Of a stretch of 64,000 nt of DNA, positions 1 through 64,000 are shown piece by piece. Location of the stretch: sequence record SRR20825010_2279. One strand, written 5' to 3'. How positions within the stretch are numbered: position 1 is the first letter of the stretch; every line of letters starts with the position of its first letter. A program made the translations under genes and the position numbers. The notes under the pieces were generated by a model. That model saw only the letters and a list, made by a program, of their open reading frames with translations. It did no database searches and had not been told where the DNA came from.

Positions 1-88
1 TTTAAATAAAATACATATCGAACTCACGTTTATTAAGATTTAAACATTGAATTACCTATTGAGTTGTTTGAGTTAGTTGTTTTTCAAG

Positions 89-116
89 ACCCATTTCACG
101 AATGTGGAATGGGTTT
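89..116 (+). terminator. Stem-loop upstream of susC (terminator of upstream gene or leader structure)
   Basis: ACCCATTTCAC-gaat-GTGGAATGGGT inverted repeat followed by a short T run. Confidence 0.5.
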
Positions 117-243
117 AAAAAAGTAGCCGACAATACATCCAAAATAAAACCCAAATAGAATATGAACAGAGGCATTTAAAAATTAGCTCGAAAAGAATTT
201 TTCAAACATTAACATCAACCGATTAATAATTTAAACTAGATCA

Positions 244-3200
244 ATGAAAAAACTAATTACAAAAGGATTCTTCCTACTCATGTTGTTCCTCAGTTGTGCA
301 ATACAAGCTCAGGAAATGGAAGTTAAAGGAATGGTGACAGATTTGGCAGAAGTTCCCTTATCAGGGGCTTCAATTACGATAAAAGGTACTTCCAAGGGAG
401 TCGTAGCGGATTTTGACGGTAACTACAGTATTAATACGTCCAAAGGGGATGTATTGATATTTTCCTATCTCGGGTACCTATCCCAAGAAATCCAGGTAAA
501 TGACAATAGTACCATAAATGCCAAACTAGAAGAAGATGCCGCTTTATTGGAAGAAGTCGTCGTTGTAGGTTTTGGGATACAAAAAAAGGCTAATGTAACG
601 GGAGCCACAGGTTCCGTAGATATGGAGGATATTTTAGCGAACCGTCCTATAACAAACCCCATTGAGGCCATACAGGGAACTATTCCTGGATTACAGATAA
701 CCACTAATTCAGGACAACCTGGAGCCTCTGGTTTGGGCATCAATATTAGGGGAACAACTTCCATTAACGGAGGTAGTCCATTAATTCTTATGAACAATGT
801 ACCAGTATCCGTAGATGATATCAACCCTCAGGATGTACAATCCATTACCGTCTTAAAAGATGCCTCGGCAACTTCTATTTATGGAGCTAGGGCCGCATTT
901 GGTGTAATTTTAATTACTACTAAAACTCCGGCTACCGACCAGCCCATTAAATTCAATTATTCTTCTACCTTTAGTTTCTTATATCCAGAGGATATCCCTG
1001 ACAAAGCCTCCACCTATTCATTTATAAATGCTATCAACGACTGGGGTACCAATCCATTTTGGACAGGTCAAGATATTCCTGCCTGGGTGGGCTTTTTGGA
1101 TGAGTACCAGGAAGATCCATCTTCATATCCCCTTGGATATGCGGAATTTAATGGGTTGCGTTATCCATTGGCGGATACCGATTTGATAGGGGAATGGATA
1201 AACGATCTTGGATTTACCCAAATACATAATTTTGATTTTAGCGGGGGAGGCGAAAAAACAAGCTATAGAATTTCTGCTGGTTTCAGTGACGAGGATGGCA
1301 TTATTATAACAAGGAATGATAGCTTTAAAAAATATAATGTAAACGCTTCGTTAACAAGTAAACTTACCTCCAAATTAACGTCCACGACCAATATCATTTA
1401 CAGGAATAGTACTAGGAGAACACCGCTGGGAAGCTACAGTAATTCAATAAGTTTCAACCCTTATACCCCTGCCAGGGGTAACCACATCTTCGAAGATGGC
1501 ACGGAGGTACCATATGACACCCCGGCCAATCGAGAATTACTAAAAGTTGCTCCTAAAATTCTCAACGACAATATTAGGTTCTTCCAAAAACTGGATTTCA
1601 ATTTGGCCAAAGGTCTTAACCTGATCGGAGAATATACTTTTGAGAAAAAAAACCTAACCAGAACAACTAGTGACAATCAAATCTTGACCGTTAATCCAGA
1701 AAGATTTGTTTTAAACGCTGTAGATCCTGTGAACACTTTTTTCCGAAAAGAAAATACCCAGACCAATTACAATGCGTTAAATTTTTACGGTAAATATGAT
1801 AAGGGTATAGGTAAGCACAACTTTAGTATTCTAGCCGGAGTAAACAGTGAAGAAAATAGCTTTGAATCATTTGATGCCCAAAGAAACAATCTTATAAATG
1901 TTGACCTCCCCTCCCTTTCAGGTGCAACAGGTGCTCAAACGACGGATGACTCTTATGGAGAATGGTCGGTATTGGGTTATTTCGGAAGGCTCAACTATAA
2001 CTTCGCTGAGAAGTACTTTTTGGAAGTGAGCGGCAGATATGATGGCTCCTCCCGTTTTCCTGAGGGTAACAGATTTGGCTTCTTTCCTTCCTTTTCCGGA
2101 GGTTGGCACTTGGGCCGGGAATCTTTTATGAAGTCTGTTGGATTTTTATCCAGCCTAAAACTGAGAGGCTCTTGGGGAGAAATAGGAAACCAAAACACCA
2201 CCTCACTATATCCTGCAGTTCCTGGGCTTGGTATAACCGACTATGGGGATACAGGGACAATAAACTGGCTGAACGAAGAAACGGGTACTCGTTATTCAAC
2301 TTTACTTCTTCCCAATTTGGTTAGTTCTACTTTCACTTGGGAAACGGTTCAAACTCTAAATCTTGGGTTCGATGCTGCATTTTTTAAGAACAGACTTTCT
2401 ACCTCCTTTGATTGGTTCAACAGAAAAACTTTGGATATGTTGGCTCCTGGCTCAGAACTTCCAGGAATTTTAGGAGCCGCGGCACCCTTGGAAAACGTGG
2501 CGGATCTGGAGTCCCAAGGATGGGAATTAGGTATTTCATGGAACGATAAAATAGGGGAGTTTAGCTATAATATAGGGGCTACTCTTTATGATTATAATTC
2601 CAAAATTACCAAATTTGACAATCCTGCGGGCCTTTTGAGCCAATATTATGTTGGCCAAGAGTTGGGAGAAATTTGGGGCTATACCACGGATGGTTACTAC
2701 ACCGTTGACGATTTTGAGCCTGGTACACTTAACGAAGACCCCAATAGTCCAAATTATTTGACTGGTGGCACCTTAAAAGCTGGAACCCCATATTGGGAAG
2801 GACGTACACAAAATCCCGGGGATATAAAATATATCGATCAAGATGGAGATGGGATAATCACTGATGGTAATAACACCCTGGAAGATTCTGGAGATAGAAC
2901 CATTATTGGCAATTCTACCCGAAATTATCAATATGGGTTTTTTGGTAATTTTAAATATAAAAATTTCGACTTTTCGTTTCTGGCCAACGGCGTTGGAAAA
3001 CGGGACGTTTATGTTAACAATAGGGTCCGCTTTCCTTATTTGGACGAATTTTCTGTAGTTTATAAATCTCAGTTGGACTATTGGACCCCAGACAATAGGG
3101 ATGCATTTTTCCCTAGAAACTACCCCTTGGGTGGCGTTAATTACGGGATTAGTAGAAGTACACAGACCAAGTATATGATAAACGGCGCCTATTTAAGGAT

Positions 3201-3408
3201 AAAGAATTTAACGTTTGGTTATTCCCTACCGACGGACATTTTGAAGAAAAATGGTATAGACAAACTAAGACTTTATATTGCGGGAGAGAACCTTTTTAGT
3301 TTTAACGATTACCCAGACGGAATTAATACGGAACTGGCCACACAGGGAAGTGGGGGAATCTATCCCTTCATCAAAAGCTATTCCATAGGTCTTAACTTAA
3401 CTTTTTAA
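244..3408 (+). CDS. susC: SusC/RagA-family TonB-dependent outer membrane transporter
   Basis: Signal peptide, N-terminal CarboxypepD-like domain, plug motif LKDASATSIYGARAAFGVILITTK, C-terminal GLNLTF; followed by susD. Confidence 0.95.
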   Translation: MKKLITKGFFLLMLFLSCAIQAQEMEVKGMVTDLAEVPLSGASITIKGTSKGVVADFDGNYSINTSKGDVLIFSYLGYLSQEIQVNDNSTINAKLEEDAALLEEVVVVGFGIQKKANVTGATGSVDMEDILANRPITNPIEAIQGTIPGLQITTNSGQPGASGLGINIRGTTSINGGSPLILMNNVPVSVDDINPQDVQSITVLKDASATSIYGARAAFGVILITTKTPATDQPIKFNYSSTFSFLYPEDIPDKASTYSFINAINDWGTNPFWTGQDIPAWVGFLDEYQEDPSSYPLGYAEFNGLRYPLADTDLIGEWINDLGFTQIHNFDFSGGGEKTSYRISAGFSDEDGIIITRNDSFKKYNVNASLTSKLTSKLTSTTNIIYRNSTRRTPLGSYSNSISFNPYTPARGNHIFEDGTEVPYDTPANRELLKVAPKILNDNIRFFQKLDFNLAKGLNLIGEYTFEKKNLTRTTSDNQILTVNPERFVLNAVDPVNTFFRKENTQTNYNALNFYGKYDKGIGKHNFSILAGVNSEENSFESFDAQRNNLINVDLPSLSGATGAQTTDDSYGEWSVLGYFGRLNYNFAEKYFLEVSGRYDGSSRFPEGNRFGFFPSFSGGWHLGRESFMKSVGFLSSLKLRGSWGEIGNQNTTSLYPAVPGLGITDYGDTGTINWLNEETGTRYSTLLLPNLVSSTFTWETVQTLNLGFDAAFFKNRLSTSFDWFNRKTLDMLAPGSELPGILGAAAPLENVADLESQGWELGISWNDKIGEFSYNIGATLYDYNSKITKFDNPAGLLSQYYVGQELGEIWGYTTDGYYTVDDFEPGTLNEDPNSPNYLTGGTLKAGTPYWEGRTQNPGDIKYIDQDGDGIITDGNNTLEDSGDRTIIGNSTRNYQYGFFGNFKYKNFDFSFLANGVGKRDVYVNNRVRFPYLDEFSVVYKSQLDYWTPDNRDAFFPRNYPLGGVNYGISRSTQTKYMINGAYLRIKNLTFGYSLPTDILKKNGIDKLRLYIAGENLFSFNDYPDGINTELATQGSGGIYPFIKSYSIGLNLTF

Positions 3409-3418
3409 TTTCAGAGAG

Positions 3419-5200
3419 ATGAAAAAAATATATACAAGAGTAATAATTCTTTTAACCTTTATCGGAAGTTCCTGTTCAGATGAAATATTGGAAAAACTTC
3501 CAAAAGATCAATTAACGGTATCAACCACCTTTACAACCAATAGCAATTTTGAAACCTATGCCTGGTCCATGTATGCCAATTCCTTTCCTGGGTATTGGGA
3601 CTTAACTCCAATCAATAGGGAAATGGGAAGTGACCTTTTGGTCAATAATGCGGGAACCCAAGGGGATGAACTTTTATGGCAAAGAAAGACCGTGCCCTCT
3701 TCCTCCAGTCTCTGGAGTAACTCTTATATTAATATACGGCGCGCTAACCTAATGTTAGACAACATAGACAATAGTGAATTAACGGACGGTGAAAAACAAC
3801 ACTGGAAAGGTGTCGGACTTTTTTTCCGAGCCTATGAATACGTGCAGTTGATCGCCAATTATGGAGAAGTGCCATGGGTAGACAAATCCCTTACCGAAGT
3901 GGACGAAGATATCCTATACGGTCCTAAAACCAGTAGAAATGAATTGTCCCAATTTGTATTGAATGATCTATTGGAGGCTGAAAACATAATTAATCCTGAA
4001 GGTAGTGGACCCAATACTATAAATACGGATGTTGTTCGTGCCCTAATTTCAAGATTTGGTCTTTACGAAGGTACTTGGAGGAAATATCATGGTCTTGGTG
4101 ATGAAACTCGATATCTACAGGCTAGCGTTGACGCCAGCGCTCAGTTAATTGCCGATCATCCCAATCTACATTCCAGTTATGACGAGGTATTTAATAGTGA
4201 GACCCTAAATGGGGTAGAAGGAATTTTGTTGTACAAAGCCTATGAGTTTGGAGTCCAGAACGGAAGATGGTCCCATTACAACAGAAGTTCCATAGGTCAC
4301 CGGGACCTTACCAAAAAAGCCGTGGACCAATATCTGTGCTTGGACGGTGAGACGATCCATACAAGTGATTTATTTGATGGGGAACAAGATGCCTATGACG
4401 AATTTAGAAATCGTGACCACAGATTGTACTTCAATACCCCTCCACCGTTTAGGGTATACACTGGTGGTCAAAACCAATTAACCTGGGAATATGATTCCGA
4501 CCCAAAGAGTAGGGAATATATAGATTTAATGGCCACTCTAAGTGATGATACCCATAAAACACTGCCAACAATAAATTGGCGGGGCCTTGTGGTAAGAACC
4601 TCCCCTCACTTTAGAAAATTTAACGAAGGACATGGGTATAATGTAACTTATACCGGATACGCCTTCTATAAATTCTCGAATAAAATAAGTAGGCTACAAA
4701 ATAGGGATTCCCACGATGCCCCAATATTTAGAATGGGAGAGGTATTTTTAAATCATGCGGAGGCCATGTATGAATTGGGGCAATTTACCCAAGAAGTAGC
4801 GGATGCTACCATCAATAAATTAAGAACCAGAGGAGCCGTGGCACCCTTGAACTTGGCAAGTATCCCCGATGACCCTACCAGGGATGCAGACGTAGCGCCT
4901 GCGCTGTGGGAAATAAGGCGCGAACGAGGTATAGAATTCCTAGGAGAGGGCTTGGGAAGGGTATTCGATATTAAGCGTTGGAAAAAGCTAGTAGAATATG
5001 GTGCCGAGGAAAAGTTGGGAAGATGGGTTGTTAATTCCGATTATGGCAACAATTTACCTGTCCAAGGAGGAGCTGCAGAAGGTTATGTGTCTCCTTTTGG
5101 AATGCCGCCAGGGGTTCCCGAACATTATTATTTGGAACCCATACCTTCCGACCAAATAGTGTTAAATCCCCAGCTGGAACAGAACCCAGGATGGGAATAG
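3419..5200 (+). CDS. susD: SusD/RagB-family nutrient-binding lipoprotein
   Basis: Lipoprotein Cys (SSC), FRMGEVFLNHAEA, EIRRERGIEF and C-terminal LEQNPGW motifs. Confidence 0.95.
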   Translation: MKKIYTRVIILLTFIGSSCSDEILEKLPKDQLTVSTTFTTNSNFETYAWSMYANSFPGYWDLTPINREMGSDLLVNNAGTQGDELLWQRKTVPSSSSLWSNSYINIRRANLMLDNIDNSELTDGEKQHWKGVGLFFRAYEYVQLIANYGEVPWVDKSLTEVDEDILYGPKTSRNELSQFVLNDLLEAENIINPEGSGPNTINTDVVRALISRFGLYEGTWRKYHGLGDETRYLQASVDASAQLIADHPNLHSSYDEVFNSETLNGVEGILLYKAYEFGVQNGRWSHYNRSSIGHRDLTKKAVDQYLCLDGETIHTSDLFDGEQDAYDEFRNRDHRLYFNTPPPFRVYTGGQNQLTWEYDSDPKSREYIDLMATLSDDTHKTLPTINWRGLVVRTSPHFRKFNEGHGYNVTYTGYAFYKFSNKISRLQNRDSHDAPIFRMGEVFLNHAEAMYELGQFTQEVADATINKLRTRGAVAPLNLASIPDDPTRDADVAPALWEIRRERGIEFLGEGLGRVFDIKRWKKLVEYGAEEKLGRWVVNSDYGNNLPVQGGAAEGYVSPFGMPPGVPEHYYLEPIPSDQIVLNPQLEQNPGWE

Positions 5201-5236
5201 ATATAACTTTTTGAGTTACTATAATTAGTTTAAATT

Positions 5237-5273
5237 TGGGATGCCCTGTTGTAAAAACGGGCATCCCATTTTT
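5237..5273 (+). terminator. Rho-independent terminator after susD
   Basis: TGGGATGCCC...GGGCATCCCA stem followed by TTTTT. Confidence 0.85.
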
Positions 5274-5404
5274 AATTATACTGAATGTTTACTATTTAGT
5301 TTTGTCACTTAATCTTATAAATAGGTTCTATTTATGAAAATAACTCATATGTGCCCAACTATTTTGAGTTTAATATTAACTTCCAAATAAGCTATTCTCA
5401 ATAA

Positions 5405-6799
5405 ATGAAACCCAATTTCCATATTTTAATCTATCTATTCTCATTTGCATTATTCTCACAAAAAAGCCATGATAAGACCAACGCAACAGATGATAGACCC
5501 AACTTTGTTTTTATTGTTGCCGATGACCTTGGCTATGGGGATTTAGGTTTTACCGGAAGTACACAAATAAAGACCCCTAACATAGATAAACTGGCTCAAA
5601 CGGGGATTTTTTGTTCCCAGGGCTACGTTTCCTCTGCTGTTTGTAGTCCGTCAAGAGCTGGTTTTATCACTGGAATCAATCAGGTAGAGTTTGGACATGA
5701 CAACAATCTAGCTCACTCCCAACCAGGATTCGACCCCCAATTCCTTGGTTTGCCCATAGGACAGAAGACCATAGCCGATTATTTAAAACCTTTGGGCTAC
5801 ATAAGTGGCATTATTGGGAAATGGCATTTGGGTTATGAGGATCAATTTCATCCCCTAAATAGAGGTTTCGATGAATTTTGGGGATATCGTGGTGGCGGAC
5901 ACGATTACTTCACTTCCAATCCGGAAGCAAAGGGATACATGGCCCCCATTGAATGCAATTACAAAATCCCACAGCCTATCACCTATATCACAGACGACAA
6001 GGGTGATGAATGTGTCGATTTTATAAAACGTCATAAAAAAGAGCCGTTCCTTCTTTTTGCCTCCTTTAATGCCCCACACACACCTATGCAGGCTACCAAA
6101 GCCGATTTGGCATTATACGACCATATAAAGGATAGTAAAAGACGGACGTACGCGGCAATGGTACATAGGCTTGACGTTAATGTGGGTAGAATTATAGGTG
6201 CTTTAAAAGAATATAGTTTGGACAAAAATACTCTTGTCGTTTTTATAAGCGACAATGGGGGACCTATTGATAACGGTTCCATCAACTCCCCGTACAACGG
6301 TAAAAAAGGCACCTTATTGGAAGGCGGGGTACATGTTCCATTTATATTAAATTGGCCCAAAACCCTGCCCTCTGGAGAAACCTACTCTCACATGGTTTCA
6401 TCGCTTGACATTGTCCCAACCTTTTTGGCTTTTGCAGGTGGAAATGTAAAAGAATACCCTTTTAGCGGTACCAATCTAATGCCTTATCTTATGAATGGTA
6501 GCAAGCAAATACCCCATGACAATCTCATGTGGCGCTTTACCATAAGTGCAGCCATAAGGGAAGGGCACTATAAATTGATCCGACTTCCAGATCGATTGCC
6601 ACTTTTGTTTCACCTTCCTTCAGATATTTCTGAGCAGCATAATATAGCCCTTGACAACTTGGATATCACGCGAGACCTCTTAGAAAAATTAGGAAAGTGG
6701 GATGTTTCCCTCCCCCATCCCCTATTTTTGGAAGGAGCAGAATGGAAAAAACAACAGCTTTACCAATACAACGTTAATTATCCTTTAATACAACCATAG
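5405..6799 (+). CDS. Formylglycine-dependent (Cys-type, S1) sulfatase
   Basis: PNFVFIVADDLGYGD, CSPSR signature, GKWHLG, SDNGG. Confidence 0.93.
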   Translation: MKPNFHILIYLFSFALFSQKSHDKTNATDDRPNFVFIVADDLGYGDLGFTGSTQIKTPNIDKLAQTGIFCSQGYVSSAVCSPSRAGFITGINQVEFGHDNNLAHSQPGFDPQFLGLPIGQKTIADYLKPLGYISGIIGKWHLGYEDQFHPLNRGFDEFWGYRGGGHDYFTSNPEAKGYMAPIECNYKIPQPITYITDDKGDECVDFIKRHKKEPFLLFASFNAPHTPMQATKADLALYDHIKDSKRRTYAAMVHRLDVNVGRIIGALKEYSLDKNTLVVFISDNGGPIDNGSINSPYNGKKGTLLEGGVHVPFILNWPKTLPSGETYSHMVSSLDIVPTFLAFAGGNVKEYPFSGTNLMPYLMNGSKQIPHDNLMWRFTISAAIREGHYKLIRLPDRLPLLFHLPSDISEQHNIALDNLDITRDLLEKLGKWDVSLPHPLFLEGAEWKKQQLYQYNVNYPLIQP

Positions 6800-6814
6800 T
6801 ATAAATCTAGATAT

Positions 6815-9433
6815 ATGAACAGAAGAAAATATATAAAGACCATAGCACTGGGAACCCTATTGCCCAGTTTTTCCGCTTCGGCATTTCCCTTTGGGACAAT
6901 AAGCCAAGAAAATTTACTTGAAGACATACAATTTAAAAGTAATTGGCACAACTGGCCCGATATGAAATGGGTAGGTCCGGAATACTGGGGAAACCGACTC
7001 CAGGATTGGCGCCTAAAAGATGGCATGGCCGTTTGTAACATAAGTGCAGGAAATAGAAACCTGCAATTATTAACGGTTCAAAAAACAGATTCCATAACCC
7101 CATTGGAAGTTAGTGTGGATATTACCCTATTGAACAAGAGTATTGCCAATACCGATGAGGGATGCCTAGGTATGCAATTGGGATGTAGTGGTCCTTTTGA
7201 TGATTACCGATCGGCGGCTGTCTTTGGCAAAGGGTTGGACATTGGTCTTAACCCCAACGGAAAACTACAGGTAAGCGGACAGCTCTTTGATACCGGCCTA
7301 AATAAAATACCTGAAACCTTTCGTTTGGAAGTGCATTTAGAGCCTTACAATGATAAATACCGATTGAAGGTTGTGGTCTTGGAGCCGATAACAAACACCT
7401 TGATCCATACCCAAGAAGATATATATGTCGATGGTAAAAACCTAGTAGGGAATTTTGCCCTACTGGCCGATATAAAAACAGACAAGAGCCATGCCTCCCA
7501 ACCTTTGGCCGGCTATTCCAACTGGAATATAACTGCAGATAATCTTATTTCAAACAAAGACCAATTATACGGCCCCATTTGCTTTGCCCAATACACCCTT
7601 CACGATAAAAAGTTAAAACTCACCGCACAATTAGCGCCAATAGAAGAAATTGAAGGCAATTCCGTTCAGCTCCAATTCAAGGAACAGGGCGTTTGGAAAA
7701 CCATAACAAATACCCAGTTGGAACATATAGGTAGGGCGGTAAACTTCGTAGTTGAAAATTGGAACGCCAACTCGGATATTGCTTACCGAATATTGGTGGA
7801 AATCCCACTAAAAAATGAAATCCACCAATACACCTATGAAGGTACTATAGCCCAAGAGCCATTAAATAAAGAATCCGTTTCAGCAGCTGTTTTTAGCTGT
7901 AATTTCCACTATGGTTTCCCTGATAACGACGTTCATGAAAATGTAGCCAAATTAAACCCGGATATCATTCTTTTCCTTGGGGATCAGTTTTACGAAGGTA
8001 CTGGTGGATTTGGGGCAGAACGAAGCGGTGACCTGGACGACCTATGTCTGGATTATCTCCGAAAGTGGATGATGTTCGGTTGGTCTTACCGCGAACTCTT
8101 TAGACATAAACCCTGCGCCATAATCCCGGATGACCATGATGTCTATCACGGTAATGTATGGGGCGAGAGCGGAAAAAAGGCCGATACCAGTGAAGGCCAT
8201 GGCATGTTGGCCCAAGATTCCGGAGGCTACAAAATGCCTGCGGAATGGGTAAACATGGTGCAATTTACCCAAACCAGTCATTTACCCGACCCCTTCGACC
8301 CTAGCCCGGTTAAACAAAATATCGGTGTCTACTACACGCACTGGAACTACGGGGGCATTAGTTTTGCCATCCTAGAGGATCGAAAATTCAAATCCGCCCC
8401 CAAGCATGTTCTACCGCCCGAAGCCCAGGTAAGGAACGGATGGATACAAAATAAAGATTTCGACATAAAACAATACAGGGATCTAGATGCCACACTTTTG
8501 GGGCAGCGGCAACACGATTTTATAGATCATTGGACCCAGGATTGGAATAATGGGGCCGAAATAAAAGTGGTGCTATCGCAGACCAATTTTGCCACTGTGG
8601 CCACCTTGCCCAAAACAGCTTTAAATGATGACGTGGTTCCCTCCTTACCTATTCCCGAAAAAGGAGAATACGTACTCGGTGATGTCCCTACCGTGGACAT
8701 GGATTCCAATGGCTGGCCAGCAAACAAAAGGGATAAGGCCGTTGAGGCTATCAGAAAATGCTATGCATTTCATATTGCCGGCGACCAACATTTGGGAAGT
8801 TTTATCCAATATGGCACTGATGAGCACGGAGACAGCGGTTACGCCTTTGCAGGTCCTGCCCTGAACAATATTTGGCCCAGAAGGTTCTGGCCAGAAGTAA
8901 ATAGTGACTCCCATACCTATGATGACCCCGCTTATGTAGGGAACCATGTGGACGGATTTGGTAATAAACTATCGGTACATGCTGTGGGCAATCCTTTCGA
9001 TACCGGGATTGAGCCGGCCATTATACATAATAGGGCAACCGGTTATGGCCTGGTAACCTTCAACAAAAAAGACAGGACCATAACCACGGCCTGTTGGCCC
9101 AGATATGCCGACCCTAGCAGCGGTTCAATTGAACAATTTCCAGGGTGGCCCATCACCATTAAACAAGAAGACAATTATGGTAAAAAGGCTGTAGCATGGT
9201 TGCCTACTATAAAGGTTGCCAACGTGAGCAAACCAGTTATTTCAGTTTTCGATAATAATAATCAACTAGTTTATTCCATGCGTATGGCAGCCAACACCTT
9301 TGCCCCCAAAGTATTCGCTAAAGAAAAATATACCATTGTAATCCAAGATGTGGAAAACAATAGAAAAAAGACACTTAAGAATATTAGGGCCAAAACCGTT
9401 AACAATCGAATATTGGAAATTAACCTTGATTAA
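6815..9433 (+). CDS. Tat-exported PhoD-like metallophosphoesterase with N-terminal beta-sandwich domain
   Basis: MNRRKYIK twin-arginine-like signal; GDQFYE, PDDHDV and GDQH metal-binding motifs typical of the PhoD family. Confidence 0.7.
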   Translation: MNRRKYIKTIALGTLLPSFSASAFPFGTISQENLLEDIQFKSNWHNWPDMKWVGPEYWGNRLQDWRLKDGMAVCNISAGNRNLQLLTVQKTDSITPLEVSVDITLLNKSIANTDEGCLGMQLGCSGPFDDYRSAAVFGKGLDIGLNPNGKLQVSGQLFDTGLNKIPETFRLEVHLEPYNDKYRLKVVVLEPITNTLIHTQEDIYVDGKNLVGNFALLADIKTDKSHASQPLAGYSNWNITADNLISNKDQLYGPICFAQYTLHDKKLKLTAQLAPIEEIEGNSVQLQFKEQGVWKTITNTQLEHIGRAVNFVVENWNANSDIAYRILVEIPLKNEIHQYTYEGTIAQEPLNKESVSAAVFSCNFHYGFPDNDVHENVAKLNPDIILFLGDQFYEGTGGFGAERSGDLDDLCLDYLRKWMMFGWSYRELFRHKPCAIIPDDHDVYHGNVWGESGKKADTSEGHGMLAQDSGGYKMPAEWVNMVQFTQTSHLPDPFDPSPVKQNIGVYYTHWNYGGISFAILEDRKFKSAPKHVLPPEAQVRNGWIQNKDFDIKQYRDLDATLLGQRQHDFIDHWTQDWNNGAEIKVVLSQTNFATVATLPKTALNDDVVPSLPIPEKGEYVLGDVPTVDMDSNGWPANKRDKAVEAIRKCYAFHIAGDQHLGSFIQYGTDEHGDSGYAFAGPALNNIWPRRFWPEVNSDSHTYDDPAYVGNHVDGFGNKLSVHAVGNPFDTGIEPAIIHNRATGYGLVTFNKKDRTITTACWPRYADPSSGSIEQFPGWPITIKQEDNYGKKAVAWLPTIKVANVSKPVISVFDNNNQLVYSMRMAANTFAPKVFAKEKYTIVIQDVENNRKKTLKNIRAKTVNNRILEINLD

Positions 9434-9476
9434 ATTAACTCGGTAGTTCTATTAACGCCATATGGACCAACAAAAA

Positions 9477-9514
9477 AATCCCAAACTTTCTTAGTTTATA
9501 GAAAGTTTGGGATT
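9477..9514. terminator. Bidirectional terminator between convergent genes
   Basis: AATCCCAAACTTTCT / AGAAAGTTTGGGATT 15-bp perfect inverted repeat with an A run on the left. Confidence 0.85.
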
Positions 9515-9535
9515 AATTATAATTGTATTTAAAGC

Positions 9536-10852
9536 TTATATCACAACCGTCTTCCCTGGAGTTGGTATGTTATAAGTACCATCAGCATTTGGTTGTACCG
9601 GTGCTGGGGAATCCCAGGTTAAATTGTCCGGAGCCAGATCAATGTTGGAAGTCATGGCTTCCTCCCACTTAATTACCTTACCGGAATAAGTAGCCATTCT
9701 ACCAATGATAGCACTCATGGTACTCATGGCACCATTCTCCGCATCGGTAATAACGCCTTTGTTTCTAATAGATTCAAAAAGTTTAATATGCTCCACTTGA
9801 TAAGGGTTAGGATCATCCTTTCCACGATGGGTAAATATTTCCCCACCGGCATAATCCTTAATAAATGTATTGTCACCATAAGTTTCTATAGTACCCTTGG
9901 TACCTTGGAATGTTTCGGCTACCCTACTCATGGTTTCTGGCATATGGCGGCACTGACTGGCGATTACCGCCCCACTTGGATAGGTATATTCTACAAAGTG
10001 ATGATCAAAAATTTCCCCATGGTCCTTTCCTGTCCTTACCTGTCTTCCACCAAATCCTTGGGCCGATACTGGATATTCCCCAATAAACCAGTTGGCAACA
10101 TCTATATTGTGGATGTGCTGTTCCAAAATGTGATCTCCGCACAACCAGTTGAAATAATACCAATTGCGCATCTGGTATTCCAGCTCGGATTGTCCGGGCT
10201 GTCTTTCCCTTACCCAAACTCCGCCACTGTTCCAGTATACCTGACCGGAAACAATTTTTCCGATCTTATTATCCTTAATATGCTTTATTCCCGCCAAATA
10301 GTTGTCCTGATAATGCCTTTGAAGACCTACAACCACGTTTAATTTCTTATCCTTTGCTACTTGTGCCGCTGCCAACACCTTTCTTACTCCTGGTATGTCC
10401 GTAGCAACCGGTTTTTCCATAAATACATGCTTTCCTGCATTTACCGCATATTCAAAATGCTGTGGTCTAAATCCGGGAGGGGTAGCCAATATTACTACAT
10501 CCGCCATGTCTATAGCCTTTTCTGCGCCATCGAAACCAACAAATTGATTGGCCTTGGGAACATTTACCTTCTTGGAATCCTTAAACTCCTTCTGTAAATT
10601 CATTAAACTTCCCTGCAACCTGTCCTCGAAGGCATCGGCCATAGCCACCAATTCAACATTGGGATCCGCGTTCAAGGCCTGTTGTGCCGCACCTGTACCA
10701 CGACCACCACAACCAATCAAGGCTATCTTTAATTTCTTCTCATTAGCGACGTTTACCATAGCATTCATTTGCATGGTAGGTAAAATCATTGCCCCTGTTA
10801 CCAGTGCACTGCTTTTAACAAAATCTCTTCTACTATTTTTAATATTGGTCAT
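9536..10852 (-). CDS. Gfo/Idh/MocA-family oxidoreductase with Tat signal
   Basis: SRRDFVK signal, IGCGGRG Rossmann motif, MEKP. Confidence 0.9.
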   Translation of the reverse strand: MTNIKNSRRDFVKSSALVTGAMILPTMQMNAMVNVANEKKLKIALIGCGGRGTGAAQQALNADPNVELVAMADAFEDRLQGSLMNLQKEFKDSKKVNVPKANQFVGFDGAEKAIDMADVVILATPPGFRPQHFEYAVNAGKHVFMEKPVATDIPGVRKVLAAAQVAKDKKLNVVVGLQRHYQDNYLAGIKHIKDNKIGKIVSGQVYWNSGGVWVRERQPGQSELEYQMRNWYYFNWLCGDHILEQHIHNIDVANWFIGEYPVSAQGFGGRQVRTGKDHGEIFDHHFVEYTYPSGAVIASQCRHMPETMSRVAETFQGTKGTIETYGDNTFIKDYAGGEIFTHRGKDDPNPYQVEHIKLFESIRNKGVITDAENGAMSTMSAIIGRMATYSGKVIKWEEAMTSNIDLAPDNLTWDSPAPVQPNADGTYNIPTPGKTVVI

Positions 10853-11106
10853 GGTATTTCTTGTTTGTTTAGTTTTTCATGTTTTAAAGTTAAAAATCAT
10901 TTTGTCATTGCACCACAATAAAAAATTGAAGTTCAAGAACGGGTCGTCAAGATAGAGATTTATTTGGAAACGTACAATGTACATTTTTACAGAATACTCC
11001 CAAAAATGTTAAATAACCAATATTATCCTAAAATAGTATGTAAAAAATTGCCTTACCCTATAAATCAAAGCAATTTTATAAGTTATATGGGAAGTGGTAC
11101 TATTCC

Positions 11107-11616
11107 TTATAACTTCGATTTTTCTTCTTTGTCTTCCGGAAGAAAACTGCGATGCTTTTCCATCATCATATTTTGTAAGGAGTCCATTTGTTGAAATAGT
11201 TTTCGCATGTCCGAAAAGTTATTGTTACGATGTCTTTCAAAGAAATCATTAAAATATTGGTTACCGTTCATAAGGGAATCCATATCCATAAACTGTCCAA
11301 AATTATGATCCTCCATTAAGGAAGATAATTTGCCATGGGGAAAAAACTTCATGGATTTCATGATACTATCCAAATCCATTTCCTCTGCAAATTTTCCCAT
11401 ATTGTCATAGTAGTAGGAATAAATAGAATCATATCCAATAATATTACCCGCTTCATCGTATTTCTTATCTACCTTCCAACTTATTTTCGGTTTATCCACA
11501 GTAAGACTATCCGTACTTTTTTTCGCCAAATCCTCCTTAGATTTGCCTTGGTCGTTTTGTGCTTGGCATCCAGTTAACATCAGACCCAACAAAAGGGTAA
11601 ACATAAATTTTTTCAT
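11107..11616 (-). CDS. Hypothetical Met-rich lipoprotein
   Basis: Lipobox LTGC; Met/Asp/Phe-rich C-terminal half. Confidence 0.7.
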   Translation of the reverse strand: MKKFMFTLLLGLMLTGCQAQNDQGKSKEDLAKKSTDSLTVDKPKISWKVDKKYDEAGNIIGYDSIYSYYYDNMGKFAEEMDLDSIMKSMKFFPHGKLSSLMEDHNFGQFMDMDSLMNGNQYFNDFFERHRNNNFSDMRKLFQQMDSLQNMMMEKHRSFLPEDKEEKSKL

Positions 11617-11810
11617 CTTAAAAAATTTTAATTAAACCTCCGTTTTTTCATTATTAGCCTCAAAAAAAATGCCATCCAAGTTATTATTTAAAAGGTTGTC
11701 AGGTTAAAAATGTGTTAAACATATACTATCTTTAATTATGAAATTCAAAGGTTCCTATTGCGCGCGACAATGGTTAAACGCAGCACCTTTTTTTATGTGA
11801 TCTTAATAGA

Positions 11811-14447
11811 ATGAATAAAGAAAAAACATCGCAAGAACAAAAGCGATTGGACGATTCCCGATCCAAAAGAAAGGATTGGCTTAAATGGGGCCCCTATCTA
11901 AGTGAGAGGCAATGGGGCACGGTTAGGGAAGATTACAGTCCGGATGGGGATGCATGGAACTATTTTTCACACGAGGATTCCCGTAGTAGGGCCTATAGAT
12001 GGGGGGAAGATGGTATTGCAGGGATATCTGACCGATATAGTAATATATGCTTTGGAATAACTTTATGGAACGGTAAAGACCGTATTCTAAAGGAGCGTCT
12101 TTTTGGCCTAACCGGACCACAAGGAAACCACGGAGAGGATGTTAAGGAACTCTATTACTATTTGGAGAATACCCCTACCCATTCCTATATGAAGCATCTT
12201 TACAAATATCCGCAAAACGAATTTCCATATGTACAATTGGTGGAAGAAAACAGGAGACGGGGAAAAAACGAATTTGAGTACGAACTTTTGGATACCGGCA
12301 TTTTTGACAACAATGAATATTTTGATGTCGTTACGGAATATGCCAAGGCGGACAATGAAGACATTCTCATAAAAATATCTATTAGCAATAGAAGTTCAAA
12401 GTCTGCTCCTATACATGTTCTACCAACACTTTGGACCAGAAATTTGTGGAGTTTCGTAGGCATGCCCGAAAAACCTATCATAAAAAAACAAACTACTAAA
12501 GACCAGACCTTTGTTTCCATAAACCACATCTATGTAGGTAACTACAACCTATACTTTGAAAAACCATCCCGATTGCTGTTTACAGAGAACGAGACCAATA
12601 TGGAGAAGGTCTATGCGCAGCCCAATGATCATCCCTTTAAAAAGGATCTTTTTCACAATTCCGTGGTGAACAACGATTATTCAATTATTTCCAAAAATAA
12701 TCAAGGCACCAAATTCGCACCCCTGTACGAGATGAATCTTGAGGGAGGAGAAACAAAAACGATTAAATTGAGGCTGACTTCCTCTTCTCTGGAAGCCCCA
12801 TTCGATAAGGGTTTTGAAACTGCTTTTTCAAAAAGAATCCAAGAATCCCAAGAATTTCTGGATGCTACATTTAAAACAGCCTCTAAAGAAACCAAAGAAA
12901 TAAAAAAACAGGCTATAGCCGGACTGTTATGGTCCAAGCAATATTACAATTATGAGGTGGAAAGGTGGCTGAAAGGAGACCACGAGGAGATGCCCCCGCC
13001 ACAAAATAGATTTAACGGTAGAAACAAGGAATGGAAAACACTTAGAAACCACGATATACTGGCTATGCCCGACACCTGGGAATATCCTTGGTTCGCTGCC
13101 TGGGATACTGCATTCCATTGTGTTAGTCTAGCCTTGGTAGATCCCAGTTTTGCCAAGGATCAATTGCTGTTATTTACCAAGGAATGGTACATGGCACCAA
13201 ACGGACAGATACCGGCATATGAGTGGAATTTCAGCGATGTTAATCCACCCGTACAAGCTTGGGCCTCCCTTCAGGTGTATCAAATGGAGAAAAATAAGAC
13301 CGGTAAAGGGGACCTTATATTTTTAAAACGGATGTTCAACAAACTGGCACTTAATTTTACCTGGTGGGTGAACCGTGAAGATAGCCTTGAAAACAACGTT
13401 TTTGAAGGGGGATTTTTGGGCCTGGACAATATTGGGGTCTTCGATCGTAGTCGCGATATCCCGGGAGGCGGGGTCTTGGAACAGGTAGATGGAACCTCAT
13501 GGATGGCCCTTTATTGTTTAAACATGTTGGAGATGGCTTTGGAAATTGCGCTGGAAGACAAATCCTTTGAGGATATGACCATGAAATATTTTGGCCATTT
13601 TGTCTTTATCGCAGAAGCTTTAAACAATATAAGTCAGGATTATAATGGTTCATGGGATGAAAGTGAAGGCTTTTTCTATGACAAGTTGATATTCCCAAAT
13701 GGGGATTCCGTACCCATTAAAGTACGTTCCATTTCTGGATTGCTATCACTTACTGCGGTATTGAATATCAAGAAGGAATATTTGGACAAGCTACCCAGGT
13801 TTAGAAAAAGTATGGAATGGTTTCGTAGACACCGTATAGAAAATGCAAAATATCAGGTAATGGAGGAATACTCCATAGATCAGGATGTACTATTATCATT
13901 AGTACCAAAAGAGCGTTTACAAAAGCTGATAGGAAGCATTTTGGACGAAAAGGAATTTCTTTCCCAATATGGCATAAGGTCCCTATCCAAAATTCACGAA
14001 AAGCCTTACACTATCCATATAGATGGAAAAACCTTTGGGATAAATTATGAACCTGCGGAGTCCTCCACCGGACTTTTTGGAGGTAATTCTAATTGGAGGG
14101 GGCCTATTTGGATGCCAATGAACTATTTATTTATAAATTCCCTAAGGGAGTATCATAGCTATTTTGGGAATAAATTGGAATTTTCTTATCCCACAGGTAA
14201 TGGAAATATGATGAATTTAAAGGATATTAGTGATGAAATTGGTATAAGACTGATAAAACTATTTGAAAAGGATGCGAATGGTAATAGACCCATTCACCAA
14301 TTGCATGAAGAAAAATACCGGGACCCACATTTTAAGGACCTAATCTTGTTTTATGAGTATTTTCATGGGTGCAGAGGCAGAGGTGTAGGAGCTTCACATC
14401 AAACCGGATGGACCGCTTTGGTGGTAAATTTAATGGAAGAAATATAA
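11811..14447 (+). CDS. MGH1-like (GH63-type) glucosidase
   Basis: WGPYLSERQWGTVREDYS, MPDTWEYPWFAAWD and GASHQTGWT motifs. Confidence 0.85.
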   Translation: MNKEKTSQEQKRLDDSRSKRKDWLKWGPYLSERQWGTVREDYSPDGDAWNYFSHEDSRSRAYRWGEDGIAGISDRYSNICFGITLWNGKDRILKERLFGLTGPQGNHGEDVKELYYYLENTPTHSYMKHLYKYPQNEFPYVQLVEENRRRGKNEFEYELLDTGIFDNNEYFDVVTEYAKADNEDILIKISISNRSSKSAPIHVLPTLWTRNLWSFVGMPEKPIIKKQTTKDQTFVSINHIYVGNYNLYFEKPSRLLFTENETNMEKVYAQPNDHPFKKDLFHNSVVNNDYSIISKNNQGTKFAPLYEMNLEGGETKTIKLRLTSSSLEAPFDKGFETAFSKRIQESQEFLDATFKTASKETKEIKKQAIAGLLWSKQYYNYEVERWLKGDHEEMPPPQNRFNGRNKEWKTLRNHDILAMPDTWEYPWFAAWDTAFHCVSLALVDPSFAKDQLLLFTKEWYMAPNGQIPAYEWNFSDVNPPVQAWASLQVYQMEKNKTGKGDLIFLKRMFNKLALNFTWWVNREDSLENNVFEGGFLGLDNIGVFDRSRDIPGGGVLEQVDGTSWMALYCLNMLEMALEIALEDKSFEDMTMKYFGHFVFIAEALNNISQDYNGSWDESEGFFYDKLIFPNGDSVPIKVRSISGLLSLTAVLNIKKEYLDKLPRFRKSMEWFRRHRIENAKYQVMEEYSIDQDVLLSLVPKERLQKLIGSILDEKEFLSQYGIRSLSKIHEKPYTIHIDGKTFGINYEPAESSTGLFGGNSNWRGPIWMPMNYLFINSLREYHSYFGNKLEFSYPTGNGNMMNLKDISDEIGIRLIKLFEKDANGNRPIHQLHEEKYRDPHFKDLILFYEYFHGCRGRGVGASHQTGWTALVVNLMEEI

Positions 14448-14454
14448 CTGTAAT

Positions 14455-16431
14455 TTGGAAAATCTATTTAAAAAGGAATGGTTGGCCACCAACGGGCTTG
14501 GCGGTTATGCCTCAGGTGCCGTCAACGGCGCCAATACAAGACAGTATCACGGTCTATTGGTTGCTGCCCTTGAGCCACCTACCGACCGCACTGTGGTGGT
14601 GGCAAAAATTGAGGAGCGCGTTCTAATAGATGGGCAATATCATAATATTTCTACCAACCAATATCCAAAAGTGATTTTTCCTGATGGAGGTAAATATTTA
14701 AAGAATTTTGATGTTGACCCCTCCCCTACCTGGCAGTTTGCCGATAGTGATTGGGATTTGCGCAAAAATGTACAAATGATATCAGGGTCCAACACCACTG
14801 TACTTACCTACACCAACAATGGAAATAGGCCTTTGGTCCTGGAGCTACATCCCCTCTACGCCTACAACGATTTTCACACCACCTTTCACGAAACCCCTTG
14901 CTATAATTTCTTTACGGAGTTCAATAACGACCATTTAAAGACATACCCCGAGTATGGGAGCAATCCGGTTTATACCGGGTGGAGTGCAGGACATTATTTT
15001 GAGGCCCGTTGTTGGTTCAAAAATATTATCCTCTCCAAGGGTAAAGCTCGTGGCCTCGGATCGGTCTGTGACTATTATAGGATAGGATATCTTGTACATG
15101 AACTACAGCCGGGGGAAGATCTTATCTTGTATTTCACCATAGAGGAGAACATTGTAACGGAAGGGATAGAAAAAACTCTATCCTTAAACAATAAAAACAG
15201 CACAGGGAACAAAGAAAATCTAGTACCTGGGTTCTTTAAAGACCTCATGTTATCTGGAGAACAATTTATGGTCCAAAGAAAGTCTACCAATAGTATGTCT
15301 ATAATTGCCGGCTATCACTGGTTTACGGATTGGGGAAGGGATACTATGATCGCCATGCGCGGATTGACCATAGCCACTGGCAAAAAAGAACTGTCCAAAT
15401 CCATTTTGAATACTTTCTTTAAAAGTGTGGATCAGGGAATGATCCCGGACCGCTTTCCAGATAACGCCAAAGATCCGGTTCATTACAATACCATGGACGC
15501 TACACTTTGGCTTTTTGTGGCCAGCTATGACTACCAAAAAAAATTCGAGGATATTGCATTTGTAAAAGATCATATTGAAATATTAAAAAATATATTGGAC
15601 CAGCATATTGCCGGCGCCCGCTACAACATTCACATTACAGAGGAAGGATTTATTTACGGTGGGGAATGCAAGGTACAGCTTACATGGATGGATGCCATTG
15701 TAGGTGGAAAAGTGATTACCCCCAGAGTGGGATGTCCAGTAGAGGTAAATGCTCTATGGTATAACGCCCTTAAGATTTATGAATATTTCTGTGAAATTCT
15801 CAATGTTGATATTGAAGCTGGTTACCTAGAATTGATTGGCAAGTTTGAATCCAATTTTACCAAATTTTTTATCAATCCACAAGGAACCTTATTCGATGTG
15901 ATCATACCTGGGATCTCGCAGGACAATGCCCTGCGCCCCAATCAAATATACTGTCTTAGTCTACCTTTCGGCGTTTTGGACAACGACCAACAAAGATGCA
16001 TTTTTGAGGCCGTGGAAAATAAACTATATACCCCCTATGGACTGCGTACCTTGGATCCGGATAGTCCGGAATATAAACCGAACTATGAAGGTAATCAATG
16101 GTCACGGGACCATGCTTACCACCAAGGAACGGTATGGCCATTCCTACTTCATGAATATTTTCAGGCCTATTTCAAAATCTACGGAACCTCTACAAAGAAC
16201 AAGAAAAAAGTAATGTTGGAATTGGAGCCGCTGCGCAAACATTTTTATCAGGACAACGGCATACATTGTATTTCCGAGATTTTTAACGGTAGTGAACCCC
16301 AAGAGGGAAAAGGCTGCATTCAACAAGCTTGGTCGGTAGCGGCCATTATAAAATTGTACATAGATTTTGGGCTCGACAAAATTGAACAGGAAGAAGAGCC
16401 GATGCCTAAACATACCTTTTTAAAGGTTTGA
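14455..16431 (+). CDS. Amylo-alpha-1,6-glucosidase / glycogen debranching enzyme (TTG start)
   Basis: EWLATNGLGGYASG N-domain; AGYHWFTDWGRDTMI, LTWMDA, YHQGTVWP, QAWSVA. Confidence 0.9.
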   Translation: MENLFKKEWLATNGLGGYASGAVNGANTRQYHGLLVAALEPPTDRTVVVAKIEERVLIDGQYHNISTNQYPKVIFPDGGKYLKNFDVDPSPTWQFADSDWDLRKNVQMISGSNTTVLTYTNNGNRPLVLELHPLYAYNDFHTTFHETPCYNFFTEFNNDHLKTYPEYGSNPVYTGWSAGHYFEARCWFKNIILSKGKARGLGSVCDYYRIGYLVHELQPGEDLILYFTIEENIVTEGIEKTLSLNNKNSTGNKENLVPGFFKDLMLSGEQFMVQRKSTNSMSIIAGYHWFTDWGRDTMIAMRGLTIATGKKELSKSILNTFFKSVDQGMIPDRFPDNAKDPVHYNTMDATLWLFVASYDYQKKFEDIAFVKDHIEILKNILDQHIAGARYNIHITEEGFIYGGECKVQLTWMDAIVGGKVITPRVGCPVEVNALWYNALKIYEYFCEILNVDIEAGYLELIGKFESNFTKFFINPQGTLFDVIIPGISQDNALRPNQIYCLSLPFGVLDNDQQRCIFEAVENKLYTPYGLRTLDPDSPEYKPNYEGNQWSRDHAYHQGTVWPFLLHEYFQAYFKIYGTSTKNKKKVMLELEPLRKHFYQDNGIHCISEIFNGSEPQEGKGCIQQAWSVAAIIKLYIDFGLDKIEQEEEPMPKHTFLKV

Positions 16432-16552
16432 TTAGCGTTTTGGTCATGGCAATAAATCACAACTTAAAATTTTATAGATTATTTTCCTCAAGCCTTGAAG
16501 TTATTTTGTATTTTTTGAAAACCAAAAAACCCATCAAATAAATCAACCAACC

Positions 16553-17929
16553 ATGGATACCAAGATTTTTAACATCAACCGAAGACATTTTTTAAAAGGG
16601 GCCGCAGCATCCCTGGCACTTTCCTCTTTTGGATCCTATGGTATGGAGCTTATTTATCGGGATAAACCGCTAAGGGTTGGACTTATTGGTACAGGGTGGT
16701 ATGGAAAAAGTGATCTTTTTAGGCTAATGCAGGTGACCAAGGTAGACGTAGTTTCTATCTGCGATGTGGACAACAATTTACTTAATGAAGCGGCAAAGCT
16801 TATCAGTCTTAGGCAACCGTCCGGAAAAACCCCCAGAACTTATAGGGATTATAGAAAAATGCTCGCAGAAAAGGATTTGGACATAGTGCTTATTGGTACC
16901 CCGGACCACTGGCATGCCCTTCAGGCCATAGAGGCTTTAAAATCCGGGGCCCATGTCTATGTGCAAAAGCCAATAAGTGTTGATGTAATAGAGGGTGAAG
17001 CCATGGTAGCTGCCGCCAGAAAATATAACAAGGTAGTACAGGTTGGAACCCAGCGTAAGAGTACCCCACATCTTATAGATGCCAAAAAAAATATAGTGAA
17101 TGCCGGCTTATTGGGCAAGGTTTCCCACGTGGAAATGTGTTGTTATTACCATATGAGGGCCAATGGCAATCCTCCCTTGGAAAAGGTTCCGGATTTTTTG
17201 GATTATGAAATGTGGACAGGCCCCGCTCCCCTGCGTCCTTATGATGGAATTCCCCATAGGCGTTGGTGGCGTACCTTTATGGAGTACGGCAATGGCATAA
17301 TGGGCGATATGTGCGTGCACATGTTGGATACCGTAAGGTGGATGTTAGAGCTGGATTGGCCAAATCGAATAAGTTCTACTGGGGGTATCTATGTACAAAA
17401 AGATGGAAAATCCAATATTGCCGATACCCAAACTGCCATCTTTGAATATGAGGAACTCAACTGCGTATGGCAACATAGAAGCTGGGGAACCCCTGCAGAC
17501 CCGGATTACCCTTGGTCGTTTAAACTATATGGCGAAAAAGGCACATTGTCCGGAAGCACCATGAGATATGACTTTGTTCCCCATGGAGGTCGGGAAAAGA
17601 TCCATATGGACGTAATTTATGAAAAGGAAAAATATCCTGAAGACCTTACCGAAAAAGATATAGAACTAAATGCTGCCCCTGCGACCAGATTGCATATGTT
17701 GGACTTCCTCGCTGCAATTGATAAGGGTACCTTGCCCATTGCCGATATCCGGGAAGGACATGTTTCCACAGCCAGCTGCATTTTGGCCAATATGGCCATG
17801 GCTACGGGAAGACCTTTGATCTATGATCCCAATAATATCGTAGTGGTGAATGATGCGGAGGCAACGGCGCTTTTGCAAAGGGATTATCGTGCCCCTTGGA
17901 AACATCCACATCCCAACGATTTCAAATAG
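16553..17929 (+). CDS. Gfo/Idh/MocA-family oxidoreductase with Tat-like signal
   Basis: NRRHFLK, GLIGTGWYG, TPDHWHA, QKP. Confidence 0.9.
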   Translation: MDTKIFNINRRHFLKGAAASLALSSFGSYGMELIYRDKPLRVGLIGTGWYGKSDLFRLMQVTKVDVVSICDVDNNLLNEAAKLISLRQPSGKTPRTYRDYRKMLAEKDLDIVLIGTPDHWHALQAIEALKSGAHVYVQKPISVDVIEGEAMVAAARKYNKVVQVGTQRKSTPHLIDAKKNIVNAGLLGKVSHVEMCCYYHMRANGNPPLEKVPDFLDYEMWTGPAPLRPYDGIPHRRWWRTFMEYGNGIMGDMCVHMLDTVRWMLELDWPNRISSTGGIYVQKDGKSNIADTQTAIFEYEELNCVWQHRSWGTPADPDYPWSFKLYGEKGTLSGSTMRYDFVPHGGREKIHMDVIYEKEKYPEDLTEKDIELNAAPATRLHMLDFLAAIDKGTLPIADIREGHVSTASCILANMAMATGRPLIYDPNNIVVVNDAEATALLQRDYRAPWKHPHPNDFK

Positions 17930-17967
17930 AGATACCTTGGCTAACGAATAGTTTTCACTGATGAATT

Positions 17968-18642
17968 CTAATCCAAAATTCGCCCATCCTCCATCTGTAT
18001 AATACGATCTGTACGTTTGGCAAAGTCCTCGTCGTGTGTCACGATCAAAAGGGAAAGACCTTCCTCCTCCTTAAGACGTTTAAAAATACTGAAGACATTT
18101 TCCGAATTGTGACTGTCCAAATTCCCTGTAGGTTCATCTCCCATAAGAATGGAAGGGTTATTTATTAAGGCCCTGGCGATCGCCACCCTTTGTTTTTCCC
18201 CGCCGGATATCCGCGAGGCCCGTTGGTGGGCCAACTTTTCTATATCCAACATTCTTAATTTCTCCATGGCATCGTGTTCTATTTCTGCCAAGGACTTCTC
18301 TGCCAATTTTTTGGCTGGCAGCATCACATTTTCCAATACGCTAAACTCGGACAACAAATAATGGAACTGAAACACGAATCCTATATTTTTATTCCGGATT
18401 TGGGACAGTTTGCTATGTTTTTGTCCCGTAATCAATTCGTTGTTCAAATATAGTTCTCCTGTGTAATCCGTATCCATGGTAGACAGAATATATAGCAGGG
18501 TAGACTTCCCTGATCCCGATTTACCCATGATAGAGGCAAATTCCCCCATTTTTATTCTGAAAGAAATATCCTTGAGCACATGAAATTTCACAGGCTTTTC
18601 AAAGTATTTATTGATATTTTTTGTCTCTAAAACGAAGTCCAT
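17968..18642 (-). CDS. ABC transporter ATP-binding protein (LolD/MacB-like)
   Basis: GKSGSGKST Walker A, ISGGEKQR, DEPTGNLD. Confidence 0.92.
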   Translation of the reverse strand: MDFVLETKNINKYFEKPVKFHVLKDISFRIKMGEFASIMGKSGSGKSTLLYILSTMDTDYTGELYLNNELITGQKHSKLSQIRNKNIGFVFQFHYLLSEFSVLENVMLPAKKLAEKSLAEIEHDAMEKLRMLDIEKLAHQRASRISGGEKQRVAIARALINNPSILMGDEPTGNLDSHNSENVFSIFKRLKEEEGLSLLIVTHDEDFAKRTDRIIQMEDGRILD

Positions 18643-18651
18643 TTTTCTAGG

Positions 18652-19914
18652 TTAAGTTCCCCTAATAATCCGCACAGGGTCTATGCGCTTTGCTTTGTTG
18701 GAAGGCAACCAACCGGCAACAAAGGTCGAAATCAGGGCAAAGGAAATGCCAATAATATAATACCAAATATTATAGTTTATGGGATAGGTGGTAATGGTTG
18801 GCAACGCCTCGGTTTCGAATGCCACATTATCTATTAGTTTGGAAAGAACAAACCCAACAAATAGACCAAGTATCCCGCCCAATGCCCCAATGATCATGGC
18901 CTGACTCATAAATATTAGTTGTACATCGGTACCCGAAAACCCTGTAGCTTTTAATATGGCGATATCCTTCATTTTTTCATAAATAAGCATGTTTAGTATA
19001 TTATAGATTCCAAAACCGGCAACAATCAATAAGGTAATGGACACGGCATAGGTAATAAGGTTTCGGATATTGGATCCCGTTTCAAATTGGGCATTGGCCT
19101 CATTTACGCTTGTCGCCTTTACTTGAAACTGTTTCCCCAAACTACTTGCCATGGTCGTGGCTTCGTTAATATCGTACAACTTTACATTGATATCGGTAAC
19201 GTAGTTCTGGGCCTCACCCAAAATACGTTGCACCGTCTTTAGATTGGCATAACTCTGAATATTATCTATATCCGCAATACCGCTTTGGTATATCCCTACA
19301 ATTTTTAGGGGAAAAACATCCCCCTTTATAGTACTGACCTGTACTCGATCACCCTCCTTGAGCGACATTTTTTTGGCAAGGCCCGCTCCCAAAAGTATTC
19401 CGTTTTCACTGTTTTTAAGATCCTGTGCCGTTCCCTCCACTATATAATCATCAATATTAGAGAGTCTTGCCTCTTCCATAATATCCACTCCTACCAAATT
19501 CCCCCCTAATTCTATAGATCCAGAGAGATAAAAGATCTGCGCCCTTAGTTGGGGTGTTGCACCATAAACCTTTTTGTCCTTTTTTAGATAATTCAAGATG
19601 GGGAGACCATTATGGATCTTCTTCTGACTTTGCTTAGGCTTAACGGAATTAACCACATTAAAGGCATCCTCAAATTCCTGATATAGGGCAATGGGCTGTT
19701 TTTCTGAAGGTTCTATCTCATTGTAGATATGGATATGGGGCGTTTGGTTCAAAATAAGGCTGTCCAGCATTTCATTGAGCCCCGTCATAAAACTCACCAA
19801 AGTAATATAGGCCCCGATACCAAAGGTAACACCCAGGGAGGCCGTTACCGTAGATTTCATCTTGGTTAACAGATGGGTTTTGGCGATGTTCAATATGACC
19901 TTCCAATTGATCAT
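18652..19914 (-). CDS. ABC transporter permease (FtsX/LolE/MacB-like)
   Basis: N-terminal TM, periplasmic domain, EKMKDIAILKATG, C-terminal TMs. Confidence 0.88.
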   Translation of the reverse strand: MINWKVILNIAKTHLLTKMKSTVTASLGVTFGIGAYITLVSFMTGLNEMLDSLILNQTPHIHIYNEIEPSEKQPIALYQEFEDAFNVVNSVKPKQSQKKIHNGLPILNYLKKDKKVYGATPQLRAQIFYLSGSIELGGNLVGVDIMEEARLSNIDDYIVEGTAQDLKNSENGILLGAGLAKKMSLKEGDRVQVSTIKGDVFPLKIVGIYQSGIADIDNIQSYANLKTVQRILGEAQNYVTDINVKLYDINEATTMASSLGKQFQVKATSVNEANAQFETGSNIRNLITYAVSITLLIVAGFGIYNILNMLIYEKMKDIAILKATGFSGTDVQLIFMSQAMIIGALGGILGLFVGFVLSKLIDNVAFETEALPTITTYPINYNIWYYIIGISFALISTFVAGWLPSNKAKRIDPVRIIRGT

Positions 19915-20993
19915 TCTTCAGGTTTTAGAATTTCCGTGGTCTCATTGATACCATTTATAATTTCGACACGCTCCAAATTTTGAAGCCCGGGAACAACTTC
20001 AACAAGTCCATCTGGAGTCCTCACTTTGTTCCCCTCCAATAAAAACTCCTTGGGAATGGTCAAGACGCTTTCCTTCTCGGAAATAATTATATTTCCCTCC
20101 CCTGCCAAACCAGGGTAAAGCGCTTGCGGTGGATTGCTAAAAATGGCCTCTGCCTTAAAGGTCTGGGAACGCTCATCCTTTTTGGGATATATTTTGTTTA
20201 CTTTGGCATCAAATACCTCATTGCCATAAGCATCCAAAGTAATAAGGGCTTTTTGGCCCAGCTGAAGTTTTACGATATCGACCTCGTCTATCAACAATTC
20301 AATAATAAAATCCGTAGCACTGCCAACCGATGCCAAAGGCTCCATAGTATTGACTATTTCCCCTGGGTTTTTGTATAAGGCATAAAGTTTTCCATTGATC
20401 TTGCTACTAACGGTAAAATCCTTGGTGGTAAGCTGAGAGGTATTATAATTGTTGAGCGCCTGCTGAACTTGGGTAGAAAGTTCGTTCTTGGTCTGGACAT
20501 ATTTATTTTTAAGTTGCTTTAAATTATTTCCTGAAATTTCATAAGCAAGTTTGCGGTTCTCAAACTGCACTTTCGATCCAATATTTTGATCCCAAAGCCT
20601 CTTTTGCCTAATAAAATTCATGGAATCGTTTTTAAAGGACAAGGTTGCCGATTGGATCTCATCTTCCAACGAACCTAAAACCGCCGAACTGCCGTTGTAA
20701 TTTTCCTGCGCCAATTGAAGTGCCAAGCGCGCATTTTCCGTGTTGAGTTTCGGGGTACTATTCACAATCTGGATAATTGGTGTCCCCTTGCTTACCAATT
20801 CCCCTTCCTCCAACAAATTACGGTCCAAAATACCTGCAACGGGGGCATAAGCCTGATACAGACTATCTGGCTGCACGGTTACGGAAGCATAAACCGATTC
20901 CGTTAGATGGATTTTAGTGGGAAATATCTTTTCTTGTTTGTCTCCGCAGGATAAAAAAAGAAATAGACAATGGATCAATAAATAATTCCTCAT
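19911..20993 (-). CDS. Efflux periplasmic adaptor (HlyD/MacA-like) lipoprotein
   Basis: Lipobox LSC, coiled-coil hairpin, IDEVDIVKLQLGQK; ATG at 20993 preferred to TTG at 20999. Confidence 0.85.
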   Translation of the reverse strand: MRNYLLIHCLFLFLSCGDKQEKIFPTKIHLTESVYASVTVQPDSLYQAYAPVAGILDRNLLEEGELVSKGTPIIQIVNSTPKLNTENARLALQLAQENYNGSSAVLGSLEDEIQSATLSFKNDSMNFIRQKRLWDQNIGSKVQFENRKLAYEISGNNLKQLKNKYVQTKNELSTQVQQALNNYNTSQLTTKDFTVSSKINGKLYALYKNPGEIVNTMEPLASVGSATDFIIELLIDEVDIVKLQLGQKALITLDAYGNEVFDAKVNKIYPKKDERSQTFKAEAIFSNPPQALYPGLAGEGNIIISEKESVLTIPKEFLLEGNKVRTPDGLVEVVPGLQNLERVEIINGINETTEILKPEE

Positions 20994-21047
20994 AGACAAT
21001 ATTAACTAAGATAGCCCAAAATAAAGAGAAATATACTTTATAGAATA

Positions 21048-21059
21048 TGAGAAAAATCA
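21048..21059. promoter_or_regulatory. Crp/Fnr-type palindrome TGAG-AAAA-ATCA (one mismatch) for the ABC exporter operon
   Basis: TATGA...TCATA arms; minus-strand TTATTTTG at 21024-21017, 23 bp away. Confidence 0.6.
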
Positions 21060-21370
21060 TATAGGCTTCTATCCCAAAAGTATTCTTTACCGTTCATCCA
21101 AGAATATAGCAAACGATATATAATTATTGAATAGCACATTGCCCTACGTGGGTGTCCCGGCTTGGCCCCATCACTCCGTAAAACCCATATAAGCGGGTTT
21201 CATCACTAAAATAACCGAATTAAATGTTGCGTTTGGAAATTTTAAAAAATCCATAACAAAAGGACACCCCTAAAGCGCTTTTTTTTACCAACGCTAAAGC
21301 AATGTCCTTTGACCAAATTTAGGATTTGATCCTACCCATTATTTAATAAGAGGTAGGGCCTATGCTAATC

Positions 21371-21886
21371 CTAAAGAAATTTTCCAGTTTCGTCCAGTTT
21401 AACCCGTAACATTTTATCCCCGTTCTCCAATTTAACCTTATAGGTTTTCTTTGCACCGTGAACATCGGAAAAGGAGACCAAATAAATATCTTTCGTAATA
21501 ACCCATCCTGGAAAACGATCCGCTATGCTCTCCCTTACTGAAGTTGGCAAATTTATATCCTTAAACTTTTCAGCAGTGCGCAGTAGCTTTCCATCGCCAT
21601 CATAAGCGGCAAGAATTTTGCCTTCGGGAATAAAAAAGGTAATATTATAAAGGTCATAATCGTCCTGATAATATTCTGAGCTTTTAATATCATAGGTCGC
21701 CACCTTTTCCTGCAATAGCTTCACCGGTACAGATGCCAACTCTCCAGTGTTGATATCATTGAGATATTTATAGTTGGTGGCGTAAACCGTTACCTCCGAT
21801 AATTCAACCGTAGGGATAATTTGAGAAAAGGATTGGGTGGTTAGTCCAATAGCTAATAAACCAAATAGAATTTTTTTCATGATCAT
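21371..21886 (-). CDS. Conserved secreted protein (possible PepSY/DUF2874-like C-terminal fold)
   Basis: Signal peptide; LPTSVRESIADRFPGWVI...YKVKLENG resembles PepSY-like/DUF2874 repeats; start could be 21880. Confidence 0.6.
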   Translation of the reverse strand: MIMKKILFGLLAIGLTTQSFSQIIPTVELSEVTVYATNYKYLNDINTGELASVPVKLLQEKVATYDIKSSEYYQDDYDLYNITFFIPEGKILAAYDGDGKLLRTAEKFKDINLPTSVRESIADRFPGWVITKDIYLVSFSDVHGAKKTYKVKLENGDKMLRVKLDETGKFL

Positions 21887-21968
21887 TAAGTTTAAATATT
21901 AATTAGTGTTAACATGGACTTCCGTTGTCCAATGGTAGCAAATTATCCCAACTTAAGGGCTTCTACAA

Positions 21969-21980
21969 TGACCTAAGTCA
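21969..21980. promoter_or_regulatory. Palindrome TGAC-CTAA-GTCA
   Basis: AATGAC/GTCATT perfect arms; minus-strand TAATTTGC at 21945-21938, 23 bp away. Confidence 0.75.
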
Positions 21981-22027
21981 TTATGCTACATTCAATTAAG
22001 AAATCCCACACCCCCAGAAGTCAGAAC

Positions 22028-22039
22028 TGACCAATGTCA
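22028..22039. promoter_or_regulatory. Palindrome TGAC-CAAT-GTCA
   Basis: TAGATTTG -7 element at 22063-22070, 23-bp spacer. Confidence 0.85.
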
Positions 22040-22153
22040 TATTTTACCATAAAAGAAGGAATTAGATTTGATGTTAATAAGGATTTATGCGAAATGCCTT
22101 TTAGGGAATTCCATAAACTGTCACAGAATAGTTTAAAGATTATAAAAAGGAAT

Positions 22154-22606
22154 ATGACAAATTTGACCACTAGCGAAAGTATTCGCTTACTAAAGGGCAA
22201 CTATACCGGACACTTGGGATATATATATCAGGATAAGCCTTATGTTCTCCCTATTACCTATTATTATGACAAGGATGATCATTCCCTGATAAGTTATTCG
22301 GCAGATGGCCACAAAATAGATGCCATGCGCCAGAATACAGCGGTGACCTTATTGGTCGAGGAAGTAAAATCATCCAACAATTGGCAATCGGTTATGGCCC
22401 ATGGCACCTATGAAGAACTTCAAGGAACCGATGCCAAATTTAAGTTGCATCAATTTACAGAGGGGGTAAAGGGTCTTATCCTTGCCAAAGAGCATCGGGA
22501 AACTGAATTTATAAGTGAATTTTCAAGCAAATTGTACTCCCGCGGAATTCCGACGGTATATCGCATCAAAATATTAGAGATTACTGGAAAAAGGAAAGAA
22601 ACCTAG
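22154..22606 (+). CDS. Pyridoxamine 5'-phosphate oxidase-like (split-barrel flavin-binding) protein
   Basis: GHLG...PYVLPITY, GHKIDAMRQN, WQSVMAHG; start moved from 22034 to 22154 because the promoter lies inside the longer ORF. Confidence 0.85.
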   Translation: MTNLTTSESIRLLKGNYTGHLGYIYQDKPYVLPITYYYDKDDHSLISYSADGHKIDAMRQNTAVTLLVEEVKSSNNWQSVMAHGTYEELQGTDAKFKLHQFTEGVKGLILAKEHRETEFISEFSSKLYSRGIPTVYRIKILEITGKRKET

Positions 22607-22706
22607 CATAATCCCCCCAGGTTAGTTCCCCCTATTTTCCAGCTATTAGCAATTAGCCTTACTGCTCTATAATGCTAATTTAAATAACCCAAATAATGTA
22701 TTGGAG

Positions 22707-25115
22707 ATGGAAAACTATATAAGGCAATTTAATGAAATAGATATAAACGATGTTCCCGAAGTAGGAGGAAAAAATGCCTCTTTGGGCGAAATGTACCAGA
22801 AACTTACCTCAAAAGGAATTCAGGTTCCGGACGGATTTGCCACTACTTCGGACGCCTACTGGCTCTTCCTGAAAGAAGCGCAATTAAAAGAATCCATATT
22901 CGCCGAGATTTCCAAATTGGATAATAAGGATTTTTCCAATTTACGGGAAGTTGGGAGTGCTATAAGAACAAGTATAGCCAAAGCGGATTTTCCGCAAGCT
23001 ATCAAGTCTTCCCTTGAACACGGATATAATACACTGGTAAAAAAATACGGTTCCCAAATTTCCTTGGCGGTCCGCAGCAGTGCCACGGCAGAGGACCTTC
23101 CCAATGCCAGTTTTGCAGGGCAACAGGAAACCTATCTCAATGTAAAGGGTTTTGATGAACTGATAGCTGCCTGTCATAAATGTTATGCCTCCTTATTCAC
23201 CGATAGGGCCATAAAATACCGCGAAGACAATCATTTTGACCAGACCAAGGTAGCGCTATCCATAGGCGTTCAGTTAATGGTACGCTCGGACCTGGCTAGT
23301 TCCGGAGTAAATTTCACCTTGGATCCGGACACTGGTTTTGATAAGGTGGTTCTTGTTACCAGCACTTGGGGCCTAGGTGAAAATATAGTTCAGGGCAGTG
23401 TTAATCCGGACGAATACTTCGTTTATAAACCTAGTCTTAAAAATAGTATTCGCCAACCCATTATTTCAAGAAAATTGGGCAGCAAGGAAAAAACCATGAT
23501 TTACGATACTTCTGGCAGCGGTACCCTTAACCTGGACACCACAATAGAAAAACAGGAAAAATTTGTACTTACCGACGCCGAGGTGAAAAAACTTGCCGAA
23601 TGGTCTATAATTATTGAGGAACATTATGGACGTCCCATGGATATAGAATGGGCAAAGGACGGTTTGACCAATGAATTGTTTATAGTCCAGGCCAGACCGG
23701 AGACGGTGCAAAGTGCAAAAAAGGATAAACTCAAAATCAGTACCTATACCTTGCTGGAAAAAGGCAAGGAAATTACAAGGGGAATGGGTCTGGGCAACAA
23801 AATATCTGCAGGGAAGGCACGTATTATACATAGTCCCCTAGAATCCGATAAGCTACAGCATGGAGAAATACTCATCACGGAAAAGACCGATCCCGATTGG
23901 GATCCCATCCTTAAAAAAGCTGCCGGCATCATTACGGACCAAGGGGGGCGCACAAGTCATGCCGCCATAGTTGCTCGTGAGGTAGGAGCTGCAGCAATTG
24001 TTGGCACCCTTAATGCTACAAAAACAATAAAGGATGGCCAGGATATCACCATTTCATGTGCAGATGGGGATACTGGAGTAGTTTACGATGGAATACTGAA
24101 ATGGGACGAAAAAACAGTGGATATTAAATCACTTAAAAAACCCGCAACCCAACCCATGCTTATTTTGGCAGATCCAGAGCAAGCCTTCAAACTATCATTT
24201 TATCCCACTGCCGGCGTTGGTCTTATGCGATTGGAATTTGTCATCAATAATTCCATCCAAATCCATCCGATGGCCTTAAAGCATTTTGACACCCTAAAGG
24301 ACCCCACTGTAAAGGAAACTATTGAAAAACTCACCCACCACTACCCTGACAAGGCCAATTATTTTGTGCATAAACTGGCAGAGGGCATTGCCACCATTGC
24401 AGCCGCCTTTTATCCCAAAGATGTTATTGTGCGTACAAGCGATTTTAAATCCAATGAATATGCCAATTTAATAGGCGGTAAGGAATTTGAACCATTGGAG
24501 TCCAACCCTATGATCGGTTTTAGAGGAGCATCACGCTACTATCATCCCAAATATCAGGAGGCCTTTGAATTGGAGTGCAAGGCCATGAAAATGGTCAGGG
24601 AGGACATGGGTTTTAATAATGTTAAGATAATGATTCCCTTCTGTCGTACCCTTACCGAAGCTGAAAGAGTGGTTGACCTTATGGCAGATTACGGATTGAA
24701 AAGGGGTGCGAATGGCCTACAGCTCTATATGATGACCGAAATTCCCAACAACGTAATGCTGGCCGAAGAGTTCGCACATTTTTTTGATGGCTTCTCTATC
24801 GGCTCTAACGACCTTACCCAATTGACCTTGGGCGTGGATCGCGATTCAGAGCTCTTAAGCGACATTTTTAACGCCAATGATCCTGGACTAAAAAAAATGA
24901 TCGCCATGGTCATTGATTCCGCCCACAAAACGAATACAAAAATTGGACTCTGCGGACAGGCTCCAAGTGATTATCCCGAGTTTGCACAGTTTCTTGTAGA
25001 AAAAGGAATCAATTCCATCTCCTTTAATCCGGATGCGCTCATTGAAGGAATCAAGAATATAAATATGGCAGAAAATCATAAGGTAAGTTTTGGAATGGCG
25101 GAAAGTAGTAATTGA
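22707..25115 (+). CDS. ppsA: Phosphoenolpyruvate synthase (pyruvate, water dikinase)
   Basis: VGGKNASLGEM, AVRSSATAEDLP, GGRTSHAAI phospho-His motif, FSIGSNDLTQ. Confidence 0.95.
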   Translation: MENYIRQFNEIDINDVPEVGGKNASLGEMYQKLTSKGIQVPDGFATTSDAYWLFLKEAQLKESIFAEISKLDNKDFSNLREVGSAIRTSIAKADFPQAIKSSLEHGYNTLVKKYGSQISLAVRSSATAEDLPNASFAGQQETYLNVKGFDELIAACHKCYASLFTDRAIKYREDNHFDQTKVALSIGVQLMVRSDLASSGVNFTLDPDTGFDKVVLVTSTWGLGENIVQGSVNPDEYFVYKPSLKNSIRQPIISRKLGSKEKTMIYDTSGSGTLNLDTTIEKQEKFVLTDAEVKKLAEWSIIIEEHYGRPMDIEWAKDGLTNELFIVQARPETVQSAKKDKLKISTYTLLEKGKEITRGMGLGNKISAGKARIIHSPLESDKLQHGEILITEKTDPDWDPILKKAAGIITDQGGRTSHAAIVAREVGAAAIVGTLNATKTIKDGQDITISCADGDTGVVYDGILKWDEKTVDIKSLKKPATQPMLILADPEQAFKLSFYPTAGVGLMRLEFVINNSIQIHPMALKHFDTLKDPTVKETIEKLTHHYPDKANYFVHKLAEGIATIAAAFYPKDVIVRTSDFKSNEYANLIGGKEFEPLESNPMIGFRGASRYYHPKYQEAFELECKAMKMVREDMGFNNVKIMIPFCRTLTEAERVVDLMADYGLKRGANGLQLYMMTEIPNNVMLAEEFAHFFDGFSIGSNDLTQLTLGVDRDSELLSDIFNANDPGLKKMIAMVIDSAHKTNTKIGLCGQAPSDYPEFAQFLVEKGINSISFNPDALIEGIKNINMAENHKVSFGMAESSN

Positions 25116-25236
25116 CATCCAAAAGGTAATTGGGCCCAATATATTTACTATTCATTGCCTTTGTCTGTGGAAACAAAAGATTCGCCAATTTTTGTTTCAC
25201 TATAAATACAATAAGGGAACTACCCTGTTGGATTGA

Positions 25237-25248
25237 TGATTTATATCA
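25237..25248. promoter_or_regulatory. Palindrome TGAT-TTAT-ATCA upstream of pfkB-glk
   Basis: ATGAT/ATCAT arms; TTCCTTTG at 25272, 23-bp spacer. Confidence 0.7.
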
Positions 25249-25430
25249 TTTTTCATCACCTTCGTAAATACTTCCTTTGTTATTACAATTGGGATACCCT
25301 AATGATTACCATAAACCAATCTATAATAGTAGGTATTCCCCAATGAAATTGGAAACCTAAGCTTAGAACGTCTAATTTTTGCCCAAATCTAATTCTGTTG
25401 GGCTCTGAACAATCATAAATTATAAATAAG

Positions 25431-26378
25431 ATGCAAAAGAGAGTAGTTACACTTACCTTAAATCCCGTAATAGACAAGAGCGTGTCCGTACCGGGTATCA
25501 GCCCCAATACCAAACTGCGCTGTACATCACCAACTTATGACGCAGGAGGCGGGGGCATCAATGTATCACGTGCCCTCAAAAAATTGGGAGAGGAATCGCT
25601 CTGCATATATCTCGCAGGAGGGCCCACAGGAGAACATTTAAGGCAAATATTGGACAAGGCGGGTATCGATCAAATAGCAGTGCCCATTAAGGGGTGGACG
25701 AGGGATAATCTTGCGGTTACAGATACTATTACCAATTTACAATACCGCTTTGGGGTCCCTGGACCTCTGGTTGAAAAGGAAGAATGGGAAACGCTACTGA
25801 CAAAATTGGAAGAGAATTTGCAAGAAGGAGATTACTTGGTGGCCAGTGGTAAATTACCTCCGGGAATGCCCGATGATTTCTATGTTCTGGTAGCGGAAAT
25901 AGCCAAAAGAAAAAAGACCCGCTTTGTTTTGGACACATCAGGGGAGGCTCTGGTCAAGGCTACAAAATCCAGCATATTTATGCTAAAACCCAACTTGGGG
26001 GAATTAAGCACCTTATGTGGTGTTACATCAATTTCAGCCATGGAATTGGAACCCCTTGCCAAAAAGTTTTTAGAGGAACATGATTGTGGGATACTTGTGG
26101 TATCCTTGGGGGCGAAAGGGGCCCTATTGGCTACAAAGGACCTCATAGAACATATTCCTGCGCCTACAGTGCTGCAAAAAAGCACCATTGGGGCGGGCGA
26201 TAGTATGGTGGCCGGTATGGTAGTTAGTTTGCTTAAAGGCAAAACCTATAGCGAAATGGTAAAATACGGAGTAGCCTGTGGTACTGCTGCTACCATGCAT
26301 GAGGGTACCCAATTGTGCAACAAGGAGGACGCCGATAATTTGTACAAATGGATACTAGGACAAAAAACAAAGCTGTAA
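25431..26378 (+). CDS. pfkB: PfkB / 1-phosphofructokinase-family hexose kinase
   Basis: TLTLNPVID, AGGGGINVSR, KPNLGEL, STIGAGDSMVAG. Confidence 0.88.
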   Translation: MQKRVVTLTLNPVIDKSVSVPGISPNTKLRCTSPTYDAGGGGINVSRALKKLGEESLCIYLAGGPTGEHLRQILDKAGIDQIAVPIKGWTRDNLAVTDTITNLQYRFGVPGPLVEKEEWETLLTKLEENLQEGDYLVASGKLPPGMPDDFYVLVAEIAKRKKTRFVLDTSGEALVKATKSSIFMLKPNLGELSTLCGVTSISAMELEPLAKKFLEEHDCGILVVSLGAKGALLATKDLIEHIPAPTVLQKSTIGAGDSMVAGMVVSLLKGKTYSEMVKYGVACGTAATMHEGTQLCNKEDADNLYKWILGQKTKL

Positions 26379-26574
26379 ATCCTAATTTGAGAAGTAACAA
26401 TTGGATGTCGAATACCTTTTGAGAGAAAATGCACCTAACCCAGTACTTCTTCGGATGATATACCGTTATTTGGGCTTTTGCCAAAAAGCCATTGAAGGAA
26501 GACATTGGATTACTTAATTTGTTTGAGAAAACTAGACTGGAAAAAATATAACCCTTATATAAAAGATTGACTTT

Positions 26575-27651
26575 ATGGATAATATTCAGAAATTTTCCTT
26601 GCCTGCCATCCATGAAGGGGAGATTCCCTTAGCTTTTATGACTGCCAGCATATCCCGGGACAAGGGAGTTATTTTGGCCGCGGATGTTGGAGGTACTAAA
26701 ACAAATTTGGCCCTTTTTCAGATCCAGACAGGAGATCTCGTCCCATTAAAGGAGAAATCATATCCCACTAAAAAATATAAGTCCTTTCTGGAGATGGTGT
26801 CTAGCTTCCATACAGATGATATGCCAAGGATAAACGGAATATGTCTTGGTGTTGCCGGACCCGTTACCCAGGGCAAGGTATATGGCACGAATTTTCCTTG
26901 GGCAATTGACAGTGAAGAAATTCGTAGGGAACTAAATATACCTTCCGTTTCATTGATCAATGATATGGAGGCCAATGCCTATGGACTGGCTGCGCTCCAA
27001 GACAAGGACTTCGAAACGCTAAAGCCTGGATCAAAAATACCGGGCAACGCAGCATTAATATCTCCAGGTACTGGACTTGGGGAAGCAGGAATGTTCTGGG
27101 ACGGATCGTACTACCACCCTTTCGCCTGTGAAGGTGGCCATTGCGATTTTAGTCCTCGAAATGAATTGGACATAAGAATACTGCAACACTTCCAAAAAAA
27201 ATATGGACATGTTAGTTGGGAAAGGTTGCTATCAGGTCCCGGAATCTTGGAACTATATTTGTTCTTGAGGCAAATAAGTAGCATAAGGGAGCCGCATTGG
27301 CTGAGTGATGATATGTCCAAGGGTAATCCCCCTGCGATAATTACGCGGACGGCAATGGAAGGAAAAGATTCCGTTTGTGTAGAAACCTTGGATATTTTTA
27401 TTCGATTTTTGGCCATAGAAGCGGCTCAGCTTGCCCTAAAATTCAAGGCTACCGGTGGTATTTATATGGGCGGGGGCATCTTACCAAAAATCTTAACCGG
27501 TATTGACAGGGAAGTTTTTTATAACAACTTTGTACAATCAGGGCGACTCAACGCTCTTTTGGAAATGGTACCGGTAAAGGTAATCCTTAACGAAAAAACG
27601 GCACTCCTTGGAGCCGCTTATTATGGTGTTATGGCACTGCAAGGGGATTAA
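26575..27651 (+). CDS. glk: Glucokinase
   Basis: ADVGGTKT, INDMEA, PGTGLG, EGGHCDF, ERLLSGPG. Confidence 0.9.
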   Translation: MDNIQKFSLPAIHEGEIPLAFMTASISRDKGVILAADVGGTKTNLALFQIQTGDLVPLKEKSYPTKKYKSFLEMVSSFHTDDMPRINGICLGVAGPVTQGKVYGTNFPWAIDSEEIRRELNIPSVSLINDMEANAYGLAALQDKDFETLKPGSKIPGNAALISPGTGLGEAGMFWDGSYYHPFACEGGHCDFSPRNELDIRILQHFQKKYGHVSWERLLSGPGILELYLFLRQISSIREPHWLSDDMSKGNPPAIITRTAMEGKDSVCVETLDIFIRFLAIEAAQLALKFKATGGIYMGGGILPKILTGIDREVFYNNFVQSGRLNALLEMVPVKVILNEKTALLGAAYYGVMALQGD

Positions 27652-27752
27652 AATGTGATGCTCTGCAGCTATCAAAACACAAGCAATGTACAACTGTAAA
27701 GCATCAATCTAGAATTCCTTGCCTTACTCCCATTAACCAACATGGAAAATCC

Positions 27753-28613
27753 CTAGAAAAATAGGGTTTTATGGTTGTGTTCATTAAAGCTCATCAATAT
27801 TACCTCACCGTAATCCTCCATTTTTTTGACTAGATCCCTATGGAACCATTTTTTTAGAAACCCTTTCTTTTCCCTTTCCAGCATCACTACCATATCCGCA
27901 TTTACTACTCCAAGATAAATTCTCAGGGTGTCAAATACATCTTCAGAAAACAATAGTTCGAACTCGATATCCGGATAATTTACCTTGGATTTCAGCATGT
28001 CCTTGAACCACTCCATTAATAAGTCTCCCGCATATTCCTCCTGGGTAGAAATATGTACTACCTTAATCTTTGCCTTTAAAGGCCTAGCAATTTCTGAAAG
28101 TTTTTGAATGGCGTGTATATCTTCCTCTTCAAAATCTGTGGCATAGACCATGGTATCCAAATTTCTACGCAATACATCATGGGGAATTGCAATTACGGGA
28201 CAAGGTGCCTTCTCTATGAGCTTCTTTGTGGTACTGCCCAAGATCATTTCCTCAAGCCCGCTTGCTCCTTTGGTACCTACCACTATTAGTTGGGCATGAT
28301 AATCTTCTGCCTTTGATATAATTCCTTTGATAACAGAACTGTTCAGTACAGGCTCCAATTGTATTTTGGGATTATCCCACTTGCTTCCAAGGTGTTCCGT
28401 GCAGAATTTCTCCAGCTGGGCACGGTGGATTTTAACCGGATTTCCATCAAGTATCGGCCGCTCATCCAGTCCTTCCACACCCAATACGGTAGGAAAATTA
28501 AATGTGTGGGTAATAACCAGTCGCATACCCAAGGACTGACTTAAATTATAGGCAAACTGCAAAGCAGTGACCGAGTTTTTGGAATAATCCGTGGCATAAA
28601 GCAATGTTTTCAT
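27753..28613 (-). CDS. Universal stress protein (tandem USP domains)
   Basis: LYATDYS; GTKGASGLEEMILGSTT ATP-binding motif; PCPVIAIP. Confidence 0.92.
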   Translation of the reverse strand: MKTLLYATDYSKNSVTALQFAYNLSQSLGMRLVITHTFNFPTVLGVEGLDERPILDGNPVKIHRAQLEKFCTEHLGSKWDNPKIQLEPVLNSSVIKGIISKAEDYHAQLIVVGTKGASGLEEMILGSTTKKLIEKAPCPVIAIPHDVLRRNLDTMVYATDFEEEDIHAIQKLSEIARPLKAKIKVVHISTQEEYAGDLLMEWFKDMLKSKVNYPDIEFELLFSEDVFDTLRIYLGVVNADMVVMLEREKKGFLKKWFHRDLVKKMEDYGEVILMSFNEHNHKTLFF

Positions 28614-28767
28614 CTTGTTATTTCTTGTAATTTATCAGCAAAACTTACAAGCCACCCACTGAACCAATTGGAATAGTTACCGTGATACTTGCCTATTTTA
28701 AGAAGTTAAATGGTTAATGGAATAAAATTGTTTCGTTAAAATTAGAACCTAATATTGTATCCATAAA

Positions 28768-28779
28768 TGACTTCTATCA
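28768..28779. promoter_or_regulatory. Palindrome TGAC-TTCT-ATCA serving divergent usp and pta-ackA
   Basis: Minus TAATTTTA at 28744-28737 and plus GAACTTCG at 28803, both 23 bp away. Confidence 0.75.
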
Positions 28780-28837
28780 TATATGGTAATATTTCTATGC
28801 CCGAACTTCGCAACTCGAAAAAGAATATTAGAAATTC

Positions 28838-30931
28838 ATGAGCAAAGCTATATACCTTGCCACCACAGAGCCCAATAGCGGAAAATCTATAGTTTCCTTG
28901 GGCATGATGCAGTTATTATTGGGAAAAACCGCCAAGGTAGGTTACTTCCGGCCAATTATCGATGACTTTGAAGAGGGCAGGATCGATGACCATATTGATA
29001 CTGTACTAAAGCATTTTGAAGTAGACCAGAAATTCGAGGATTCCTATGCCTATACCCGCAGCCAAGTGGTACAACTTAAAAATATGGACAAGGATGATGA
29101 AATTATAGGTAATATCATCAATAAGTACAAGGCCATTGAGGACAGGTTCGATATTGTACTGGTGGAAGGAACAGATTTTTCTGGAGAGGGCGCCATCATA
29201 GAATGGGACATTAATGTGCTCATCGCCAAAAATTTGGGAATTCCTGCTATTATCATAGCCAACGGTATGGGCAAATCCCTTCAAGAATTGGTCGGAAATA
29301 TATACATGGCCTACGATTCCTTTAGGGAAAAGGGCGTAGAAGTACTGCTTACCGTAGCCAATAAAGTACAGACAAAAAATTTGGAAAAGGTATTGGCCGG
29401 TCTCAAGTCAAAACTGCCCAAAAAAGTATTTACAGCGGCTATCCCCTTGAACCCAATTTTGGGAAATCCTACCGTAAAGGAAATTGCACAGGCCCTTTCG
29501 GCAAAGGTGTTGTTTGGAGAAGATTTTATTAACAATCAGGCCGGCGAATTTAGTGTGGGTGCCATGCAGCTCCGCAATTATCTCAACCATTTGAAAAAGG
29601 ACAGTCTGGTCATTACCCCAGGAGATAGGGCAGATATTATTTTAGGAGCCCTACAGGCCAACATCTCCACAAATTATCCCAATCTCTCTGGTATTGTACT
29701 AACAGGCGGTCTATTGCCGGAGGATTCCATCATTAAACTTATTGAGGGCCTTTCCGATGTTATACCTATACTCTCAGTGGCCGATGGCACTTTTTCGGTA
29801 ACAAACCGCATAGGAACCATTAAGCCCAGGATCTACCCCGAGAATAAGGAAAAAATAACGACCTCCATACAGGAATTTGAAAAATATGTCCCCACAAATG
29901 AACTGGCAGAGCGACTTATTACCTTTAAGGCGGAGGGAATAACCCCAAGAATGTTCCAGTACAATCTTCTTAAACGGGCAAAATCGAACAAGAAGCATAT
30001 TGTCCTCCCGGAAGGAAATGACGAGCGCATTTTAAAGGCTACTAAGAAACTTCTGGACACCAATGCCGTTACCATTACGTTGTTGGGAGATACGGAGAAA
30101 ATAATGGCAAAAATTTCAGAATTGGATATAAGTTTGGATACCAATAGCTTCAATATTATAGACCCCAAATCCTCCCCCAATTTCTTGGATTACGCCACCA
30201 CGCTATACGAACTGCGCAAAGAAAAAAATGTTAATCTTGCCATGGCGAAAGATCTTATGGAGGATGTTTCCTATTTCGGAACCATGATGGTCTATAAAGG
30301 CCATGCCGATGGAATGGTTTCAGGGGCGGTACATACTACCCAGCATACCATTAGGCCGGCACTCCAATTTATAAAGACCAGACCTGAGGTTTCCATTGTT
30401 TCCTCTGTCTTCTTTATGTGCCTCCCCAACCGAGTCACCATATTCGGGGATTGCGCTATCAATCCCAACCCCACGGCCGAACATTTGGCGGAAATTGCGA
30501 TTTCTTCTGCTGCTACCAGCACTGCTTTTGGCATTGAACCCAAGATTGCCATGCTCTCTTACTCATCGGGAGCTTCAGGTGCGGGAGAAGATGTGGATAG
30601 GGTACGCAAGGCTACAGAAGTTATAAAAAAGAAGCGGCCAGATCTAAAAGTGGAGGGGCCCATACAATACGATGCAGCAGTAGACATAAATGTAGGTAAG
30701 AGTAAATTACCGGATTCGGAAGTGGCAGGACAGGCCAGCGTATTCATTTTTCCAGATCTAAATACTGGAAACAATACCTATAAGGCCGTTCAAAGGGAAA
30801 CCGGTGCCCTGGCCATTGGCCCAATGCTACAAGGTCTAAACAAACCTGTTAACGACCTAAGCCGTGGCTGTACAGTGGAGGATATCTATAACACTGTAGT
30901 CATCACCGCCATACAGGCACAAGGCCTATAA
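28838..30931 (+). CDS. pta: Phosphate acetyltransferase (long form with DRTGG domain)
   Basis: TPGDRAD, LTGG, LPEGNDERIL, FPDLNTGNNTYKAVQR, DLSRG. Confidence 0.95.
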   Translation: MSKAIYLATTEPNSGKSIVSLGMMQLLLGKTAKVGYFRPIIDDFEEGRIDDHIDTVLKHFEVDQKFEDSYAYTRSQVVQLKNMDKDDEIIGNIINKYKAIEDRFDIVLVEGTDFSGEGAIIEWDINVLIAKNLGIPAIIIANGMGKSLQELVGNIYMAYDSFREKGVEVLLTVANKVQTKNLEKVLAGLKSKLPKKVFTAAIPLNPILGNPTVKEIAQALSAKVLFGEDFINNQAGEFSVGAMQLRNYLNHLKKDSLVITPGDRADIILGALQANISTNYPNLSGIVLTGGLLPEDSIIKLIEGLSDVIPILSVADGTFSVTNRIGTIKPRIYPENKEKITTSIQEFEKYVPTNELAERLITFKAEGITPRMFQYNLLKRAKSNKKHIVLPEGNDERILKATKKLLDTNAVTITLLGDTEKIMAKISELDISLDTNSFNIIDPKSSPNFLDYATTLYELRKEKNVNLAMAKDLMEDVSYFGTMMVYKGHADGMVSGAVHTTQHTIRPALQFIKTRPEVSIVSSVFFMCLPNRVTIFGDCAINPNPTAEHLAEIAISSAATSTAFGIEPKIAMLSYSSGASGAGEDVDRVRKATEVIKKKRPDLKVEGPIQYDAAVDINVGKSKLPDSEVAGQASVFIFPDLNTGNNTYKAVQRETGALAIGPMLQGLNKPVNDLSRGCTVEDIYNTVVITAIQAQGL

Positions 30932-30955
30932 TTTTAAAACAATAAATCCAAAAAT

Positions 30956-32146
30956 ATGAACATACTGATCATAAACGCAGGAAGTTCTTCCATAAAATAT
31001 CAATTGATTCAAATGCCTTCAGAGCTTATAATTGGGAAGGGGCTGATAGAACGAATAGGTTCAAAAAATGCTACGGTGAAGTATAAAACCAACACTTTGG
31101 ATATTGAGGAGGTGATGTTGATTCCAAACCACAGTGCCGGGTTCCAGAAAATGGCCACTCTACTGATGGATCCAGATAAAGGCGTTATTGCAAACGTCAA
31201 TGACATCGGTATTGTAGCCCATAGGGTAGTACATGGCGGCAATAGCTTTTCCGAAACAACAGCAATTACACAGGAGGTTAAAGATAAAATAAGGGAAATT
31301 TCTATATTGGCTCCCTTACACAATCCTCATAATTTGGAAGGAATTTTATTGGCCGAGGAAGCTTTTCCTACGGCCATACAAATTGCCGTTTTTGATACCG
31401 CTTTTCACCAAACCATGCCAGTCAAGGCCAAAAAATATGCATTGCCCAATGAATTTTATACAGATCACGGTATCCAGGCCTATGGTTTTCACGGCACAAG
31501 TCACAAATATGTGTCCGAGAAGGCAATTTCCTTTTTAAAATTAAAATCCTCCAAGATAATTACCATACATCTGGGCCATGGGTGTAGTATAACTGCCGTA
31601 AGGGATGGAAAAAGCGTTGATCATTCCATGGGGTTCACCCCTGCCAACGGACTTATCATGGGCTCTAGAAGTGGGGACATAGATCATTCCCTTATCTTTT
31701 ATTTGGTAAATAATTTGGGCTATTGTTTGGAGGAAGTCAATGCTTTACTCTCCAAAAAAAGTGGTATGCTAGGACTAACAGGCCATAGGGATTTAAGGGA
31801 CATTGAAGCCAAAGCCAAAACTGGAAATAAAGAATGTATCCTGGCCTTGGAAATGAATGCCTACCGCATAAAAAAATATATAGGTGCCTACGCTGCAGCC
31901 ATGAACGGCTTGGATGCCGTAGTCTTTACCGCCGGCATCGGGGAAAATTCCAGTACTCTCAGAAACCTTGTATGCACGGATATGAATTATCTTGGTATAA
32001 CACTGGACCCTGCCAAAAATGAATCAAAATCTTCCAATATAAGGGAAATTGGCAGTACCAAGGCCAAAGTTAAAATCTTGGTAGTACCAACCAATGAAGA
32101 ACTGGAGATTGCAAAACAGGCCTTCGGTCTATCACACAACCAATAA
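30956..32146 (+). CDS. ackA: Acetate kinase
   Basis: INAGSSSIKY, HRVVHGG, FDTAFHQT, YGFHGTSH, FTAGIGENS, PTNEE. Confidence 0.95.
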   Translation: MNILIINAGSSSIKYQLIQMPSELIIGKGLIERIGSKNATVKYKTNTLDIEEVMLIPNHSAGFQKMATLLMDPDKGVIANVNDIGIVAHRVVHGGNSFSETTAITQEVKDKIREISILAPLHNPHNLEGILLAEEAFPTAIQIAVFDTAFHQTMPVKAKKYALPNEFYTDHGIQAYGFHGTSHKYVSEKAISFLKLKSSKIITIHLGHGCSITAVRDGKSVDHSMGFTPANGLIMGSRSGDIDHSLIFYLVNNLGYCLEEVNALLSKKSGMLGLTGHRDLRDIEAKAKTGNKECILALEMNAYRIKKYIGAYAAAMNGLDAVVFTAGIGENSSTLRNLVCTDMNYLGITLDPAKNESKSSNIREIGSTKAKVKILVVPTNEELEIAKQAFGLSHNQ

Positions 32147-32251
32147 TTATGATATCTTAGATTTTGTGTCAAGCTTGGGGAAAATAAAATTTTCCATGAT
32201 GACAAATGTGCAGTATACCCAAACAAAGTTATCGTTTGTCACAACCTTGGT

Positions 32252-32461
32252 CTACTCCTTTTTTGCCTTGCAAGTTTTTATTCCAAAAGGAAGGTACAAC
32301 GGACAAAAGCCCATAAAACTGGTCAGGAAAAAGACAATGGCCAAAACCACTAGTACAATGCCCAACATCCCGGAAATAGTACCATTATAATAAAGAGCGA
32401 TCAATGCCGCCGCTATCACAAAACGCAAGGTTCTGTCCAAATTACCCATATTTTTCTTCAT
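32252..32461 (-). CDS. DUF2892 / YgaP-like small membrane protein
   Basis: MKKNMGNLDRTLR...GFCPLYLPFGIKTC family signature. Confidence 0.85.
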   Translation of the reverse strand: MKKNMGNLDRTLRFVIAAALIALYYNGTISGMLGIVLVVLAIVFFLTSFMGFCPLYLPFGIKTCKAKKE

Positions 32462-32666
32462 GATTATAAATTTAAGTTATAGAACTTTTTAAAACCTTAC
32501 AACGAACCTGTAATTCCGTTGTTAAGGCATACTTTTTTTTATATAAACATCAGACTGTCAAAAGCATCCTTTGGCGCTTCATTCCCTTAGATCCAGGTAA
32601 CTTTCCGATTTTTTCCAATTTCTAACTTGACAAATCAAAGTAAATGGATATGTATTCCTATTCAAA

Positions 32667-32678
32667 TGATATATGTCA
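32667..32678. promoter_or_regulatory. Palindrome TGAT-ATAT-GTCA serving divergent genes
   Basis: Plus TAATTTTG at 32702 and minus TTACTTTG at 32643-32636, both 23 bp away. Confidence 0.85.
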
Positions 32679-32746
32679 TTTCTGGGACCAATACATTTAA
32701 ATAATTTTGTAGTACGCCAAGTTTATAATACTTAAAGCAAATTATC

Positions 32747-33133
32747 ATGGAAAAACAAATCATATATAATTCAAATCTACATTTTGAAAACGAAATTTGG
32801 AGGCGCGAACTCTTCTTTTGGCAGGATGAACTCATTATTTTCAATAACAGGCTTAGTGAACTGGTTACTAGGTGGACCAAAAAAGAGGTATTAAAACAAT
32901 TGGACCACTTTCAGAACGAATTTATCCTACATGGCGGAGTAATTGAGGATTTATTGGAAGAAATGGAAATCCATGAAACCCTTATGGCCGATCAAGATTT
33001 GTTGTCACATGATGCCATGGATGCAATGATGGTAAAAAAACATATGAAATTTCGAAAAAAAATGGAGATACAGGAAGAAATCTATACAGATCTTAAAAAG
33101 GAATTCTTTCGTTTTTTGACCAAGTACCTATAA
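32747..33133 (+). CDS. Conserved helical protein, possibly hemerythrin-like; paralog of 36138-36533
   Basis: LHFENEIW...FWQDE...H...HE...H pattern. Confidence 0.65.
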   Translation: MEKQIIYNSNLHFENEIWRRELFFWQDELIIFNNRLSELVTRWTKKEVLKQLDHFQNEFILHGGVIEDLLEEMEIHETLMADQDLLSHDAMDAMMVKKHMKFRKKMEIQEEIYTDLKKEFFRFLTKYL

Positions 33134-33138
33134 GTTTT

Positions 33139-34821
33139 ATGTTTGGTATAAAATTTCCACAAAAACAAAATCTTAAAAGATACAACTCCCTATTTGTAGT
33201 ACTGACCAAATATGGGTTTGAAGATGTAATGGCCAGTAGCAGGGCAAGAAAATTCATCCCTAAAAATTACCTTTTAAAGCACCCTGATACGGCAAATAAA
33301 TTATCAGAATCCACTTTTGAACGTATCCGCATGGTACTTGAGGAATTGGGTCCTTCCTATGTAAAGTTGGGGCAAATTATGAGCAACCGGGACGATATGT
33401 TGCCACCGGACCTGGTTAAGGAGCTAGAAAAACTACAGGACCACGCTCCTCCCCTACAGAATTTTGACGTAGAAAAAGTTTTATCACAAGAACTCGGTAT
33501 CGACTGCTCCCAGCACTTTTCTTCCATTGATCCCAAACCTTTGGCGGCGGCCTCCTTGGCCCAAGTTCATAAAGCGCAGCTACTTAATGGGGATTGGGTT
33601 GTGTTAAAAATACAACGCCCCAATATAGCCGAAGTCATTGCTTCTGATATTTCCATTATGAAGGAAGTTGCGGAAGCTATGGAAAAATATAGCACACAGG
33701 TCAAGGCCTTTCAGCCATTAAAGTTGGTGGAGTCCTTTGAAAAAAGCGTCAACGAAGAACTTAGTTTTCTTAGGGAAATGGACAATATGGAACATTTCGC
33801 CAAAAATTTTAAGGGCAACGAGGCTATCTATGTCCCTCTTCTATATCGGGAATTGAGCAATGACCGCATAATATGTATGGAATGGGTAGACGGAATAAAG
33901 GTTTCCCAACTGGAGAAATTAAAAGAAAGCAACATTGATTCCCGCGCCGTTGCCAAAGTTGGGGTAGATCTATATTTGGAACAGGTTTTGGAACATGGTT
34001 TTTTTCATGCCGACCCACACCCTGGAAATCTATTTGTGTTACCCGAGATCCAAAAAATCTGCTTTATAGATTTTGGCATGATGGGTACCATTATGCCCAA
34101 TGACAAGGAAGCACTTATAGAACTACTGCTTTGTTTTTTGAAAAAAGATGTAAGGAAATTAATTCCCGTCCTAAAAAAGATAGCCTTAAAAACTGACATC
34201 CCGGATGAAAAAAAACTGGAGTATGATTTGTACGAATTGGTTGAAGGTATAAGTAATACATCTATCCGTAACATTAAACTTGGGATTACCTTAAAACAGT
34301 TCAAAAATGTTCTTTACGAGAATAAGATTACTATACCGCATTACCTATATATCCTTATAAGGGCCCTGGTAATAATTGAAGGTGTAGGCCTAAAATTGGA
34401 TCCTGAATTCAACATAACGGATAATCTACAACCCTATATGGCCAAGATAACCCGTAAAAGATTTGGCCTAAAGCGACTTTTTCAAAAGAACCTGAATAGA
34501 TTTCAGGATTACAATGCGCTGTTGGATAAATTGCCGACCGACATTAATGAAATAGTAGATAAGATTAAAGATGGAAAATTGGTTATTGTACATGAGCACA
34601 AAGGTCTGGACGATTTTAGAAAGTCTCTGAAAACTGCATTTAACCGTTTGGTCTACGCGGTTATTATTGCCGCCCTCTCCATTGGCTCTGCCCTTTTGGT
34701 AATGGCCGATATGCCTCCAAAGATTAGCGGAATACCCTTATTGGGCGCAATAGGTTTTAGTCTTTCCGCCATTATTGGATTGGTTATTCTAATCTCAATT
34801 TATAGGAATAAGGAAGAGTAA
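33139..34821 (+). CDS. ABC1/AarF/UbiB-family atypical kinase with C-terminal TMs
   Basis: LGPSYVKLGQ, AAASLAQVH, FFHADPHPGN, DFGMMG. Confidence 0.9.
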   Translation: MFGIKFPQKQNLKRYNSLFVVLTKYGFEDVMASSRARKFIPKNYLLKHPDTANKLSESTFERIRMVLEELGPSYVKLGQIMSNRDDMLPPDLVKELEKLQDHAPPLQNFDVEKVLSQELGIDCSQHFSSIDPKPLAAASLAQVHKAQLLNGDWVVLKIQRPNIAEVIASDISIMKEVAEAMEKYSTQVKAFQPLKLVESFEKSVNEELSFLREMDNMEHFAKNFKGNEAIYVPLLYRELSNDRIICMEWVDGIKVSQLEKLKESNIDSRAVAKVGVDLYLEQVLEHGFFHADPHPGNLFVLPEIQKICFIDFGMMGTIMPNDKEALIELLLCFLKKDVRKLIPVLKKIALKTDIPDEKKLEYDLYELVEGISNTSIRNIKLGITLKQFKNVLYENKITIPHYLYILIRALVIIEGVGLKLDPEFNITDNLQPYMAKITRKRFGLKRLFQKNLNRFQDYNALLDKLPTDINEIVDKIKDGKLVIVHEHKGLDDFRKSLKTAFNRLVYAVIIAALSIGSALLVMADMPPKISGIPLLGAIGFSLSAIIGLVILISIYRNKEE

Positions 34822-34959
34822 ACCTTATGCCATTTCTTCCATTAGTTGGTGACAGAATGGGCAAAACTTTAAGTGAACATTTTATAAATACAGTTCGGAA
34901 TCATTATCTTTATTCCTAATTGTATTTTTCATAGCATTGTCCAAAATAATATCCAAAAA

Positions 34960-35724
34960 ATGAGAATAATTTCATGGAATGTCAACGGCATTAGGGCCGT
35001 TGCCAAAAAAGATTTTTTCGAATCCATAAATAAAATGGCGCCTGATATTCTATGTCTTCAAGAGACCAAGGCCCAGGACCATGAGGTTGAGGAAACACTT
35101 TCGGATATGGAACATTATACCATGCATTACAATTCTGCCGATAAGAAGGGATATTCCGGTACAGCGCTACTGAGCAAAACAGAACCTCTTGCCGTAACCA
35201 AAGATATGCAGGTATCGGAGCACGATAGCGAAGGTAGAATACAGTGTGCGGAGTATAATGATTTTTATTTGGTAAATGTCTACGTGCCCAATTCCGGACA
35301 GCAATTGGACCGTCTGGACTACCGTAAGCAATGGGATGCCGATTTTCTGAAATACCTAAAAAACCTTGAAAAGACAAAACCTGTAATTGCTTGCGGGGAT
35401 TTTAACGTGGCCCATAGGGCAATAGACCTTAAGAACGATAAAAGCAACTATAACAAAACTGCAGGATACACCCAAATTGAAATTGACGGAATGGACAATT
35501 TTATCAAATCTGGTTTTGTGGATTCGTTTCGGCATTTTCATCCAGATACCGTGGCATATACCTATTGGAGCTATCGCTTCAAGTCCAGGGAAAGAAATAC
35601 CGGCTGGCGTATAGATTATTTCCTGGTAAGCAAGTCTTTGGTAGATCGTATAAAATCTGTAGATATCCTATCGGATTATTTTGGTTCCGACCACTGCCCC
35701 ATCTCTTTGGACATCGAATTCTAA
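34960..35724 (+). CDS. xth: Exodeoxyribonuclease III
   Basis: SWNVNGIRA, LQETK, GDFNVAH, GWRIDY, SDHCP. Confidence 0.95.
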   Translation: MRIISWNVNGIRAVAKKDFFESINKMAPDILCLQETKAQDHEVEETLSDMEHYTMHYNSADKKGYSGTALLSKTEPLAVTKDMQVSEHDSEGRIQCAEYNDFYLVNVYVPNSGQQLDRLDYRKQWDADFLKYLKNLEKTKPVIACGDFNVAHRAIDLKNDKSNYNKTAGYTQIEIDGMDNFIKSGFVDSFRHFHPDTVAYTYWSYRFKSRERNTGWRIDYFLVSKSLVDRIKSVDILSDYFGSDHCPISLDIEF

Positions 35725-36086
35725 AAAGATCCGTAGTGCCCTATGTATTCCTGTAGGACGCTAATCTGAAAATCTCCTACGACCTGGAGTTCAGAGTCGG
35801 CGTTCATAAGTACCAAACCATAGGCCAAATGCGACAACTTGCAGTCGCTCACAACTTGCTTTTGGATTCCGGTGAATACCGGCCTAAAATGTTGGTCCAT
35901 ATCCAAACCTGAAGATTTCCCTACGGTCATGGCCTTGACCACAGCTTCCGTAATTTGTGTGGGCGATAAACCTTGTTCCAACAAATCACTGGCCAGATGC
36001 TTCAACCGAAAGCTATAGTAGAATTCCAAAAAATTGGCAATACTATCCATTTTCTTATTTTCCGAAGTGTAAATTGAAATTTCCAT
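35721..36086 (-). CDS. Hypothetical protein resembling the Bro-N/DinD N-terminal domain
   Basis: KA...SG..MDQHF...DCKLSHLAYGLVLMNAD resembles the DinD pattern SG...DHF...D..LSRYACYLI.QNGD. Confidence 0.5.
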   Translation of the reverse strand: MEISIYTSENKKMDSIANFLEFYYSFRLKHLASDLLEQGLSPTQITEAVVKAMTVGKSSGLDMDQHFRPVFTGIQKQVVSDCKLSHLAYGLVLMNADSELQVVGDFQISVLQEYIGHYGSF

Positions 36087-36137
36087 AACTTTCAGTTCTT
36101 TATTCTACTTTCAACTTTTCATGGCGCTAAGGTATAA

Positions 36138-36533
36138 TCACAGTTTCTTAGCGTACCCAAAAACCATTTTTTTGAATTCCATAAAGTCTTTGGTAAACAA
36201 ATCCATTTGGTCCCTGATATTTGAATGTTTTTCCCGGAAATCCTGATCGGATAGTCCTTTTTCCCCTTTTATTAATCGGGACAATAGCTTTTCATGTTCC
36301 ACTATATCTGCCGCCAAATAATCAAATAAGGTTTCATGGATCTTGTCCAGATATTGTAACATCTGTCCGTATTCCGAAGCTTTTACCTGTTCCTTATCCA
36401 GCAAATCCGTAAAGAACCTGGCTTCATCCTTCCAAAAGGCAATGATGTTCAACCATTCCCTACTTTCCTTGTGTAAGGCATCCAGCCCTTCACCTATCAA
36501 TATTTCTTTTTTTGACTTTGGTCCAGTGCTCAT
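36138..36533 (-). CDS. Conserved helical protein, paralog of 32747-33133
   Basis: LHKESREW...FWKDE...H...HE...H pattern. Confidence 0.65.
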   Translation of the reverse strand: MSTGPKSKKEILIGEGLDALHKESREWLNIIAFWKDEARFFTDLLDKEQVKASEYGQMLQYLDKIHETLFDYLAADIVEHEKLLSRLIKGEKGLSDQDFREKHSNIRDQMDLFTKDFMEFKKMVFGYAKKL

Positions 36534-36560
36534 AGTTCCATAAATTAAAATTCCCAGTTG

Positions 36561-37328
36561 TTAGTCCAAATATCTTTTGATGAAGCTGGTCCTTAGACTT
36601 TTTCTTGCAGTCTTCAAAAGCGATTCTATTTCTTGAACGGTACTATTGTGTATTTTGGCAATTTCCGCTATACCAAATTGATGTTGCGTAAATAGTTCAA
36701 ATACCCTTCGCATTTGTTTGGGCATATGATATAGGACCATTTCCGAGTGATTTCTAATGTTCTCCGCTCCCAACTCCTTATCCAATTGGAGTAATACTTT
36801 TTGATCGTCATCCCCAACAAAAATATGGTTTAGTACATAGTCATCCTTGGCATAGGAAATATCATCCAATTCTTCGTTCATAATTAAATCCCCGTCTCCA
36901 TCCGTAGTGAATTTTTCCTGCATGCTTTCCCATTCAGGTTGCGAATAAGTATCTATATTTTCAAGGAACAAGGCATCAAATTCTTCCTCCACAAAGATTG
37001 TCTCCAGCAATTCATCCACTTTCTTGAACATCCATGCATGCAGTTCATTTTTATTATTTATCTCATCCAAATGGTCATATACCTCTATAAAAAGCTGATC
37101 AATAATATCGTCCGCCTTATACCTGTTCCTATCTATCTTACCCTTTACCACGGCACGGTTGAGATTTTTTTGGACATATCGCCTCACTTCAGGCATGGTC
37201 TTTAACAATAACTGATTGAATGCCTTAAGGTCTCCCTCCTTTTTTAACCGTATTAAATCAGAAAAGGAATTGGCTACAAACACATGAAACTCCCTTTGAC
37301 TTTGAAATATATTTACTGACTCTTTCAT
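36561..37328 (-). CDS. Divergent ECF-like sigma-70 family protein
   Basis: Sigma2-like ADDIIDQLFIEVY...HAWMF; sigma4-like MPKQMRRVFELF...IAEIAKI...ARKSLR; acidic linker. Confidence 0.65.
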   Translation of the reverse strand: MKESVNIFQSQREFHVFVANSFSDLIRLKKEGDLKAFNQLLLKTMPEVRRYVQKNLNRAVVKGKIDRNRYKADDIIDQLFIEVYDHLDEINNKNELHAWMFKKVDELLETIFVEEEFDALFLENIDTYSQPEWESMQEKFTTDGDGDLIMNEELDDISYAKDDYVLNHIFVGDDDQKVLLQLDKELGAENIRNHSEMVLYHMPKQMRRVFELFTQHQFGIAEIAKIHNSTVQEIESLLKTARKSLRTSFIKRYLD

Positions 37329-37393
37329 ACCTAATATTATTATATTTTAAATTGATATACTCCAAAAATGCCAACTTCCTTCATCTAAAAAAA

Positions 37394-37405
37394 TGATTTA
37401 AATCA
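37394..37405. promoter_or_regulatory. Perfect palindrome TGAT-TTAA-ATCA upstream of the sigma-like operon
   Basis: ATGATTTAAATCAT; minus CATTTTTG at 37370-37363, 23 bp away. Confidence 0.8.
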
Positions 37406-37466
37406 TCTATCCCGAATCCATCCTGATAAATAAATCTTGGTTGTAATCCTAGAAGTGCCCTAGTAC

Positions 37467-37958
37467 TTAACCTAATTTCTCCAACTTTTCCTCTATCAGC
37501 TGCGTTTGCTGGAAAGTGTGGCGAACCAAAAGAAGTAAGTGTCCTTTTTTTAATGCTTTGAGATAAAAATTAACCTTATCCTCCGTTATGCCCAATCCCC
37601 TTAAAATTCCATACGGTCCGGCCGACATAGATCCCAGTGGTCTTCCCGATATATCAAATAGGAATTGGGAGGCCAAGGCTCCTGCAATAAAGAGGGTTCC
37701 AAACTCTGTATGGGGAAATACTCCAAAATTTACCTTTTCTTTTAAAACCTTATTCCAATAAGCGTTCAACTCCGATTCTTGATCAAAATCCCAGTTGCCT
37801 TTGGCATCAAGATTGTTTCCAAGCTTTCCCAGGACAGATATTTGCGGTCTTTCTATATCTTCATCAAGAATAATTTCAATGGCCTTACGCAACATCTTTA
37901 AATGCTCATAATCCCTCAAAATAAAATTATACACCGCTTTATTGACCCTAGTATTCAT
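37467..37958 (-). CDS. Hypothetical protein, general-stress-protein (YflT/17M)-like
   Basis: GTLFIAGALAS...LRGLGITEDKVNFYLKALKKGHLLLLVR; start MNTRVN at 37958 fits the promoter position. Confidence 0.55.
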   Translation of the reverse strand: MNTRVNKAVYNFILRDYEHLKMLRKAIEIILDEDIERPQISVLGKLGNNLDAKGNWDFDQESELNAYWNKVLKEKVNFGVFPHTEFGTLFIAGALASQFLFDISGRPLGSMSAGPYGILRGLGITEDKVNFYLKALKKGHLLLLVRHTFQQTQLIEEKLEKLG

Positions 37959-38036
37959 TTGACACAAAAATGATGAAATGGCTAGGTTGGTATATTCGTC
38001 CATCCCTAATTTAAGAACTAATGACTGCAAATGATA

Positions 38037-38048
38037 TGATTTATATCA
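38037..38048. promoter_or_regulatory. Palindrome TGAT-TTAT-ATCA serving divergent genes
   Basis: Plus TATTTTTG at 38072 and minus TAAATTAG at 38013-38006, both 23 bp away. Confidence 0.85.
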
Positions 38049-38122
38049 TTTACAAAGCATTTTAATAGACTTATTTTTGAGTATCATTTTAAAATATGTA
38101 ATAATCAAAAAAATCAGTAATC

Positions 38123-38452
38123 ATGACAAACAACGACGGAAATATTCTTTTAGCTTTATTGACAGGTGCTGCCATAGGTGCAGGTATTGGAATTCTATAT
38201 GCGCCGGATAAGGGCATAGAGACCCGGCATAAAATAAAGCAAAAGGTGGGGGAAACTACCCACGACCTAACAGATAGAATCTCCCATGCCAAGGAAGAGC
38301 TTACCAAAACTGCCAATGAAAAAAAAGATGCCTTTGACCGAAAACTGGACGAAGCCATCTCCACTATGAGCTATAAGGCAGATGACATTATTGCTACCTT
38401 GGAGCGCAAATTGGAAGACTTAAAAAAGAAAAACGCCCAATTTCAAAAATAA
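38123..38452 (+). CDS. YtxH-domain protein
   Basis: LLTGAAIGAGIGILYAPDKGIETR signature followed by a coiled coil. Confidence 0.88.
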   Translation: MTNNDGNILLALLTGAAIGAGIGILYAPDKGIETRHKIKQKVGETTHDLTDRISHAKEELTKTANEKKDAFDRKLDEAISTMSYKADDIIATLERKLEDLKKKNAQFQK

Positions 38453-38458
38453 GGTAGT

Positions 38459-38803
38459 ATGGCCTTGGAAGAACTTAAGAGAGACCTTACAGAAGCAGAA
38501 GCCGATGTAAGGTCTTATCTAGAAAATAGCGAGGAGTATGCCAAGCTAAAAATATTTAAAGTACTTATGGAGCTTGTGACCATATTTGCGCAAACCCTTT
38601 TAATTGGGGCCTTGGCCCTACTTGCATTGGTTTTGTTATCATGGGCCGCATCCAATGCTCTGAACGAAGCCTTGGAAAGTGCTTACCTTGGGTATTTACT
38701 GATTGGTATGAGCTATGTACTAATAGCTGTTATCTGTTATTTTCTTAGGAACAGGCTCAATGGGCCAGTACTACGTACATTTTCCAAACATTATTTTGAT
38801 TAA
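38459..38803 (+). CDS. Two-TM membrane protein (YqjE/phage-holin-like family)
   Basis: EYAKLK followed by two TM helices; typical ytxH neighbour. Confidence 0.6.
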   Translation: MALEELKRDLTEAEADVRSYLENSEEYAKLKIFKVLMELVTIFAQTLLIGALALLALVLLSWAASNALNEALESAYLGYLLIGMSYVLIAVICYFLRNRLNGPVLRTFSKHYFD

Positions 38804-38807
38804 GACT

Positions 38808-39026
38808 ATGGGGAAGCAATACAACTCTTTTAAAGAAATTGATGAAAGGCTAATGGTTTTGAAATTACAGCGCAAAATTGAAATTGAAAGCCTCAAACTT
38901 AATATCAACCAGGTTAAGGCAAATCTAAGACCACTGCAATTGGCAGGAAACCTTAAAGGTAGCATACAACAAATGCTATTGATCTATGCTATTAGGAAGC
39001 TAAAGTCCATATTTAGCAGAAGGTAA
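38808..39026 (+). CDS. Small conserved protein (DUF6327-like)
   Basis: YNSFKEIDERLMVLKLQRKIE; ATG 4 nt after the upstream stop. Confidence 0.6.
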   Translation: MGKQYNSFKEIDERLMVLKLQRKIEIESLKLNINQVKANLRPLQLAGNLKGSIQQMLLIYAIRKLKSIFSRR

Positions 39027-39060
39027 CATCGTATTTTTTAGCTAATCCCCCATGCCAATC

Positions 39061-40128
39061 TTAAAAATCCGCTACCTCCCTAAGCCCCTTTTCATTTAAA
39101 ATAATGATCCTTCTTCCATGATCGGTGGCGATCAGGCCTTCGTTCTTAAAATCCGTTAAGGTACGGATAGCGGTTTCCGTTGCGGTACCGATCATACCGG
39201 CGAAATCCTCCCTCGGTATTCCTATTCCCCCATTGGGTCTGTCCTGTATAACTTGTTTATCATAAAGTTCCAACAGGGCCTTTGCAGCCCTTTGCCTTAC
39301 CGAGGCAAATGCCATATCCACCAATTGTTCCTGCAGATGCATAAGATTATTCGATATCATTCCAATAAATTTCTGTGAAACTACAGAGTTGCCATAAATT
39401 AATTTGGTAAAATCCTTCCTAGGTATGGCGCACATTTCGGCATCTTCCAACACAGTAGCATTTTCAACATAAACTTTATTGGAATTCAATAGGGAAAGTT
39501 GCCCAACAAAATCCCCAGGGCCAAATATTCCTGTTACAAATTCCTTTCCGGATTCCGTGCTTTTATAGGTCTTAACACTGCCTTGTTCAATGAAATACAA
39601 AGAATTTGCGTTATCACCTTCCCAGAAAATTATATCCTTTTTATTGTATTTCTTTAGGGGGTAATCCTTGGAAAGACTCTTCATATCAACGTATTGGGAG
39701 GCCTCGTCCAGGAATTTACTTAGGCCTTCCATGTTTTTGGCAATCTCCTTTTTAAGAAAGTCGCTCTTTCGTAATCGGGAGGAAATAGCTTCCAGCAATT
39801 CCTTTTCCTCAAATGGCTTGGTGAGATAATCGTCCGCCCCCAAATTCATTCCCAGTCTCACCTCTGCCCTATCGGTTTTTGCCGTCAAAAATATAAAGGG
39901 TATGCTAGCGGTTGTACTGTTTTTGCCCAATATTTCCAATACCCCATATCCGTCCAGTTCAGGCATCATTATATCGCATATGATTACGTCTGGCCTAAAT
40001 TTTTCCGCAAGTTCTACCCCAATTTTTCCATTCTCGGCGGTAGCTACCTCGTAATTGGCCAATTCCAATATGTCTGCTGTATTTTCCCTTACATCCTTGT
40101 TATCTTCAATTAATAGAATTCTTTTCAT
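39061..40128 (-). CDS. Response regulator: receiver + cNMP-like domain + Crp/Fnr HTH
   Basis: ILLIEDN, DIMMPELDG (phospho-Asp), KPF; C-terminal REDFAGMIGTATETAIRTL HTH; start 40128 or 40134. Confidence 0.92.
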   Translation of the reverse strand: MKRILLIEDNKDVRENTADILELANYEVATAENGKIGVELAEKFRPDVIICDIMMPELDGYGVLEILGKNSTTASIPFIFLTAKTDRAEVRLGMNLGADDYLTKPFEEKELLEAISSRLRKSDFLKKEIAKNMEGLSKFLDEASQYVDMKSLSKDYPLKKYNKKDIIFWEGDNANSLYFIEQGSVKTYKSTESGKEFVTGIFGPGDFVGQLSLLNSNKVYVENATVLEDAEMCAIPRKDFTKLIYGNSVVSQKFIGMISNNLMHLQEQLVDMAFASVRQRAAKALLELYDKQVIQDRPNGGIGIPREDFAGMIGTATETAIRTLTDFKNEGLIATDHGRRIIILNEKGLREVADF

Positions 40129-42859
40129 ATTCATTTATATTTATGGGCAGTTTTAGACTGAAGGTGCTTCCTTTCCCCAATTTACTTTTAAACCCTACAG
40201 TTCCGCTTAGAAGCCCCGTATACTGTTTTACTATATTAAGACCAAGTCCGGTCCCTTGGAAATTGGTGGCATTTTCCGCACGGTAAAATCGCTCGAACAA
40301 CTTTTTCTGATTTGCCTTAGGGATGCCGATTCCTTGATCCTTAACATGGATAAATAGCTCTTTATCATTAGCATCAACTTCCAATCCAATAATTTGTCCT
40401 TCCATGGAATACTTAATGGCATTAGAAAGTAGATTAATAATAATATGGTTCAACAATTTGGGGTCAAGACAAACCGATATAGAAGGTTGGGAATACTTTA
40501 AAACAATGTCCTGACCCTCTTTTTTGTTTGGTTCCATCTCATCTACCAACATTTTTAAGAATTGTATCAACTCAAAAAACTGTGGTTTCACAGATACCTT
40601 GCCCTCTTCCAACTTGCTCAAGGATAGAAAATCGTTAAGAATAACAACAAGATCCCTCACATTGGTCCTAATCCTGGAGACATGCTTCATCCTCCTATCC
40701 TCCTTACCTGGCTCATTCTGTTTTCCTATAAGTATAGCCGAAGAAAGAATAGCACTCAAAGGTGTGCGGAATTCATGGGAGGCTATCGTAATAAAACGGG
40801 ATTTTAACTCATTTAGTTCCTTTTCCACCATTATTGTCCTTTCAAGTTTATGCTGTACCTCTTTCTGCTCGGTAACATTGTTATAAACGAACAAGGCCCA
40901 CATTATTTTCTTTTCATCAGAATAGAGCGGTGTAGAATTAACAGCATAGCATTGGTCGTGAAAATCTACTTCAAATGAAATATTGCCCCCCCTTAGAGTT
41001 TTTCGAATATCCGATTTTATTTTTTTGATCTGTATTTTTGAAAAAACAGGGATGTCATCTATTGGAATTCCTTCAAAATCCGACTTTTTAATGTTGATTC
41101 GGTCCATTTCCTCCCCTTCCACATAAACCAATTCATAATCGGAATTAAATACCATGATGACCCCATTGGGAAAATTATGTGCAATAGCAGTAAACAAGGC
41201 CCTACTGAGATTTGCCTTCCTTTGAGCTCTTTGGGTCTCGATCATTTGATCTTCCAGATTTAAATTGGTCGATACCAGTTTTTCTACCGTAGTTCGAACT
41301 TCCCTAGTCCGTTCTTCAACTTTGTCTTCCAATACATGGGCATATTCCTCCAGTTTTCTCTTGGCATCCTGAATTTCGGTAACATCGTTGAGAACCCCAA
41401 TGAAATGCGTCAGTTTCTGATCTTGATCATATAGGGGCGTAATAAACAAATCGTTCCAAAAAAGAATGCCGTCCTTACTGTAATTCCGAATCAATACTCG
41501 GCAGGAACTACCGTGGTCAATGGCTTTGGACATAAAGGCAATTTCGGGCTGGTTACGATCGCCGTTCTGCAAGAATCTGCAATTTCTCCCCAGAACTTCA
41601 TCGGCCCCATATCCGGTAATTTGGGTAAAGGCCTTATTAGAATATATAATGGGAAGATCGGGATGCTGGGCATCCACAATAATAATACCGTTGCCTACGG
41701 CTTCCAAGGCCCTGTTTCTAATTTTTAAGGTTTCTTGGGTCAACTTGTTTTCCGTAATATCCAGTCCAGAACTTACGACAGCTATAATTTCATTGTTTCC
41801 ATTCCTCAAGGCAGCATTGCTCCATTGAATTAGGTGCTCTTGCCCTCCTTTGGCAACAATAGGGTTTTCATGAAAGTTGGGCAGATCTAATTTATCTTCA
41901 AAAATAGATTCAAAAAGTTGGATCAATTGGTTTTGCTTCCTTTTAGGTATAAATTCCTTAAACCAGTTTTTATTCAAAATAGCATCTTGTTCAATTCCCA
42001 ATATTTCACTGGTCCTTTTATTGACAAGTTGAACGGTATGGTCCTTATTGATCACTAAAAACATGGAAGGCGAAGTGTCCATATATTGGCGGAGCAATTT
42101 TTTTTCCATCACCAGGGCGTGTTCTGCAGTCTTCAACTCTGTATAATCCTGCATAAAGCCTTCCCGTCTATAAGGAATATCATTTTCATCCATAATACAG
42201 GAACCGTGCTCCCATATCCATTTTATTTCCTTTTTTGAGGTAATTATCCTATACCGAAGCTGGTACGATCCTTTTTCCATTACGGCCCTGTCAAGTTCAG
42301 ACTCAACCTGTGGCAAATCCTCTGGGTGAATTAAATTTCCCCAATTAAGTTTAGAGTTACCATAAAACTGATCAGGGGCATATCCACTAATAGTTCTGGA
42401 AGCCTCGCTAATGAATTCCATAGACCATGGCTTGGCAATACTACAACTGTATACAATTCCGGCAACATTGGTGACCAAAGTTCTGAACTTCCTGTCGCTT
42501 TCAAACACCGGGTTATCCGCTCGCTTGCAGTAGATCACTTTTAGGCTTTGGCCTTTTAGTACGGTTGGTACGATCCTAATATCGATAGGAAATTTAACCC
42601 CAGTCTTTTCCCGACCATAAAACTGATTGGGCCCTACTACAATCTCATTCATTTCCGCAGCAAGAGCATTGATCTTCCAGTCAGGAATAATCAAATGGAT
42701 ATCCTGCTGTAGCAACTCACCCTCAACATAACCGAACATTTGTTCTGCCGACTTGTTGGCGGTGAGAATAAATCCATTTTGGTCTACCACAATAAGTCCG
42801 GCTAAGGAAGATTCAAAAATGGATTGAAAAAGATCGCTATTTGTTATTTTTTCATTCAT
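40106..42859 (-). CDS. Multi-PAS sensor histidine kinase containing a LOV domain
   Basis: Several PAS repeats; GRNCRFLQ at 41590-41567; ASHEFRTPL H-box; NLLSNAIKY, DQGIGIP, GTGLGL; start 42859 preferred to TTG at 42964. Confidence 0.92.
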   Translation of the reverse strand: MNEKITNSDLFQSIFESSLAGLIVVDQNGFILTANKSAEQMFGYVEGELLQQDIHLIIPDWKINALAAEMNEIVVGPNQFYGREKTGVKFPIDIRIVPTVLKGQSLKVIYCKRADNPVFESDRKFRTLVTNVAGIVYSCSIAKPWSMEFISEASRTISGYAPDQFYGNSKLNWGNLIHPEDLPQVESELDRAVMEKGSYQLRYRIITSKKEIKWIWEHGSCIMDENDIPYRREGFMQDYTELKTAEHALVMEKKLLRQYMDTSPSMFLVINKDHTVQLVNKRTSEILGIEQDAILNKNWFKEFIPKRKQNQLIQLFESIFEDKLDLPNFHENPIVAKGGQEHLIQWSNAALRNGNNEIIAVVSSGLDITENKLTQETLKIRNRALEAVGNGIIIVDAQHPDLPIIYSNKAFTQITGYGADEVLGRNCRFLQNGDRNQPEIAFMSKAIDHGSSCRVLIRNYSKDGILFWNDLFITPLYDQDQKLTHFIGVLNDVTEIQDAKRKLEEYAHVLEDKVEERTREVRTTVEKLVSTNLNLEDQMIETQRAQRKANLSRALFTAIAHNFPNGVIMVFNSDYELVYVEGEEMDRINIKKSDFEGIPIDDIPVFSKIQIKKIKSDIRKTLRGGNISFEVDFHDQCYAVNSTPLYSDEKKIMWALFVYNNVTEQKEVQHKLERTIMVEKELNELKSRFITIASHEFRTPLSAILSSAILIGKQNEPGKEDRRMKHVSRIRTNVRDLVVILNDFLSLSKLEEGKVSVKPQFFELIQFLKMLVDEMEPNKKEGQDIVLKYSQPSISVCLDPKLLNHIIINLLSNAIKYSMEGQIIGLEVDANDKELFIHVKDQGIGIPKANQKKLFERFYRAENATNFQGTGLGLNIVKQYTGLLSGTVGFKSKLGKGSTFSLKLPININEYEKNSIN

Positions 42860-43015
42860 TGCCCTTTTACTGATTTTCACTTTATGGTCTTGGCCGCACC
42901 AACAAGGACGGACCGCTAAGGAGTTTTGTTGAATACACACTATCCATGGAGGCCTGTATTCCAATAATTTAGTACTCAGTTACACAAATGTATTGTTCAC
43001 TATAGCCGAAAGAAA

Positions 43016-43027
43016 TGATATCCGTCA
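43016..43027. promoter_or_regulatory. Palindrome TGAT-ATCC-GTCA for the LOV kinase operon
   Basis: Minus TACATTTG at 42992-42985, 23 bp away. Confidence 0.85.
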
Positions 43028-43053
43028 TAAGCTGTATCTGGATCCTAAAAACC

Positions 43054-43065
43054 TGATAACGGTCA
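43054..43065. promoter_or_regulatory. Palindrome TGAT-AACG-GTCA for the patatin gene
   Basis: TAATTTTG at 43089, 23-bp spacer. Confidence 0.85.
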
Positions 43066-43120
43066 TATGTGCATTTCTTTATATGGAATAATTTTGATTC
43101 AAATTCTAAATAAAGGGATT

Positions 43121-43960
43121 ATGACAACAGGCTTGGTCCTTTCTGGCGGTGGTATAAGGGGTGTTGCCCATATAGGGGCCATAAAGGCATTGGAGGAATA
43201 CGGTATTTATCCTACCCATATTGCTGGCACCAGCGCAGGGGCCATTGTTGGAGCCTTGTACGCTGCCGGCTGTAATTGGGAAGAAATGTTGGATTTTTTT
43301 AAGTCCACAGAAATCTTCAGTCTTACCAATTATGCTATGGGAAAACCTGGCTTTTTGGATACAGAAAAATTCCATGATCAATTAAAGGCCTACATATCCC
43401 ATGATACTTTCGAATCTTTGGGGAAGCAACTTTATGTAACGGCTACCAACCTACTTGATGGCACTTTGAATGTTTTTAGTGAAGGTGAACTAATAAAACC
43501 CGTATTAGCTTCGGCAGCTGTTCCTGGACTATTTGCCCCTGTAGAGATTAATAAAGGATATTACGTAGACGGCGGCACTTTGAATAATTTTCCTGTGGAC
43601 CTTATAAAAAAGTATTGCGATCAGATTGTGGGGGTCTATGTAAATCCGTTCAACCATGTGAGTATCAAGGAACTAAACCATGTGAACAAGGTTTTGGAAA
43701 GGGCCTATCATGTTATGGTGGCCAATGAAACCACCAAGAAATTTAAAGACTGTGATATATTGATACGTCCGGCCAACATGGATCGTTTTGGTATGTTTAC
43801 CCTAAAAAATTTAGATATTATTCTAGATTTGGGTTATAATGCAACTATGAACGCACTGAAGAACAGTGACCTTGCCTCAGAATTGCTATCAGCAGCAGAA
43901 TTGGAAGCTATGAATGGTTTTTCCATGGATACTTCCATTATTGGCAATCCACAGGATTAA
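43121..43960 (+). CDS. Patatin-like phospholipase
   Basis: LSGGGIRG, GTSAG, DGG; start moved to 43121. Confidence 0.92.
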   Translation: MTTGLVLSGGGIRGVAHIGAIKALEEYGIYPTHIAGTSAGAIVGALYAAGCNWEEMLDFFKSTEIFSLTNYAMGKPGFLDTEKFHDQLKAYISHDTFESLGKQLYVTATNLLDGTLNVFSEGELIKPVLASAAVPGLFAPVEINKGYYVDGGTLNNFPVDLIKKYCDQIVGVYVNPFNHVSIKELNHVNKVLERAYHVMVANETTKKFKDCDILIRPANMDRFGMFTLKNLDIILDLGYNATMNALKNSDLASELLSAAELEAMNGFSMDTSIIGNPQD

Positions 43961-44229
43961 ACTTTCTTGAATATCTTTTAATACCTTTAATTTTGAATTT
44001 TAGATATTGGATATTTACCCAGAGGAACGCTTAATTAAGGAATTTTAAATTCTTACCCCAGCTTATTACAACAACCGACTAGTGTATTTAACCTGTTATA
44101 ATTAATTTTCCAAGTGCTATCCAAATGGCAAAAGAAATTATCATTTTCCTTTAAACACACATCCTATATAAAATGCCCTGGGCCCGTACTGACCAATCTT
44201 GCGTCCATTAAAACCTTAATCCAAAGGAT

Positions 44230-46905
44230 TTAAGGGATAACACTATTGGGGTAAGCACGAAAATATAACACCCTTGCCCTTTTGAACAATTGTGCCAAGA
44301 CCAGTGCCCCAAATGCAAATAGGGCAGAATATCCCAATTGTTCCCAAGAAAGCATCTGCAACGAAAATGCCGCTGCCAAGGGAGTGCTTAGGTTGGCACC
44401 TAAAGTCAAGGCCAAAGACAGAATAATTGCTCCCCAAACCCATAAATTAGTTGTTATTTCATTTATGAAAAAGGATTCCCTTTGCTTTGGTATATTAAAT
44501 ACGTTGAGCAATTGGGCAAATACCAAGGTATAAAAAGCCATATTATTAATAGTTTCAGGGGAAAATTTCAGAATCTTATCCGCATAGGCAACAATGCCAA
44601 GAACAGCAATACTGATGGACAGCCCGTAGAGTACAATAAAATTCCAATCACTTTGTGACAATATAGGGTCCTTTGGTTTTTTGGGCGGTTGTTCCATGAT
44701 ATCCTTTTCCCCCTTTCCAAAACCCAAGGCCAATGCAGGAAAAACATCGGTCACCAAATTCAGGAACAGTATTTGTAAAGGCAACAGAGGTGATGGCAAA
44801 TTTAATAAAGCGGCAAAGCCTACCGTAAGTATTTCTGCCAAATTGCAGGATAATAAGTAAACGACAAATTGGCGAATATTCTGAAATATTACCCTCCCTT
44901 GCCTTATCCCCAATTCCATGGCCGTAAACTTATCATTTTTCAAAATCACGTCTGCCACTTCACGGGCTGCCTCCGCACCCCTAATGCCCATAGCTATACC
45001 TATGTCGGCCTTTTTTAAAGCCGGGACATCATTGATTCCATCTCCGATCATTCCAACAATATGGCCATGTTCTTGATAATAGTTTATCAAATTCAACTTT
45101 TGTTCCGGACCAACCCGAGCAAAAATAGAGGCATTCAACAAGACACTACCATTACCGTCGGTCCCATCCAAGCTCCTTGTAAGGTCCTTGCCATGCCAAA
45201 TTCTGTCTGGGCCTGCATTAATTTCCAAGATCCCAACTTCCTGAGCTATTTTTTTTGATGTGCCGGGATGATCACCGGTAACCATAATCACTTTAATACC
45301 CGCCTTCTTGTAAATATCAATCACCGCTTTCACATCTTCTCTGGCTGGATCCTGAAATCCTATGACCCCCAAAAAAGTAAGTCCGTCTAGAATATTTTCT
45401 CTTGCAGGGGCCTTCTCTTCTTCCTTATATGCGAAAGCCAGGGTGCGCAAACCTTGGGAGGCAAGAGTATCTACTTTTTGCTTCCATAAAAGTTTGTGTT
45501 CATTAAGGTCCAATTCTTTCCCATCCAAATCAAAATTGCAATGGTCTAATAAACTTTCATATGCCCCTTTCGCATAGATGGTAAAGCCTCCTTGTCTTTG
45601 ATGGGCCGTTGCCATTAACTTTAGTGTAGAATCAAATGGCAATTCCACTTTTTCCGGATTATTTCGTTTTACAAGCTCGGGATCATAACCCAAATTAATG
45701 GCAAAGTGCATCAAGGCCAATTCTATGGAATCGGCCTGTTCATCAATAGCTGTAGGGTCCACATTGTTACATAGGATCCCAGCCATGATCATTTTATCAA
45801 ATACAAGGTTGTTCTTAAAGGTGGAAAAATAGGATTGTTCCCTTTGATTGAGATTATCCAGGCATGTTTCTCCATAAATTATTGTAGATACCACCATCCG
45901 ATCTTCGGTCAAGGTACCTGTCTTATCCGTGAAGATGATATCTGTAGCCCCTAGAGTTTGTACAGCCTCCATTTTTTTAATGATGACCTGTTTTTGGGAC
46001 AACCTCATCATTCCCCTTTCAAGGGCAATAGTGGCTACTATTGGCAAACCCTCGGGAATAGCCGCAACCGCCAAAGCCACTCCCGTTTCTATCATCAGCA
46101 AAAGATCATTGCCCCTAAAATAGCCAATGACCACAATTAATCCTGCAATACCGAGCGTTAACCAAATGAGCCATTTGCTCAATTGGTTTAATTTCTTCTC
46201 CAAAGGGGTGCGGTCCTTGTCCGCATCCAAACCCATTTGTTGAATAGTCCCCAATTGTGAATACTTTCCTGTTGCCGTAACAATGGCTCTCCCAAAGCCC
46301 GAGCTGATCACTGTGCCCCTATAAACCATATTGGTACGATCCGTAACTGGAGTATCCTCCGGCAATGGTTCTATTCCTTTGCGAATCGAGAGACTCTCTC
46401 CTGTCAATACCGATTCTTTTACCGAAAGATTATCTACTTGTGTAAGGCGGGCATCGGCAGGAACGACATCACCCGGGCTCAAAACAATGACATCACCAGG
46501 TACCACATCCGCGGCTTTGATATCCATTCTTTGTCCAGACCTTATTACATCTGTGCTTGCCTGCCCCATTTTTATCAAGGCCTCCAAAGATCTAACCGCT
46601 TTAAGTTCCATAAAATATCCTATGGCCACAGAGATAAATATGACAAATAAAATGGCGGCACTCTCTAGCTCATCACTGAAAACGTAGGCAAGAATTCCTG
46701 CCGCAAAAAGGATATAAATTATGGGATCCAAGAGTTGTTCCAGAAAAATTGCCCATCTTTTCTTTGGATCTTGTGCCGGTATCCGATTTGGACCATATTT
46801 CTGCAAGCGTTCCGGAATGCACTCTTTATCCAAACCGCGTTCCAAATCACTGCCTGTGCAGGCAATTATTTCCTGCAGGGAGTAAAAAAAAGCATTTTGC
46901 AGCAT
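44230..46905 (-). CDS. Cation-translocating P-type ATPase (P2A/Ca2+-type, CtpF-like)
   Basis: LTGES, PEGLP, DKTGTLT, TGDH, GDGINDVPALKKADIG, QILFLNLVTD. Confidence 0.92.
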   Translation of the reverse strand: MLQNAFFYSLQEIIACTGSDLERGLDKECIPERLQKYGPNRIPAQDPKKRWAIFLEQLLDPIIYILFAAGILAYVFSDELESAAILFVIFISVAIGYFMELKAVRSLEALIKMGQASTDVIRSGQRMDIKAADVVPGDVIVLSPGDVVPADARLTQVDNLSVKESVLTGESLSIRKGIEPLPEDTPVTDRTNMVYRGTVISSGFGRAIVTATGKYSQLGTIQQMGLDADKDRTPLEKKLNQLSKWLIWLTLGIAGLIVVIGYFRGNDLLLMIETGVALAVAAIPEGLPIVATIALERGMMRLSQKQVIIKKMEAVQTLGATDIIFTDKTGTLTEDRMVVSTIIYGETCLDNLNQREQSYFSTFKNNLVFDKMIMAGILCNNVDPTAIDEQADSIELALMHFAINLGYDPELVKRNNPEKVELPFDSTLKLMATAHQRQGGFTIYAKGAYESLLDHCNFDLDGKELDLNEHKLLWKQKVDTLASQGLRTLAFAYKEEEKAPARENILDGLTFLGVIGFQDPAREDVKAVIDIYKKAGIKVIMVTGDHPGTSKKIAQEVGILEINAGPDRIWHGKDLTRSLDGTDGNGSVLLNASIFARVGPEQKLNLINYYQEHGHIVGMIGDGINDVPALKKADIGIAMGIRGAEAAREVADVILKNDKFTAMELGIRQGRVIFQNIRQFVVYLLSCNLAEILTVGFAALLNLPSPLLPLQILFLNLVTDVFPALALGFGKGEKDIMEQPPKKPKDPILSQSDWNFIVLYGLSISIAVLGIVAYADKILKFSPETINNMAFYTLVFAQLLNVFNIPKQRESFFINEITTNLWVWGAIILSLALTLGANLSTPLAAAFSLQMLSWEQLGYSALFAFGALVLAQLFKRARVLYFRAYPNSVIP

Positions 46906-46920
46906 ATGGGTTTAATTTAC

Positions 46921-46985
46921 AAAAAATATGCCTTCCCGTCTTAACCACCCACACGGACATATTTTGGGCTTTGACGGGAAGGCAT
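46921..46985 (-). terminator. Long stem-loop with T tract between hsp20 and the P-type ATPase
   Basis: ATGCCTTCCCGTC (46928-46940) / GACGGGAAGGCAT (46973-46985) 13-bp arms; ATTTTTT follows on the minus strand. Confidence 0.75.
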
Positions 46986-47012
46986 TGCTACTAACAAATA
47001 ACCAACCAATAA

Positions 47013-47477
47013 TTATCCGATTTGTACTTTTTTTGGAGGTGCTTTTTTAGCCTCCTCTTTCTTAGCTAGATTAAAGCTAAGGATACCGTCCTTGTAGGCG
47101 GCCTTAATTTCTTCCTGTTTAACATTCTCCGGTAGTTGCAACGATCGCTCAAAGGAATTATAGCTAAATTCCCTACGTGTGAATTTGTCCTCCTTTTCCT
47201 CTTTGGATTGCGACTTCTCAGCAGCAATATTTAAGCATCCATCATCAATGGTTACCTCAAAGTCCTTTTTTTGAAAACCTGGAGCAGCAAGCTCTATCTC
47301 AAAATGGTCACCGGTTTCCTTAATGTTCAAGGCTGGCTCCGACCTTTTCCCATTCCAGAAACTGTCAGGTAGCATATCCCTTACCCAAGCGCGATTATCG
47401 AAAAAATCGTCCATATCAAAAAAATCTTGGGTCAAAAGGTTTCTAAATGGTCTTCTTTTAAATTTTACAAGTGTCAT
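47013..47477 (-). CDS. Hsp20/alpha-crystallin small heat-shock protein
   Basis: PALNIKE...LAAPG...RREFSYNSFERSLQLP...AAYKDGIL. Confidence 0.93.
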   Translation of the reverse strand: MTLVKFKRRPFRNLLTQDFFDMDDFFDNRAWVRDMLPDSFWNGKRSEPALNIKETGDHFEIELAAPGFQKKDFEVTIDDGCLNIAAEKSQSKEEKEDKFTRREFSYNSFERSLQLPENVKQEEIKAAYKDGILSFNLAKKEEAKKAPPKKVQIG

Positions 47478-47546
47478 AATATTGTATTTTTAAGGGTTAT
47501 ATATTTATTATACTTTAAAAGTACTTCCAACCAGCTTGGCACAAAA

Positions 47547-47558
47547 TGATTTAGGTCA
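47547..47558. promoter_or_regulatory. Palindrome TGAT-TTAG-GTCA serving hsp20 and the divergent ATPase
   Basis: Minus TACTTTTA at 47523-47516 and plus TATTTTTA at 47582, both 23 bp away. Confidence 0.8.
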
Positions 47559-47697
47559 GTCACACAAAATTTCTTTACATTTATTTTTACCGTATCAAAT
47601 CACTGTAACAAAACTGCGCTAACCATATCCGAATTTGAATGAATGCGAAAGTTGGATTGTAATGTCTTGTTATACACATTTTAGTTAATTTAGACAT

Positions 47698-50208
47698 ATG
47701 ATCAATCCAATCGATTTTGGCATTAAAGGGCTGTCCGATGAAGCCGTAAAACATTCTAGAAAAAAACATGGTGAAAATAGCCTAAGCTATAAAAGGGACA
47801 ATAGCTTTTTGGACGCTTTAAAAAGTATTGCCCAGGAGCCGATGGTCATCCTATTGATGGTGGCCTCTTCAATCTATTTTATATCAGGAAATAATGGTGA
47901 TGGAATATTTATGGTCGCTGCCATTATCCTTGTAGCCTCAATATCCCTTTATCAGGATTCCAAAAGTAGGATGGCCTTGGAAAAATTAAAAAGTCTTACC
48001 CAACCCAATAGCCAGGTCATTAGGAACGGAGAAGTCGTAGAAATACCCAGTGAGGAGTTGGTAGTTGGTGACAGTCTGATGGTTGAGGAAGGCAACACCA
48101 TTCCTGCCGATGGGACCATTGTTCATTCCAACGATTTTTCCGTAAACGAATCCATACTTACGGGAGAATCCCTTTCCGTTTTTAAGGATGCATCAAAATT
48201 GGACAATAAGATATTTGGTGGCACTACAGTAGCCAGTGGCCTGGCGATTGCCACCATAACAGAAATTGGCAACAGCACCCAGTTGGGTAAAATTGGAAAA
48301 AGTCTTGAAGGTATCCAAGAGGAAAAGACCCCCCTGGAAAAACAGATTTCCAATTTCGTAAAACATATGTCCATTTGGGGCGGGATCATTTTTCTATTGG
48401 TCTGGGGAATCAATTACCTTCAATCACGGGAGGTATTGGAGAGTTTGCTAAAAGCCTTAACCTTGGCCATGAGTGTTCTGCCAGAAGAAATACCAGTGGC
48501 CTTTACCACTTTTATGGCCTTAGGTGCCTATAGGTTGATGAAAATGGGCATTGTTGTAAAACAAATGAAAACCGTAGAATCCCTAGGAAGTGCTACCGTA
48601 ATCTGTGCGGACAAAACGGGCACCATAACCCAGAACAAGATGGAACTTGCCAAGCTCTTTACCTTGGATACGGGAGAGGTAGTTTCTGTAGATGCCCCAA
48701 TGAATGATTCTCAAAAAGAATTGGTCACCATAGCGATGTGGGCCAGCGAACCAATACCTTTCGATCCTATGGAAAAGGCTTTGCATGAGGCCTATGGCAG
48801 AATTGCCTCTATAGACCAGCGGCCCCATTATAAAATGATACATGAGTATCCGCTAAGCGGAAAACCGCCTATGATGACCCATTTGTTCGAAAATAGTGAA
48901 GGTAACCGTATCATTGCAGCTAAAGGGGCTCCGGAAGCCCTTTTGGCAGCTTCCACGCTAACAGATGCCCAAAAAGAACAGATAAAGGATGTTTTAACCA
49001 GTTTGGGCCAAGAAGGATACCGAATGTTGGGTGTGGGACAGGCCATTTTTAAAGGGTCCTGCTTTCCGGAAAAACAACAGGATTTTCAATTTGATGTCAA
49101 GGGATTAGTGGCTTTTTATGACCCTCCAAAAGATAACATTCGCGAGGTGCTTAAAGATTTTGAAAAGGCCGGAATACAGGTAAAATTGGTTACAGGAGAT
49201 AATCCCGCCACTTCCATGGCCATTGCCAAACAAATTGAATTTCCTGGCTATGAAAAAAGCATGACCGGGGAGGAATTAATGCAATTAGGGGATGCAGAAT
49301 TACAACAAAAGGTAATTTCCACCCAGGTCTTTACACGTATGTTTCCTGAAGCCAAACTAAGAATTGTAAACGCCATTAAGGCTAATAACGAAGTAGTGGC
49401 CATGACAGGTGACGGGGTCAACGACGGACCTGCGCTCAAGGCATCGCATATCGGTATTGCCATGGGAAAAAAAGGAACTGAGATTGCCAAGCAGGCCGCC
49501 TCCTTGATCTTGGTAGACGATGACCTTTCCAAAATGGTAGATGCCATTGCGATGGGCAGAAAGATTTATGGCAATTTAAAAAAGGCTATCCAGTATATCA
49601 TATCCATTCATATCCCCATCATATTAACGGTATTTATCCCCTTGGCATTGGGCTGGGCCTATCCCGCCATATTTTCACCCTCCCATGTTATATTGTTGGA
49701 ATTGATCATGGGCCCCACCTGCTCCATTATTTATGAGAACGAGCCGATGGAGAAAAATACGATGATCCAAAAACCAAGGCCATTTACAACAACTTTTTTT
49801 AAGTTCAAGGAATTGGTAACCAGTATCATTCAGGGGCTGGTAATCACCCTGGGATCTTTATCGGTATACCAATACGCAGTTTTTGAAGGATATAACGAAT
49901 CCGTAACAAGAACTATGGTGTTTATGGTCTTGATATCTTCCAATATTTTTCTGACCCTGGTAAACCGCTCTTTTTATTATTCCATTTGGACCACTTTAAA
50001 ATATAAAAACAACTTGGTGCCATTGATTATAGGGATTACTTTGATCCTCTCTGCACTGTTGCTCTTTGTGCCCCCATTGACAAGATTTTTTCAATTTGAA
50101 ACCTTGAACACAAATCAGCTGGGTATTGCTGTTCTTGCCGGTATGATTTCCGTACTCTGGTATGAAATTGTGAAAGGGATAAAACGGGCCAAGGGGAAAT
50201 TTAAATAA
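47698..50208 (+). CDS. Cation-translocating P-type ATPase
   Basis: LTGES, PEEIP, DKTGTIT, TGDN, GDGVNDGPALK. Confidence 0.92.
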   Translation: MINPIDFGIKGLSDEAVKHSRKKHGENSLSYKRDNSFLDALKSIAQEPMVILLMVASSIYFISGNNGDGIFMVAAIILVASISLYQDSKSRMALEKLKSLTQPNSQVIRNGEVVEIPSEELVVGDSLMVEEGNTIPADGTIVHSNDFSVNESILTGESLSVFKDASKLDNKIFGGTTVASGLAIATITEIGNSTQLGKIGKSLEGIQEEKTPLEKQISNFVKHMSIWGGIIFLLVWGINYLQSREVLESLLKALTLAMSVLPEEIPVAFTTFMALGAYRLMKMGIVVKQMKTVESLGSATVICADKTGTITQNKMELAKLFTLDTGEVVSVDAPMNDSQKELVTIAMWASEPIPFDPMEKALHEAYGRIASIDQRPHYKMIHEYPLSGKPPMMTHLFENSEGNRIIAAKGAPEALLAASTLTDAQKEQIKDVLTSLGQEGYRMLGVGQAIFKGSCFPEKQQDFQFDVKGLVAFYDPPKDNIREVLKDFEKAGIQVKLVTGDNPATSMAIAKQIEFPGYEKSMTGEELMQLGDAELQQKVISTQVFTRMFPEAKLRIVNAIKANNEVVAMTGDGVNDGPALKASHIGIAMGKKGTEIAKQAASLILVDDDLSKMVDAIAMGRKIYGNLKKAIQYIISIHIPIILTVFIPLALGWAYPAIFSPSHVILLELIMGPTCSIIYENEPMEKNTMIQKPRPFTTTFFKFKELVTSIIQGLVITLGSLSVYQYAVFEGYNESVTRTMVFMVLISSNIFLTLVNRSFYYSIWTTLKYKNNLVPLIIGITLILSALLLFVPPLTRFFQFETLNTNQLGIAVLAGMISVLWYEIVKGIKRAKGKFK

Positions 50209-50236
50209 TACTAGGGATTTACAGCTAGTAAAATAG

Positions 50237-50890
50237 CTAAAGTTTAACCCCAAAAGCCAAATCCCCTGCATCTCCTATACCCGGAACAATATAGCCTTTG
50301 CTATTTAATTGGGTATCAATGGCGGCTATCCACAAATGGGTATTCTTTGGAAAAACTGTCTTAATATGGTCTATCCCGGATTGGGAACCAATTACCGATA
50401 AAATATGAATCTGCTTGGGCTTGCCATGGTCCTTAAGGGCATTTAAAACATTCTCCAACGTTTTTCCTGTGGCCAGCATTGGATCCGTAAGAATTAAGGT
50501 TTTATTTTCCAAGGATGGGGCAGCAAAGTATTTCACTATAACTTCAAAAGCGTCCTCATCTCCACGGTGATGCCTATATGCAGAAATAAAAGCATTTTCC
50601 GCATTGTCGAAATAGTTTAACAGGCCCTGATGTAATGGGAGTCCGGCACGTAAAACGGAGCACAGCACCAAATCATCAATAGGCATTGACATTTCTTTGG
50701 TTCCCAAAGGGGTTTCGACCGTTTGGTTCCTATAGTCAAGGGTCTTGCTAAGTTCGTAGCCCAAAATCTCTCCAATACGTTCAATATTGCGCCTAAAGCG
50801 CATGCTATCGCGTTGAATATTGGCATCCCTTATTTCGGCTACAAATTTATTTAACAGTGAATTCCCTTCCCCTAGACTATGTACTATCAT
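50237..50890 (-). CDS. upp: Uracil phosphoribosyltransferase
   Basis: SVLRAG, DPMLATG, YIVPGIGDAGD. Confidence 0.93.
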   Translation of the reverse strand: MIVHSLGEGNSLLNKFVAEIRDANIQRDSMRFRRNIERIGEILGYELSKTLDYRNQTVETPLGTKEMSMPIDDLVLCSVLRAGLPLHQGLLNYFDNAENAFISAYRHHRGDEDAFEVIVKYFAAPSLENKTLILTDPMLATGKTLENVLNALKDHGKPKQIHILSVIGSQSGIDHIKTVFPKNTHLWIAAIDTQLNSKGYIVPGIGDAGDLAFGVKL

Positions 50891-50990
50891 TGTTTATCCA
50901 TTTAGTTTCAAGATACAGAATTCCCGCTACAAACCCTATAAAATCTTCTGTATCCGCTGCAGGTAATTGCCCCTTTTTTCTTTAAAACTA

Positions 50991-53555
50991 TTATCGCTGC
51001 CATAGAATCAGGTTATTCTCCAAGGGCACCGAAATATTTTCATAGCAGGGAACAATCCGGGCCGTATAATGACCGGCCGGTCTACTGGTCCCAATACACC
51101 CATGACACTCGTGATCCAACCCATTCTTAGCAAGTCCTATGATTTCCATTTTTATAATTTCATTTGCCCCCCCATTAAGGCCTTCGGCAAAGAGCTCTAC
51201 GGAAATGGTGTCTGGACTTATGTGGTTCAACCAGACCATTATTTTAAATTGATACCCTCCTGCAATATTTTCGATTTGGGCCTGGACAAAGCGCATTTTC
51301 CACCACTTATTTTGTAGATCAAGCTTGGTCTCAACTATTTTTTTTCCGAGCATTCCTTTTTTGGAAGATCTTTTTTTGTATTTGTTGGCTGCCGGAAGGT
51401 AATATTTCTCTGTATATTCCCGAACGGCTCGGTTTGCCGAAAACTTCGGGGTTAAGGTAGACATACTATTACGCATTTTTGCTACCCAATTTTCGGGTAT
51501 CCCCTCTTTATTTCGATCATAAAATTCCGGTACCACTTTTTGTTCCAACAATTCGTACAATTCATTGGCATCAATAGCGTCCCAGTAGGGATCCTCCCCA
51601 TGTTCATGACCATCGCCCATTGCCCAACCTACTTCCGGAGTATAGGCCTCCGCCCACCAACCGTCCAACTCCGATAAATTGATACCGCCATTGACCAAAA
51701 CCTTCATTCCACTTGTACCACAGGCCTCCCAGGGACGCCTAGGAGTATTTATCCAAACATCGACCCCTTGTACAAGATGCTCTGTTAACAACATATCATA
51801 ATCGCTTAGAAATACTACGTGCTTATATAAGTTATGTTGTTGAATAAATTGTACCCATTGTCTTATCAATGCCTTTCCAGACTCATCATATGGGGGAGAC
51901 TTTCCTGCAAGCACCAATTGCACCGGCCGCTGGGGGTTTGTTAGGATGCGAATAAATCTTTCCGGATCATGTAAAAGTAGGTTTGGCCTTTTATAGGGAA
52001 CGAATCGCCGTGCAAAACCCAAGGTCAAAGTTTCCTTGTTAAAAATATGCTTGGCCATTTCCACAATTTCAGGGGAGTGACCGGCATCCTCGGTCTGTCC
52101 TTGGAACCTTTCCCGGATAAAATTTATCATGTGATGCCTGGAATCGTTCCTGAACTGCCATAAAGCAACATCGGACAAGCAGTAAATGTCTTGCTCAACA
52201 GATTCCAAACGACCTCTCCAGCGTTCCTTTCCGCAGGAATGAGTCCAGATCTTATCGGCGAATACCGAATCCCAGCTGGGCATGTGAACTCCGTTGGTAA
52301 CATGTCCTATAGGCACTTCGCTGTTAGGCCACCTTTTAAATAAATTTCCAAAAAGTTTTCGACTTACCTCCCCATGAAGCCTACTTACCCCATTCACCGC
52401 ATTACTACCATGAATGGCCAGAAAGGCCATGTTAAAAAACTGGGATAAATTATGTGGGTCCTCCCTACCCAATGCCAAAAGATCATTAAAATCTAAATGT
52501 AATTCCTCTTTGGCATAATTGGCAAAAAACTGCCACATTAAGGACGGACTAAAATTATCAAATCCGGCCGCCACGGCAGTATGGGTGGTAAACAAATTTC
52601 CTGCACGGGTAACTGTCAAGGCCTCCTGAAAGGTAACACCATTCTCCCGCATAAAATTGGCCGCCCTTTCCAGTACAAGAAAGGCAGAGTGACCTTCGTT
52701 CATATGGCACACTTCCGGTGCAATATTCATGGCTCGGAGCAATCTCCATCCCCCTATACCTAGAATAATTTCTTGCTGAATACGAAGATCCGCCCCGCCA
52801 CCATATGCTGCACTGGTAATTCCCCTGTGAAGCGGCATATTAACCGGATCATTACTATCCAACAGGTAAAGTTTCACGCGGCCCACCTGTACCTGCCATG
52901 TGCGCAACCAAACCGTGTGCCCGGATAAGGATATATTGATCCGCAACCATTCCCCATTGGGCAACCTGAGTGGTGAAATAGGCAATTGCCCGGGATCATT
53001 GTACGGAAAAAGCGCCTGTTGGGTACCAAATTGATCTATCAACTGTCTAAAATATCCCTGTTGGTAAAGTAACCCCACGCCAATAACGGGAATCCCTAAA
53101 TCACTGGCCGATTTTAATTGATCCCCAGCAACATTACCCAAGCCCCCTACATAGATAGGCAGTGCCTCGCTAAGCATAAACTCCATACTGAAATAGGCAA
53201 TGCAGGTAAGGGGCGATGATGGATGGCTCCTTTGGAACCAAGCAGGATCGGTACTGGATTTTTCTTTCTGTGTCATCATTTCATCCAACCTTTCCCTAAA
53301 AACCTTGTCGGCCATTTGCTTTATCAGTTGGTCCCTTGATACGTTCTGCAAAACTACCCACGGATTATGTGTCTCCATCCATAGTTCGGGATCTAACTGG
53401 TACCAGATTTCATCTACGGCATGGTTCCAAGACCAGCGCAAATCAAGTGCCAACTCCCCAAGCTTGTCCACACCATCAATATCAGTTGGAATAAAACCAT
53501 AAACTTGGTTGTTTACAAGAGGTTGTCCCGAACTATTTTTTTCTTTTCCTGCCAC
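50991..53555 (-). CDS. glgP: Alpha-glucan (glycogen) phosphorylase, GT35
   Basis: YFSMEF...GGLG, HMNEGH, FARRFVPYKRP, EACGTSGMK PLP-lysine motif; GTG start uncertain. Confidence 0.93.
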   Translation of the reverse strand: MAGKEKNSSGQPLVNNQVYGFIPTDIDGVDKLGELALDLRWSWNHAVDEIWYQLDPELWMETHNPWVVLQNVSRDQLIKQMADKVFRERLDEMMTQKEKSSTDPAWFQRSHPSSPLTCIAYFSMEFMLSEALPIYVGGLGNVAGDQLKSASDLGIPVIGVGLLYQQGYFRQLIDQFGTQQALFPYNDPGQLPISPLRLPNGEWLRINISLSGHTVWLRTWQVQVGRVKLYLLDSNDPVNMPLHRGITSAAYGGGADLRIQQEIILGIGGWRLLRAMNIAPEVCHMNEGHSAFLVLERAANFMRENGVTFQEALTVTRAGNLFTTHTAVAAGFDNFSPSLMWQFFANYAKEELHLDFNDLLALGREDPHNLSQFFNMAFLAIHGSNAVNGVSRLHGEVSRKLFGNLFKRWPNSEVPIGHVTNGVHMPSWDSVFADKIWTHSCGKERWRGRLESVEQDIYCLSDVALWQFRNDSRHHMINFIRERFQGQTEDAGHSPEIVEMAKHIFNKETLTLGFARRFVPYKRPNLLLHDPERFIRILTNPQRPVQLVLAGKSPPYDESGKALIRQWVQFIQQHNLYKHVVFLSDYDMLLTEHLVQGVDVWINTPRRPWEACGTSGMKVLVNGGINLSELDGWWAEAYTPEVGWAMGDGHEHGEDPYWDAIDANELYELLEQKVVPEFYDRNKEGIPENWVAKMRNSMSTLTPKFSANRAVREYTEKYYLPAANKYKKRSSKKGMLGKKIVETKLDLQNKWWKMRFVQAQIENIAGGYQFKIMVWLNHISPDTISVELFAEGLNGGANEIIKMEIIGLAKNGLDHECHGCIGTSRPAGHYTARIVPCYENISVPLENNLILWQR

Positions 53556-53730
53556 GTGTTAGTTTTTAATACCATTAAATAATGGGAAGTTGTATATCTT
53601 AAGAACAAAGGTTTTTAATTGGCAATTGTAGCATATACTTCAGGTAGGAAGTCTTCCATAGAATTATAATAAAGTTGCTTCAATGATTATGACCTTCCAG
53701 AACATATCCAGTACTTAAAATCATAAATCC

Positions 53731-54819
53731 CTAACTGGAGGATACGGTTCTCAACAATATAAATTCACTAATATTTACCATATCTATAGCCCCGATCAAT
53801 TTTTCATTACTTGTTACTGGAAAAAAACTCTTTTTTTCCTTAGCTACAAGTTCCAATACCTTGGTGATTTCTGTAGATTCATCAATCACAATGAAGTTCT
53901 TATCCATAATATCCTTGACTAAAATAGAAGGATTCTTAGCATGTTTAATAACATCATTTTGGGTAACTATTCCTTTTATTTCCCTATCCAGCGCTACTAC
54001 AAAATCCTTTTCAGTACTGGCCAAAAGGATATCTATAACCTCTTGTACATTATTATCCGGACGTAGTACCGTTATATTGGTCAAGGTGGCCTCCTTTACC
54101 AGATGCCCCTTTAAAAGGAAGTTTTGCCTAACCATTTTATTCTCGCCATACGCCCCGAAAAAAATAAAAAAGGCAATCAGGATTAGAAAGGGATTTACGA
54201 AAAAACCGAGGATAAAAAATACTACGGCCAAGGACTGCCCAATACTGGCCGCAATGTTGGTTGCCTGCACACGGCTCAATCTAAATGCCAACAAGGCCCT
54301 TAGCACCCGCCCGCCATCCATAGGAAATGCCGGAATAAGATTAAACACTACCAACATTATATTGGCTATAAAAAGATAAAAAAGAAAATTCTGTAGGTTT
54401 GGGGCATAAAGCATCTCTTCTACCATTATATTATCAAAATTAAAATAGCTTTTGATAGGTATTATTAGAGACAATAAAATAGCGATAACAACATTAACTG
54501 CCGGACCGGCCAAAGCTACCAATAGTTCCTGCCCAGGTTTTTCCGGCATTTTATCCAAAGTGGCCACACCCCCAATGGGTAGAAGTATAATTCTTTGGGT
54601 CTTGATGCCAAATTTTCTAGCGGTAAGGGCATGACCCAATTCGTGCAATACCACACAGGCCATCAATACCAAAATAAATCCTTGGTTAACGGCTACCCTT
54701 TCGAAGTTTCCGCTATTCTGAAACTCAATAAAACCGGCCCAAATCAATAATAGTGCAAAAGTCCAATGGACCTCCAATTGAATACCGGCAATCTTTCCCA
54801 ACCTTAAAAAACCCTTCAT
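53731..54819 (-). CDS. Site-2 (M50) zinc metalloprotease with C-terminal CBS pair (Rip3-like)
   Basis: HELGH, AGP, NLIPAFPMDGGR, C-terminal CBS repeats; start moved to 54819. Confidence 0.92.
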   Translation of the reverse strand: MKGFLRLGKIAGIQLEVHWTFALLLIWAGFIEFQNSGNFERVAVNQGFILVLMACVVLHELGHALTARKFGIKTQRIILLPIGGVATLDKMPEKPGQELLVALAGPAVNVVIAILLSLIIPIKSYFNFDNIMVEEMLYAPNLQNFLFYLFIANIMLVVFNLIPAFPMDGGRVLRALLAFRLSRVQATNIAASIGQSLAVVFFILGFFVNPFLILIAFFIFFGAYGENKMVRQNFLLKGHLVKEATLTNITVLRPDNNVQEVIDILLASTEKDFVVALDREIKGIVTQNDVIKHAKNPSILVKDIMDKNFIVIDESTEITKVLELVAKEKKSFFPVTSNEKLIGAIDMVNISEFILLRTVSSS

Positions 54820-54864
54820 AAGTAATATTTTGCTGAAGATATTTCCACAGCACGACATTGACAA

Positions 54865-54876
54865 TGACAAATGTCA
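54865..54876. promoter_or_regulatory. Palindrome TGAC-AAAT-GTCA
   Basis: Minus TATCTTCA at 54841-54834, 23 bp away. Confidence 0.8.
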
Positions 54877-55050
54877 TAAGTGGTAAAATTGCCTATAGGG
54901 ATACTCTGGGACAGGGTGCTTAAATTATTTAAAATTGAAGATTACAGTTTAGCGTAAGACGAACAGGATAACGAATCATTTTAAGGCAATAATAAATCAT
55001 GTTGCCCCTCTACGGAAGAAAAAGTATCCCACACTATCAATTATAGAGAA

Positions 55051-55566
55051 TCAGCCTATTTTTAAATTGCGAATCCGGGCATTTATCGAAGCTATTTCCT
55101 CCTTTTGCAATTTTCCAATAAGAGTCCTAAAATCCTTTTCCAATCCCGGATCCTGATCTTTAATTTCACATAGGGCCTGTAAAGCGTTTACCCTTACAAT
55201 TCTACTTTCAGCAGGGTTGCCCGCCCACTCCTTAAGTTTGGCCAAGACTATTTCCAGCTCTAGGTCATTTAGGGGCAGTCTTGATACCAACAAGGAAAGG
55301 TGCCATTTCAATTCCTTGTCCTTGGCACTTTGGAGCAATGCCAATAAGTCTCCTTTATGACCGGCAAGATATTCTGGATGCCCAATAGTAATTTTTTCCA
55401 CGGCATCTGCAGCCCTCATAACTATTGGTCTATCCTTGGAGTACATATAACGGAATAAAATATCGAAGTCCTTCTGGTCCCTTATTAAAGGTAGAAGAAA
55501 CTTTACACCTCCTATGGTCCGTAGATCTCCACCCTCCAAATATTTTCTCATTTCTCCTTTATCCAT
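55051..55566 (-). CDS. Hypothetical alpha-helical (HEAT/ARM-like) protein
   Basis: MRAADAVEK...SRIVRVNALQAL repeat-like helices; last gene of a three-gene operon. Confidence 0.55.
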   Translation of the reverse strand: MDKGEMRKYLEGGDLRTIGGVKFLLPLIRDQKDFDILFRYMYSKDRPIVMRAADAVEKITIGHPEYLAGHKGDLLALLQSAKDKELKWHLSLLVSRLPLNDLELEIVLAKLKEWAGNPAESRIVRVNALQALCEIKDQDPGLEKDFRTLIGKLQKEEIASINARIRNLKIG

Positions 55567-55569
55567 GTC

Positions 55570-56331
55570 TTATGAACTTAGCATGCCTCCATCTACCACA
55601 TTGGTAGTTCCTGTTATATACTTACTTTCCTCCGAGGCCAGGAAAAGGGCCATTGCTGCAATCTCACTAGATTCTGCATAGCGCGCTAAAGGTACGGCAG
55701 CCTCAAAGCCCTTCATTACCTCATCAGGACTGCCGGGCGACATATCCACTTCAATACGCCGCATCATATTATTATTGACGGGACCTGGATGAATGGTATT
55801 CACGCGTATTTTACGTTTGGCATTTTCTTGGGCCGCAACCCTCATTATACCAACTACTGCATGTTTACTGGCCACATAAGCTCCCAATCCGGAAAAGCCC
55901 TTTAAACCTGCCACAGAAGACGTTATTATAACGCTTCCTCCATCCTGCATTTTCGGAATTACATGCTTGCACCCAAGCCATACTCCCTTTAAGTTTACCC
56001 CGATTACCTTATCGAAAACCTCGTCCGGATATTCCACAATTGGTTTGGAAGTACCTTCAATTCCGGCATTGGCGAAAAATATATCGATCTTTCCATGAAC
56101 CTCTAAGGTTGTTTCTACAAATTTTTCGGTGTCTATGGCTTTTGAAACATCGGCAACACAAATAGAGAGATTCTCATGATCTATGGCCAGGATTGCTTTT
56201 TCCAAAACCTCTCTATCAATATCCACGATAACCACCTTGGCACCTTCCTTTAAAAAGAGTTTGGCCGTAGCCAATCCTATTCCTCCCGCACCGCCTGTAA
56301 TAACGGCTACTTTATCCTTTAATCGCCCCAT
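55570..56331 (-). CDS. Short-chain dehydrogenase/reductase
   Basis: TGGAGGIG, NAG, YVASK; start MGRLKDK at 56331. Confidence 0.92.
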   Translation of the reverse strand: MGRLKDKVAVITGGAGGIGLATAKLFLKEGAKVVIVDIDREVLEKAILAIDHENLSICVADVSKAIDTEKFVETTLEVHGKIDIFFANAGIEGTSKPIVEYPDEVFDKVIGVNLKGVWLGCKHVIPKMQDGGSVIITSSVAGLKGFSGLGAYVASKHAVVGIMRVAAQENAKRKIRVNTIHPGPVNNNMMRRIEVDMSPGSPDEVMKGFEAAVPLARYAESSEIAAMALFLASEESKYITGTTNVVDGGMLSS

Positions 56332-56333
56332 TT

Positions 56334-56972
56334 TTAATTGTTTAAAGTTATCTTTCTTACTTCCCAACCTTGATCTTGAGTATATACCGCAACAAGACCA
56401 GCAGATAATTGTTTTACCCCCATTGCAGGCATCTGGTACCTTCTTTTGGTCATTTGGATATTGTACCTTCTATTGAAGAACTCTATAATCTCCCCTGAAG
56501 TGTCCAACATAACATCGTGAAACTTAAATTCATAAATATCTAGATTGAACTCGTTTTTTCCCTTCATGGATTTCTCAAAAAGGACCGCCGTGGTAAAACC
56601 ATCCTTAAAAGGGTAAACATTTAATAGTTGGGGTTCAAGTACTACATTACCCTTGGTATCTATAAACCCATAAACGGGAACACCATCCTCCACAATTTTA
56701 GTAATTAGGCACCGTCCTTCATTGAACATAGGGTATTGAACACCGGAAATATCCTTTTTTGAGGTATCGGCATCCTTGTTCCAATAAATATCGGTGCGAA
56801 AATCAATGACCATTGTACCCTCTTCATTAATAAATCCCCATTGATTTCCTTGTCTAACGGCCGCCAATCCTTCGCTAAACGGAGCTATCTCATCAATGTT
56901 CTTAACGGTTTGGGAATGGAATACATTTGGAAGCATAAGCATTATGAATGCCGTAATAATAAATTTTTTCAT
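56334..56972 (-). CDS. Secreted WG-repeat protein
   Basis: Signal peptide; FSEGLAAVRQGNQWGFINEEG and YGFIDTKG repeats. Confidence 0.85.
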   Translation of the reverse strand: MKKFIITAFIMLMLPNVFHSQTVKNIDEIAPFSEGLAAVRQGNQWGFINEEGTMVIDFRTDIYWNKDADTSKKDISGVQYPMFNEGRCLITKIVEDGVPVYGFIDTKGNVVLEPQLLNVYPFKDGFTTAVLFEKSMKGKNEFNLDIYEFKFHDVMLDTSGEIIEFFNRRYNIQMTKRRYQMPAMGVKQLSAGLVAVYTQDQGWEVRKITLNN

Positions 56973-57024
56973 GACTTTGAATTTTAGTTTCTTCTAAAAT
57001 AGTGCATCGCAATCCAGTACAAAA

Positions 57025-57036
57025 TGACCAATGTCA
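57025..57036. promoter_or_regulatory. Palindrome TGAC-CAAT-GTCA for the WG-SDR operon
   Basis: Minus TATTTTAG at 57001-56994, 23 bp away. Confidence 0.82.
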
Positions 57037-57164
57037 TTAGTGTACAAATATAAAAGCCCAAGCTCGGCCTTTCATCCATGTTATTGATTTGGAAGAGTAT
57101 ATAAAATATTAGCCCTACCAAATTTCAGGGCTCCGAAAAGTGTCTTTAATTAAAACTGATATAG

Positions 57165-57176
57165 TGACCAATATCA
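57165..57176. promoter_or_regulatory. Palindrome TGAC-CAAT-ATCA for usp
   Basis: TATTTTTG at 57200, 23-bp spacer. Confidence 0.85.
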
Positions 57177-57354
57177 TTTTAAATAGTCCGGCTGCTTTAT
57201 ATTTTTGTTTAAGAATATTTTGGCATTCTAAAGAGACCTTGGCCCAATGCAACCAGAATTGACAATTTTGCAAGGGGACTATCTCACCACTTTAGGGAAT
57301 TGAAACGGCTGCCAAAGGTGGAACAAAGATGATTACAACCCAAAAAAACATACA

Positions 57355-58179
57355 ATGAAACATATATTGGTACCTGTTGATTTTTCCGAGCACTCGGCCT
57401 ATGCACTGGAAGCCGCTGCTGGTATAGCAAAACAGCAGAACGCAGATATTACCATAATACATATGCTGGGAATTTCCGAAGCAGTAATAGCCGAAGAGGA
57501 ATTATTGGAGTACGAAGAAGCCAAATACTTTATGGGGCTTGCAAAGAAAAAATTTAAGCCCTTTCTGGACAAACCTTATTTAAAGGGTATCACTATTCAT
57601 AAAATAGTGCAGAATTATAAGGTATTCAGTGAGCTCAACAATGTTGCCAAGGAACAAAATATAGATTTGATCGTAATGGGATCACATGGTAGTACCGGTT
57701 TCAACGAGATTTTTATTGGCTCCAATACCGAAAAGGTGGTACGTAATTCAGATGTCCCGGTTTTGGTTATAAAGGAGCAAAAATCAAACTTCACCATAAA
57801 GAATATCCTTTTCGCCTGTAGTTTTTCGGAGGACATGGTTATGGCCTATAAAAATGTTAAGCTTATGGCTCAAAAATTTTCGGCCAAATTAAAATTGGTA
57901 TACATTAATACTCCATATCAGGATTTTTTGAGTTCACAGGAAGCTGACGATCGCATGGCCAAATTCATGTCCAAGGCCGGGGATACCCAAGCTAAAGTTG
58001 AAATTTATAATGACCGTAGTGTGGAAAATGGGATACTTAATTTTAGTAAGACCGAAAAATTTGACCTTCTCGCACTTCCAACACATGGAAGAAAAGGCCT
58101 TTCTCATTTCTTATTGGGCAGTATTGGTGAAGATATCGCCAACCACGCAAGATTGCCGGTAATGACATTTAAGATCTGA
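57355..58179 (+). CDS. Universal stress protein
   Basis: ILVPVDFS, MGSHGSTGFNEIFIGSNTEKVVR, THGRKG...LGSI. Confidence 0.93.
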   Translation: MKHILVPVDFSEHSAYALEAAAGIAKQQNADITIIHMLGISEAVIAEEELLEYEEAKYFMGLAKKKFKPFLDKPYLKGITIHKIVQNYKVFSELNNVAKEQNIDLIVMGSHGSTGFNEIFIGSNTEKVVRNSDVPVLVIKEQKSNFTIKNILFACSFSEDMVMAYKNVKLMAQKFSAKLKLVYINTPYQDFLSSQEADDRMAKFMSKAGDTQAKVEIYNDRSVENGILNFSKTEKFDLLALPTHGRKGLSHFLLGSIGEDIANHARLPVMTFKI

Positions 58180-58212
58180 TCAATGATCGGAGTCCCAAAT
58201 AATACTAAAGGT

Positions 58213-58617
58213 TTATTCTTTTAGCAAAAGTTCCAATTTGCCCAGCATTACCAATTCTGCTTTATTTTTTCCTGAAAAACTATTGGAAATGGCGTTTGCG
58301 GTATCCAAAATAAGTACCTTGATAAACTTACTGAACATATTGCTATTATCTTTATAGAACTCCTTAAACTCATCGAAGCAAACTTCACTATCCTTATCTT
58401 TGTCCATGGCCCAATCGAATACCGATTCGATTTGAAAAGCGGCATCTGTTCCAAATTCATCTTCCAGCTCATCAACCTCCAACCAATATTTTCTAATAAA
58501 GGACCTTAACTTACTTACTTCCTTGGCATGTACGCGGGAATCTGCCATGGCAATGGCGTAGAATAATTTTCCCAGGTTTTCATACAGTTCCTTACCTATT
58601 TTCTTTGTATTTTCCAT
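58213..58617 (-). CDS. TerB-like protein
   Basis: LFYAIAMADSRVHAKE resembles the TerB AD-x-x-V-x-x-x-E motif. Confidence 0.55.
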   Translation of the reverse strand: MENTKKIGKELYENLGKLFYAIAMADSRVHAKEVSKLRSFIRKYWLEVDELEDEFGTDAAFQIESVFDWAMDKDKDSEVCFDEFKEFYKDNSNMFSKFIKVLILDTANAISNSFSGKNKAELVMLGKLELLLKE

Positions 58618-58673
58618 GTTTAGATTGTTATAGACAATGAGCTAAAATTAGCAAATAGCCCAAGTATTATATA

Positions 58674-58685
58674 TGACAATAATCA
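58674..58685. promoter_or_regulatory. Palindrome TGAC-AATA-ATCA between the terB-like gene and the heme-PAS kinase
   Basis: Minus TAATTTTA at 58650-58643 (23 bp); plus TATCTTTG at 58698-58705 (12 bp). Confidence 0.8.
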
Positions 58686-58709
58686 GTTTAAAAATTTTAT
58701 CTTTGGCTT

Positions 58710-60221
58710 ATGCAGGCCTTTCAAAAAAACAGTGAAATATTCAACCTTCTTTCGGAAGGGGTATCCGAAGGAATTATAGTTGTCAATACCCAACAGCTTA
58801 TAGTAGCCACCAATTCCTCGGCCGGGAGAATGTTTGGTTACAGTAAGGGAGAGCTCCTTGGAAAACCCCTGGACACCCTAATACCTAGAAGGTACCACGG
58901 GCATCACGGTCACCATGTGGAGGACTTTATTGATAAAAGTGAACGTCGGCAAATGGGCCGGGGCAGGGATTTACATGGGGTAAGAAAAAACGGGGAGGAA
59001 TTTCCTGTTGAGGCGGGTCTAAATCCGTTTAAGCTTTATGACGAAACCTATGTCATGGCCCTAGTAATTGATATTACCGAACGTAAGGTCAAAGAAAAAG
59101 AACTCAGCCATTGGGCAAGGATATTTGATGAATCCCTCAATGAAATCTATGTTTTCGACGCCATCTCAAAATATTTTGTGAACGTAAACAAAGAGGCCCA
59201 GCGAAATATGGGCTATAACCTGGAAGAATTTAAGACATTGAAGCCATTGGACATTAAGCCCCATATGGACTCCCCACAATTCCAATTGCTAATAGAACCC
59301 TTGCTTAACGGCTCAAGGGACAAGGTAAAGTTTGAAACCGACCATCAAAGAAAGGACGGGTCTATCTATCCCGTAGAAGTACATTTGCAACTATCTACAT
59401 TTGGTGAAAAAGATGTTATTGTAGCTATAATACTTGATATTACAGAGAGAAGGAATTATACCGAAAAGCTGGAAAAAAAGGTCCAAGAGCGTACCAAACA
59501 ACTTACGGAAGCTTTGGTCAAGGAGAAGGAATTGAACGAGCTAAAAACACGCTTCCTTTCCTTGGTTTCCCATGAATTTAAGACCCCTTTGAGCAGTATA
59601 CTTACCTCTATTACCTTATTGTCCAAGTATACCGAAAGTCACCAACAGGAAAAGAGGGATAAGCACGTTGAAACCATAAAGAACAAAGTACGCTATCTGG
59701 ATACTATTTTGACCGATTTTCTTTCGGTGGAGCGTTTGGATTCTGGAAAGGTAAATTACAAGTTAGAAACTTTCCCTTTAAGCAAAATTGTAAACGAGGT
59801 AGTCTATGGTGCCAACATGCTCCTTAAGGCGGGCCAAACCATTAAATATCCGGAGAATATCGATGATATTTTCATCAGATTTGACGAAAAAACCTTGGAA
59901 CTGGCCTTGTCCAACCTAATACATAATGCCATTAAATATTCCCCAGAAGATACAACTATAAGTCTAGCGGTGAGCAATGGTAAGGACACCGTACTAATAA
60001 ATGTGATCGATCGTGGAATTGGCATACCTGCACAGGACCAAAAACATATTTTTAATCGTTATTTTAGGGCAGAAAATGCATTGTTGAACCAAGGTACGGG
60101 TATTGGACTTAACATTGCGAAACAGCATTTGGAAAATCTTGGCGCCACTATTGAATTTACCAGTGAAGAAAACAAAGGATCTATATTTACTATAGTTATC
60201 CCGTTAGAAAACATAAATTGA
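58710..60221 (+). CDS. PAS-PAS sensor histidine kinase with FixL-like heme-PAS domain
   Basis: LIPRRYHGHH...MGRGR...RKNGEEFPVE; VSHEFKTPL H-box; NAIKY, DRGIGIP, GTGIGL. Confidence 0.9.
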   Translation: MQAFQKNSEIFNLLSEGVSEGIIVVNTQQLIVATNSSAGRMFGYSKGELLGKPLDTLIPRRYHGHHGHHVEDFIDKSERRQMGRGRDLHGVRKNGEEFPVEAGLNPFKLYDETYVMALVIDITERKVKEKELSHWARIFDESLNEIYVFDAISKYFVNVNKEAQRNMGYNLEEFKTLKPLDIKPHMDSPQFQLLIEPLLNGSRDKVKFETDHQRKDGSIYPVEVHLQLSTFGEKDVIVAIILDITERRNYTEKLEKKVQERTKQLTEALVKEKELNELKTRFLSLVSHEFKTPLSSILTSITLLSKYTESHQQEKRDKHVETIKNKVRYLDTILTDFLSVERLDSGKVNYKLETFPLSKIVNEVVYGANMLLKAGQTIKYPENIDDIFIRFDEKTLELALSNLIHNAIKYSPEDTTISLAVSNGKDTVLINVIDRGIGIPAQDQKHIFNRYFRAENALLNQGTGIGLNIAKQHLENLGATIEFTSEENKGSIFTIVIPLENIN

Positions 60222-60228
60222 AAGAGCA

Positions 60229-61281
60229 ATGAAGACAATTCTATTAATCGAGGACGATAGGGCCTTGCGTGAAAATACCGAAGAGCTTTTGGAGCTTTCA
60301 GGTTATTCCATGATTACGGCCCCAAACGGAAAAATTGGTATTCAAATGGCCAAGGAAAAATTGCCGGATATCATTGTCTGCGATATTATGATGCCAGAGG
60401 TGGATGGTTATGGCGTTCTAAAGGACTTGTCTTCAGACGAAAGCACCAAACATATTCCCTTTATATTCCTATCTGCCAAAACCGAACATAAAGAGATACG
60501 ACGTGGAATGGATCTGGGCGCCGATGATTACCTTACCAAGCCTTTTGAAGAGGAAGACCTCATAAACGCCATAGAAAGTAGATTGGCCAAAGTGGAACTA
60601 TTGGGGCGTATGGCAAAGGAAGGGACGCTGGATCCGGCCGTTTCGGAAGATCAGATACGCACCTTGAACGAGTTGAAGAATTTTTTTGACGACAATGGAG
60701 AACCCACTAGTTTTCCCCAAGGCAGTACCATCTACCAAGAAGGGACCTATTCTCATAAAATATACCTTATCCTAAAAGGGGTCGTAAAATGCCATACTAT
60801 GGACGAGGACGGAAAAGAATTGATCACTTCCCTGTTTAGGGCAGATGACTTTTTGGGATTTACCTCCTTTATAGACAATATTCCTTATCAGGAATCGGCA
60901 ACCGCCATCGAGGATGTGGAACTGGCCGGGATATCCAAGGAAAATTTAAAGCAGGTGTTGGAAAAGAACCACAATATCTCCTTGGAACTCATGGAACTGC
61001 TTACTGGAAATATTAAGGACATAAAACAGCAATTGTTGCAAATGGCCTATAGTTCCGTGCGAAAGAAAACCGCCCAAACCTTGTTGCAGTTCGCAGAAAT
61101 AATGAACAAAAAAACCGAGGATCCCATTAAAATTTCCCGAAATGATCTGGCCAGTGTAGCCGGTATTGCTACCGAAAGCCTTATCCGCACGCTGTCCGGA
61201 TTCAAAAAGGAAGGACTAATAGACATTGAAGGCAGAAATATCCGTATCAAGGAATTAAAGGCCCTGCAATACATCAATTAA
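60229..61281 (+). CDS. Response regulator: receiver + cNMP-like domain + Crp/Fnr HTH
   Basis: ILLIEDD, DIMMPEVDG, KPF; RNDLASVAGIATESLIRTL HTH. Confidence 0.92.
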   Translation: MKTILLIEDDRALRENTEELLELSGYSMITAPNGKIGIQMAKEKLPDIIVCDIMMPEVDGYGVLKDLSSDESTKHIPFIFLSAKTEHKEIRRGMDLGADDYLTKPFEEEDLINAIESRLAKVELLGRMAKEGTLDPAVSEDQIRTLNELKNFFDDNGEPTSFPQGSTIYQEGTYSHKIYLILKGVVKCHTMDEDGKELITSLFRADDFLGFTSFIDNIPYQESATAIEDVELAGISKENLKQVLEKNHNISLELMELLTGNIKDIKQQLLQMAYSSVRKKTAQTLLQFAEIMNKKTEDPIKISRNDLASVAGIATESLIRTLSGFKKEGLIDIEGRNIRIKELKALQYIN

Positions 61282-61314
61282 GGATATTCTTAACACTATA
61301 TTTTTACTGGAAAC

Positions 61315-61326
61315 TGACCAATGTCA
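61315..61326. promoter_or_regulatory. Palindrome TGAC-CAAT-GTCA
   Basis: TAGTTTTG at 61350, 23-bp spacer; 19-mer AACTGACCAATGTCATATT identical to 22025-22043. Confidence 0.87.
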
Positions 61327-61382
61327 TATTACAGTTATGGCCATAAGTTTAGTTTTGTATTGATGTAGCTATTTAATTTTGA

Positions 61383-62219
61383 ATGAAGAATATACTGTTC
61401 CCCACCGATTTTTCCGAAAATTCATGGTACGCAATTGAATATGCCTTAAAGCTGTTCAAAGATGCTCCCTGTAATTTTTATGTACTCCATGTTGATGCTT
61501 TAAGTAGATCCGGTGTGGACAGCAATTCCTTTGTTATGCCATTCAAAAGTATTAATGTGGCCCTTAAGGATAATCTAGAGGATACCTTTGCCCGTATTAA
61601 GACCATTACCACCAACAAGGAACATAATTTTATCGCCCTCCATGAATATGGAAATCTCATAGATATTGTTCGAAAGACCATATCGGACAAAAAGATAAAT
61701 CTAATTGTCATGGGGACCAAAGGGGCTTCGGGCTTAAAAGAAACCATTTTGGGCAGCAATACCGGGAATGTCATGACCAAAGTACCCTGTAATCTATTGG
61801 TGATTCCAGAAAAAGCCGTGCAGTGCATCCCTCAAGAAATTGCCTTTCCTACCGATTACAATAATTTCTATTCCCATTCTATTTTGGAGGCGATTTCAAA
61901 AATGCTCCGTCTCACCAAAGCCAACCTAAGTGTTGTTAATGTCTCGAAGCCCAGTGTACAATTAAATGAAGCCCAAAATCAGAATATGGTCTATTTACAG
62001 GACTATCTGCTGGAACTTTATGAAAAATCGCATAGTATCCACAACCTAAAACATGAAAAGGCCAAAAGTGCCATTGAGCAATTTGTTGTCAGTGAGAAAA
62101 TAGATATGGTGATCATGGTGGCCAAGAACCTAAATTTTCTGCAACAGCTGCTGTTCGACACCACCATTAAAAAAATTAGTTTTCAGACGAGGATTCCTTT
62201 ACTTGTCCTCCACGAATAA
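61383..62219 (+). CDS. Universal stress protein
   Basis: ILFPTDFS, MGTKGASGLKETILGSNT. Confidence 0.93.
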   Translation: MKNILFPTDFSENSWYAIEYALKLFKDAPCNFYVLHVDALSRSGVDSNSFVMPFKSINVALKDNLEDTFARIKTITTNKEHNFIALHEYGNLIDIVRKTISDKKINLIVMGTKGASGLKETILGSNTGNVMTKVPCNLLVIPEKAVQCIPQEIAFPTDYNNFYSHSILEAISKMLRLTKANLSVVNVSKPSVQLNEAQNQNMVYLQDYLLELYEKSHSIHNLKHEKAKSAIEQFVVSEKIDMVIMVAKNLNFLQQLLFDTTIKKISFQTRIPLLVLHE

Positions 62220-62249
62220 ACGCACCCCCATGGGTTGATATAGGGCTAC

Positions 62250-62261
62250 TGATAAATGTCA
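62250..62261. promoter_or_regulatory. Palindrome TGAT-AAAT-GTCA
   Basis: TAACTTTG at 62285, 23-bp spacer. Confidence 0.87.
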
Positions 62262-62314
62262 TAGGTTTTATATGTCGCTACCAATAACTTTGATAGGTAT
62301 ACAAAAGAAAACCT

Positions 62315-63160
62315 ATGAAAGCAGTTTTGATTCCTACCGATTTTTCCCACAGTGCCATGCATGCCATAGATTATGCACTGAATCTTTACAAATGTGAACG
62401 CACCAACTTCTACTTTTTACATGCTTATGCAGATGAGGTTTATGGCCCGTTCAAGACTAATGGGGAAACCTCAGTTGAAGAACAAAATGAAATTGTAAAG
62501 AACAATACGGATAAATCCTTAAAGGATCTCATCCAAAAACTAAGTGCTAGGGAGCACAATCCAAAACACACCTATGAAACGCTGTCGGCATTCGACACCT
62601 TGGTAGATGCAGTTAACGACTTTGCCAACCAAATAAATGTTGACCTGGTCATAATGGGTACAAAAGGACAGACAGCGGACAAAAAAATCACTTTCGGTAG
62701 CCATACGGTACAGGTTTTCAAATACGTACAGTGCCCGGTACTAGCAGTTCCTTTGGACTATAAGTACCATCAGCCAAAAAAGATATTGTTTCCCACAGAT
62801 TATATGCTGCCTTATAAACGTCGGGAATTGAAGTTGCTGAATACCTTGGCAGCCGAATTTAAATCGGAGATCCATTGCCTTTACATATCAGACTTTGAAG
62901 ATTTAAGCAACAGGCAGATAGACAACCAACGCTTCCTAAAAGAATCTTTGGCAGACGCCTTCCTGTTTTTTGAAATATGCCCCACTAAGAATAAGGCCGA
63001 GGCCATAATGGATTACATCAAAAAGAATAACATAAACCTTTTGGTCATGGTAAACTCGCGCCATTCATTCTTGGAAGATATGCTTTACAGATCAACGGTA
63101 GACGAAATTGGGCTACGCTTAAAGGTACCTTTTTTGGTGATGCAGAATCTACCTAGATAA
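62315..63160 (+). CDS. Universal stress protein
   Basis: VLIPTDFS, MGTKGQTADKKITFGSHT, CPVLAVP. Confidence 0.93.
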   Translation: MKAVLIPTDFSHSAMHAIDYALNLYKCERTNFYFLHAYADEVYGPFKTNGETSVEEQNEIVKNNTDKSLKDLIQKLSAREHNPKHTYETLSAFDTLVDAVNDFANQINVDLVIMGTKGQTADKKITFGSHTVQVFKYVQCPVLAVPLDYKYHQPKKILFPTDYMLPYKRRELKLLNTLAAEFKSEIHCLYISDFEDLSNRQIDNQRFLKESLADAFLFFEICPTKNKAEAIMDYIKKNNINLLVMVNSRHSFLEDMLYRSTVDEIGLRLKVPFLVMQNLPR

Positions 63161-63177
63161 TTTAAAAAGATGTAAGG

Positions 63178-64000
63178 ATGAAAAAAATTTTGTTGCCCAC
63201 CGACTTTTCCACTAACGCTTGGAACGCCATCGTGTATACGGTGAATTATTTCCAAAATGACAAGTGTCTTTTCTATATACTTCACACCTATACCCCTACT
63301 TTTTACAGGGTAGATTATATGATGGGAGGTCCGGTCAATAGTGCCATTCCCGACAAGGGTGTAGAGGTGGCCCAGGCAGGTTTGGAAAAGACGCTAAGGG
63401 ATTTAAGAAAGAACCTGCATAACAAAAACCATCAATTCAAAACCATTTCATCTTTTAATATTCTAACCGATGAAATTGAAGAGGTTACCGCAAGGGAGGG
63501 AATAGACATCATTGCCATGGGAACCCAGGGAGCTACAGGGGCCAAGGAAATCTTTTTGGGAACCAACACGGTCCATGTTATCAAAAAAGCCAAGATTCCG
63601 GTATTGGCCATTCCCAATGGTTATGCCTTTAAGGAAATTGATTCCATAGTCTTCCCTACAGATTACACCACGCCTTATGACCCAGAGGCATTAGGTTTTC
63701 TGGCAGAAATGTCCAAGTTGCAAAAGGCTAGAATAATAGTACTGAATGTTAAGGAGGATTTTGTCCTTAACGAGAAACAAAATGCCCATAAAAAAGCCCT
63801 GGGCGCTTTCCTTCAGCCCATGGACCATAGCTTTGAGCAGGTCAAGGGCGAATTAATGCCCAATGCCATACATGAATATGTAGAAAAACATAGAATTGGG
63901 CTACTGGCCATCATGAACCGCAAACATACATTTTTACATCGGCTGATCAATAAATCTACTATAGACTCCATTGGATATCATTCCAGGATACCCTTTGTAG
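63178..64000 (+). CDS. Universal stress protein (runs off the window end; absent from the ORF track)
   Basis: ATG at 63178 gives MKKILLPTDFSTNAWNA...MGTQGATGAKEIFLGTNT...IPVLAIP, open to 64000. Confidence 0.9.
   Translation, partial: MKKILLPTDFSTNAWNAIVYTVNYFQNDKCLFYILHTYTPTFYRVDYMMGGPVNSAIPDKGVEVAQAGLEKTLRDLRKNLHNKNHQFKTISSFNILTDEIEEVTAREGIDIIAMGTQGATGAKEIFLGTNTVHVIKKAKIPVLAIPNGYAFKEIDSIVFPTDYTTPYDPEALGFLAEMSKLQKARIIVLNVKEDFVLNEKQNAHKKALGAFLQPMDHSFEQVKGELMPNAIHEYVEKHRIGLLAIMNRKHTFLHRLINKSTIDSIGYHSRIPFV

Follow-up and report, generated by a model that had tools for sequence, protein, structure and literature searches.

Low-oxygen regulons built on FNR/FixK-like palindromes have an example in Burkholderia cenocepacia, where the lxa locus is described in PMC3721108 as induced by low oxygen, as carrying 17 intergenic TGA-N6-TCA motifs and as encoding six universal stress proteins (USPs), alpha-crystallin, AckA, Pta and a cation ATPase. 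For flavobacteria, PMC9723704 places the -7 box of Flavobacterium psychrophilum at -12 to -5, and reports ccoS and ccoI to be about 30-fold up under oxygen deprivation (logFC 4.76 and 4.94, respectively). In the 64-kb stretch of DNA analysed here (the window), the best reading of a gene island with a recurrent palindromic box is a class-II-type low-oxygen regulon, possibly modulated by light as well. Our literature search found no published description of such a regulon, in line with the preliminary description of this DNA, which was not aware of one in Flavobacteriaceae.

The box TGAYNNNNRTCA (TGAY-N4-RTCA) is a perfect dyad and a TGA-N6-TCA palindrome, which agrees with its earlier designation as a variant of the FNR/FixK box. 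It has 18 exact matches in the window compared to 3.50 ± 1.85 in 100 dinucleotide shuffles of the same 64 kb, none of which attained 18 (maximum 10), and 16 of the 18 are intergenic, that is outside our hand-picked ORFs, despite a coding share of 90.8%; the box is thus commoner than chance. These 16 span positions 21969-62261 and account for all but one of the 17 sites listed previously, whereas the seventeenth, the weak box TGAGAAAAATCA from our motif scan (21048..21059), has one mismatch with G in place of Y. The two intragenic boxes, at 8137 and at 41418 within the LOV kinase HK1, were absent from that list. Ranking all 4-nt inverted repeats with gaps of 0-10 in the intergenic DNA of the island put ATGA-N6-TCAT on top with 10 occurrences. 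At up to one mismatch, the intergenic DNA left of 21048, where the genes are SusC/SusD-like, sulfatase and GH63, holds zero boxes, and there is likewise none upstream of xth (Exo_endo_phos, 34960) and upp (UPRTase, 50237), whose identities were confirmed; all five had already been named as lacking a box.

Besides the dyad itself, its distance to the promoter is strikingly uniform. Considering both directions of the 16 exact boxes (32 orientations), a gap of 23 to the -7 box TANNTTTG (TAnnTTTG) yields eight exact matches and 17 within one mismatch, whereas none of the other gaps between 5 and 44 yields more than one and two, respectively, and the background per position is 0.0006 for exact matches and 0.0098 for those within one mismatch. 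The eight exact octamers reported before (22063, 32702, 38072, 42992, 43089, 57200, 61350, 62285) were all recovered, and so were the 21 promoter instances, with eight exact, ten one-mismatch and three two-mismatch -7 boxes. Since the flavobacterial -7 box is placed at -12 to -5 in PMC9723704, the 23-bp gap centres the box at about -41.5, the position originally proposed. Downstream of the box, the DNA is T-rich at the place where a -33 element would fall.

The left part of the island combines central carbon metabolism with stress proteins. Box 21048 has a -7-like octamer TTATTTTG (21017-21024, minus) upstream of a HlyD/MacB/ABC operon (17968-20999, minus), whose membership in the regulon is uncertain. 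The box TGACCTAAGTCA (21969..21980) with octamer TAATTTGC (two mismatches, minus strand, 21938-21945) precedes a 171-aa ORF of unknown function (21371-21886, minus), and box TGACCAATGTCA with the exact -7 box TAGATTTG at 22063-22070 (unit 22028..22070, plus) precedes genes for a PNPOx-like protein (likely ATG 22094, end 22606) and a PEP synthase/PpsA-like protein (22701-25115), both on the plus strand. Further plus-strand targets are a PfkB-family kinase (25431-26378) and a glucokinase (26575-27651) behind box TGATTTATATCA and octamer TTCCTTTG (one mismatch; 25237..25279, plus). The two-way box TGACTTCTATCA (28768-28779, unit 28737..28810) faces a tandem USP (27753-28613) on its minus side via TAATTTTA (one mismatch) and Pta (28838-30931) and AckA (30956-32146) on its plus side via GAACTTCG (two mismatches). 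A second two-way box, TGATATATGTCA (32667-32678, unit 32636..32709), leads through the exact TAATTTTG to a 128-aa ORF of unknown function (32747-33133) and an ABC1/UbiB-like kinase (33139-34821) on the plus side, and through TTACTTTG (one mismatch) to a 69-aa membrane ORF (32252-32461) on the minus side. Box TGATTTAAATCA (37394-37405) with octamer CATTTTTG (one mismatch; unit 37363..37405, minus) heads an ORF with a weak match to sigma-70 region 4 (36561-37328) and small ORFs at 36138-36533 and 35721-36086. At 38037-38048, TGATTTATATCA recurs as a two-way box (unit 38006..38079), with the exact TATTTTTG before a YtxH-like gene (38123-38452) and an ORF (38459-38803) on the plus side and TAAATTAG (one mismatch) before an ORF at 37467-38030 on the minus side.

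Towards the right, box TGATATCCGTCA (43016-43027) with the exact -7 box TACATTTG (42985-42992; unit 42985..43027, minus) stands ahead of the HK1-RR1 operon, and box TGATAACGGTCA with the exact TAATTTTG at 43089-43096 (unit 43054..43096, plus) ahead of a patatin-like phospholipase (likely ATG 43121, end 43960, plus). The two-way box TGATTTAGGTCA (47547-47558, unit 47516..47589) serves Hsp20 (47013-47477) and a P-type ATPase (44230-46905) by TACTTTTA on the minus side and another P-type ATPase (47698-50208) by TATTTTTA on the plus side, each octamer with one mismatch. Box TGACAAATGTCA (54865-54876) with octamer TATCTTCA (two mismatches; unit 54834..54876, minus) precedes the gene for a CBS-domain M50 peptidase (53731 to about 54819) and probably also serves that for alpha-glucan phosphorylase (50991-53555), while TGACCAATGTCA at 57025-57036 with TATTTTAG (one mismatch; unit 56994..57036, minus) precedes a WG-repeat protein (56334-56972), an SDR (55570-56367) and an ORF (55051-55566). 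Tandem USPs follow box TGACCAATATCA with the exact TATTTTTG (57165..57207, plus; USP 57355-58179), box TGACCAATGTCA with the exact TAGTTTTG (61315..61357, plus; USP 61383-62219) and box TGATAAATGTCA with the exact TAACTTTG (62250..62292, plus; USP 62315-63160 and a further one that starts at 63178 and runs past 63999, plus). The box TGACAATAATCA (58674-58685) has a minus-strand octamer TAATTTTA (one mismatch; unit 58643..58685, minus) towards an ORF at 58213-58617. On its other side lies the HK2-RR2 promoter, whose exact -7 box TATCTTTG (58698..58705, plus) is only 12 nt away and hence off the activating spacing, which suggests a repressing rather than an activating role of this box at HK2. 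This -7 box ends 4 nt ahead of the HK2 ATG (58710), so that, with the -7 position given in PMC9723704, a leaderless HK2-RR2 mRNA is predicted.

The architecture is family-wide and common to marine flavobacteria. Scanning for composite sites (box, 23 bp and TAnnTTTG, with the reversed pattern as control), the genome-wide check proposed in the preliminary description, we found 19 sites versus no control match in the nearest genome (5.6 Mb). The regulon is not confined to the roughly 45 kb originally assigned to it, as 11 of these 19 exact sites lie outside the island, e.g. at hemN and an fnr-like gene, and the island itself continues beyond the right end of the window with eight further USP genes. 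Composite sites occur in 110 of 121 Flavobacteriaceae genomes (by hand count, 966 sites versus about 20 in the control). When the gap was left free between 12 and 36 in five genomes, 69 of 113 matches fell on 23 and seven on 24, and the remaining 37 were scattered over 23 other gaps, with a control total of 29.

The most likely readers of the box would be two fusion regulators that join a receiver to an FNR-like DNA-binding module. Both RR1 (39061..40134, minus; recognition helix TATETAIR) and RR2 (60229..61281, plus; IATESLIR) combine the Pfam domains Response_reg, cNMP_binding and HTH_Crp_2, with a cNMP-binding-like middle domain and a Crp-type HTH, and each is encoded beside a PAS kinase. 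They share the invariant pattern ...G.ATE..IR....FK..GLI with an Fnr-like protein encoded outside the window, and in the nearest genome only the counterparts of these three, among 11 HTH_Crp_2 matches, have the ATE[ST]xIR helix. The earlier proposal of a single Crp/Fnr-type specificity thus stands insofar as one shared recognition helix ties the island together, but it is carried by at least three regulators and not by one. Crp-family paralogues with similar E-x-x-(I/S)-R helices could be additional readers; for example, two of three fusion-only genomes encode RVETVIR proteins, and the nearest genome encodes TPESLSR/SRETLSR proteins.

With regard to the signal, the two kinases differ. The first PAS domain of HK2 (58710..60221, plus) is FixL/DosP-like: it matches FixL (3.9e-12) and the haem-PAS of DosP best, with proximal His and FG-loop Arg aligned and the His kept in all 14 orthologues displayed. 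HK1 (40106..42859, minus, likely ATG 42859) has several PAS domains and a LOV domain (41366-41725, minus; match 6e-34) with the GRNCRFLQ motif, in which Leu replaces the usual Gln of FIGVQ; by its sequence, this LOV domain is bona fide. Therefore, part of the island may respond to light or redox rather than to oxygen, and hypoxia, the signal first assumed, is likely for the FixL-like branch only. One may go further and keep operator and regulators but replace oxygen altogether by blue light, redox/energy state or stationary phase, which would turn the regulon into one for general stress or dormancy, with USPs, Hsp20, HPF and YtxH as suitable markers. We regard this as unlikely, because the sensor of HK2 is closest to haem oxygen sensors, LOV domains accompany RR1-type regulators in just four of seven loci examined, and the core targets in the family (hemN, ccoS/ccoI, cytochrome c, PFL, NirK-like, NapC) include the two cco genes induced by oxygen deprivation in F. 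psychrophilum.

Quite unlikely, in our judgement, is that the four-cysteine Fnr-like protein alone, or mainly, reads the box, the fusion regulators being regulon members or binding another sequence. In favour of this reading, the Fnr-like protein retains its four Cys in all 21 orthologues, which would suit an Fe-S oxygen sensor; in the nearest genome its gene has a composite site of its own and lies near hemN, which has one too; the HK1-RR1 operon has an activating box as well. Moreover, when 121 genomes were grouped by our own E-value cut-offs, those with Fnr only averaged 7.2 composite sites (n=43; 2.06 per Mb). However, genomes with only the fusion regulator averaged 8.4 (n=25; 2.56 per Mb), those with both types 13.3 (n=32; 3.38 per Mb) and those with neither 0.9 (n=21, ten with zero; 0.40 per Mb), an indicative contrast rather than a formal test, as the genomes are related and those with neither regulator small. 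The fusion regulator is the sole ATE[ST]xIR protein above the Pfam cut-off in three fusion-only genomes, as is the Fnr-like protein in two Fnr-only genomes, and box composition showed no difference between fusion-only and Fnr-only genomes. In these three, 29 ORFs behind a box include three HemN, two CcoS, two cytochrome c, five USP and two HPF; in these two, 26 ORFs include two HemN, two CcoS, CcoI, two cytochrome c, HPF, PFL, Pta, NirK-like and NapC, with no USP among them. Also against an Fnr-only reading, sites cluster around RR2: 80 RR2-orthologous loci (995 kb) contain 405 boxes versus 81 in shuffled sequence and 159 composite sites versus none in the control, a density of 160 per Mb or about 70 times the family average, with a site at most 200 bp downstream of RR2 (order RR2, box, next gene) in 65 of 80 loci and an HK2-like kinase immediately upstream in 77.

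That the palindrome is instead an extended promoter element, recognised by an alternative sigma factor or by RNA polymerase, or a relic copied with paralogous USP genes would suit the rigid spacing, the T-rich stretch and the many tandem-USP targets, but is very improbable given a perfect dyad typical of a dimeric HTH protein, bidirectional use at five two-way sites, functionally diverse targets, scarcity in genomes of the same family with the same -7 consensus but neither regulator, and mutually unrelated 23-nt spacers (mean pairwise identity 33% versus 29% expected from composition), which show that the sites are not copies of a single duplicated promoter.

From the observed motif, spacing, family distribution, regulator co-occurrence and domain assignments, our preferred model extends to predicted DNA binding, activation, phosphotransfer, transcription start sites and signals. 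With a probability of roughly 70%, the box is the operator of Crp/Fnr-type activators, read by RR1, RR2 and the Fnr-like protein, with low-oxygen persistence and fermentation as output. A dimer bound to (A/C)TGAY-N4-RTCA(T), centred at about -41.5 of Bacteroidota sigma-A promoters, would recruit RNA polymerase as at a class II FNR/CRP site. RR2 would receive its phosphate from HK2, the FixL-like haem-PAS kinase encoded next to it, most likely at low oxygen, while its paralogue RR1, paired with the LOV multi-PAS kinase HK1 in an operon presumably under its own activating box, would add a blue-light or redox input, and the Fnr-like protein, encoded elsewhere in this Arenibacter-like genome, would be the third reader. 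Together, and assigned jointly rather than promoter by promoter, they would switch on about 20 island promoters and thereby induce USPs, Hsp20, two P-type ATPases, Pta-AckA, PEP synthase, glucokinase, the PfkB kinase, alpha-glucan phosphorylase, the M50/CBS protease and the patatin-like lipase, whereas the off-island targets, e.g. hemN, would be classical FNR targets. To judge from these genes, the output is likely a programme of low-oxygen persistence and fermentation.

In this context, the island appears to be for flavobacteria what the lxa locus is for Burkholderia. Its control would likewise correspond to the FixLJ-FixK system, with the difference that FixJ and FixK seem to be merged here into one protein.

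The palindrome TGAY-N4-RTCA is strongly enriched in the window and is largely confined to its noncoding part. TGAYNNNNRTCA matches 18 times in the 64 kb, compared to 3.50 ± 1.85 matches (maximum 10) in 100 dinucleotide-preserving shuffles of the same DNA, none of which reaches 18. Sixteen of these exact 12-bp boxes are situated in noncoding DNA, which makes up about 9% of the window, and all 16 fall within 21969-62261. The preliminary description had listed 17 sites; the 16 exact intergenic boxes stand, whereas the box at 21048 carries one mismatch (TGAG...). The two remaining exact copies, which were absent from that list, are intragenic (8137 and 41418), and the one at 41418 is found inside the gene of the sensor kinase HK1. 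When 4-nt inverted repeats with gaps of 0-10 are all enumerated blindly in the intergenic DNA of the island, the box-bearing gene cluster at about 21-64 kb, ATGA-N6-TCAT ranks first. As described before, the regions upstream of the SusC/SusD, sulfatase, GH63, xth and upp genes are devoid of the box. A search of 21000-64000 with Rfam at gathering thresholds gave no match. Contigs from four RNA runs overlie several genes for universal stress proteins (USPs) and the region 56381-56967; they carry no start, strand or level information.

The box is coupled to a -7 octamer, TAnnTTTG, at a fixed gap of 23 bp, and on this point the earlier claim is fully reproduced. Reading the 16 boxes in both directions, the octamer at gap 23 is perfect in 8 of 32 orientations and has at most one mismatch in 17, and each of the other gaps from 5 to 44 yields at most one perfect and at most two near-perfect octamers. 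All eight octamers listed before as exact are recovered, and so are the 21 promoter instances, of which 8 are exact, 10 have one mismatch and three have two. Duplication as the source of these promoters is rejected, since the spacers between box and octamer are mutually unrelated (mean identity 33% versus 29% expected) and the promoters are thus not copies of each other.

The octamer begins 29.5 bp downstream of the box centre. Start sites mapped in Flavobacterium psychrophilum place the sigma-A box TAnnTTTG at -12 to -5, according to the available part of that study (PMC9723704). Applying the same position here, the box would span -47 to -36 with its centre at -41.5, the class II position of CRP and FNR. 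In 64 of 78 sites the proximal flank of the box is a T, and a T-rich stretch comes next at the would-be -33 element; the distal flank is A or C. The most economical mechanism would be a dimer at -41.5 that touches the polymerase and replaces a good -33 element. In line with the symmetry expected of such a dimer, five boxes serve two divergent promoters each.

To follow the composite site (box, 23 bp and -7 octamer) beyond the window, genome-wide scans were made of the nearest genome, G001, and of genomes sampled from its family and its phylum. G001 contains 19 composite sites compared to none for the reversed control. Eight of them are located in the island. The regulon is not confined to the about 45 kb proposed before, as the other 11 are found elsewhere in G001 and the composite site occurs in 110 of the 121 family genomes sampled (120 genera). 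The non-island sites include those ahead of genes for a HemN-type oxidase, a cytochrome c, another USP and a flavoprotein, and a further composite site precedes the gene of a 228-aa Crp/Fnr protein starting with MGRCENC. In total, the family sample contains 966 sites versus about 20 control matches, the latter counted by hand. When the gap was left free between 12 and 36 in five genomes, 69 of 113 matches had a gap of 23 and seven a gap of 24; the remaining 37 are scattered over 23 other gaps, which is about the control level (29 in total). In the phylum sample the composite site was detected in 61 of 151 genomes, mainly in families of the same class and with low counts.

Pfam matches between 21 and 64 kb comprise five tandem USPs, Hsp20, two P-type cation ATPases, PEP synthase, a PNPOx-like protein, a PfkB kinase, glucokinase, Pta, AckA, an ABC1 kinase, YtxH, a patatin-like lipase, alpha-glucan phosphorylase, an M50 protease with a CBS domain, an SDR and two kinase-regulator pairs, in which both regulators are ordered receiver, cNMP-binding-like domain and Crp-type HTH. 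In G001 the island extends beyond the right end of the window (C1:2156100-2176000) with eight further tandem-USP ORFs and three further boxes, each of which has a -7 box at gap 23 that is near-perfect. These are followed by a MscS-like channel, a protein with ATP-cone and Mrr_cat domains and a beta-CASP metallo-RNase. Besides, some smaller features are worth mentioning. A 255-aa ORF behind the box at 37394 (36561-37328, minus strand) has a weak Sigma70_r4_2 match (1e-5, just below the curated cut-off) and may encode a sigma-like factor under control of the regulon. The minus-oriented promoter of the box at 32667 faces an ORF for a 69-aa, two-helix membrane protein (32252-32461, minus strand), which by eye looks like the YgaP-like/DUF2892 protein behind a composite site in the sampled family genome G062. 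Glycogen-related genes are present on both sides of the left island border (11811-16431; 50991-53555): GH63 and a glycogen debranching enzyme are encoded without a box left of the island, and alpha-glucan phosphorylase (DUF3417 type), glucokinase and PfkB within it. This hints that Pta-AckA fermentation could be fuelled by stored glucan during anoxia.

The two regulators are encoded in the minus-strand operon HK1-RR1 (RR1 39061..40134, HK1 40106..42859) and the plus-strand operon HK2-RR2 (HK2 58710..60221, RR2 60229..61281). RR1 and RR2 match PF00027 (6.9e-24 and 4e-18) and PF13545 (3.9e-15 and 1.5e-12), all above curated cut-offs, and PF00072 (1.3e-28 and 9.6e-29), with the DD/ED pair, the Asp in CDIMMPE and the Thr and Lys (TKPF) readable. 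Judged by these domains, both belong to the Crp/Fnr superfamily, with a cNMP-binding-like beta-barrel followed by a C-terminal Crp-type winged HTH, and likewise to the response regulators, with a phospho-acceptor Asp in the receiver and a kinase adjoining each of them; phosphotransfer is predicted. They are not FNR proper, the Fe-S oxygen sensors in which such Cys ligate a [4Fe-4S] cluster, as neither RR1 nor RR2 combines an N-terminal Cys cluster with the central Cys: the receiver replaces the Cys-rich N-terminus, and the central Cys is retained in RR1 only and is missing in RR2. A third candidate is an Fnr-like protein encoded outside the window. All three proteins have the invariant HTH core ...G.ATE..IR....FK..GLI in common, and among the 11 HTH_Crp_2 matches of G001 only these three contain ATE[ST]xIR. 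Four Cys of the Fnr-like protein are conserved in 21 of 21 orthologues from various genera, which fits a metal or Fe-S sensor; one Cys of the G001 protein occupies the position of Cys122 of FNR.

Homologues of the receiver-Crp fusions are found in Arenibacter (88-97% identity), then in Maribacter, Pricia, Kriegella, Aquimarina and many other Flavobacteriaceae. In the family sample, such fusions are present in 57 of 121 genomes (E ≤ 1e-40). The RR2 type is common, and the RR1 type (≥60% identity) was detected in only nine genomes, seven of which also have a second, RR2-like match. Orthologues of the Fnr-like protein occur in 75 of the 121 genomes (best E ≤ 4e-60). The Fnr-like gene and a receiver-Crp gene are only 1-6 kb apart in four genomes (G118, G117, G095 and G043), and more than 1.6 Mb in G001.

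The number of composite sites follows the regulator content. Genomes with both regulator types (32) have on average 13.3 composite sites (3.38 per Mb), those with the Fnr-like protein only (43) 7.2 sites (2.06 per Mb), those with the fusion only (25) 8.4 sites (2.56 per Mb) and those with neither regulator (21, 10 of them without any site) 0.9 sites (0.40 per Mb). The groups are based on our own E-value thresholds and the genomes are mutually related rather than independent; nevertheless, the contrast between them is large. The genes behind the box overlap as well: in three fusion-only genomes, 29 ORFs include HemN (3), CcoS (2), cytochrome c (2), HPF (2) and USPs (5) among others, and in two Fnr-only genomes, 26 ORFs include HemN (2), CcoS (2), a CcoI-type ATPase, cytochrome c (2) and HPF, together with PFL, Pta, a NirK-like protein and NapC, with no USP. 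The boxes of fusion-only and Fnr-only genomes do not differ in half-site Y/R use, in the composition of the N4 centre or in the flanks. Each of these genomes encodes one ATE[ST]xIR protein above the Pfam cut-off, which is the fusion regulator in the three fusion-only genomes and a CxxC Fnr-like protein in the two Fnr-only genomes. The box is also concentrated around the regulator gene itself. In 80 loci around RR2 orthologues (995 kb) we counted 405 boxes versus 81 in shuffles and 159 composite sites versus none in the control, corresponding to about 160 per Mb compared to 2-3 per Mb genome-wide, and in 65 of the 80 loci a composite site is located within 200 bp after the RR2 stop codon, as at 61315 in the window.

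The idea of one Crp/Fnr-type specificity across the island is supported by these data but has to be extended to at least three regulators that would share it. Crp-family paralogues with similar E-x-x-(I/S)-R helices may share the box, too. Crp-family proteins of about 200 aa with an RVETVIR helix are encoded in two of the three fusion-only genomes (G007 and G062), and these may be further readers of the box; the gene of one of them is about 1.3 kb away from the composite site that precedes an OsmC gene. Expression data from a member of the family touch on the same gene classes: after one hour of oxygen deprivation, ccoS and ccoI of F. psychrophilum were up-regulated with logFC values of 4.76 and 4.94, as listed in the available part of supplementary file 6 of PMC9723704, and both are gene classes with a composite site in the sampled genomes.

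With regard to the signals, the kinases point to two different inputs. The closest solved relatives of the first PAS domain of HK2 are FixL (3.9e-12), DosP and BjFixL. Both a His aligned with the proximal haem ligand of FixL and the FG-loop Arg are present, and haem binding is predicted. The His at the proximal position is found in all 14 HK2 orthologues inspected, and in 77 of 80 loci the gene immediately ahead of RR2 encodes a HK2-like kinase, with two of the three exceptions cut by a contig end. HK1 contains several PAS domains, one of which is a LOV domain (41366-41725, minus strand) with the motif GRNCRFLQ. It matches LOV kinase structures with 6e-34 and also phototropin, YtvA and aureochrome. 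With a PAS fold and GXNCRFLQ including the adduct-forming Cys, a photocycle is predicted; the usually conserved signalling Gln of the I-beta strand is replaced by Leu (FIGVLNDVT). In a strict motif search, a LOV-bearing kinase adjoins RR1-type genes in four of seven loci, a rough count as the regular expression missed the regulator ORF itself in two of the seven; on this basis, LOV as a constant partner of the RR1 type is rejected. Because of the LOV kinase, the signal for part of the response may be light or redox and not oxygen. Overall, the interpretation given in the preliminary description is supported, with the amendment that the regulon is genome-wide and family-wide, is probably read by at least three regulators and has oxygen (haem-PAS and Cys-rich Fnr) and light (LOV) as probable inputs.

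The two regulator operons differ in the placement of their own boxes. HK1-RR1 is situated behind an activating-position box with a perfect octamer (43016/42992), which suggests a cascade in which the oxygen branch would induce the LOV branch. At HK2-RR2 (58686-58712), an exact TAnnTTTG ends 4 nt ahead of the HK2 ATG. Of 76 orthologous loci, 46 have this arrangement (50 if one mismatch is allowed), so that a leaderless HK2-RR2 mRNA is predicted. The distance from the HK2 box to the HK2 octamer is 11-12 nt (26 loci) or 24-26 nt (14 loci) and never 23, and when this box is read towards the divergent gene, a -7 box stands at gap 23 in 56 of 63 cases. For the HK2 promoter of the window, the predicted box centre is thus near -30.5, which would be a repressing position, and HK2-RR2 therefore probably limits its own synthesis while activating its neighbour. 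This geometry suggests auto-repression, or at least no class-II activation of its own operon.

Flavobacteriaceae play a major part in the degradation of organic matter from algae and particles, and their habitats include particles and sediments in which oxygen drops fast. To our knowledge, the way in which the "strict aerobes" of this family sense and survive anoxia is largely unstudied. The system found here is probably a variant of the FNR/FixK-type low-oxygen regulon and of a lxa-like island, and its new feature is the receiver-Crp fusion regulator. Taken together, with a probability that we put slightly below one half (about 0.45), marine Flavobacteriaceae use a FixJ and FixK in one protein, a receiver-Crp/Fnr fusion with a FixL-like haem kinase, which reads the operator of the Fe-S Fnr-like protein and replaces the latter at hemN and cbb3 genes in about one fifth of the genera sampled (25 of 121 genomes). 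Under this reading, blue light would act on the same operator through a duplicated pair with a LOV kinase in Arenibacter and a few related genera. If this is true, a single class-II-type promoter architecture with rigid spacing would respond both to oxygen, sensed by two chemistries, and to light, and this architecture would be undescribed for the -33/-7 promoters of Bacteroidota. In the literature searched, we found no paper on the box, the regulon or receiver-Crp fusions in Flavobacteriaceae, and supplementary files covered in part may bear on this. The available part of PMC8510549 treats Crp/Fnr homologues of Flavobacteriales only as MalR-like, and PMC9723704 uses neither "Fnr" nor "Crp" in its main text and, among the supplementary rows listed, only as gene annotations. 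Our analysis yields a candidate operator, a promoter rule (box, 23 bp, -7 box) by which regulon members can be predicted in most family genomes, and three candidate regulators with identified sensor domains, namely haem-PAS, LOV and a four-Cys motif. Moreover, the rigid spacing provides a handle on the contact between the activator and the unusual sigma-A holoenzyme of Bacteroidota.

The gene list of the island parallels the persistence programmes of Burkholderia (lxa) and mycobacteria (DosR). Among the systems described so far, the closest one is the lxa locus of Burkholderia cenocepacia, which, based on the available part of PMC3721108, is induced by low oxygen, is required for anoxic survival and has a motif stated to be similar to that of Anr/Fnr. 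Both are clusters of about 50 genes with an intergenic palindrome (17 TGA-N6-TCA motifs in lxa and 16-17 boxes in the island) and with extra motif copies at co-regulated loci elsewhere in the genome. They also share USPs (six in lxa), alpha-crystallin/Hsp20, acetate kinase, phosphate acetyltransferase, a cation-transporting ATPase, a ribokinase/PfkB-type kinase, CRP/Anr-type regulators and two two-component systems, and the low-oxygen-induced metal-dependent RNase of lxa has its counterpart in the G001 continuation of the island. In contrast, lxa belongs to a betaproteobacterium, in which promoters are of the sigma-70 -35/-10 type, the candidates for its regulation are CRP/Anr proteins on the one hand and two-component systems on the other instead of receiver-Crp fusions, and it is backed by transcriptome and deletion evidence, whereas the island matches it in motif clustering and gene content (PMC3721108).

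The hypoxia regulon of Mycobacterium tuberculosis is similar in that the haem-based kinases DosS and DosT turn on many USPs and Hsp20 (alpha-crystallin) via DosR. A PfkB kinase, a P-type ATPase, an M50/CBS protease and a PNPOx-like protein belong to that regulon as well, and the parallel between the gene lists is remarkable. However, DosR is a NarL/LuxR-type regulator with a different operator, and the sensors are GAF instead of PAS domains. The putative light branch resembles the LOV histidine kinases of Brucella, Caulobacter and Pseudomonas, as the LOV domain of HK1 is fused to a HisKA/HATPase kinase, but differs in the receiver-Crp partner, the exchange of the I-beta Gln and several extra PAS domains.

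FNR of Escherichia coli and Anr of Pseudomonas share with our system the TGA-N6-TCA core dyad, which here has a predicted centre near -41.5, the Glu and Arg at the same relative positions of the recognition helix and, probably, targets such as hemN, high-affinity oxidase genes, fermentation genes and USPs, and the four Cys of FNR have their match in the G001 Fnr-like protein. In the island regulators, however, a receiver takes the place of the N-terminal Cys cluster, and the Ser of E--SR is an Ile (E--IR). The oxygen cascade of rhizobia and Caulobacter, FixL-FixJ-FixK (also hFixL-FxkR-FixK), resembles the proposed system in its logic: a haem-PAS kinase signals low oxygen via a receiver domain, and a Crp/Fnr-type protein without an Fe-S cluster acts on a TTGAT-N4-ATCAA-like box at genes for cbb3 oxidase, hemN and stress proteins. 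FixK2 is negatively autoregulated, and the HK2-RR2 promoter also looks built for repression. The island differs in the outer flank of its box, which is A/C and not T (ATGAY versus TTGAT), and in its -33/-7 promoters of the Bacteroidota type. The receiver in the role of FixJ and the Crp/Fnr module in the role of FixK are one polypeptide here, so that no intermediate transcriptional step is involved.

Follow-up and report, generated by a model that had tools for sequence, protein, structure and literature searches.

In the FixL–FixJ–FixK cascade of rhizobia and Caulobacter, a soluble haem-PAS kinase stands on top and an FNR/FixK-type palindrome, the FixK consensus being TTGAT-N4-ATCAA, lies below. 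The DosS/DosT–DosR (DevR) system of Mycobacterium consists of GAF-haem kinases sharing one NarL-type regulator that controls a dormancy regulon, and at the class II promoters of E. coli a dimeric Crp-fold protein, CRP or FNR, occupies a 12–14-bp palindrome at about −41.5. Bacterial LOV histidine kinases are represented by LovK from Brucella and Caulobacter, by EL346 and by YF1, the latter being the standard LOV kinase tool and an artificial LOV–FixL (YtvA–FixL) chimera. Concerning the Bacteroidota, a search of the literature outside subscription journals found no paper that joins a REC–Crp regulator to either a haem-PAS or a LOV kinase, and, for the members of the system described below, no experiments on binding, phosphotransfer, spectroscopic properties or expression.

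The stretch of DNA analysed here, 64,000 nucleotides of the record SRR20825010_2279 (the window), comes from a marine flavobacterium. It carries two kinase–regulator pairs, designated A and B (Table 1), which were found at the coordinates and on the strands given in a preliminary description of the locus. By their domains and motifs, all four proteins fit the two-component scheme of a HisKA kinase and a receiver: both kinases match the Pfam models of PAS, HisKA and HATPase_c above the cut-off, and both regulators those of Response_reg, cNMP_binding (PF00027) and HTH_Crp_2 (PF13545), with the receiver motifs EDN/EDD, CDIMMPE, FLTAKT/FLSAKT and TKPF being visible. The two genes of pair A overlap by 29 nt; the reading frame of its kinase, with the phospho-accepting His codon at 40775–40777, stays open upstream to a TTG at 42964, and the same-genus orthologue also has 917 aa. 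The H-box strings of the two kinases, exact as quoted in the preliminary description, have 16 of 22 residues in common; the same description had also given the recognition-helix strings ATETAIRTL and ATESLIRTL correctly, and of the two sensor types that it named, the LOV domain belongs to the multi-PAS kinase of the minus strand and the FixL-like haem-PAS to the kinase of the plus strand.

The existence of two paralogous pairs, each made of a PAS kinase and a REC–cNMP–Crp regulator, is far beyond chance. Aligned from end to end, the two regulators show 41% identity (E 1e-92); the nearest genome (G001) has exactly two full-length REC–cNMP–Crp proteins among 16 REC matches, and of its kinases that of pair A comes closest, as a paralogue, to the core of the pair B kinase (44%). 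A quick maximum-likelihood tree of the regulators, read with no claim of root or direction, places A and B in separate clades, with SH-aLRT values of 99 (A, 20 rows) and 100 (B, 39 rows). One of four outgroup loci gave a regulator, and the single out-of-family sequence comes out on the A side when the tree is midpoint-rooted. The idea of pair A as a recent duplicate nested inside B is unsupported by this tree.

Pair A is present in 19 of 301 genera, and the B-type regulator in 134 of the 251 genomes sampled across the class. The preliminary description had asked how often the LOV pair co-occurs with the haem-PAS pair; B was found in 16 of the 19 A-bearing genera. It had also called an integrated light and oxygen switch unusual, which holds for the dual arrangement, confined to those 16 of 301 genera, but has to be softened in view of seven B-type kinases, from seven other genera, in which a haem-PAS and a LOV domain are fused in a single chain (haem-PAS–LOV–HK). 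Because of these fusions, modules for light and O2 appear to have been combined repeatedly on this pathway.

With regard to the FixL–FixJ–FixK cascade, the locus resembles it in a (predicted) haem-PAS histidine kinase, a palindrome presumably read by a Crp-family HTH and low-oxygen/stress targets. It differs in that the receiver is fused to the Crp-type module, with neither a FixJ (REC plus LuxR/GerE HTH) nor a separate FixK, in the second, LOV-bearing paralogous pair, and in the box itself, (A/C)TGAY-N4-RTCAT as against that of FixK. The pairs work like the cascade without being members of it.

The first PAS domain of the pair B kinase, PAS-A, has as 13 of its best 14 PDB matches the haem-PAS domains of FixL, DosP or EcDOS (E 4e-12 to 4e-8), the remaining one of these 14 being the multi-sensor histidine kinase 10jx. 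In the HMMER alignment, His66 falls on the FixL histidine that we take to be the proximal haem ligand, and this column is occupied by His in all 37 B-type kinases. In the window, Arg86 is aligned to the FixL-type distal Arg (FG loop/G strand), a column holding Arg in only 24 of 37 B kinases and in none of the seven haem-PAS–LOV fusions. By its structural matches and its His, PAS-A is a FixL/DosP-like haem-PAS, predicted to sense O2.

As to the pair A kinase, its PAS1 appears to have lost the haem ligand, and its fourth PAS domain is of the LOV type: the top solved-structure matches are LOV domains (E 7e-35), aa 417–545 reach 145.9 bits with the YtvA-family model, and the motif GRNCRFLQ (aa 459–466 in the 952-aa reading) has the adduct Cys intact. 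The canonical Gln of strand Iβ is, however, replaced by Leu (in FIGVLND), which among 25 aligned LOV domains is seen only in the window and G001, the other 23 having Gln (20), His (2) or Ser (1). According to PMC9098866, engineered Gln-to-Leu variants keep the photocycle, with about half the signal amplitude and a 10- to 22-fold slower recovery, and some 350 LOV proteins do without the Gln in nature, most of them having Leu or Ile instead. The domain of pair A is predicted to retain flavin-cysteinyl adduct formation and signalling; slower dark recovery is expected of it because of the Leu, and its coupling to the DHp is uncertain, since the canonical Gln is missing and a coiled coil and another PAS intervene. 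Like the described LOV histidine kinases, it has a GXNCRFLQ-type LOV domain upstream of HisKA/HATPase_c, and blue-light control of the kinase/phosphatase balance would be expected. Unlike in those kinases, the LOV domain is the fourth of five PAS domains and has Leu for Gln, and the partner is a REC–Crp protein rather than a single-domain, PhyR-linked or LuxR-type one.

Both regulators share the residues with which CRP contacts the bases, Thr 180, Glu 181 and Arg 185 (T-E...R). The helices read TATETAIR in clade A and IATE(S/T)LIR in clade B, with Thr, Glu and Arg conserved and one clade-conserved difference, Ala in A versus Leu in B. The top solved matches are CRP (E 4e-20), in which the cAMP contacts E72/R82/S83 correspond to Q/Y/V of the A regulator; the N-terminus of both regulators is a receiver domain, lacking the FNR-type N-terminal Cys cluster. 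The likeness to class II regulation by CRP and FNR lies in the constant spacing between palindrome and core promoter; the differences are that phosphorylation of the receiver, and not cAMP or an Fe–S cluster, presumably activates, and that the promoter uses the Bacteroidota −7 element TAnnTTTG.

The TGAY-N4-RTCA boxes are enriched around these genes. In the window, ATGA-N6-TCAT occurs 12 times against 1.72 expected, a count reached in 0 of 100 shuffles, and all 17 intergenic TGA-N6-TCA sites fall within 21048–62250. Eleven of the 56 genome-wide sites of G001 are located inside its 49-kb island, the reversed-pattern control giving 25 sites. Across 60 related loci, in which box and regulator pair co-occur, there are about 3.0 sites per kb of intergenic versus 0.33–0.40 per kb of coding sequence, and each genus of the sample has its boxes clustered about the two pairs. 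The double box upstream of the pair A kinase (43016 and 43054) is kept in other genera.

Table 1 Kinase–regulator pairs, sensor domains and TGAY-N4-RTCA boxes of the window
Feature	Position	Strand	Details
Pair A sensor histidine kinase	40106..42859	-	917 aa from ATG 42859 (ORF, translation); domain order (Pfam, NCBIfam): degenerate haem-PAS-like PAS1, two further PAS, LOV, coiled coil, PAS, HisKA, HATPase_c
LOV domain of pair A kinase	41330..41716	-	Adduct Cys codon 41579-41581; Leu for active-site Gln at 41390-41392
Pair A response regulator	39061..40134	-	REC, degenerate cNMP-binding domain, Crp-type HTH; recognition helix TATETAIRTL
Pair B sensor histidine kinase	58710..60221	+	503 aa: haem-PAS-like PAS-A, PAS-B, HisKA, HATPase_c
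PAS-A of pair B kinase	58728-59084	+	His66 codon 58905-58907; Arg86 codon 58965-58967
Pair B response regulator	60229..61281	+	REC, cNMP-like domain, Crp-type HTH; recognition helix IATESLIRTL
Box TGAGAAAAATCA	21048..21059	.	Before HlyD-FtsX-ABC efflux operon (-)
Boxes TGACCTAAGTCA at 21969, TGACCAATGTCA at 22028	21969..22039	.	Between unk171 (-) and PNPOx-like gene (+)
Box TGATTTATATCA	25237..25248	.	Upstream of PfkB-family kinase and glucokinase genes
Box TGACTTCTATCA	28768..28779	.	Between Usp (-; TAATTTTA at fixed spacing) and Pta-AckA (+)
Box TGATATATGTCA	32667..32678	.	Before unk128 and ABC1 kinase gene
Box TGATTTAAATCA	37394..37405	.	Before unk255-unk131-unk121 genes
Box TGATTTATATCA	38037..38048	.	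Before YtxH-unk114-DUF6327 operon (TATTTTTG at fixed spacing) and divergent unk187
Box TGATATCCGTCA	43016..43027	.	-7-like TACATTTG 29.5 nt from centre toward pair A operon; putative class II promoter
Box TGATAACGGTCA	43054..43065	.	38 bp from 43016 box; TAATTTTG at fixed spacing toward patatin-like gene
Box TGATTTAGGTCA	47547..47558	.	Common to Hsp20 (-) and P-type ATPase 2 (+); -7-like elements at fixed spacing in both directions
Box TGACAAATGTCA	54865..54876	.	5' end of M50-CBS peptidase gene (-)
Box TGACCAATGTCA	57025..57036	.	Before WG-repeat/SDR operon (-)
Box TGACCAATATCA	57165..57176	.	Before Usp gene at 57355; TATTTTTG at fixed spacing
Box TGACAATAATCA	58674..58685	.	Between unk134 and pair B kinase gene; -7-like TAATTTTA on unk134 side, none toward pair B kinase
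Box TGACCAATGTCA	61315..61326	.	Before Usp gene at 61383; TAGTTTTG at fixed spacing
Box TGATAAATGTCA	62250..62261	.	Before Usp gene at 62315; TAACTTTG at fixed spacing

Box and core promoter keep a constant spacing. Of 406 boxes, 129 have a TAnnTTTG whose start is 29.5 nt away from the box centre; these fall into one bin, the next bin holding 9. In the window a −7-like element is found at this spacing, in at least one direction, at all 17 boxes. The spacing is estimated to be that of a class II activator with the box centre near −41.5, a figure leaning on where we presume the Bacteroidota −7 element to lie. The two pairs are not equivalent in this respect: boxes facing A kinases have the −7-like element in 11 of 20 cases, whereas among boxes near the B pair it is present in only one of 32 facing B-type kinases versus 23 of 28 facing unk134. 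These counts, which also led to the rejection of positive autoregulation of the B operon via a conserved box at −36 (the −7 element being on the unk134 side), suggest that the A operon is a class II target and the B operon is not, i.e. a hierarchy rather than a symmetric arrangement. The RNA runs all consist of assembled contigs. Those of the library X16 span the YtxH operon, Hsp20, the patatin gene and, up to 42968, the A kinase gene at its 5' end; they carry no strand, level or start, may reflect DNA carry-over, and gaps in their coverage are uninformative.

The reading towards which we lean, although only by a little, is that two paralogous, phospho-activated REC–Crp regulators overlap on one class II regulon of the island and form a hierarchical circuit for light and O2. 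The island, about 21–64 kb of the window, would be a class II regulon of the Crp/FNR style with at least 17 promoters. Pair B, the widespread one, would probably be the primary input: its soluble haem-PAS kinase would report O2 and phosphorylate its own regulator, which would then bind the TGAY-N4-RTCA boxes near −41.5 and recruit RNA polymerase. Since the B operon itself has no class II promoter, its expression probably does not depend on the regulon. Pair A would be the rarer paralogue with a LOV light input, and, because a class II box stands before its operon too, the regulon would itself switch on the light branch, via phosphorylated B and/or phosphorylated A regulator. With the same base-contacting residues and boxes that are indistinguishable in the genus of the window, the two inputs most likely overlap on the promoters, and the outcome would be a hierarchical or feed-forward light-plus-oxygen circuit and not two equal arms. 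In having two paralogous kinases that would act on a regulon with many universal stress proteins and an α-crystallin/Hsp20, such a circuit resembles DosS/DosT–DosR, from which it differs in its PAS sensors, its two Crp-type regulators and its one photoreceptor input.

The preliminary description had inferred that both regulators read the same palindrome; the alternative is that the regulons were partitioned after the duplication, A preferring a central YTAR/CTAG and B a central AWWT, with little overlap or cross-talk. The light pair would then serve only the YtxH operon, unk187, unk255, the patatin, Hsp20 and P-type ATPase genes, and the O2 pair the Usp, WG-repeat and M50 genes. Both the partition and this division of targets seem rather unlikely to us. 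Across genera there is a difference in flavour: half-site position 5 is C/G in 63% of A-side versus 16% of B-side boxes, the A-side boxes being G/C-richer there in 15 of 17 two-pair genomes (Wilcoxon p 0.0006, with kin not independent). The Hsp20 box is TGACCTAGGTCA-like beside A and TGATAATTATCA-like in B-only genomes, and the A pair is accompanied by the same box-bearing neighbours even where it is far from B. Since position 5 and the clade-fixed helix residue both differ, the paralogues may discriminate between boxes, and, given the G/C-richer A-side boxes in 15 of 17 genomes, partly separate regulons are likely in other genomes and conceivable in the window. The interface positions of DHp and REC also differ between the clades, such clade-specific differences being the only output of the specificity-residue comparison aimed at cross-phosphorylation; the pattern, expected of insulated pairs, counts weakly against free cross-talk. 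The flavour difference is, however, absent from the window and the same-genus genome G042 (position 5 is G/C in 3 of 12 cases beside A and 3 of 12 beside B in this genus) and marginal in G001. A log-odds score does not separate the A-side from the B-side boxes of the window, and TGACCAATGTCA and TGATTTAWATCA were dropped as marks of two regulons there. Moreover, the base-contact residues are identical in A and B, and one genome (G162), whose only regulator found with the query used is of the A type, carries both flavours, with AT-centred boxes before Usp genes beside the A pair. The claim of a single palindrome is supported by the common TGAY-N4-RTCA core, the sister clades, the T-E...R contacts, the equal flavour in the genus of the window and the boxes of G162, and qualified by the Ala/Leu difference and the G/C-richer A-side boxes of 15 of 17 genomes; a regulon shared by A and B is plausible in the genus of the window.

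It is also conceivable, but improbable, that pair A is no light sensor in vivo, its LOV domain reporting flavin redox or another ligand, or being signalling-dead, with another PAS as the true input. The Gln-to-Leu replacement, the position of the LOV domain among four other PAS, three of them besides PAS1 with no assigned ligand, and the fate of the domain elsewhere would all fit this: in the orthologue from one related locus (L014) the adduct Cys is replaced by Gly, and a LOV domain is missing altogether from two A-type kinases, so that LOV seems dispensable in the A clade. Against this, NCRFLQ and the LOV core are intact in the window, the domain is kept in 17 of the 19 scorable A-type kinases, and, according to PMC9098866, engineered Gln-to-Leu receptors signal and natural Gln-less LOV proteins are numerous. 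Hardly credible, in our view, is that the boxes are mainly read by another protein of the Crp/Fnr family and that the REC–Crp regulators have different targets. G001 does encode one or more stand-alone proteins of the Crp type that could read similar boxes, one of them sharing 32% identity with the C-terminal 206 aa of the A regulator, but the clustering of boxes near the pairs throughout the sampled genera, the share of G001 sites lying within the island and the co-occurrence across the 60 loci all argue against this reading.

Reporters built on the boxes and their fixed promoter spacing would allow a direct test of the regulon. If the favoured reading of overlapping REC–Crp regulators is true, the system would offer new parts for optogenetics, nature having joined the same two modules as YF1. 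One promoter set fed by both a photoreceptor and a haem sensor of O2 would show how bacteria compute on two physical cues, as would the single-chain haem-PAS–LOV kinases. For a very large group of marine and soil bacteria it would provide a so far undescribed regulator of the low-oxygen/stress switch. Extended to the Flavobacteriaceae, and the Bacteroidia more widely, the proposal is more tentative and remains on the doubtful side: the receiver–Crp regulator may be a one-step equivalent of FixLJ–K, repeatedly fitted with haem-PAS and LOV inputs, as dual-sensor haem-PAS–LOV–HK kinases in some genera and as a hierarchical two-pair circuit in the window. In the latter, expression of the light branch would be licensed by the oxygen branch, and the two together would control a single dormancy-like regulon of class II. 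The cells would then enter a stress-protected state only at a defined combination of darkness or light with low oxygen, for instance on their way down into sediment or into a biofilm.

The two kinase-regulator pairs that the preliminary description placed at 39061..42859 (minus strand) and 58710..61281 (plus strand) are both present (see the table), pair A carrying a LOV kinase and pair B a haem-PAS kinase. Both regulators exhibit the Pfam architecture Response_reg, cNMP_binding and HTH_Crp_2, and both kinases consist of PAS domains followed by HisKA and HATPase_c; the ATG chosen for the pair A kinase gives exactly the length of its orthologue from the same genus. The two regulators are 41% identical from end to end (E 1e-92). 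The nearest genome compared, G001, having 68% of the window's sampled words in common, encodes two, and only two, full-length proteins with this domain order; they lie ~20 kb apart and show 96% and 42% identity to the A regulator. The best match to the core of its B kinase is the A kinase (44%), ahead of a third kinase (41%). Elsewhere in the same genome, the locus L003 contains a third relative—a PAS kinase with a core 41% identical to that of the B kinase, then a stand-alone receiver of 125 aa with 41% identity to the receiver of the A regulator—which may serve as a phosphate sink or form part of the same network as a side branch.

Coordinates of the features discussed (in the window unless a locus is named)
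Feature	Position	Strand	Remark
Glycogen debranching enzyme	14455-16431		just 5' of the boxed carbon genes
PNPOx-like gene	22034-22606		longest ORF
Central carbon genes	22701-32146; 50991-53555		in the boxed island
unk187	37467-38030	minus	
YtxH-unk114-DUF6327 operon	38123-39026	plus	
Pair A regulator	39061-40134	minus	29-nt overlap with kinase stop
Leu at LOV Gln position	41390-41392	minus	pair A kinase
Pair A kinase	ATG at 42859	minus	917 aa; ORF open from TTG at 42964
Box, A operon	43016		predicted class II
Box, patatin gene	43054		
Patatin-like gene	43067-43960		longest ORF
unk134	58213-58617	minus	134 aa
Pair B kinase	58710-60221	plus	
Pair B regulator	60229-61281	plus	
Third relative, L003 (G001:C1:112827-116186)	1483-1860; 1999-3336	minus	receiver; kinase
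Cys-less A-type kinase, L014	6335-9100		another genus

The H-boxes described as closely similar were both recovered, with 16 of the 22 residues in common. The DHp helix (SHEFRTPLSAILSSAILIGKQNEPGK in A, SHEFKTPLSGILTSaTLLGKYTltEQ in B) and the receiver helix alpha-1 (EDNkDVRENTADIL and EDDtaLRENTAELL, respectively) are alike in the two pairs, with clade-conserved differences; such a pattern would be expected of insulated paralogues, while proving nothing.

The sensors differ as had been claimed, matches to solved structures assigning the LOV domain to the multi-PAS kinase of pair A and the FixL-like haem-PAS to pair B. Residues 417-545 of the A kinase score E 7e-35 against solved LOV domains and 145.9 bits against the YtvA-family model, the motif GRNCRFLQ being intact. 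The active-site Gln is replaced by Leu (FIGVLND); among 25 aligned LOV domains of the system, this position is occupied by Gln in 20, His in two and Ser in one, Leu being found only in the window and G001. According to PMC9098866, Gln-to-Leu variants of YF1, PAL and AsLOV2 retain the photocycle, with about half the signal amplitude and a 10- to 22-fold slower recovery, and ~350 natural LOV proteins lack the Gln, most of them having Leu or Ile. From the behaviour of these variants, the pair A LOV is probably a functional photoreceptor with raised light sensitivity. The adduct-forming Cys is replaced by Gly in one A-type orthologue, the kinase of L014 (motif GKNGRFLQ), a naturally Cys-less LOV within the A-type clade.

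Concerning pair B, FixL and DosP haem domains constitute 13 of the 14 best solved relatives of the kinase's PAS-A (E 4e-12 to 4e-8), and His66 and Arg86 align with the FixL His and Arg; the His column is invariant in the B-type kinases (37/37) and the Arg column contains Arg in 24/37. In the A kinase, PAS1 is related to this PAS-A and degenerate, with an 8-residue deletion and the His absent, the latter being kept in seven A kinases. In the regulators, the cNMP-like domain lacks the cAMP contacts of CRP (E72/R82/S83 aligned with Q/Y/V in the A regulator), and therefore the receiver is likely to be the switch.

How often the two pairs co-occur, a survey that had been proposed, was followed in 301 genomes, one per genus of the family (regulator threshold E 1e-45 or better). 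At least one REC-Crp regulator was found in 137 of them, and the matches fall into two groups by identity to the A regulator: 20 at ≥56% (A-type, 19 genomes) and the remainder at 41-49% (B-type). A B-type match accompanies the A-type regulator in 16 of the 19 genomes; none was found in G002, G162 and G111, the last being 90% complete. A class-wide survey revealed a B-like regulator in 134/251 genomes. A multi-PAS kinase with LOV adjoins the A-type regulator in 17 of 19 scorable loci, LOV being absent in two, and a haem-PAS-scoring kinase adjoins the B-type regulator in 36/38. A quick maximum-likelihood tree places A and B in separate, well-supported clades, with no direction of descent claimed. 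Seven B-type kinases (L036, L041, L043, L055, L057, L060 and L064), each of ~626 aa, have the fused order haem-PAS-LOV-HK and keep NCRFLQ; the L060 protein matches DosP/FixL over residues 8-123 (E 3e-18) and LOV domains over residues 130-258 (E 5e-35). All seven keep the haem-PAS His and a HisKA core, with Arg in 0/7 at the FixL-type distal Arg column, and they are predicted to be natural dual sensors of O2 and light.

The candidate sites of both regulators, the TGAY-N4-RTCA boxes, are concentrated in the island. ATGA-N6-TCAT occurs 12 times in the window against 1.72 expected, a number reached by none of 100 shuffles; of the 27 TGA-N6-TCA sites, 17 lie between genes or at the first codons of an ORF called too long, every one of them within 21048-62250. 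The G001 genome contains the 14-mer pattern 56 times (reversed control 25), 11 of these inside the 49-kb island, and in 60 related loci intergenic sites reach ~3.0 per kb versus 0.33-0.40 in coding sequence, where the extended consensus A/C-TGA-Y was not seen. The island, from ~21 kb to the window end, comprises at least six Usp genes, Hsp20, two P-type ATPases, Pta-AckA, a PEP-utilising enzyme, glucokinase, a PfkB kinase, glycogen phosphorylase, ABC1 kinase, YtxH, a patatin-like lipase, an M50-CBS protease and an efflux operon; the boxed carbon genes suggest a shift to glycogen use and acetate fermentation. The YtxH-unk114-DUF6327 operon and unk187, which have one bidirectional box in common, are found alongside pair A in almost all genera that have it; contigs of the RNA library X16, devoid of strand information, span the operon as a single piece (38122-39162).

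The idea that both regulators read the same palindrome is supported by the box core and the base-contact residues, less so by the centre. The recognition-helix strings ATETAIRTL and ATESLIRTL were both found; the A helix TATETAIR (13/20 rows identical across ten residues) and the B helix IATE(S/T)LIR have Thr, Glu and Arg at CRP positions 180, 181 and 185 alike, and a single core is common to the boxes around the two operons. Half-site position 5 is G/C in 3/12 cases on either side in the window, and G162 (100% complete), in which the A-regulator query found only an A-type regulator, has AT-centred boxes ahead of the Usp genes beside its A pair. Against full identity, the helices differ at a residue fixed within each clade (Ala in A, Leu in B), and outside the window's genus the half-sites are TGA[C54/T42][C43/A20/G20/T15][T66] on the A side and TGA[T63/C31][A61/T21][A46/T49] on the B side. 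Of 17 two-pair genomes, 15 have more G/C at position 5 on the A side (Wilcoxon p 0.0006, overstated since the genomes are kin), the exceptions being the window and G042 of the same genus, with G001 marginal; the Hsp20 box flavour varies with the neighbouring pair. In our reading, the boxes have one core and a centre that has diverged in part, overlap of the two regulators on the boxes being likely in the window's genus. A third REC-Crp clade (L047 and L053, from G235 and G295; helix TTKESLTRTL) is paired with ~405-aa kinases without haem-PAS or LOV signatures, near boxes resembling TTGAT-N4-GTCAA.

Of 406 boxes from all loci, 129 have a strict TAnnTTTG beginning 29.5 nt from their centre, all in a single distance bin (the second most populated bin, with 9, reflects double sites and their distal box). 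We take TAnnTTTG to be the Bacteroidota -7 element, in which case the boxes would be centred near -41.5, as in class II activation by CRP/FNR. Each of the 17 window boxes has, on one side at least, a -7-like element at the same distance. For the patatin-like and PNPOx-like genes, the longest ORF begins in or beside a box, 5' of the predicted -7 element, and the real start codons should be further downstream. Across loci, the relaxed element occurs at 50/56 boxes facing Usp_d, 42/49 facing Usp_c, 17/24 facing Hsp20, 12/18 facing YtxH, 11/20 facing the A kinase and 8/20 facing patatin. A conserved box ~30 nt 5' of the B kinase start might have been assigned to the B operon; this was ruled out, the element being present at 1/32 boxes facing the B kinase versus 23/28 facing unk134, the divergent partner in most genera. 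The box is therefore predicted to serve unk134, a protein without a Pfam family and, as the owner of this class II box, a putative core regulon member. The counts likewise give the A operon its own predicted class II box, the neighbouring one serving the patatin gene. With the A operon boxed and the B operon lacking its own box, the circuit would be asymmetric, the light pair inside the predicted regulon and the oxygen pair outside; the proposed convergence of two sensor systems on one regulon is thus partly supported and recast as a hierarchy.

In its working, the system resembles FixL-FixJ-FixK condensed to two proteins, and its gene content is like that of the DosS/DosT-DosR dormancy switch; having a receiver fused to a Crp module as its regulator, it belongs to neither. 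Kinases with LOV and kinases with haem-PAS are familiar; new are their pairing with a receiver-Crp regulator—a literature search found no paper on such a regulator with either kinase in Bacteroidota—their probable convergence on one regulon and the natural fusions of the two sensors. The two-pair light/oxygen system merits bench work.
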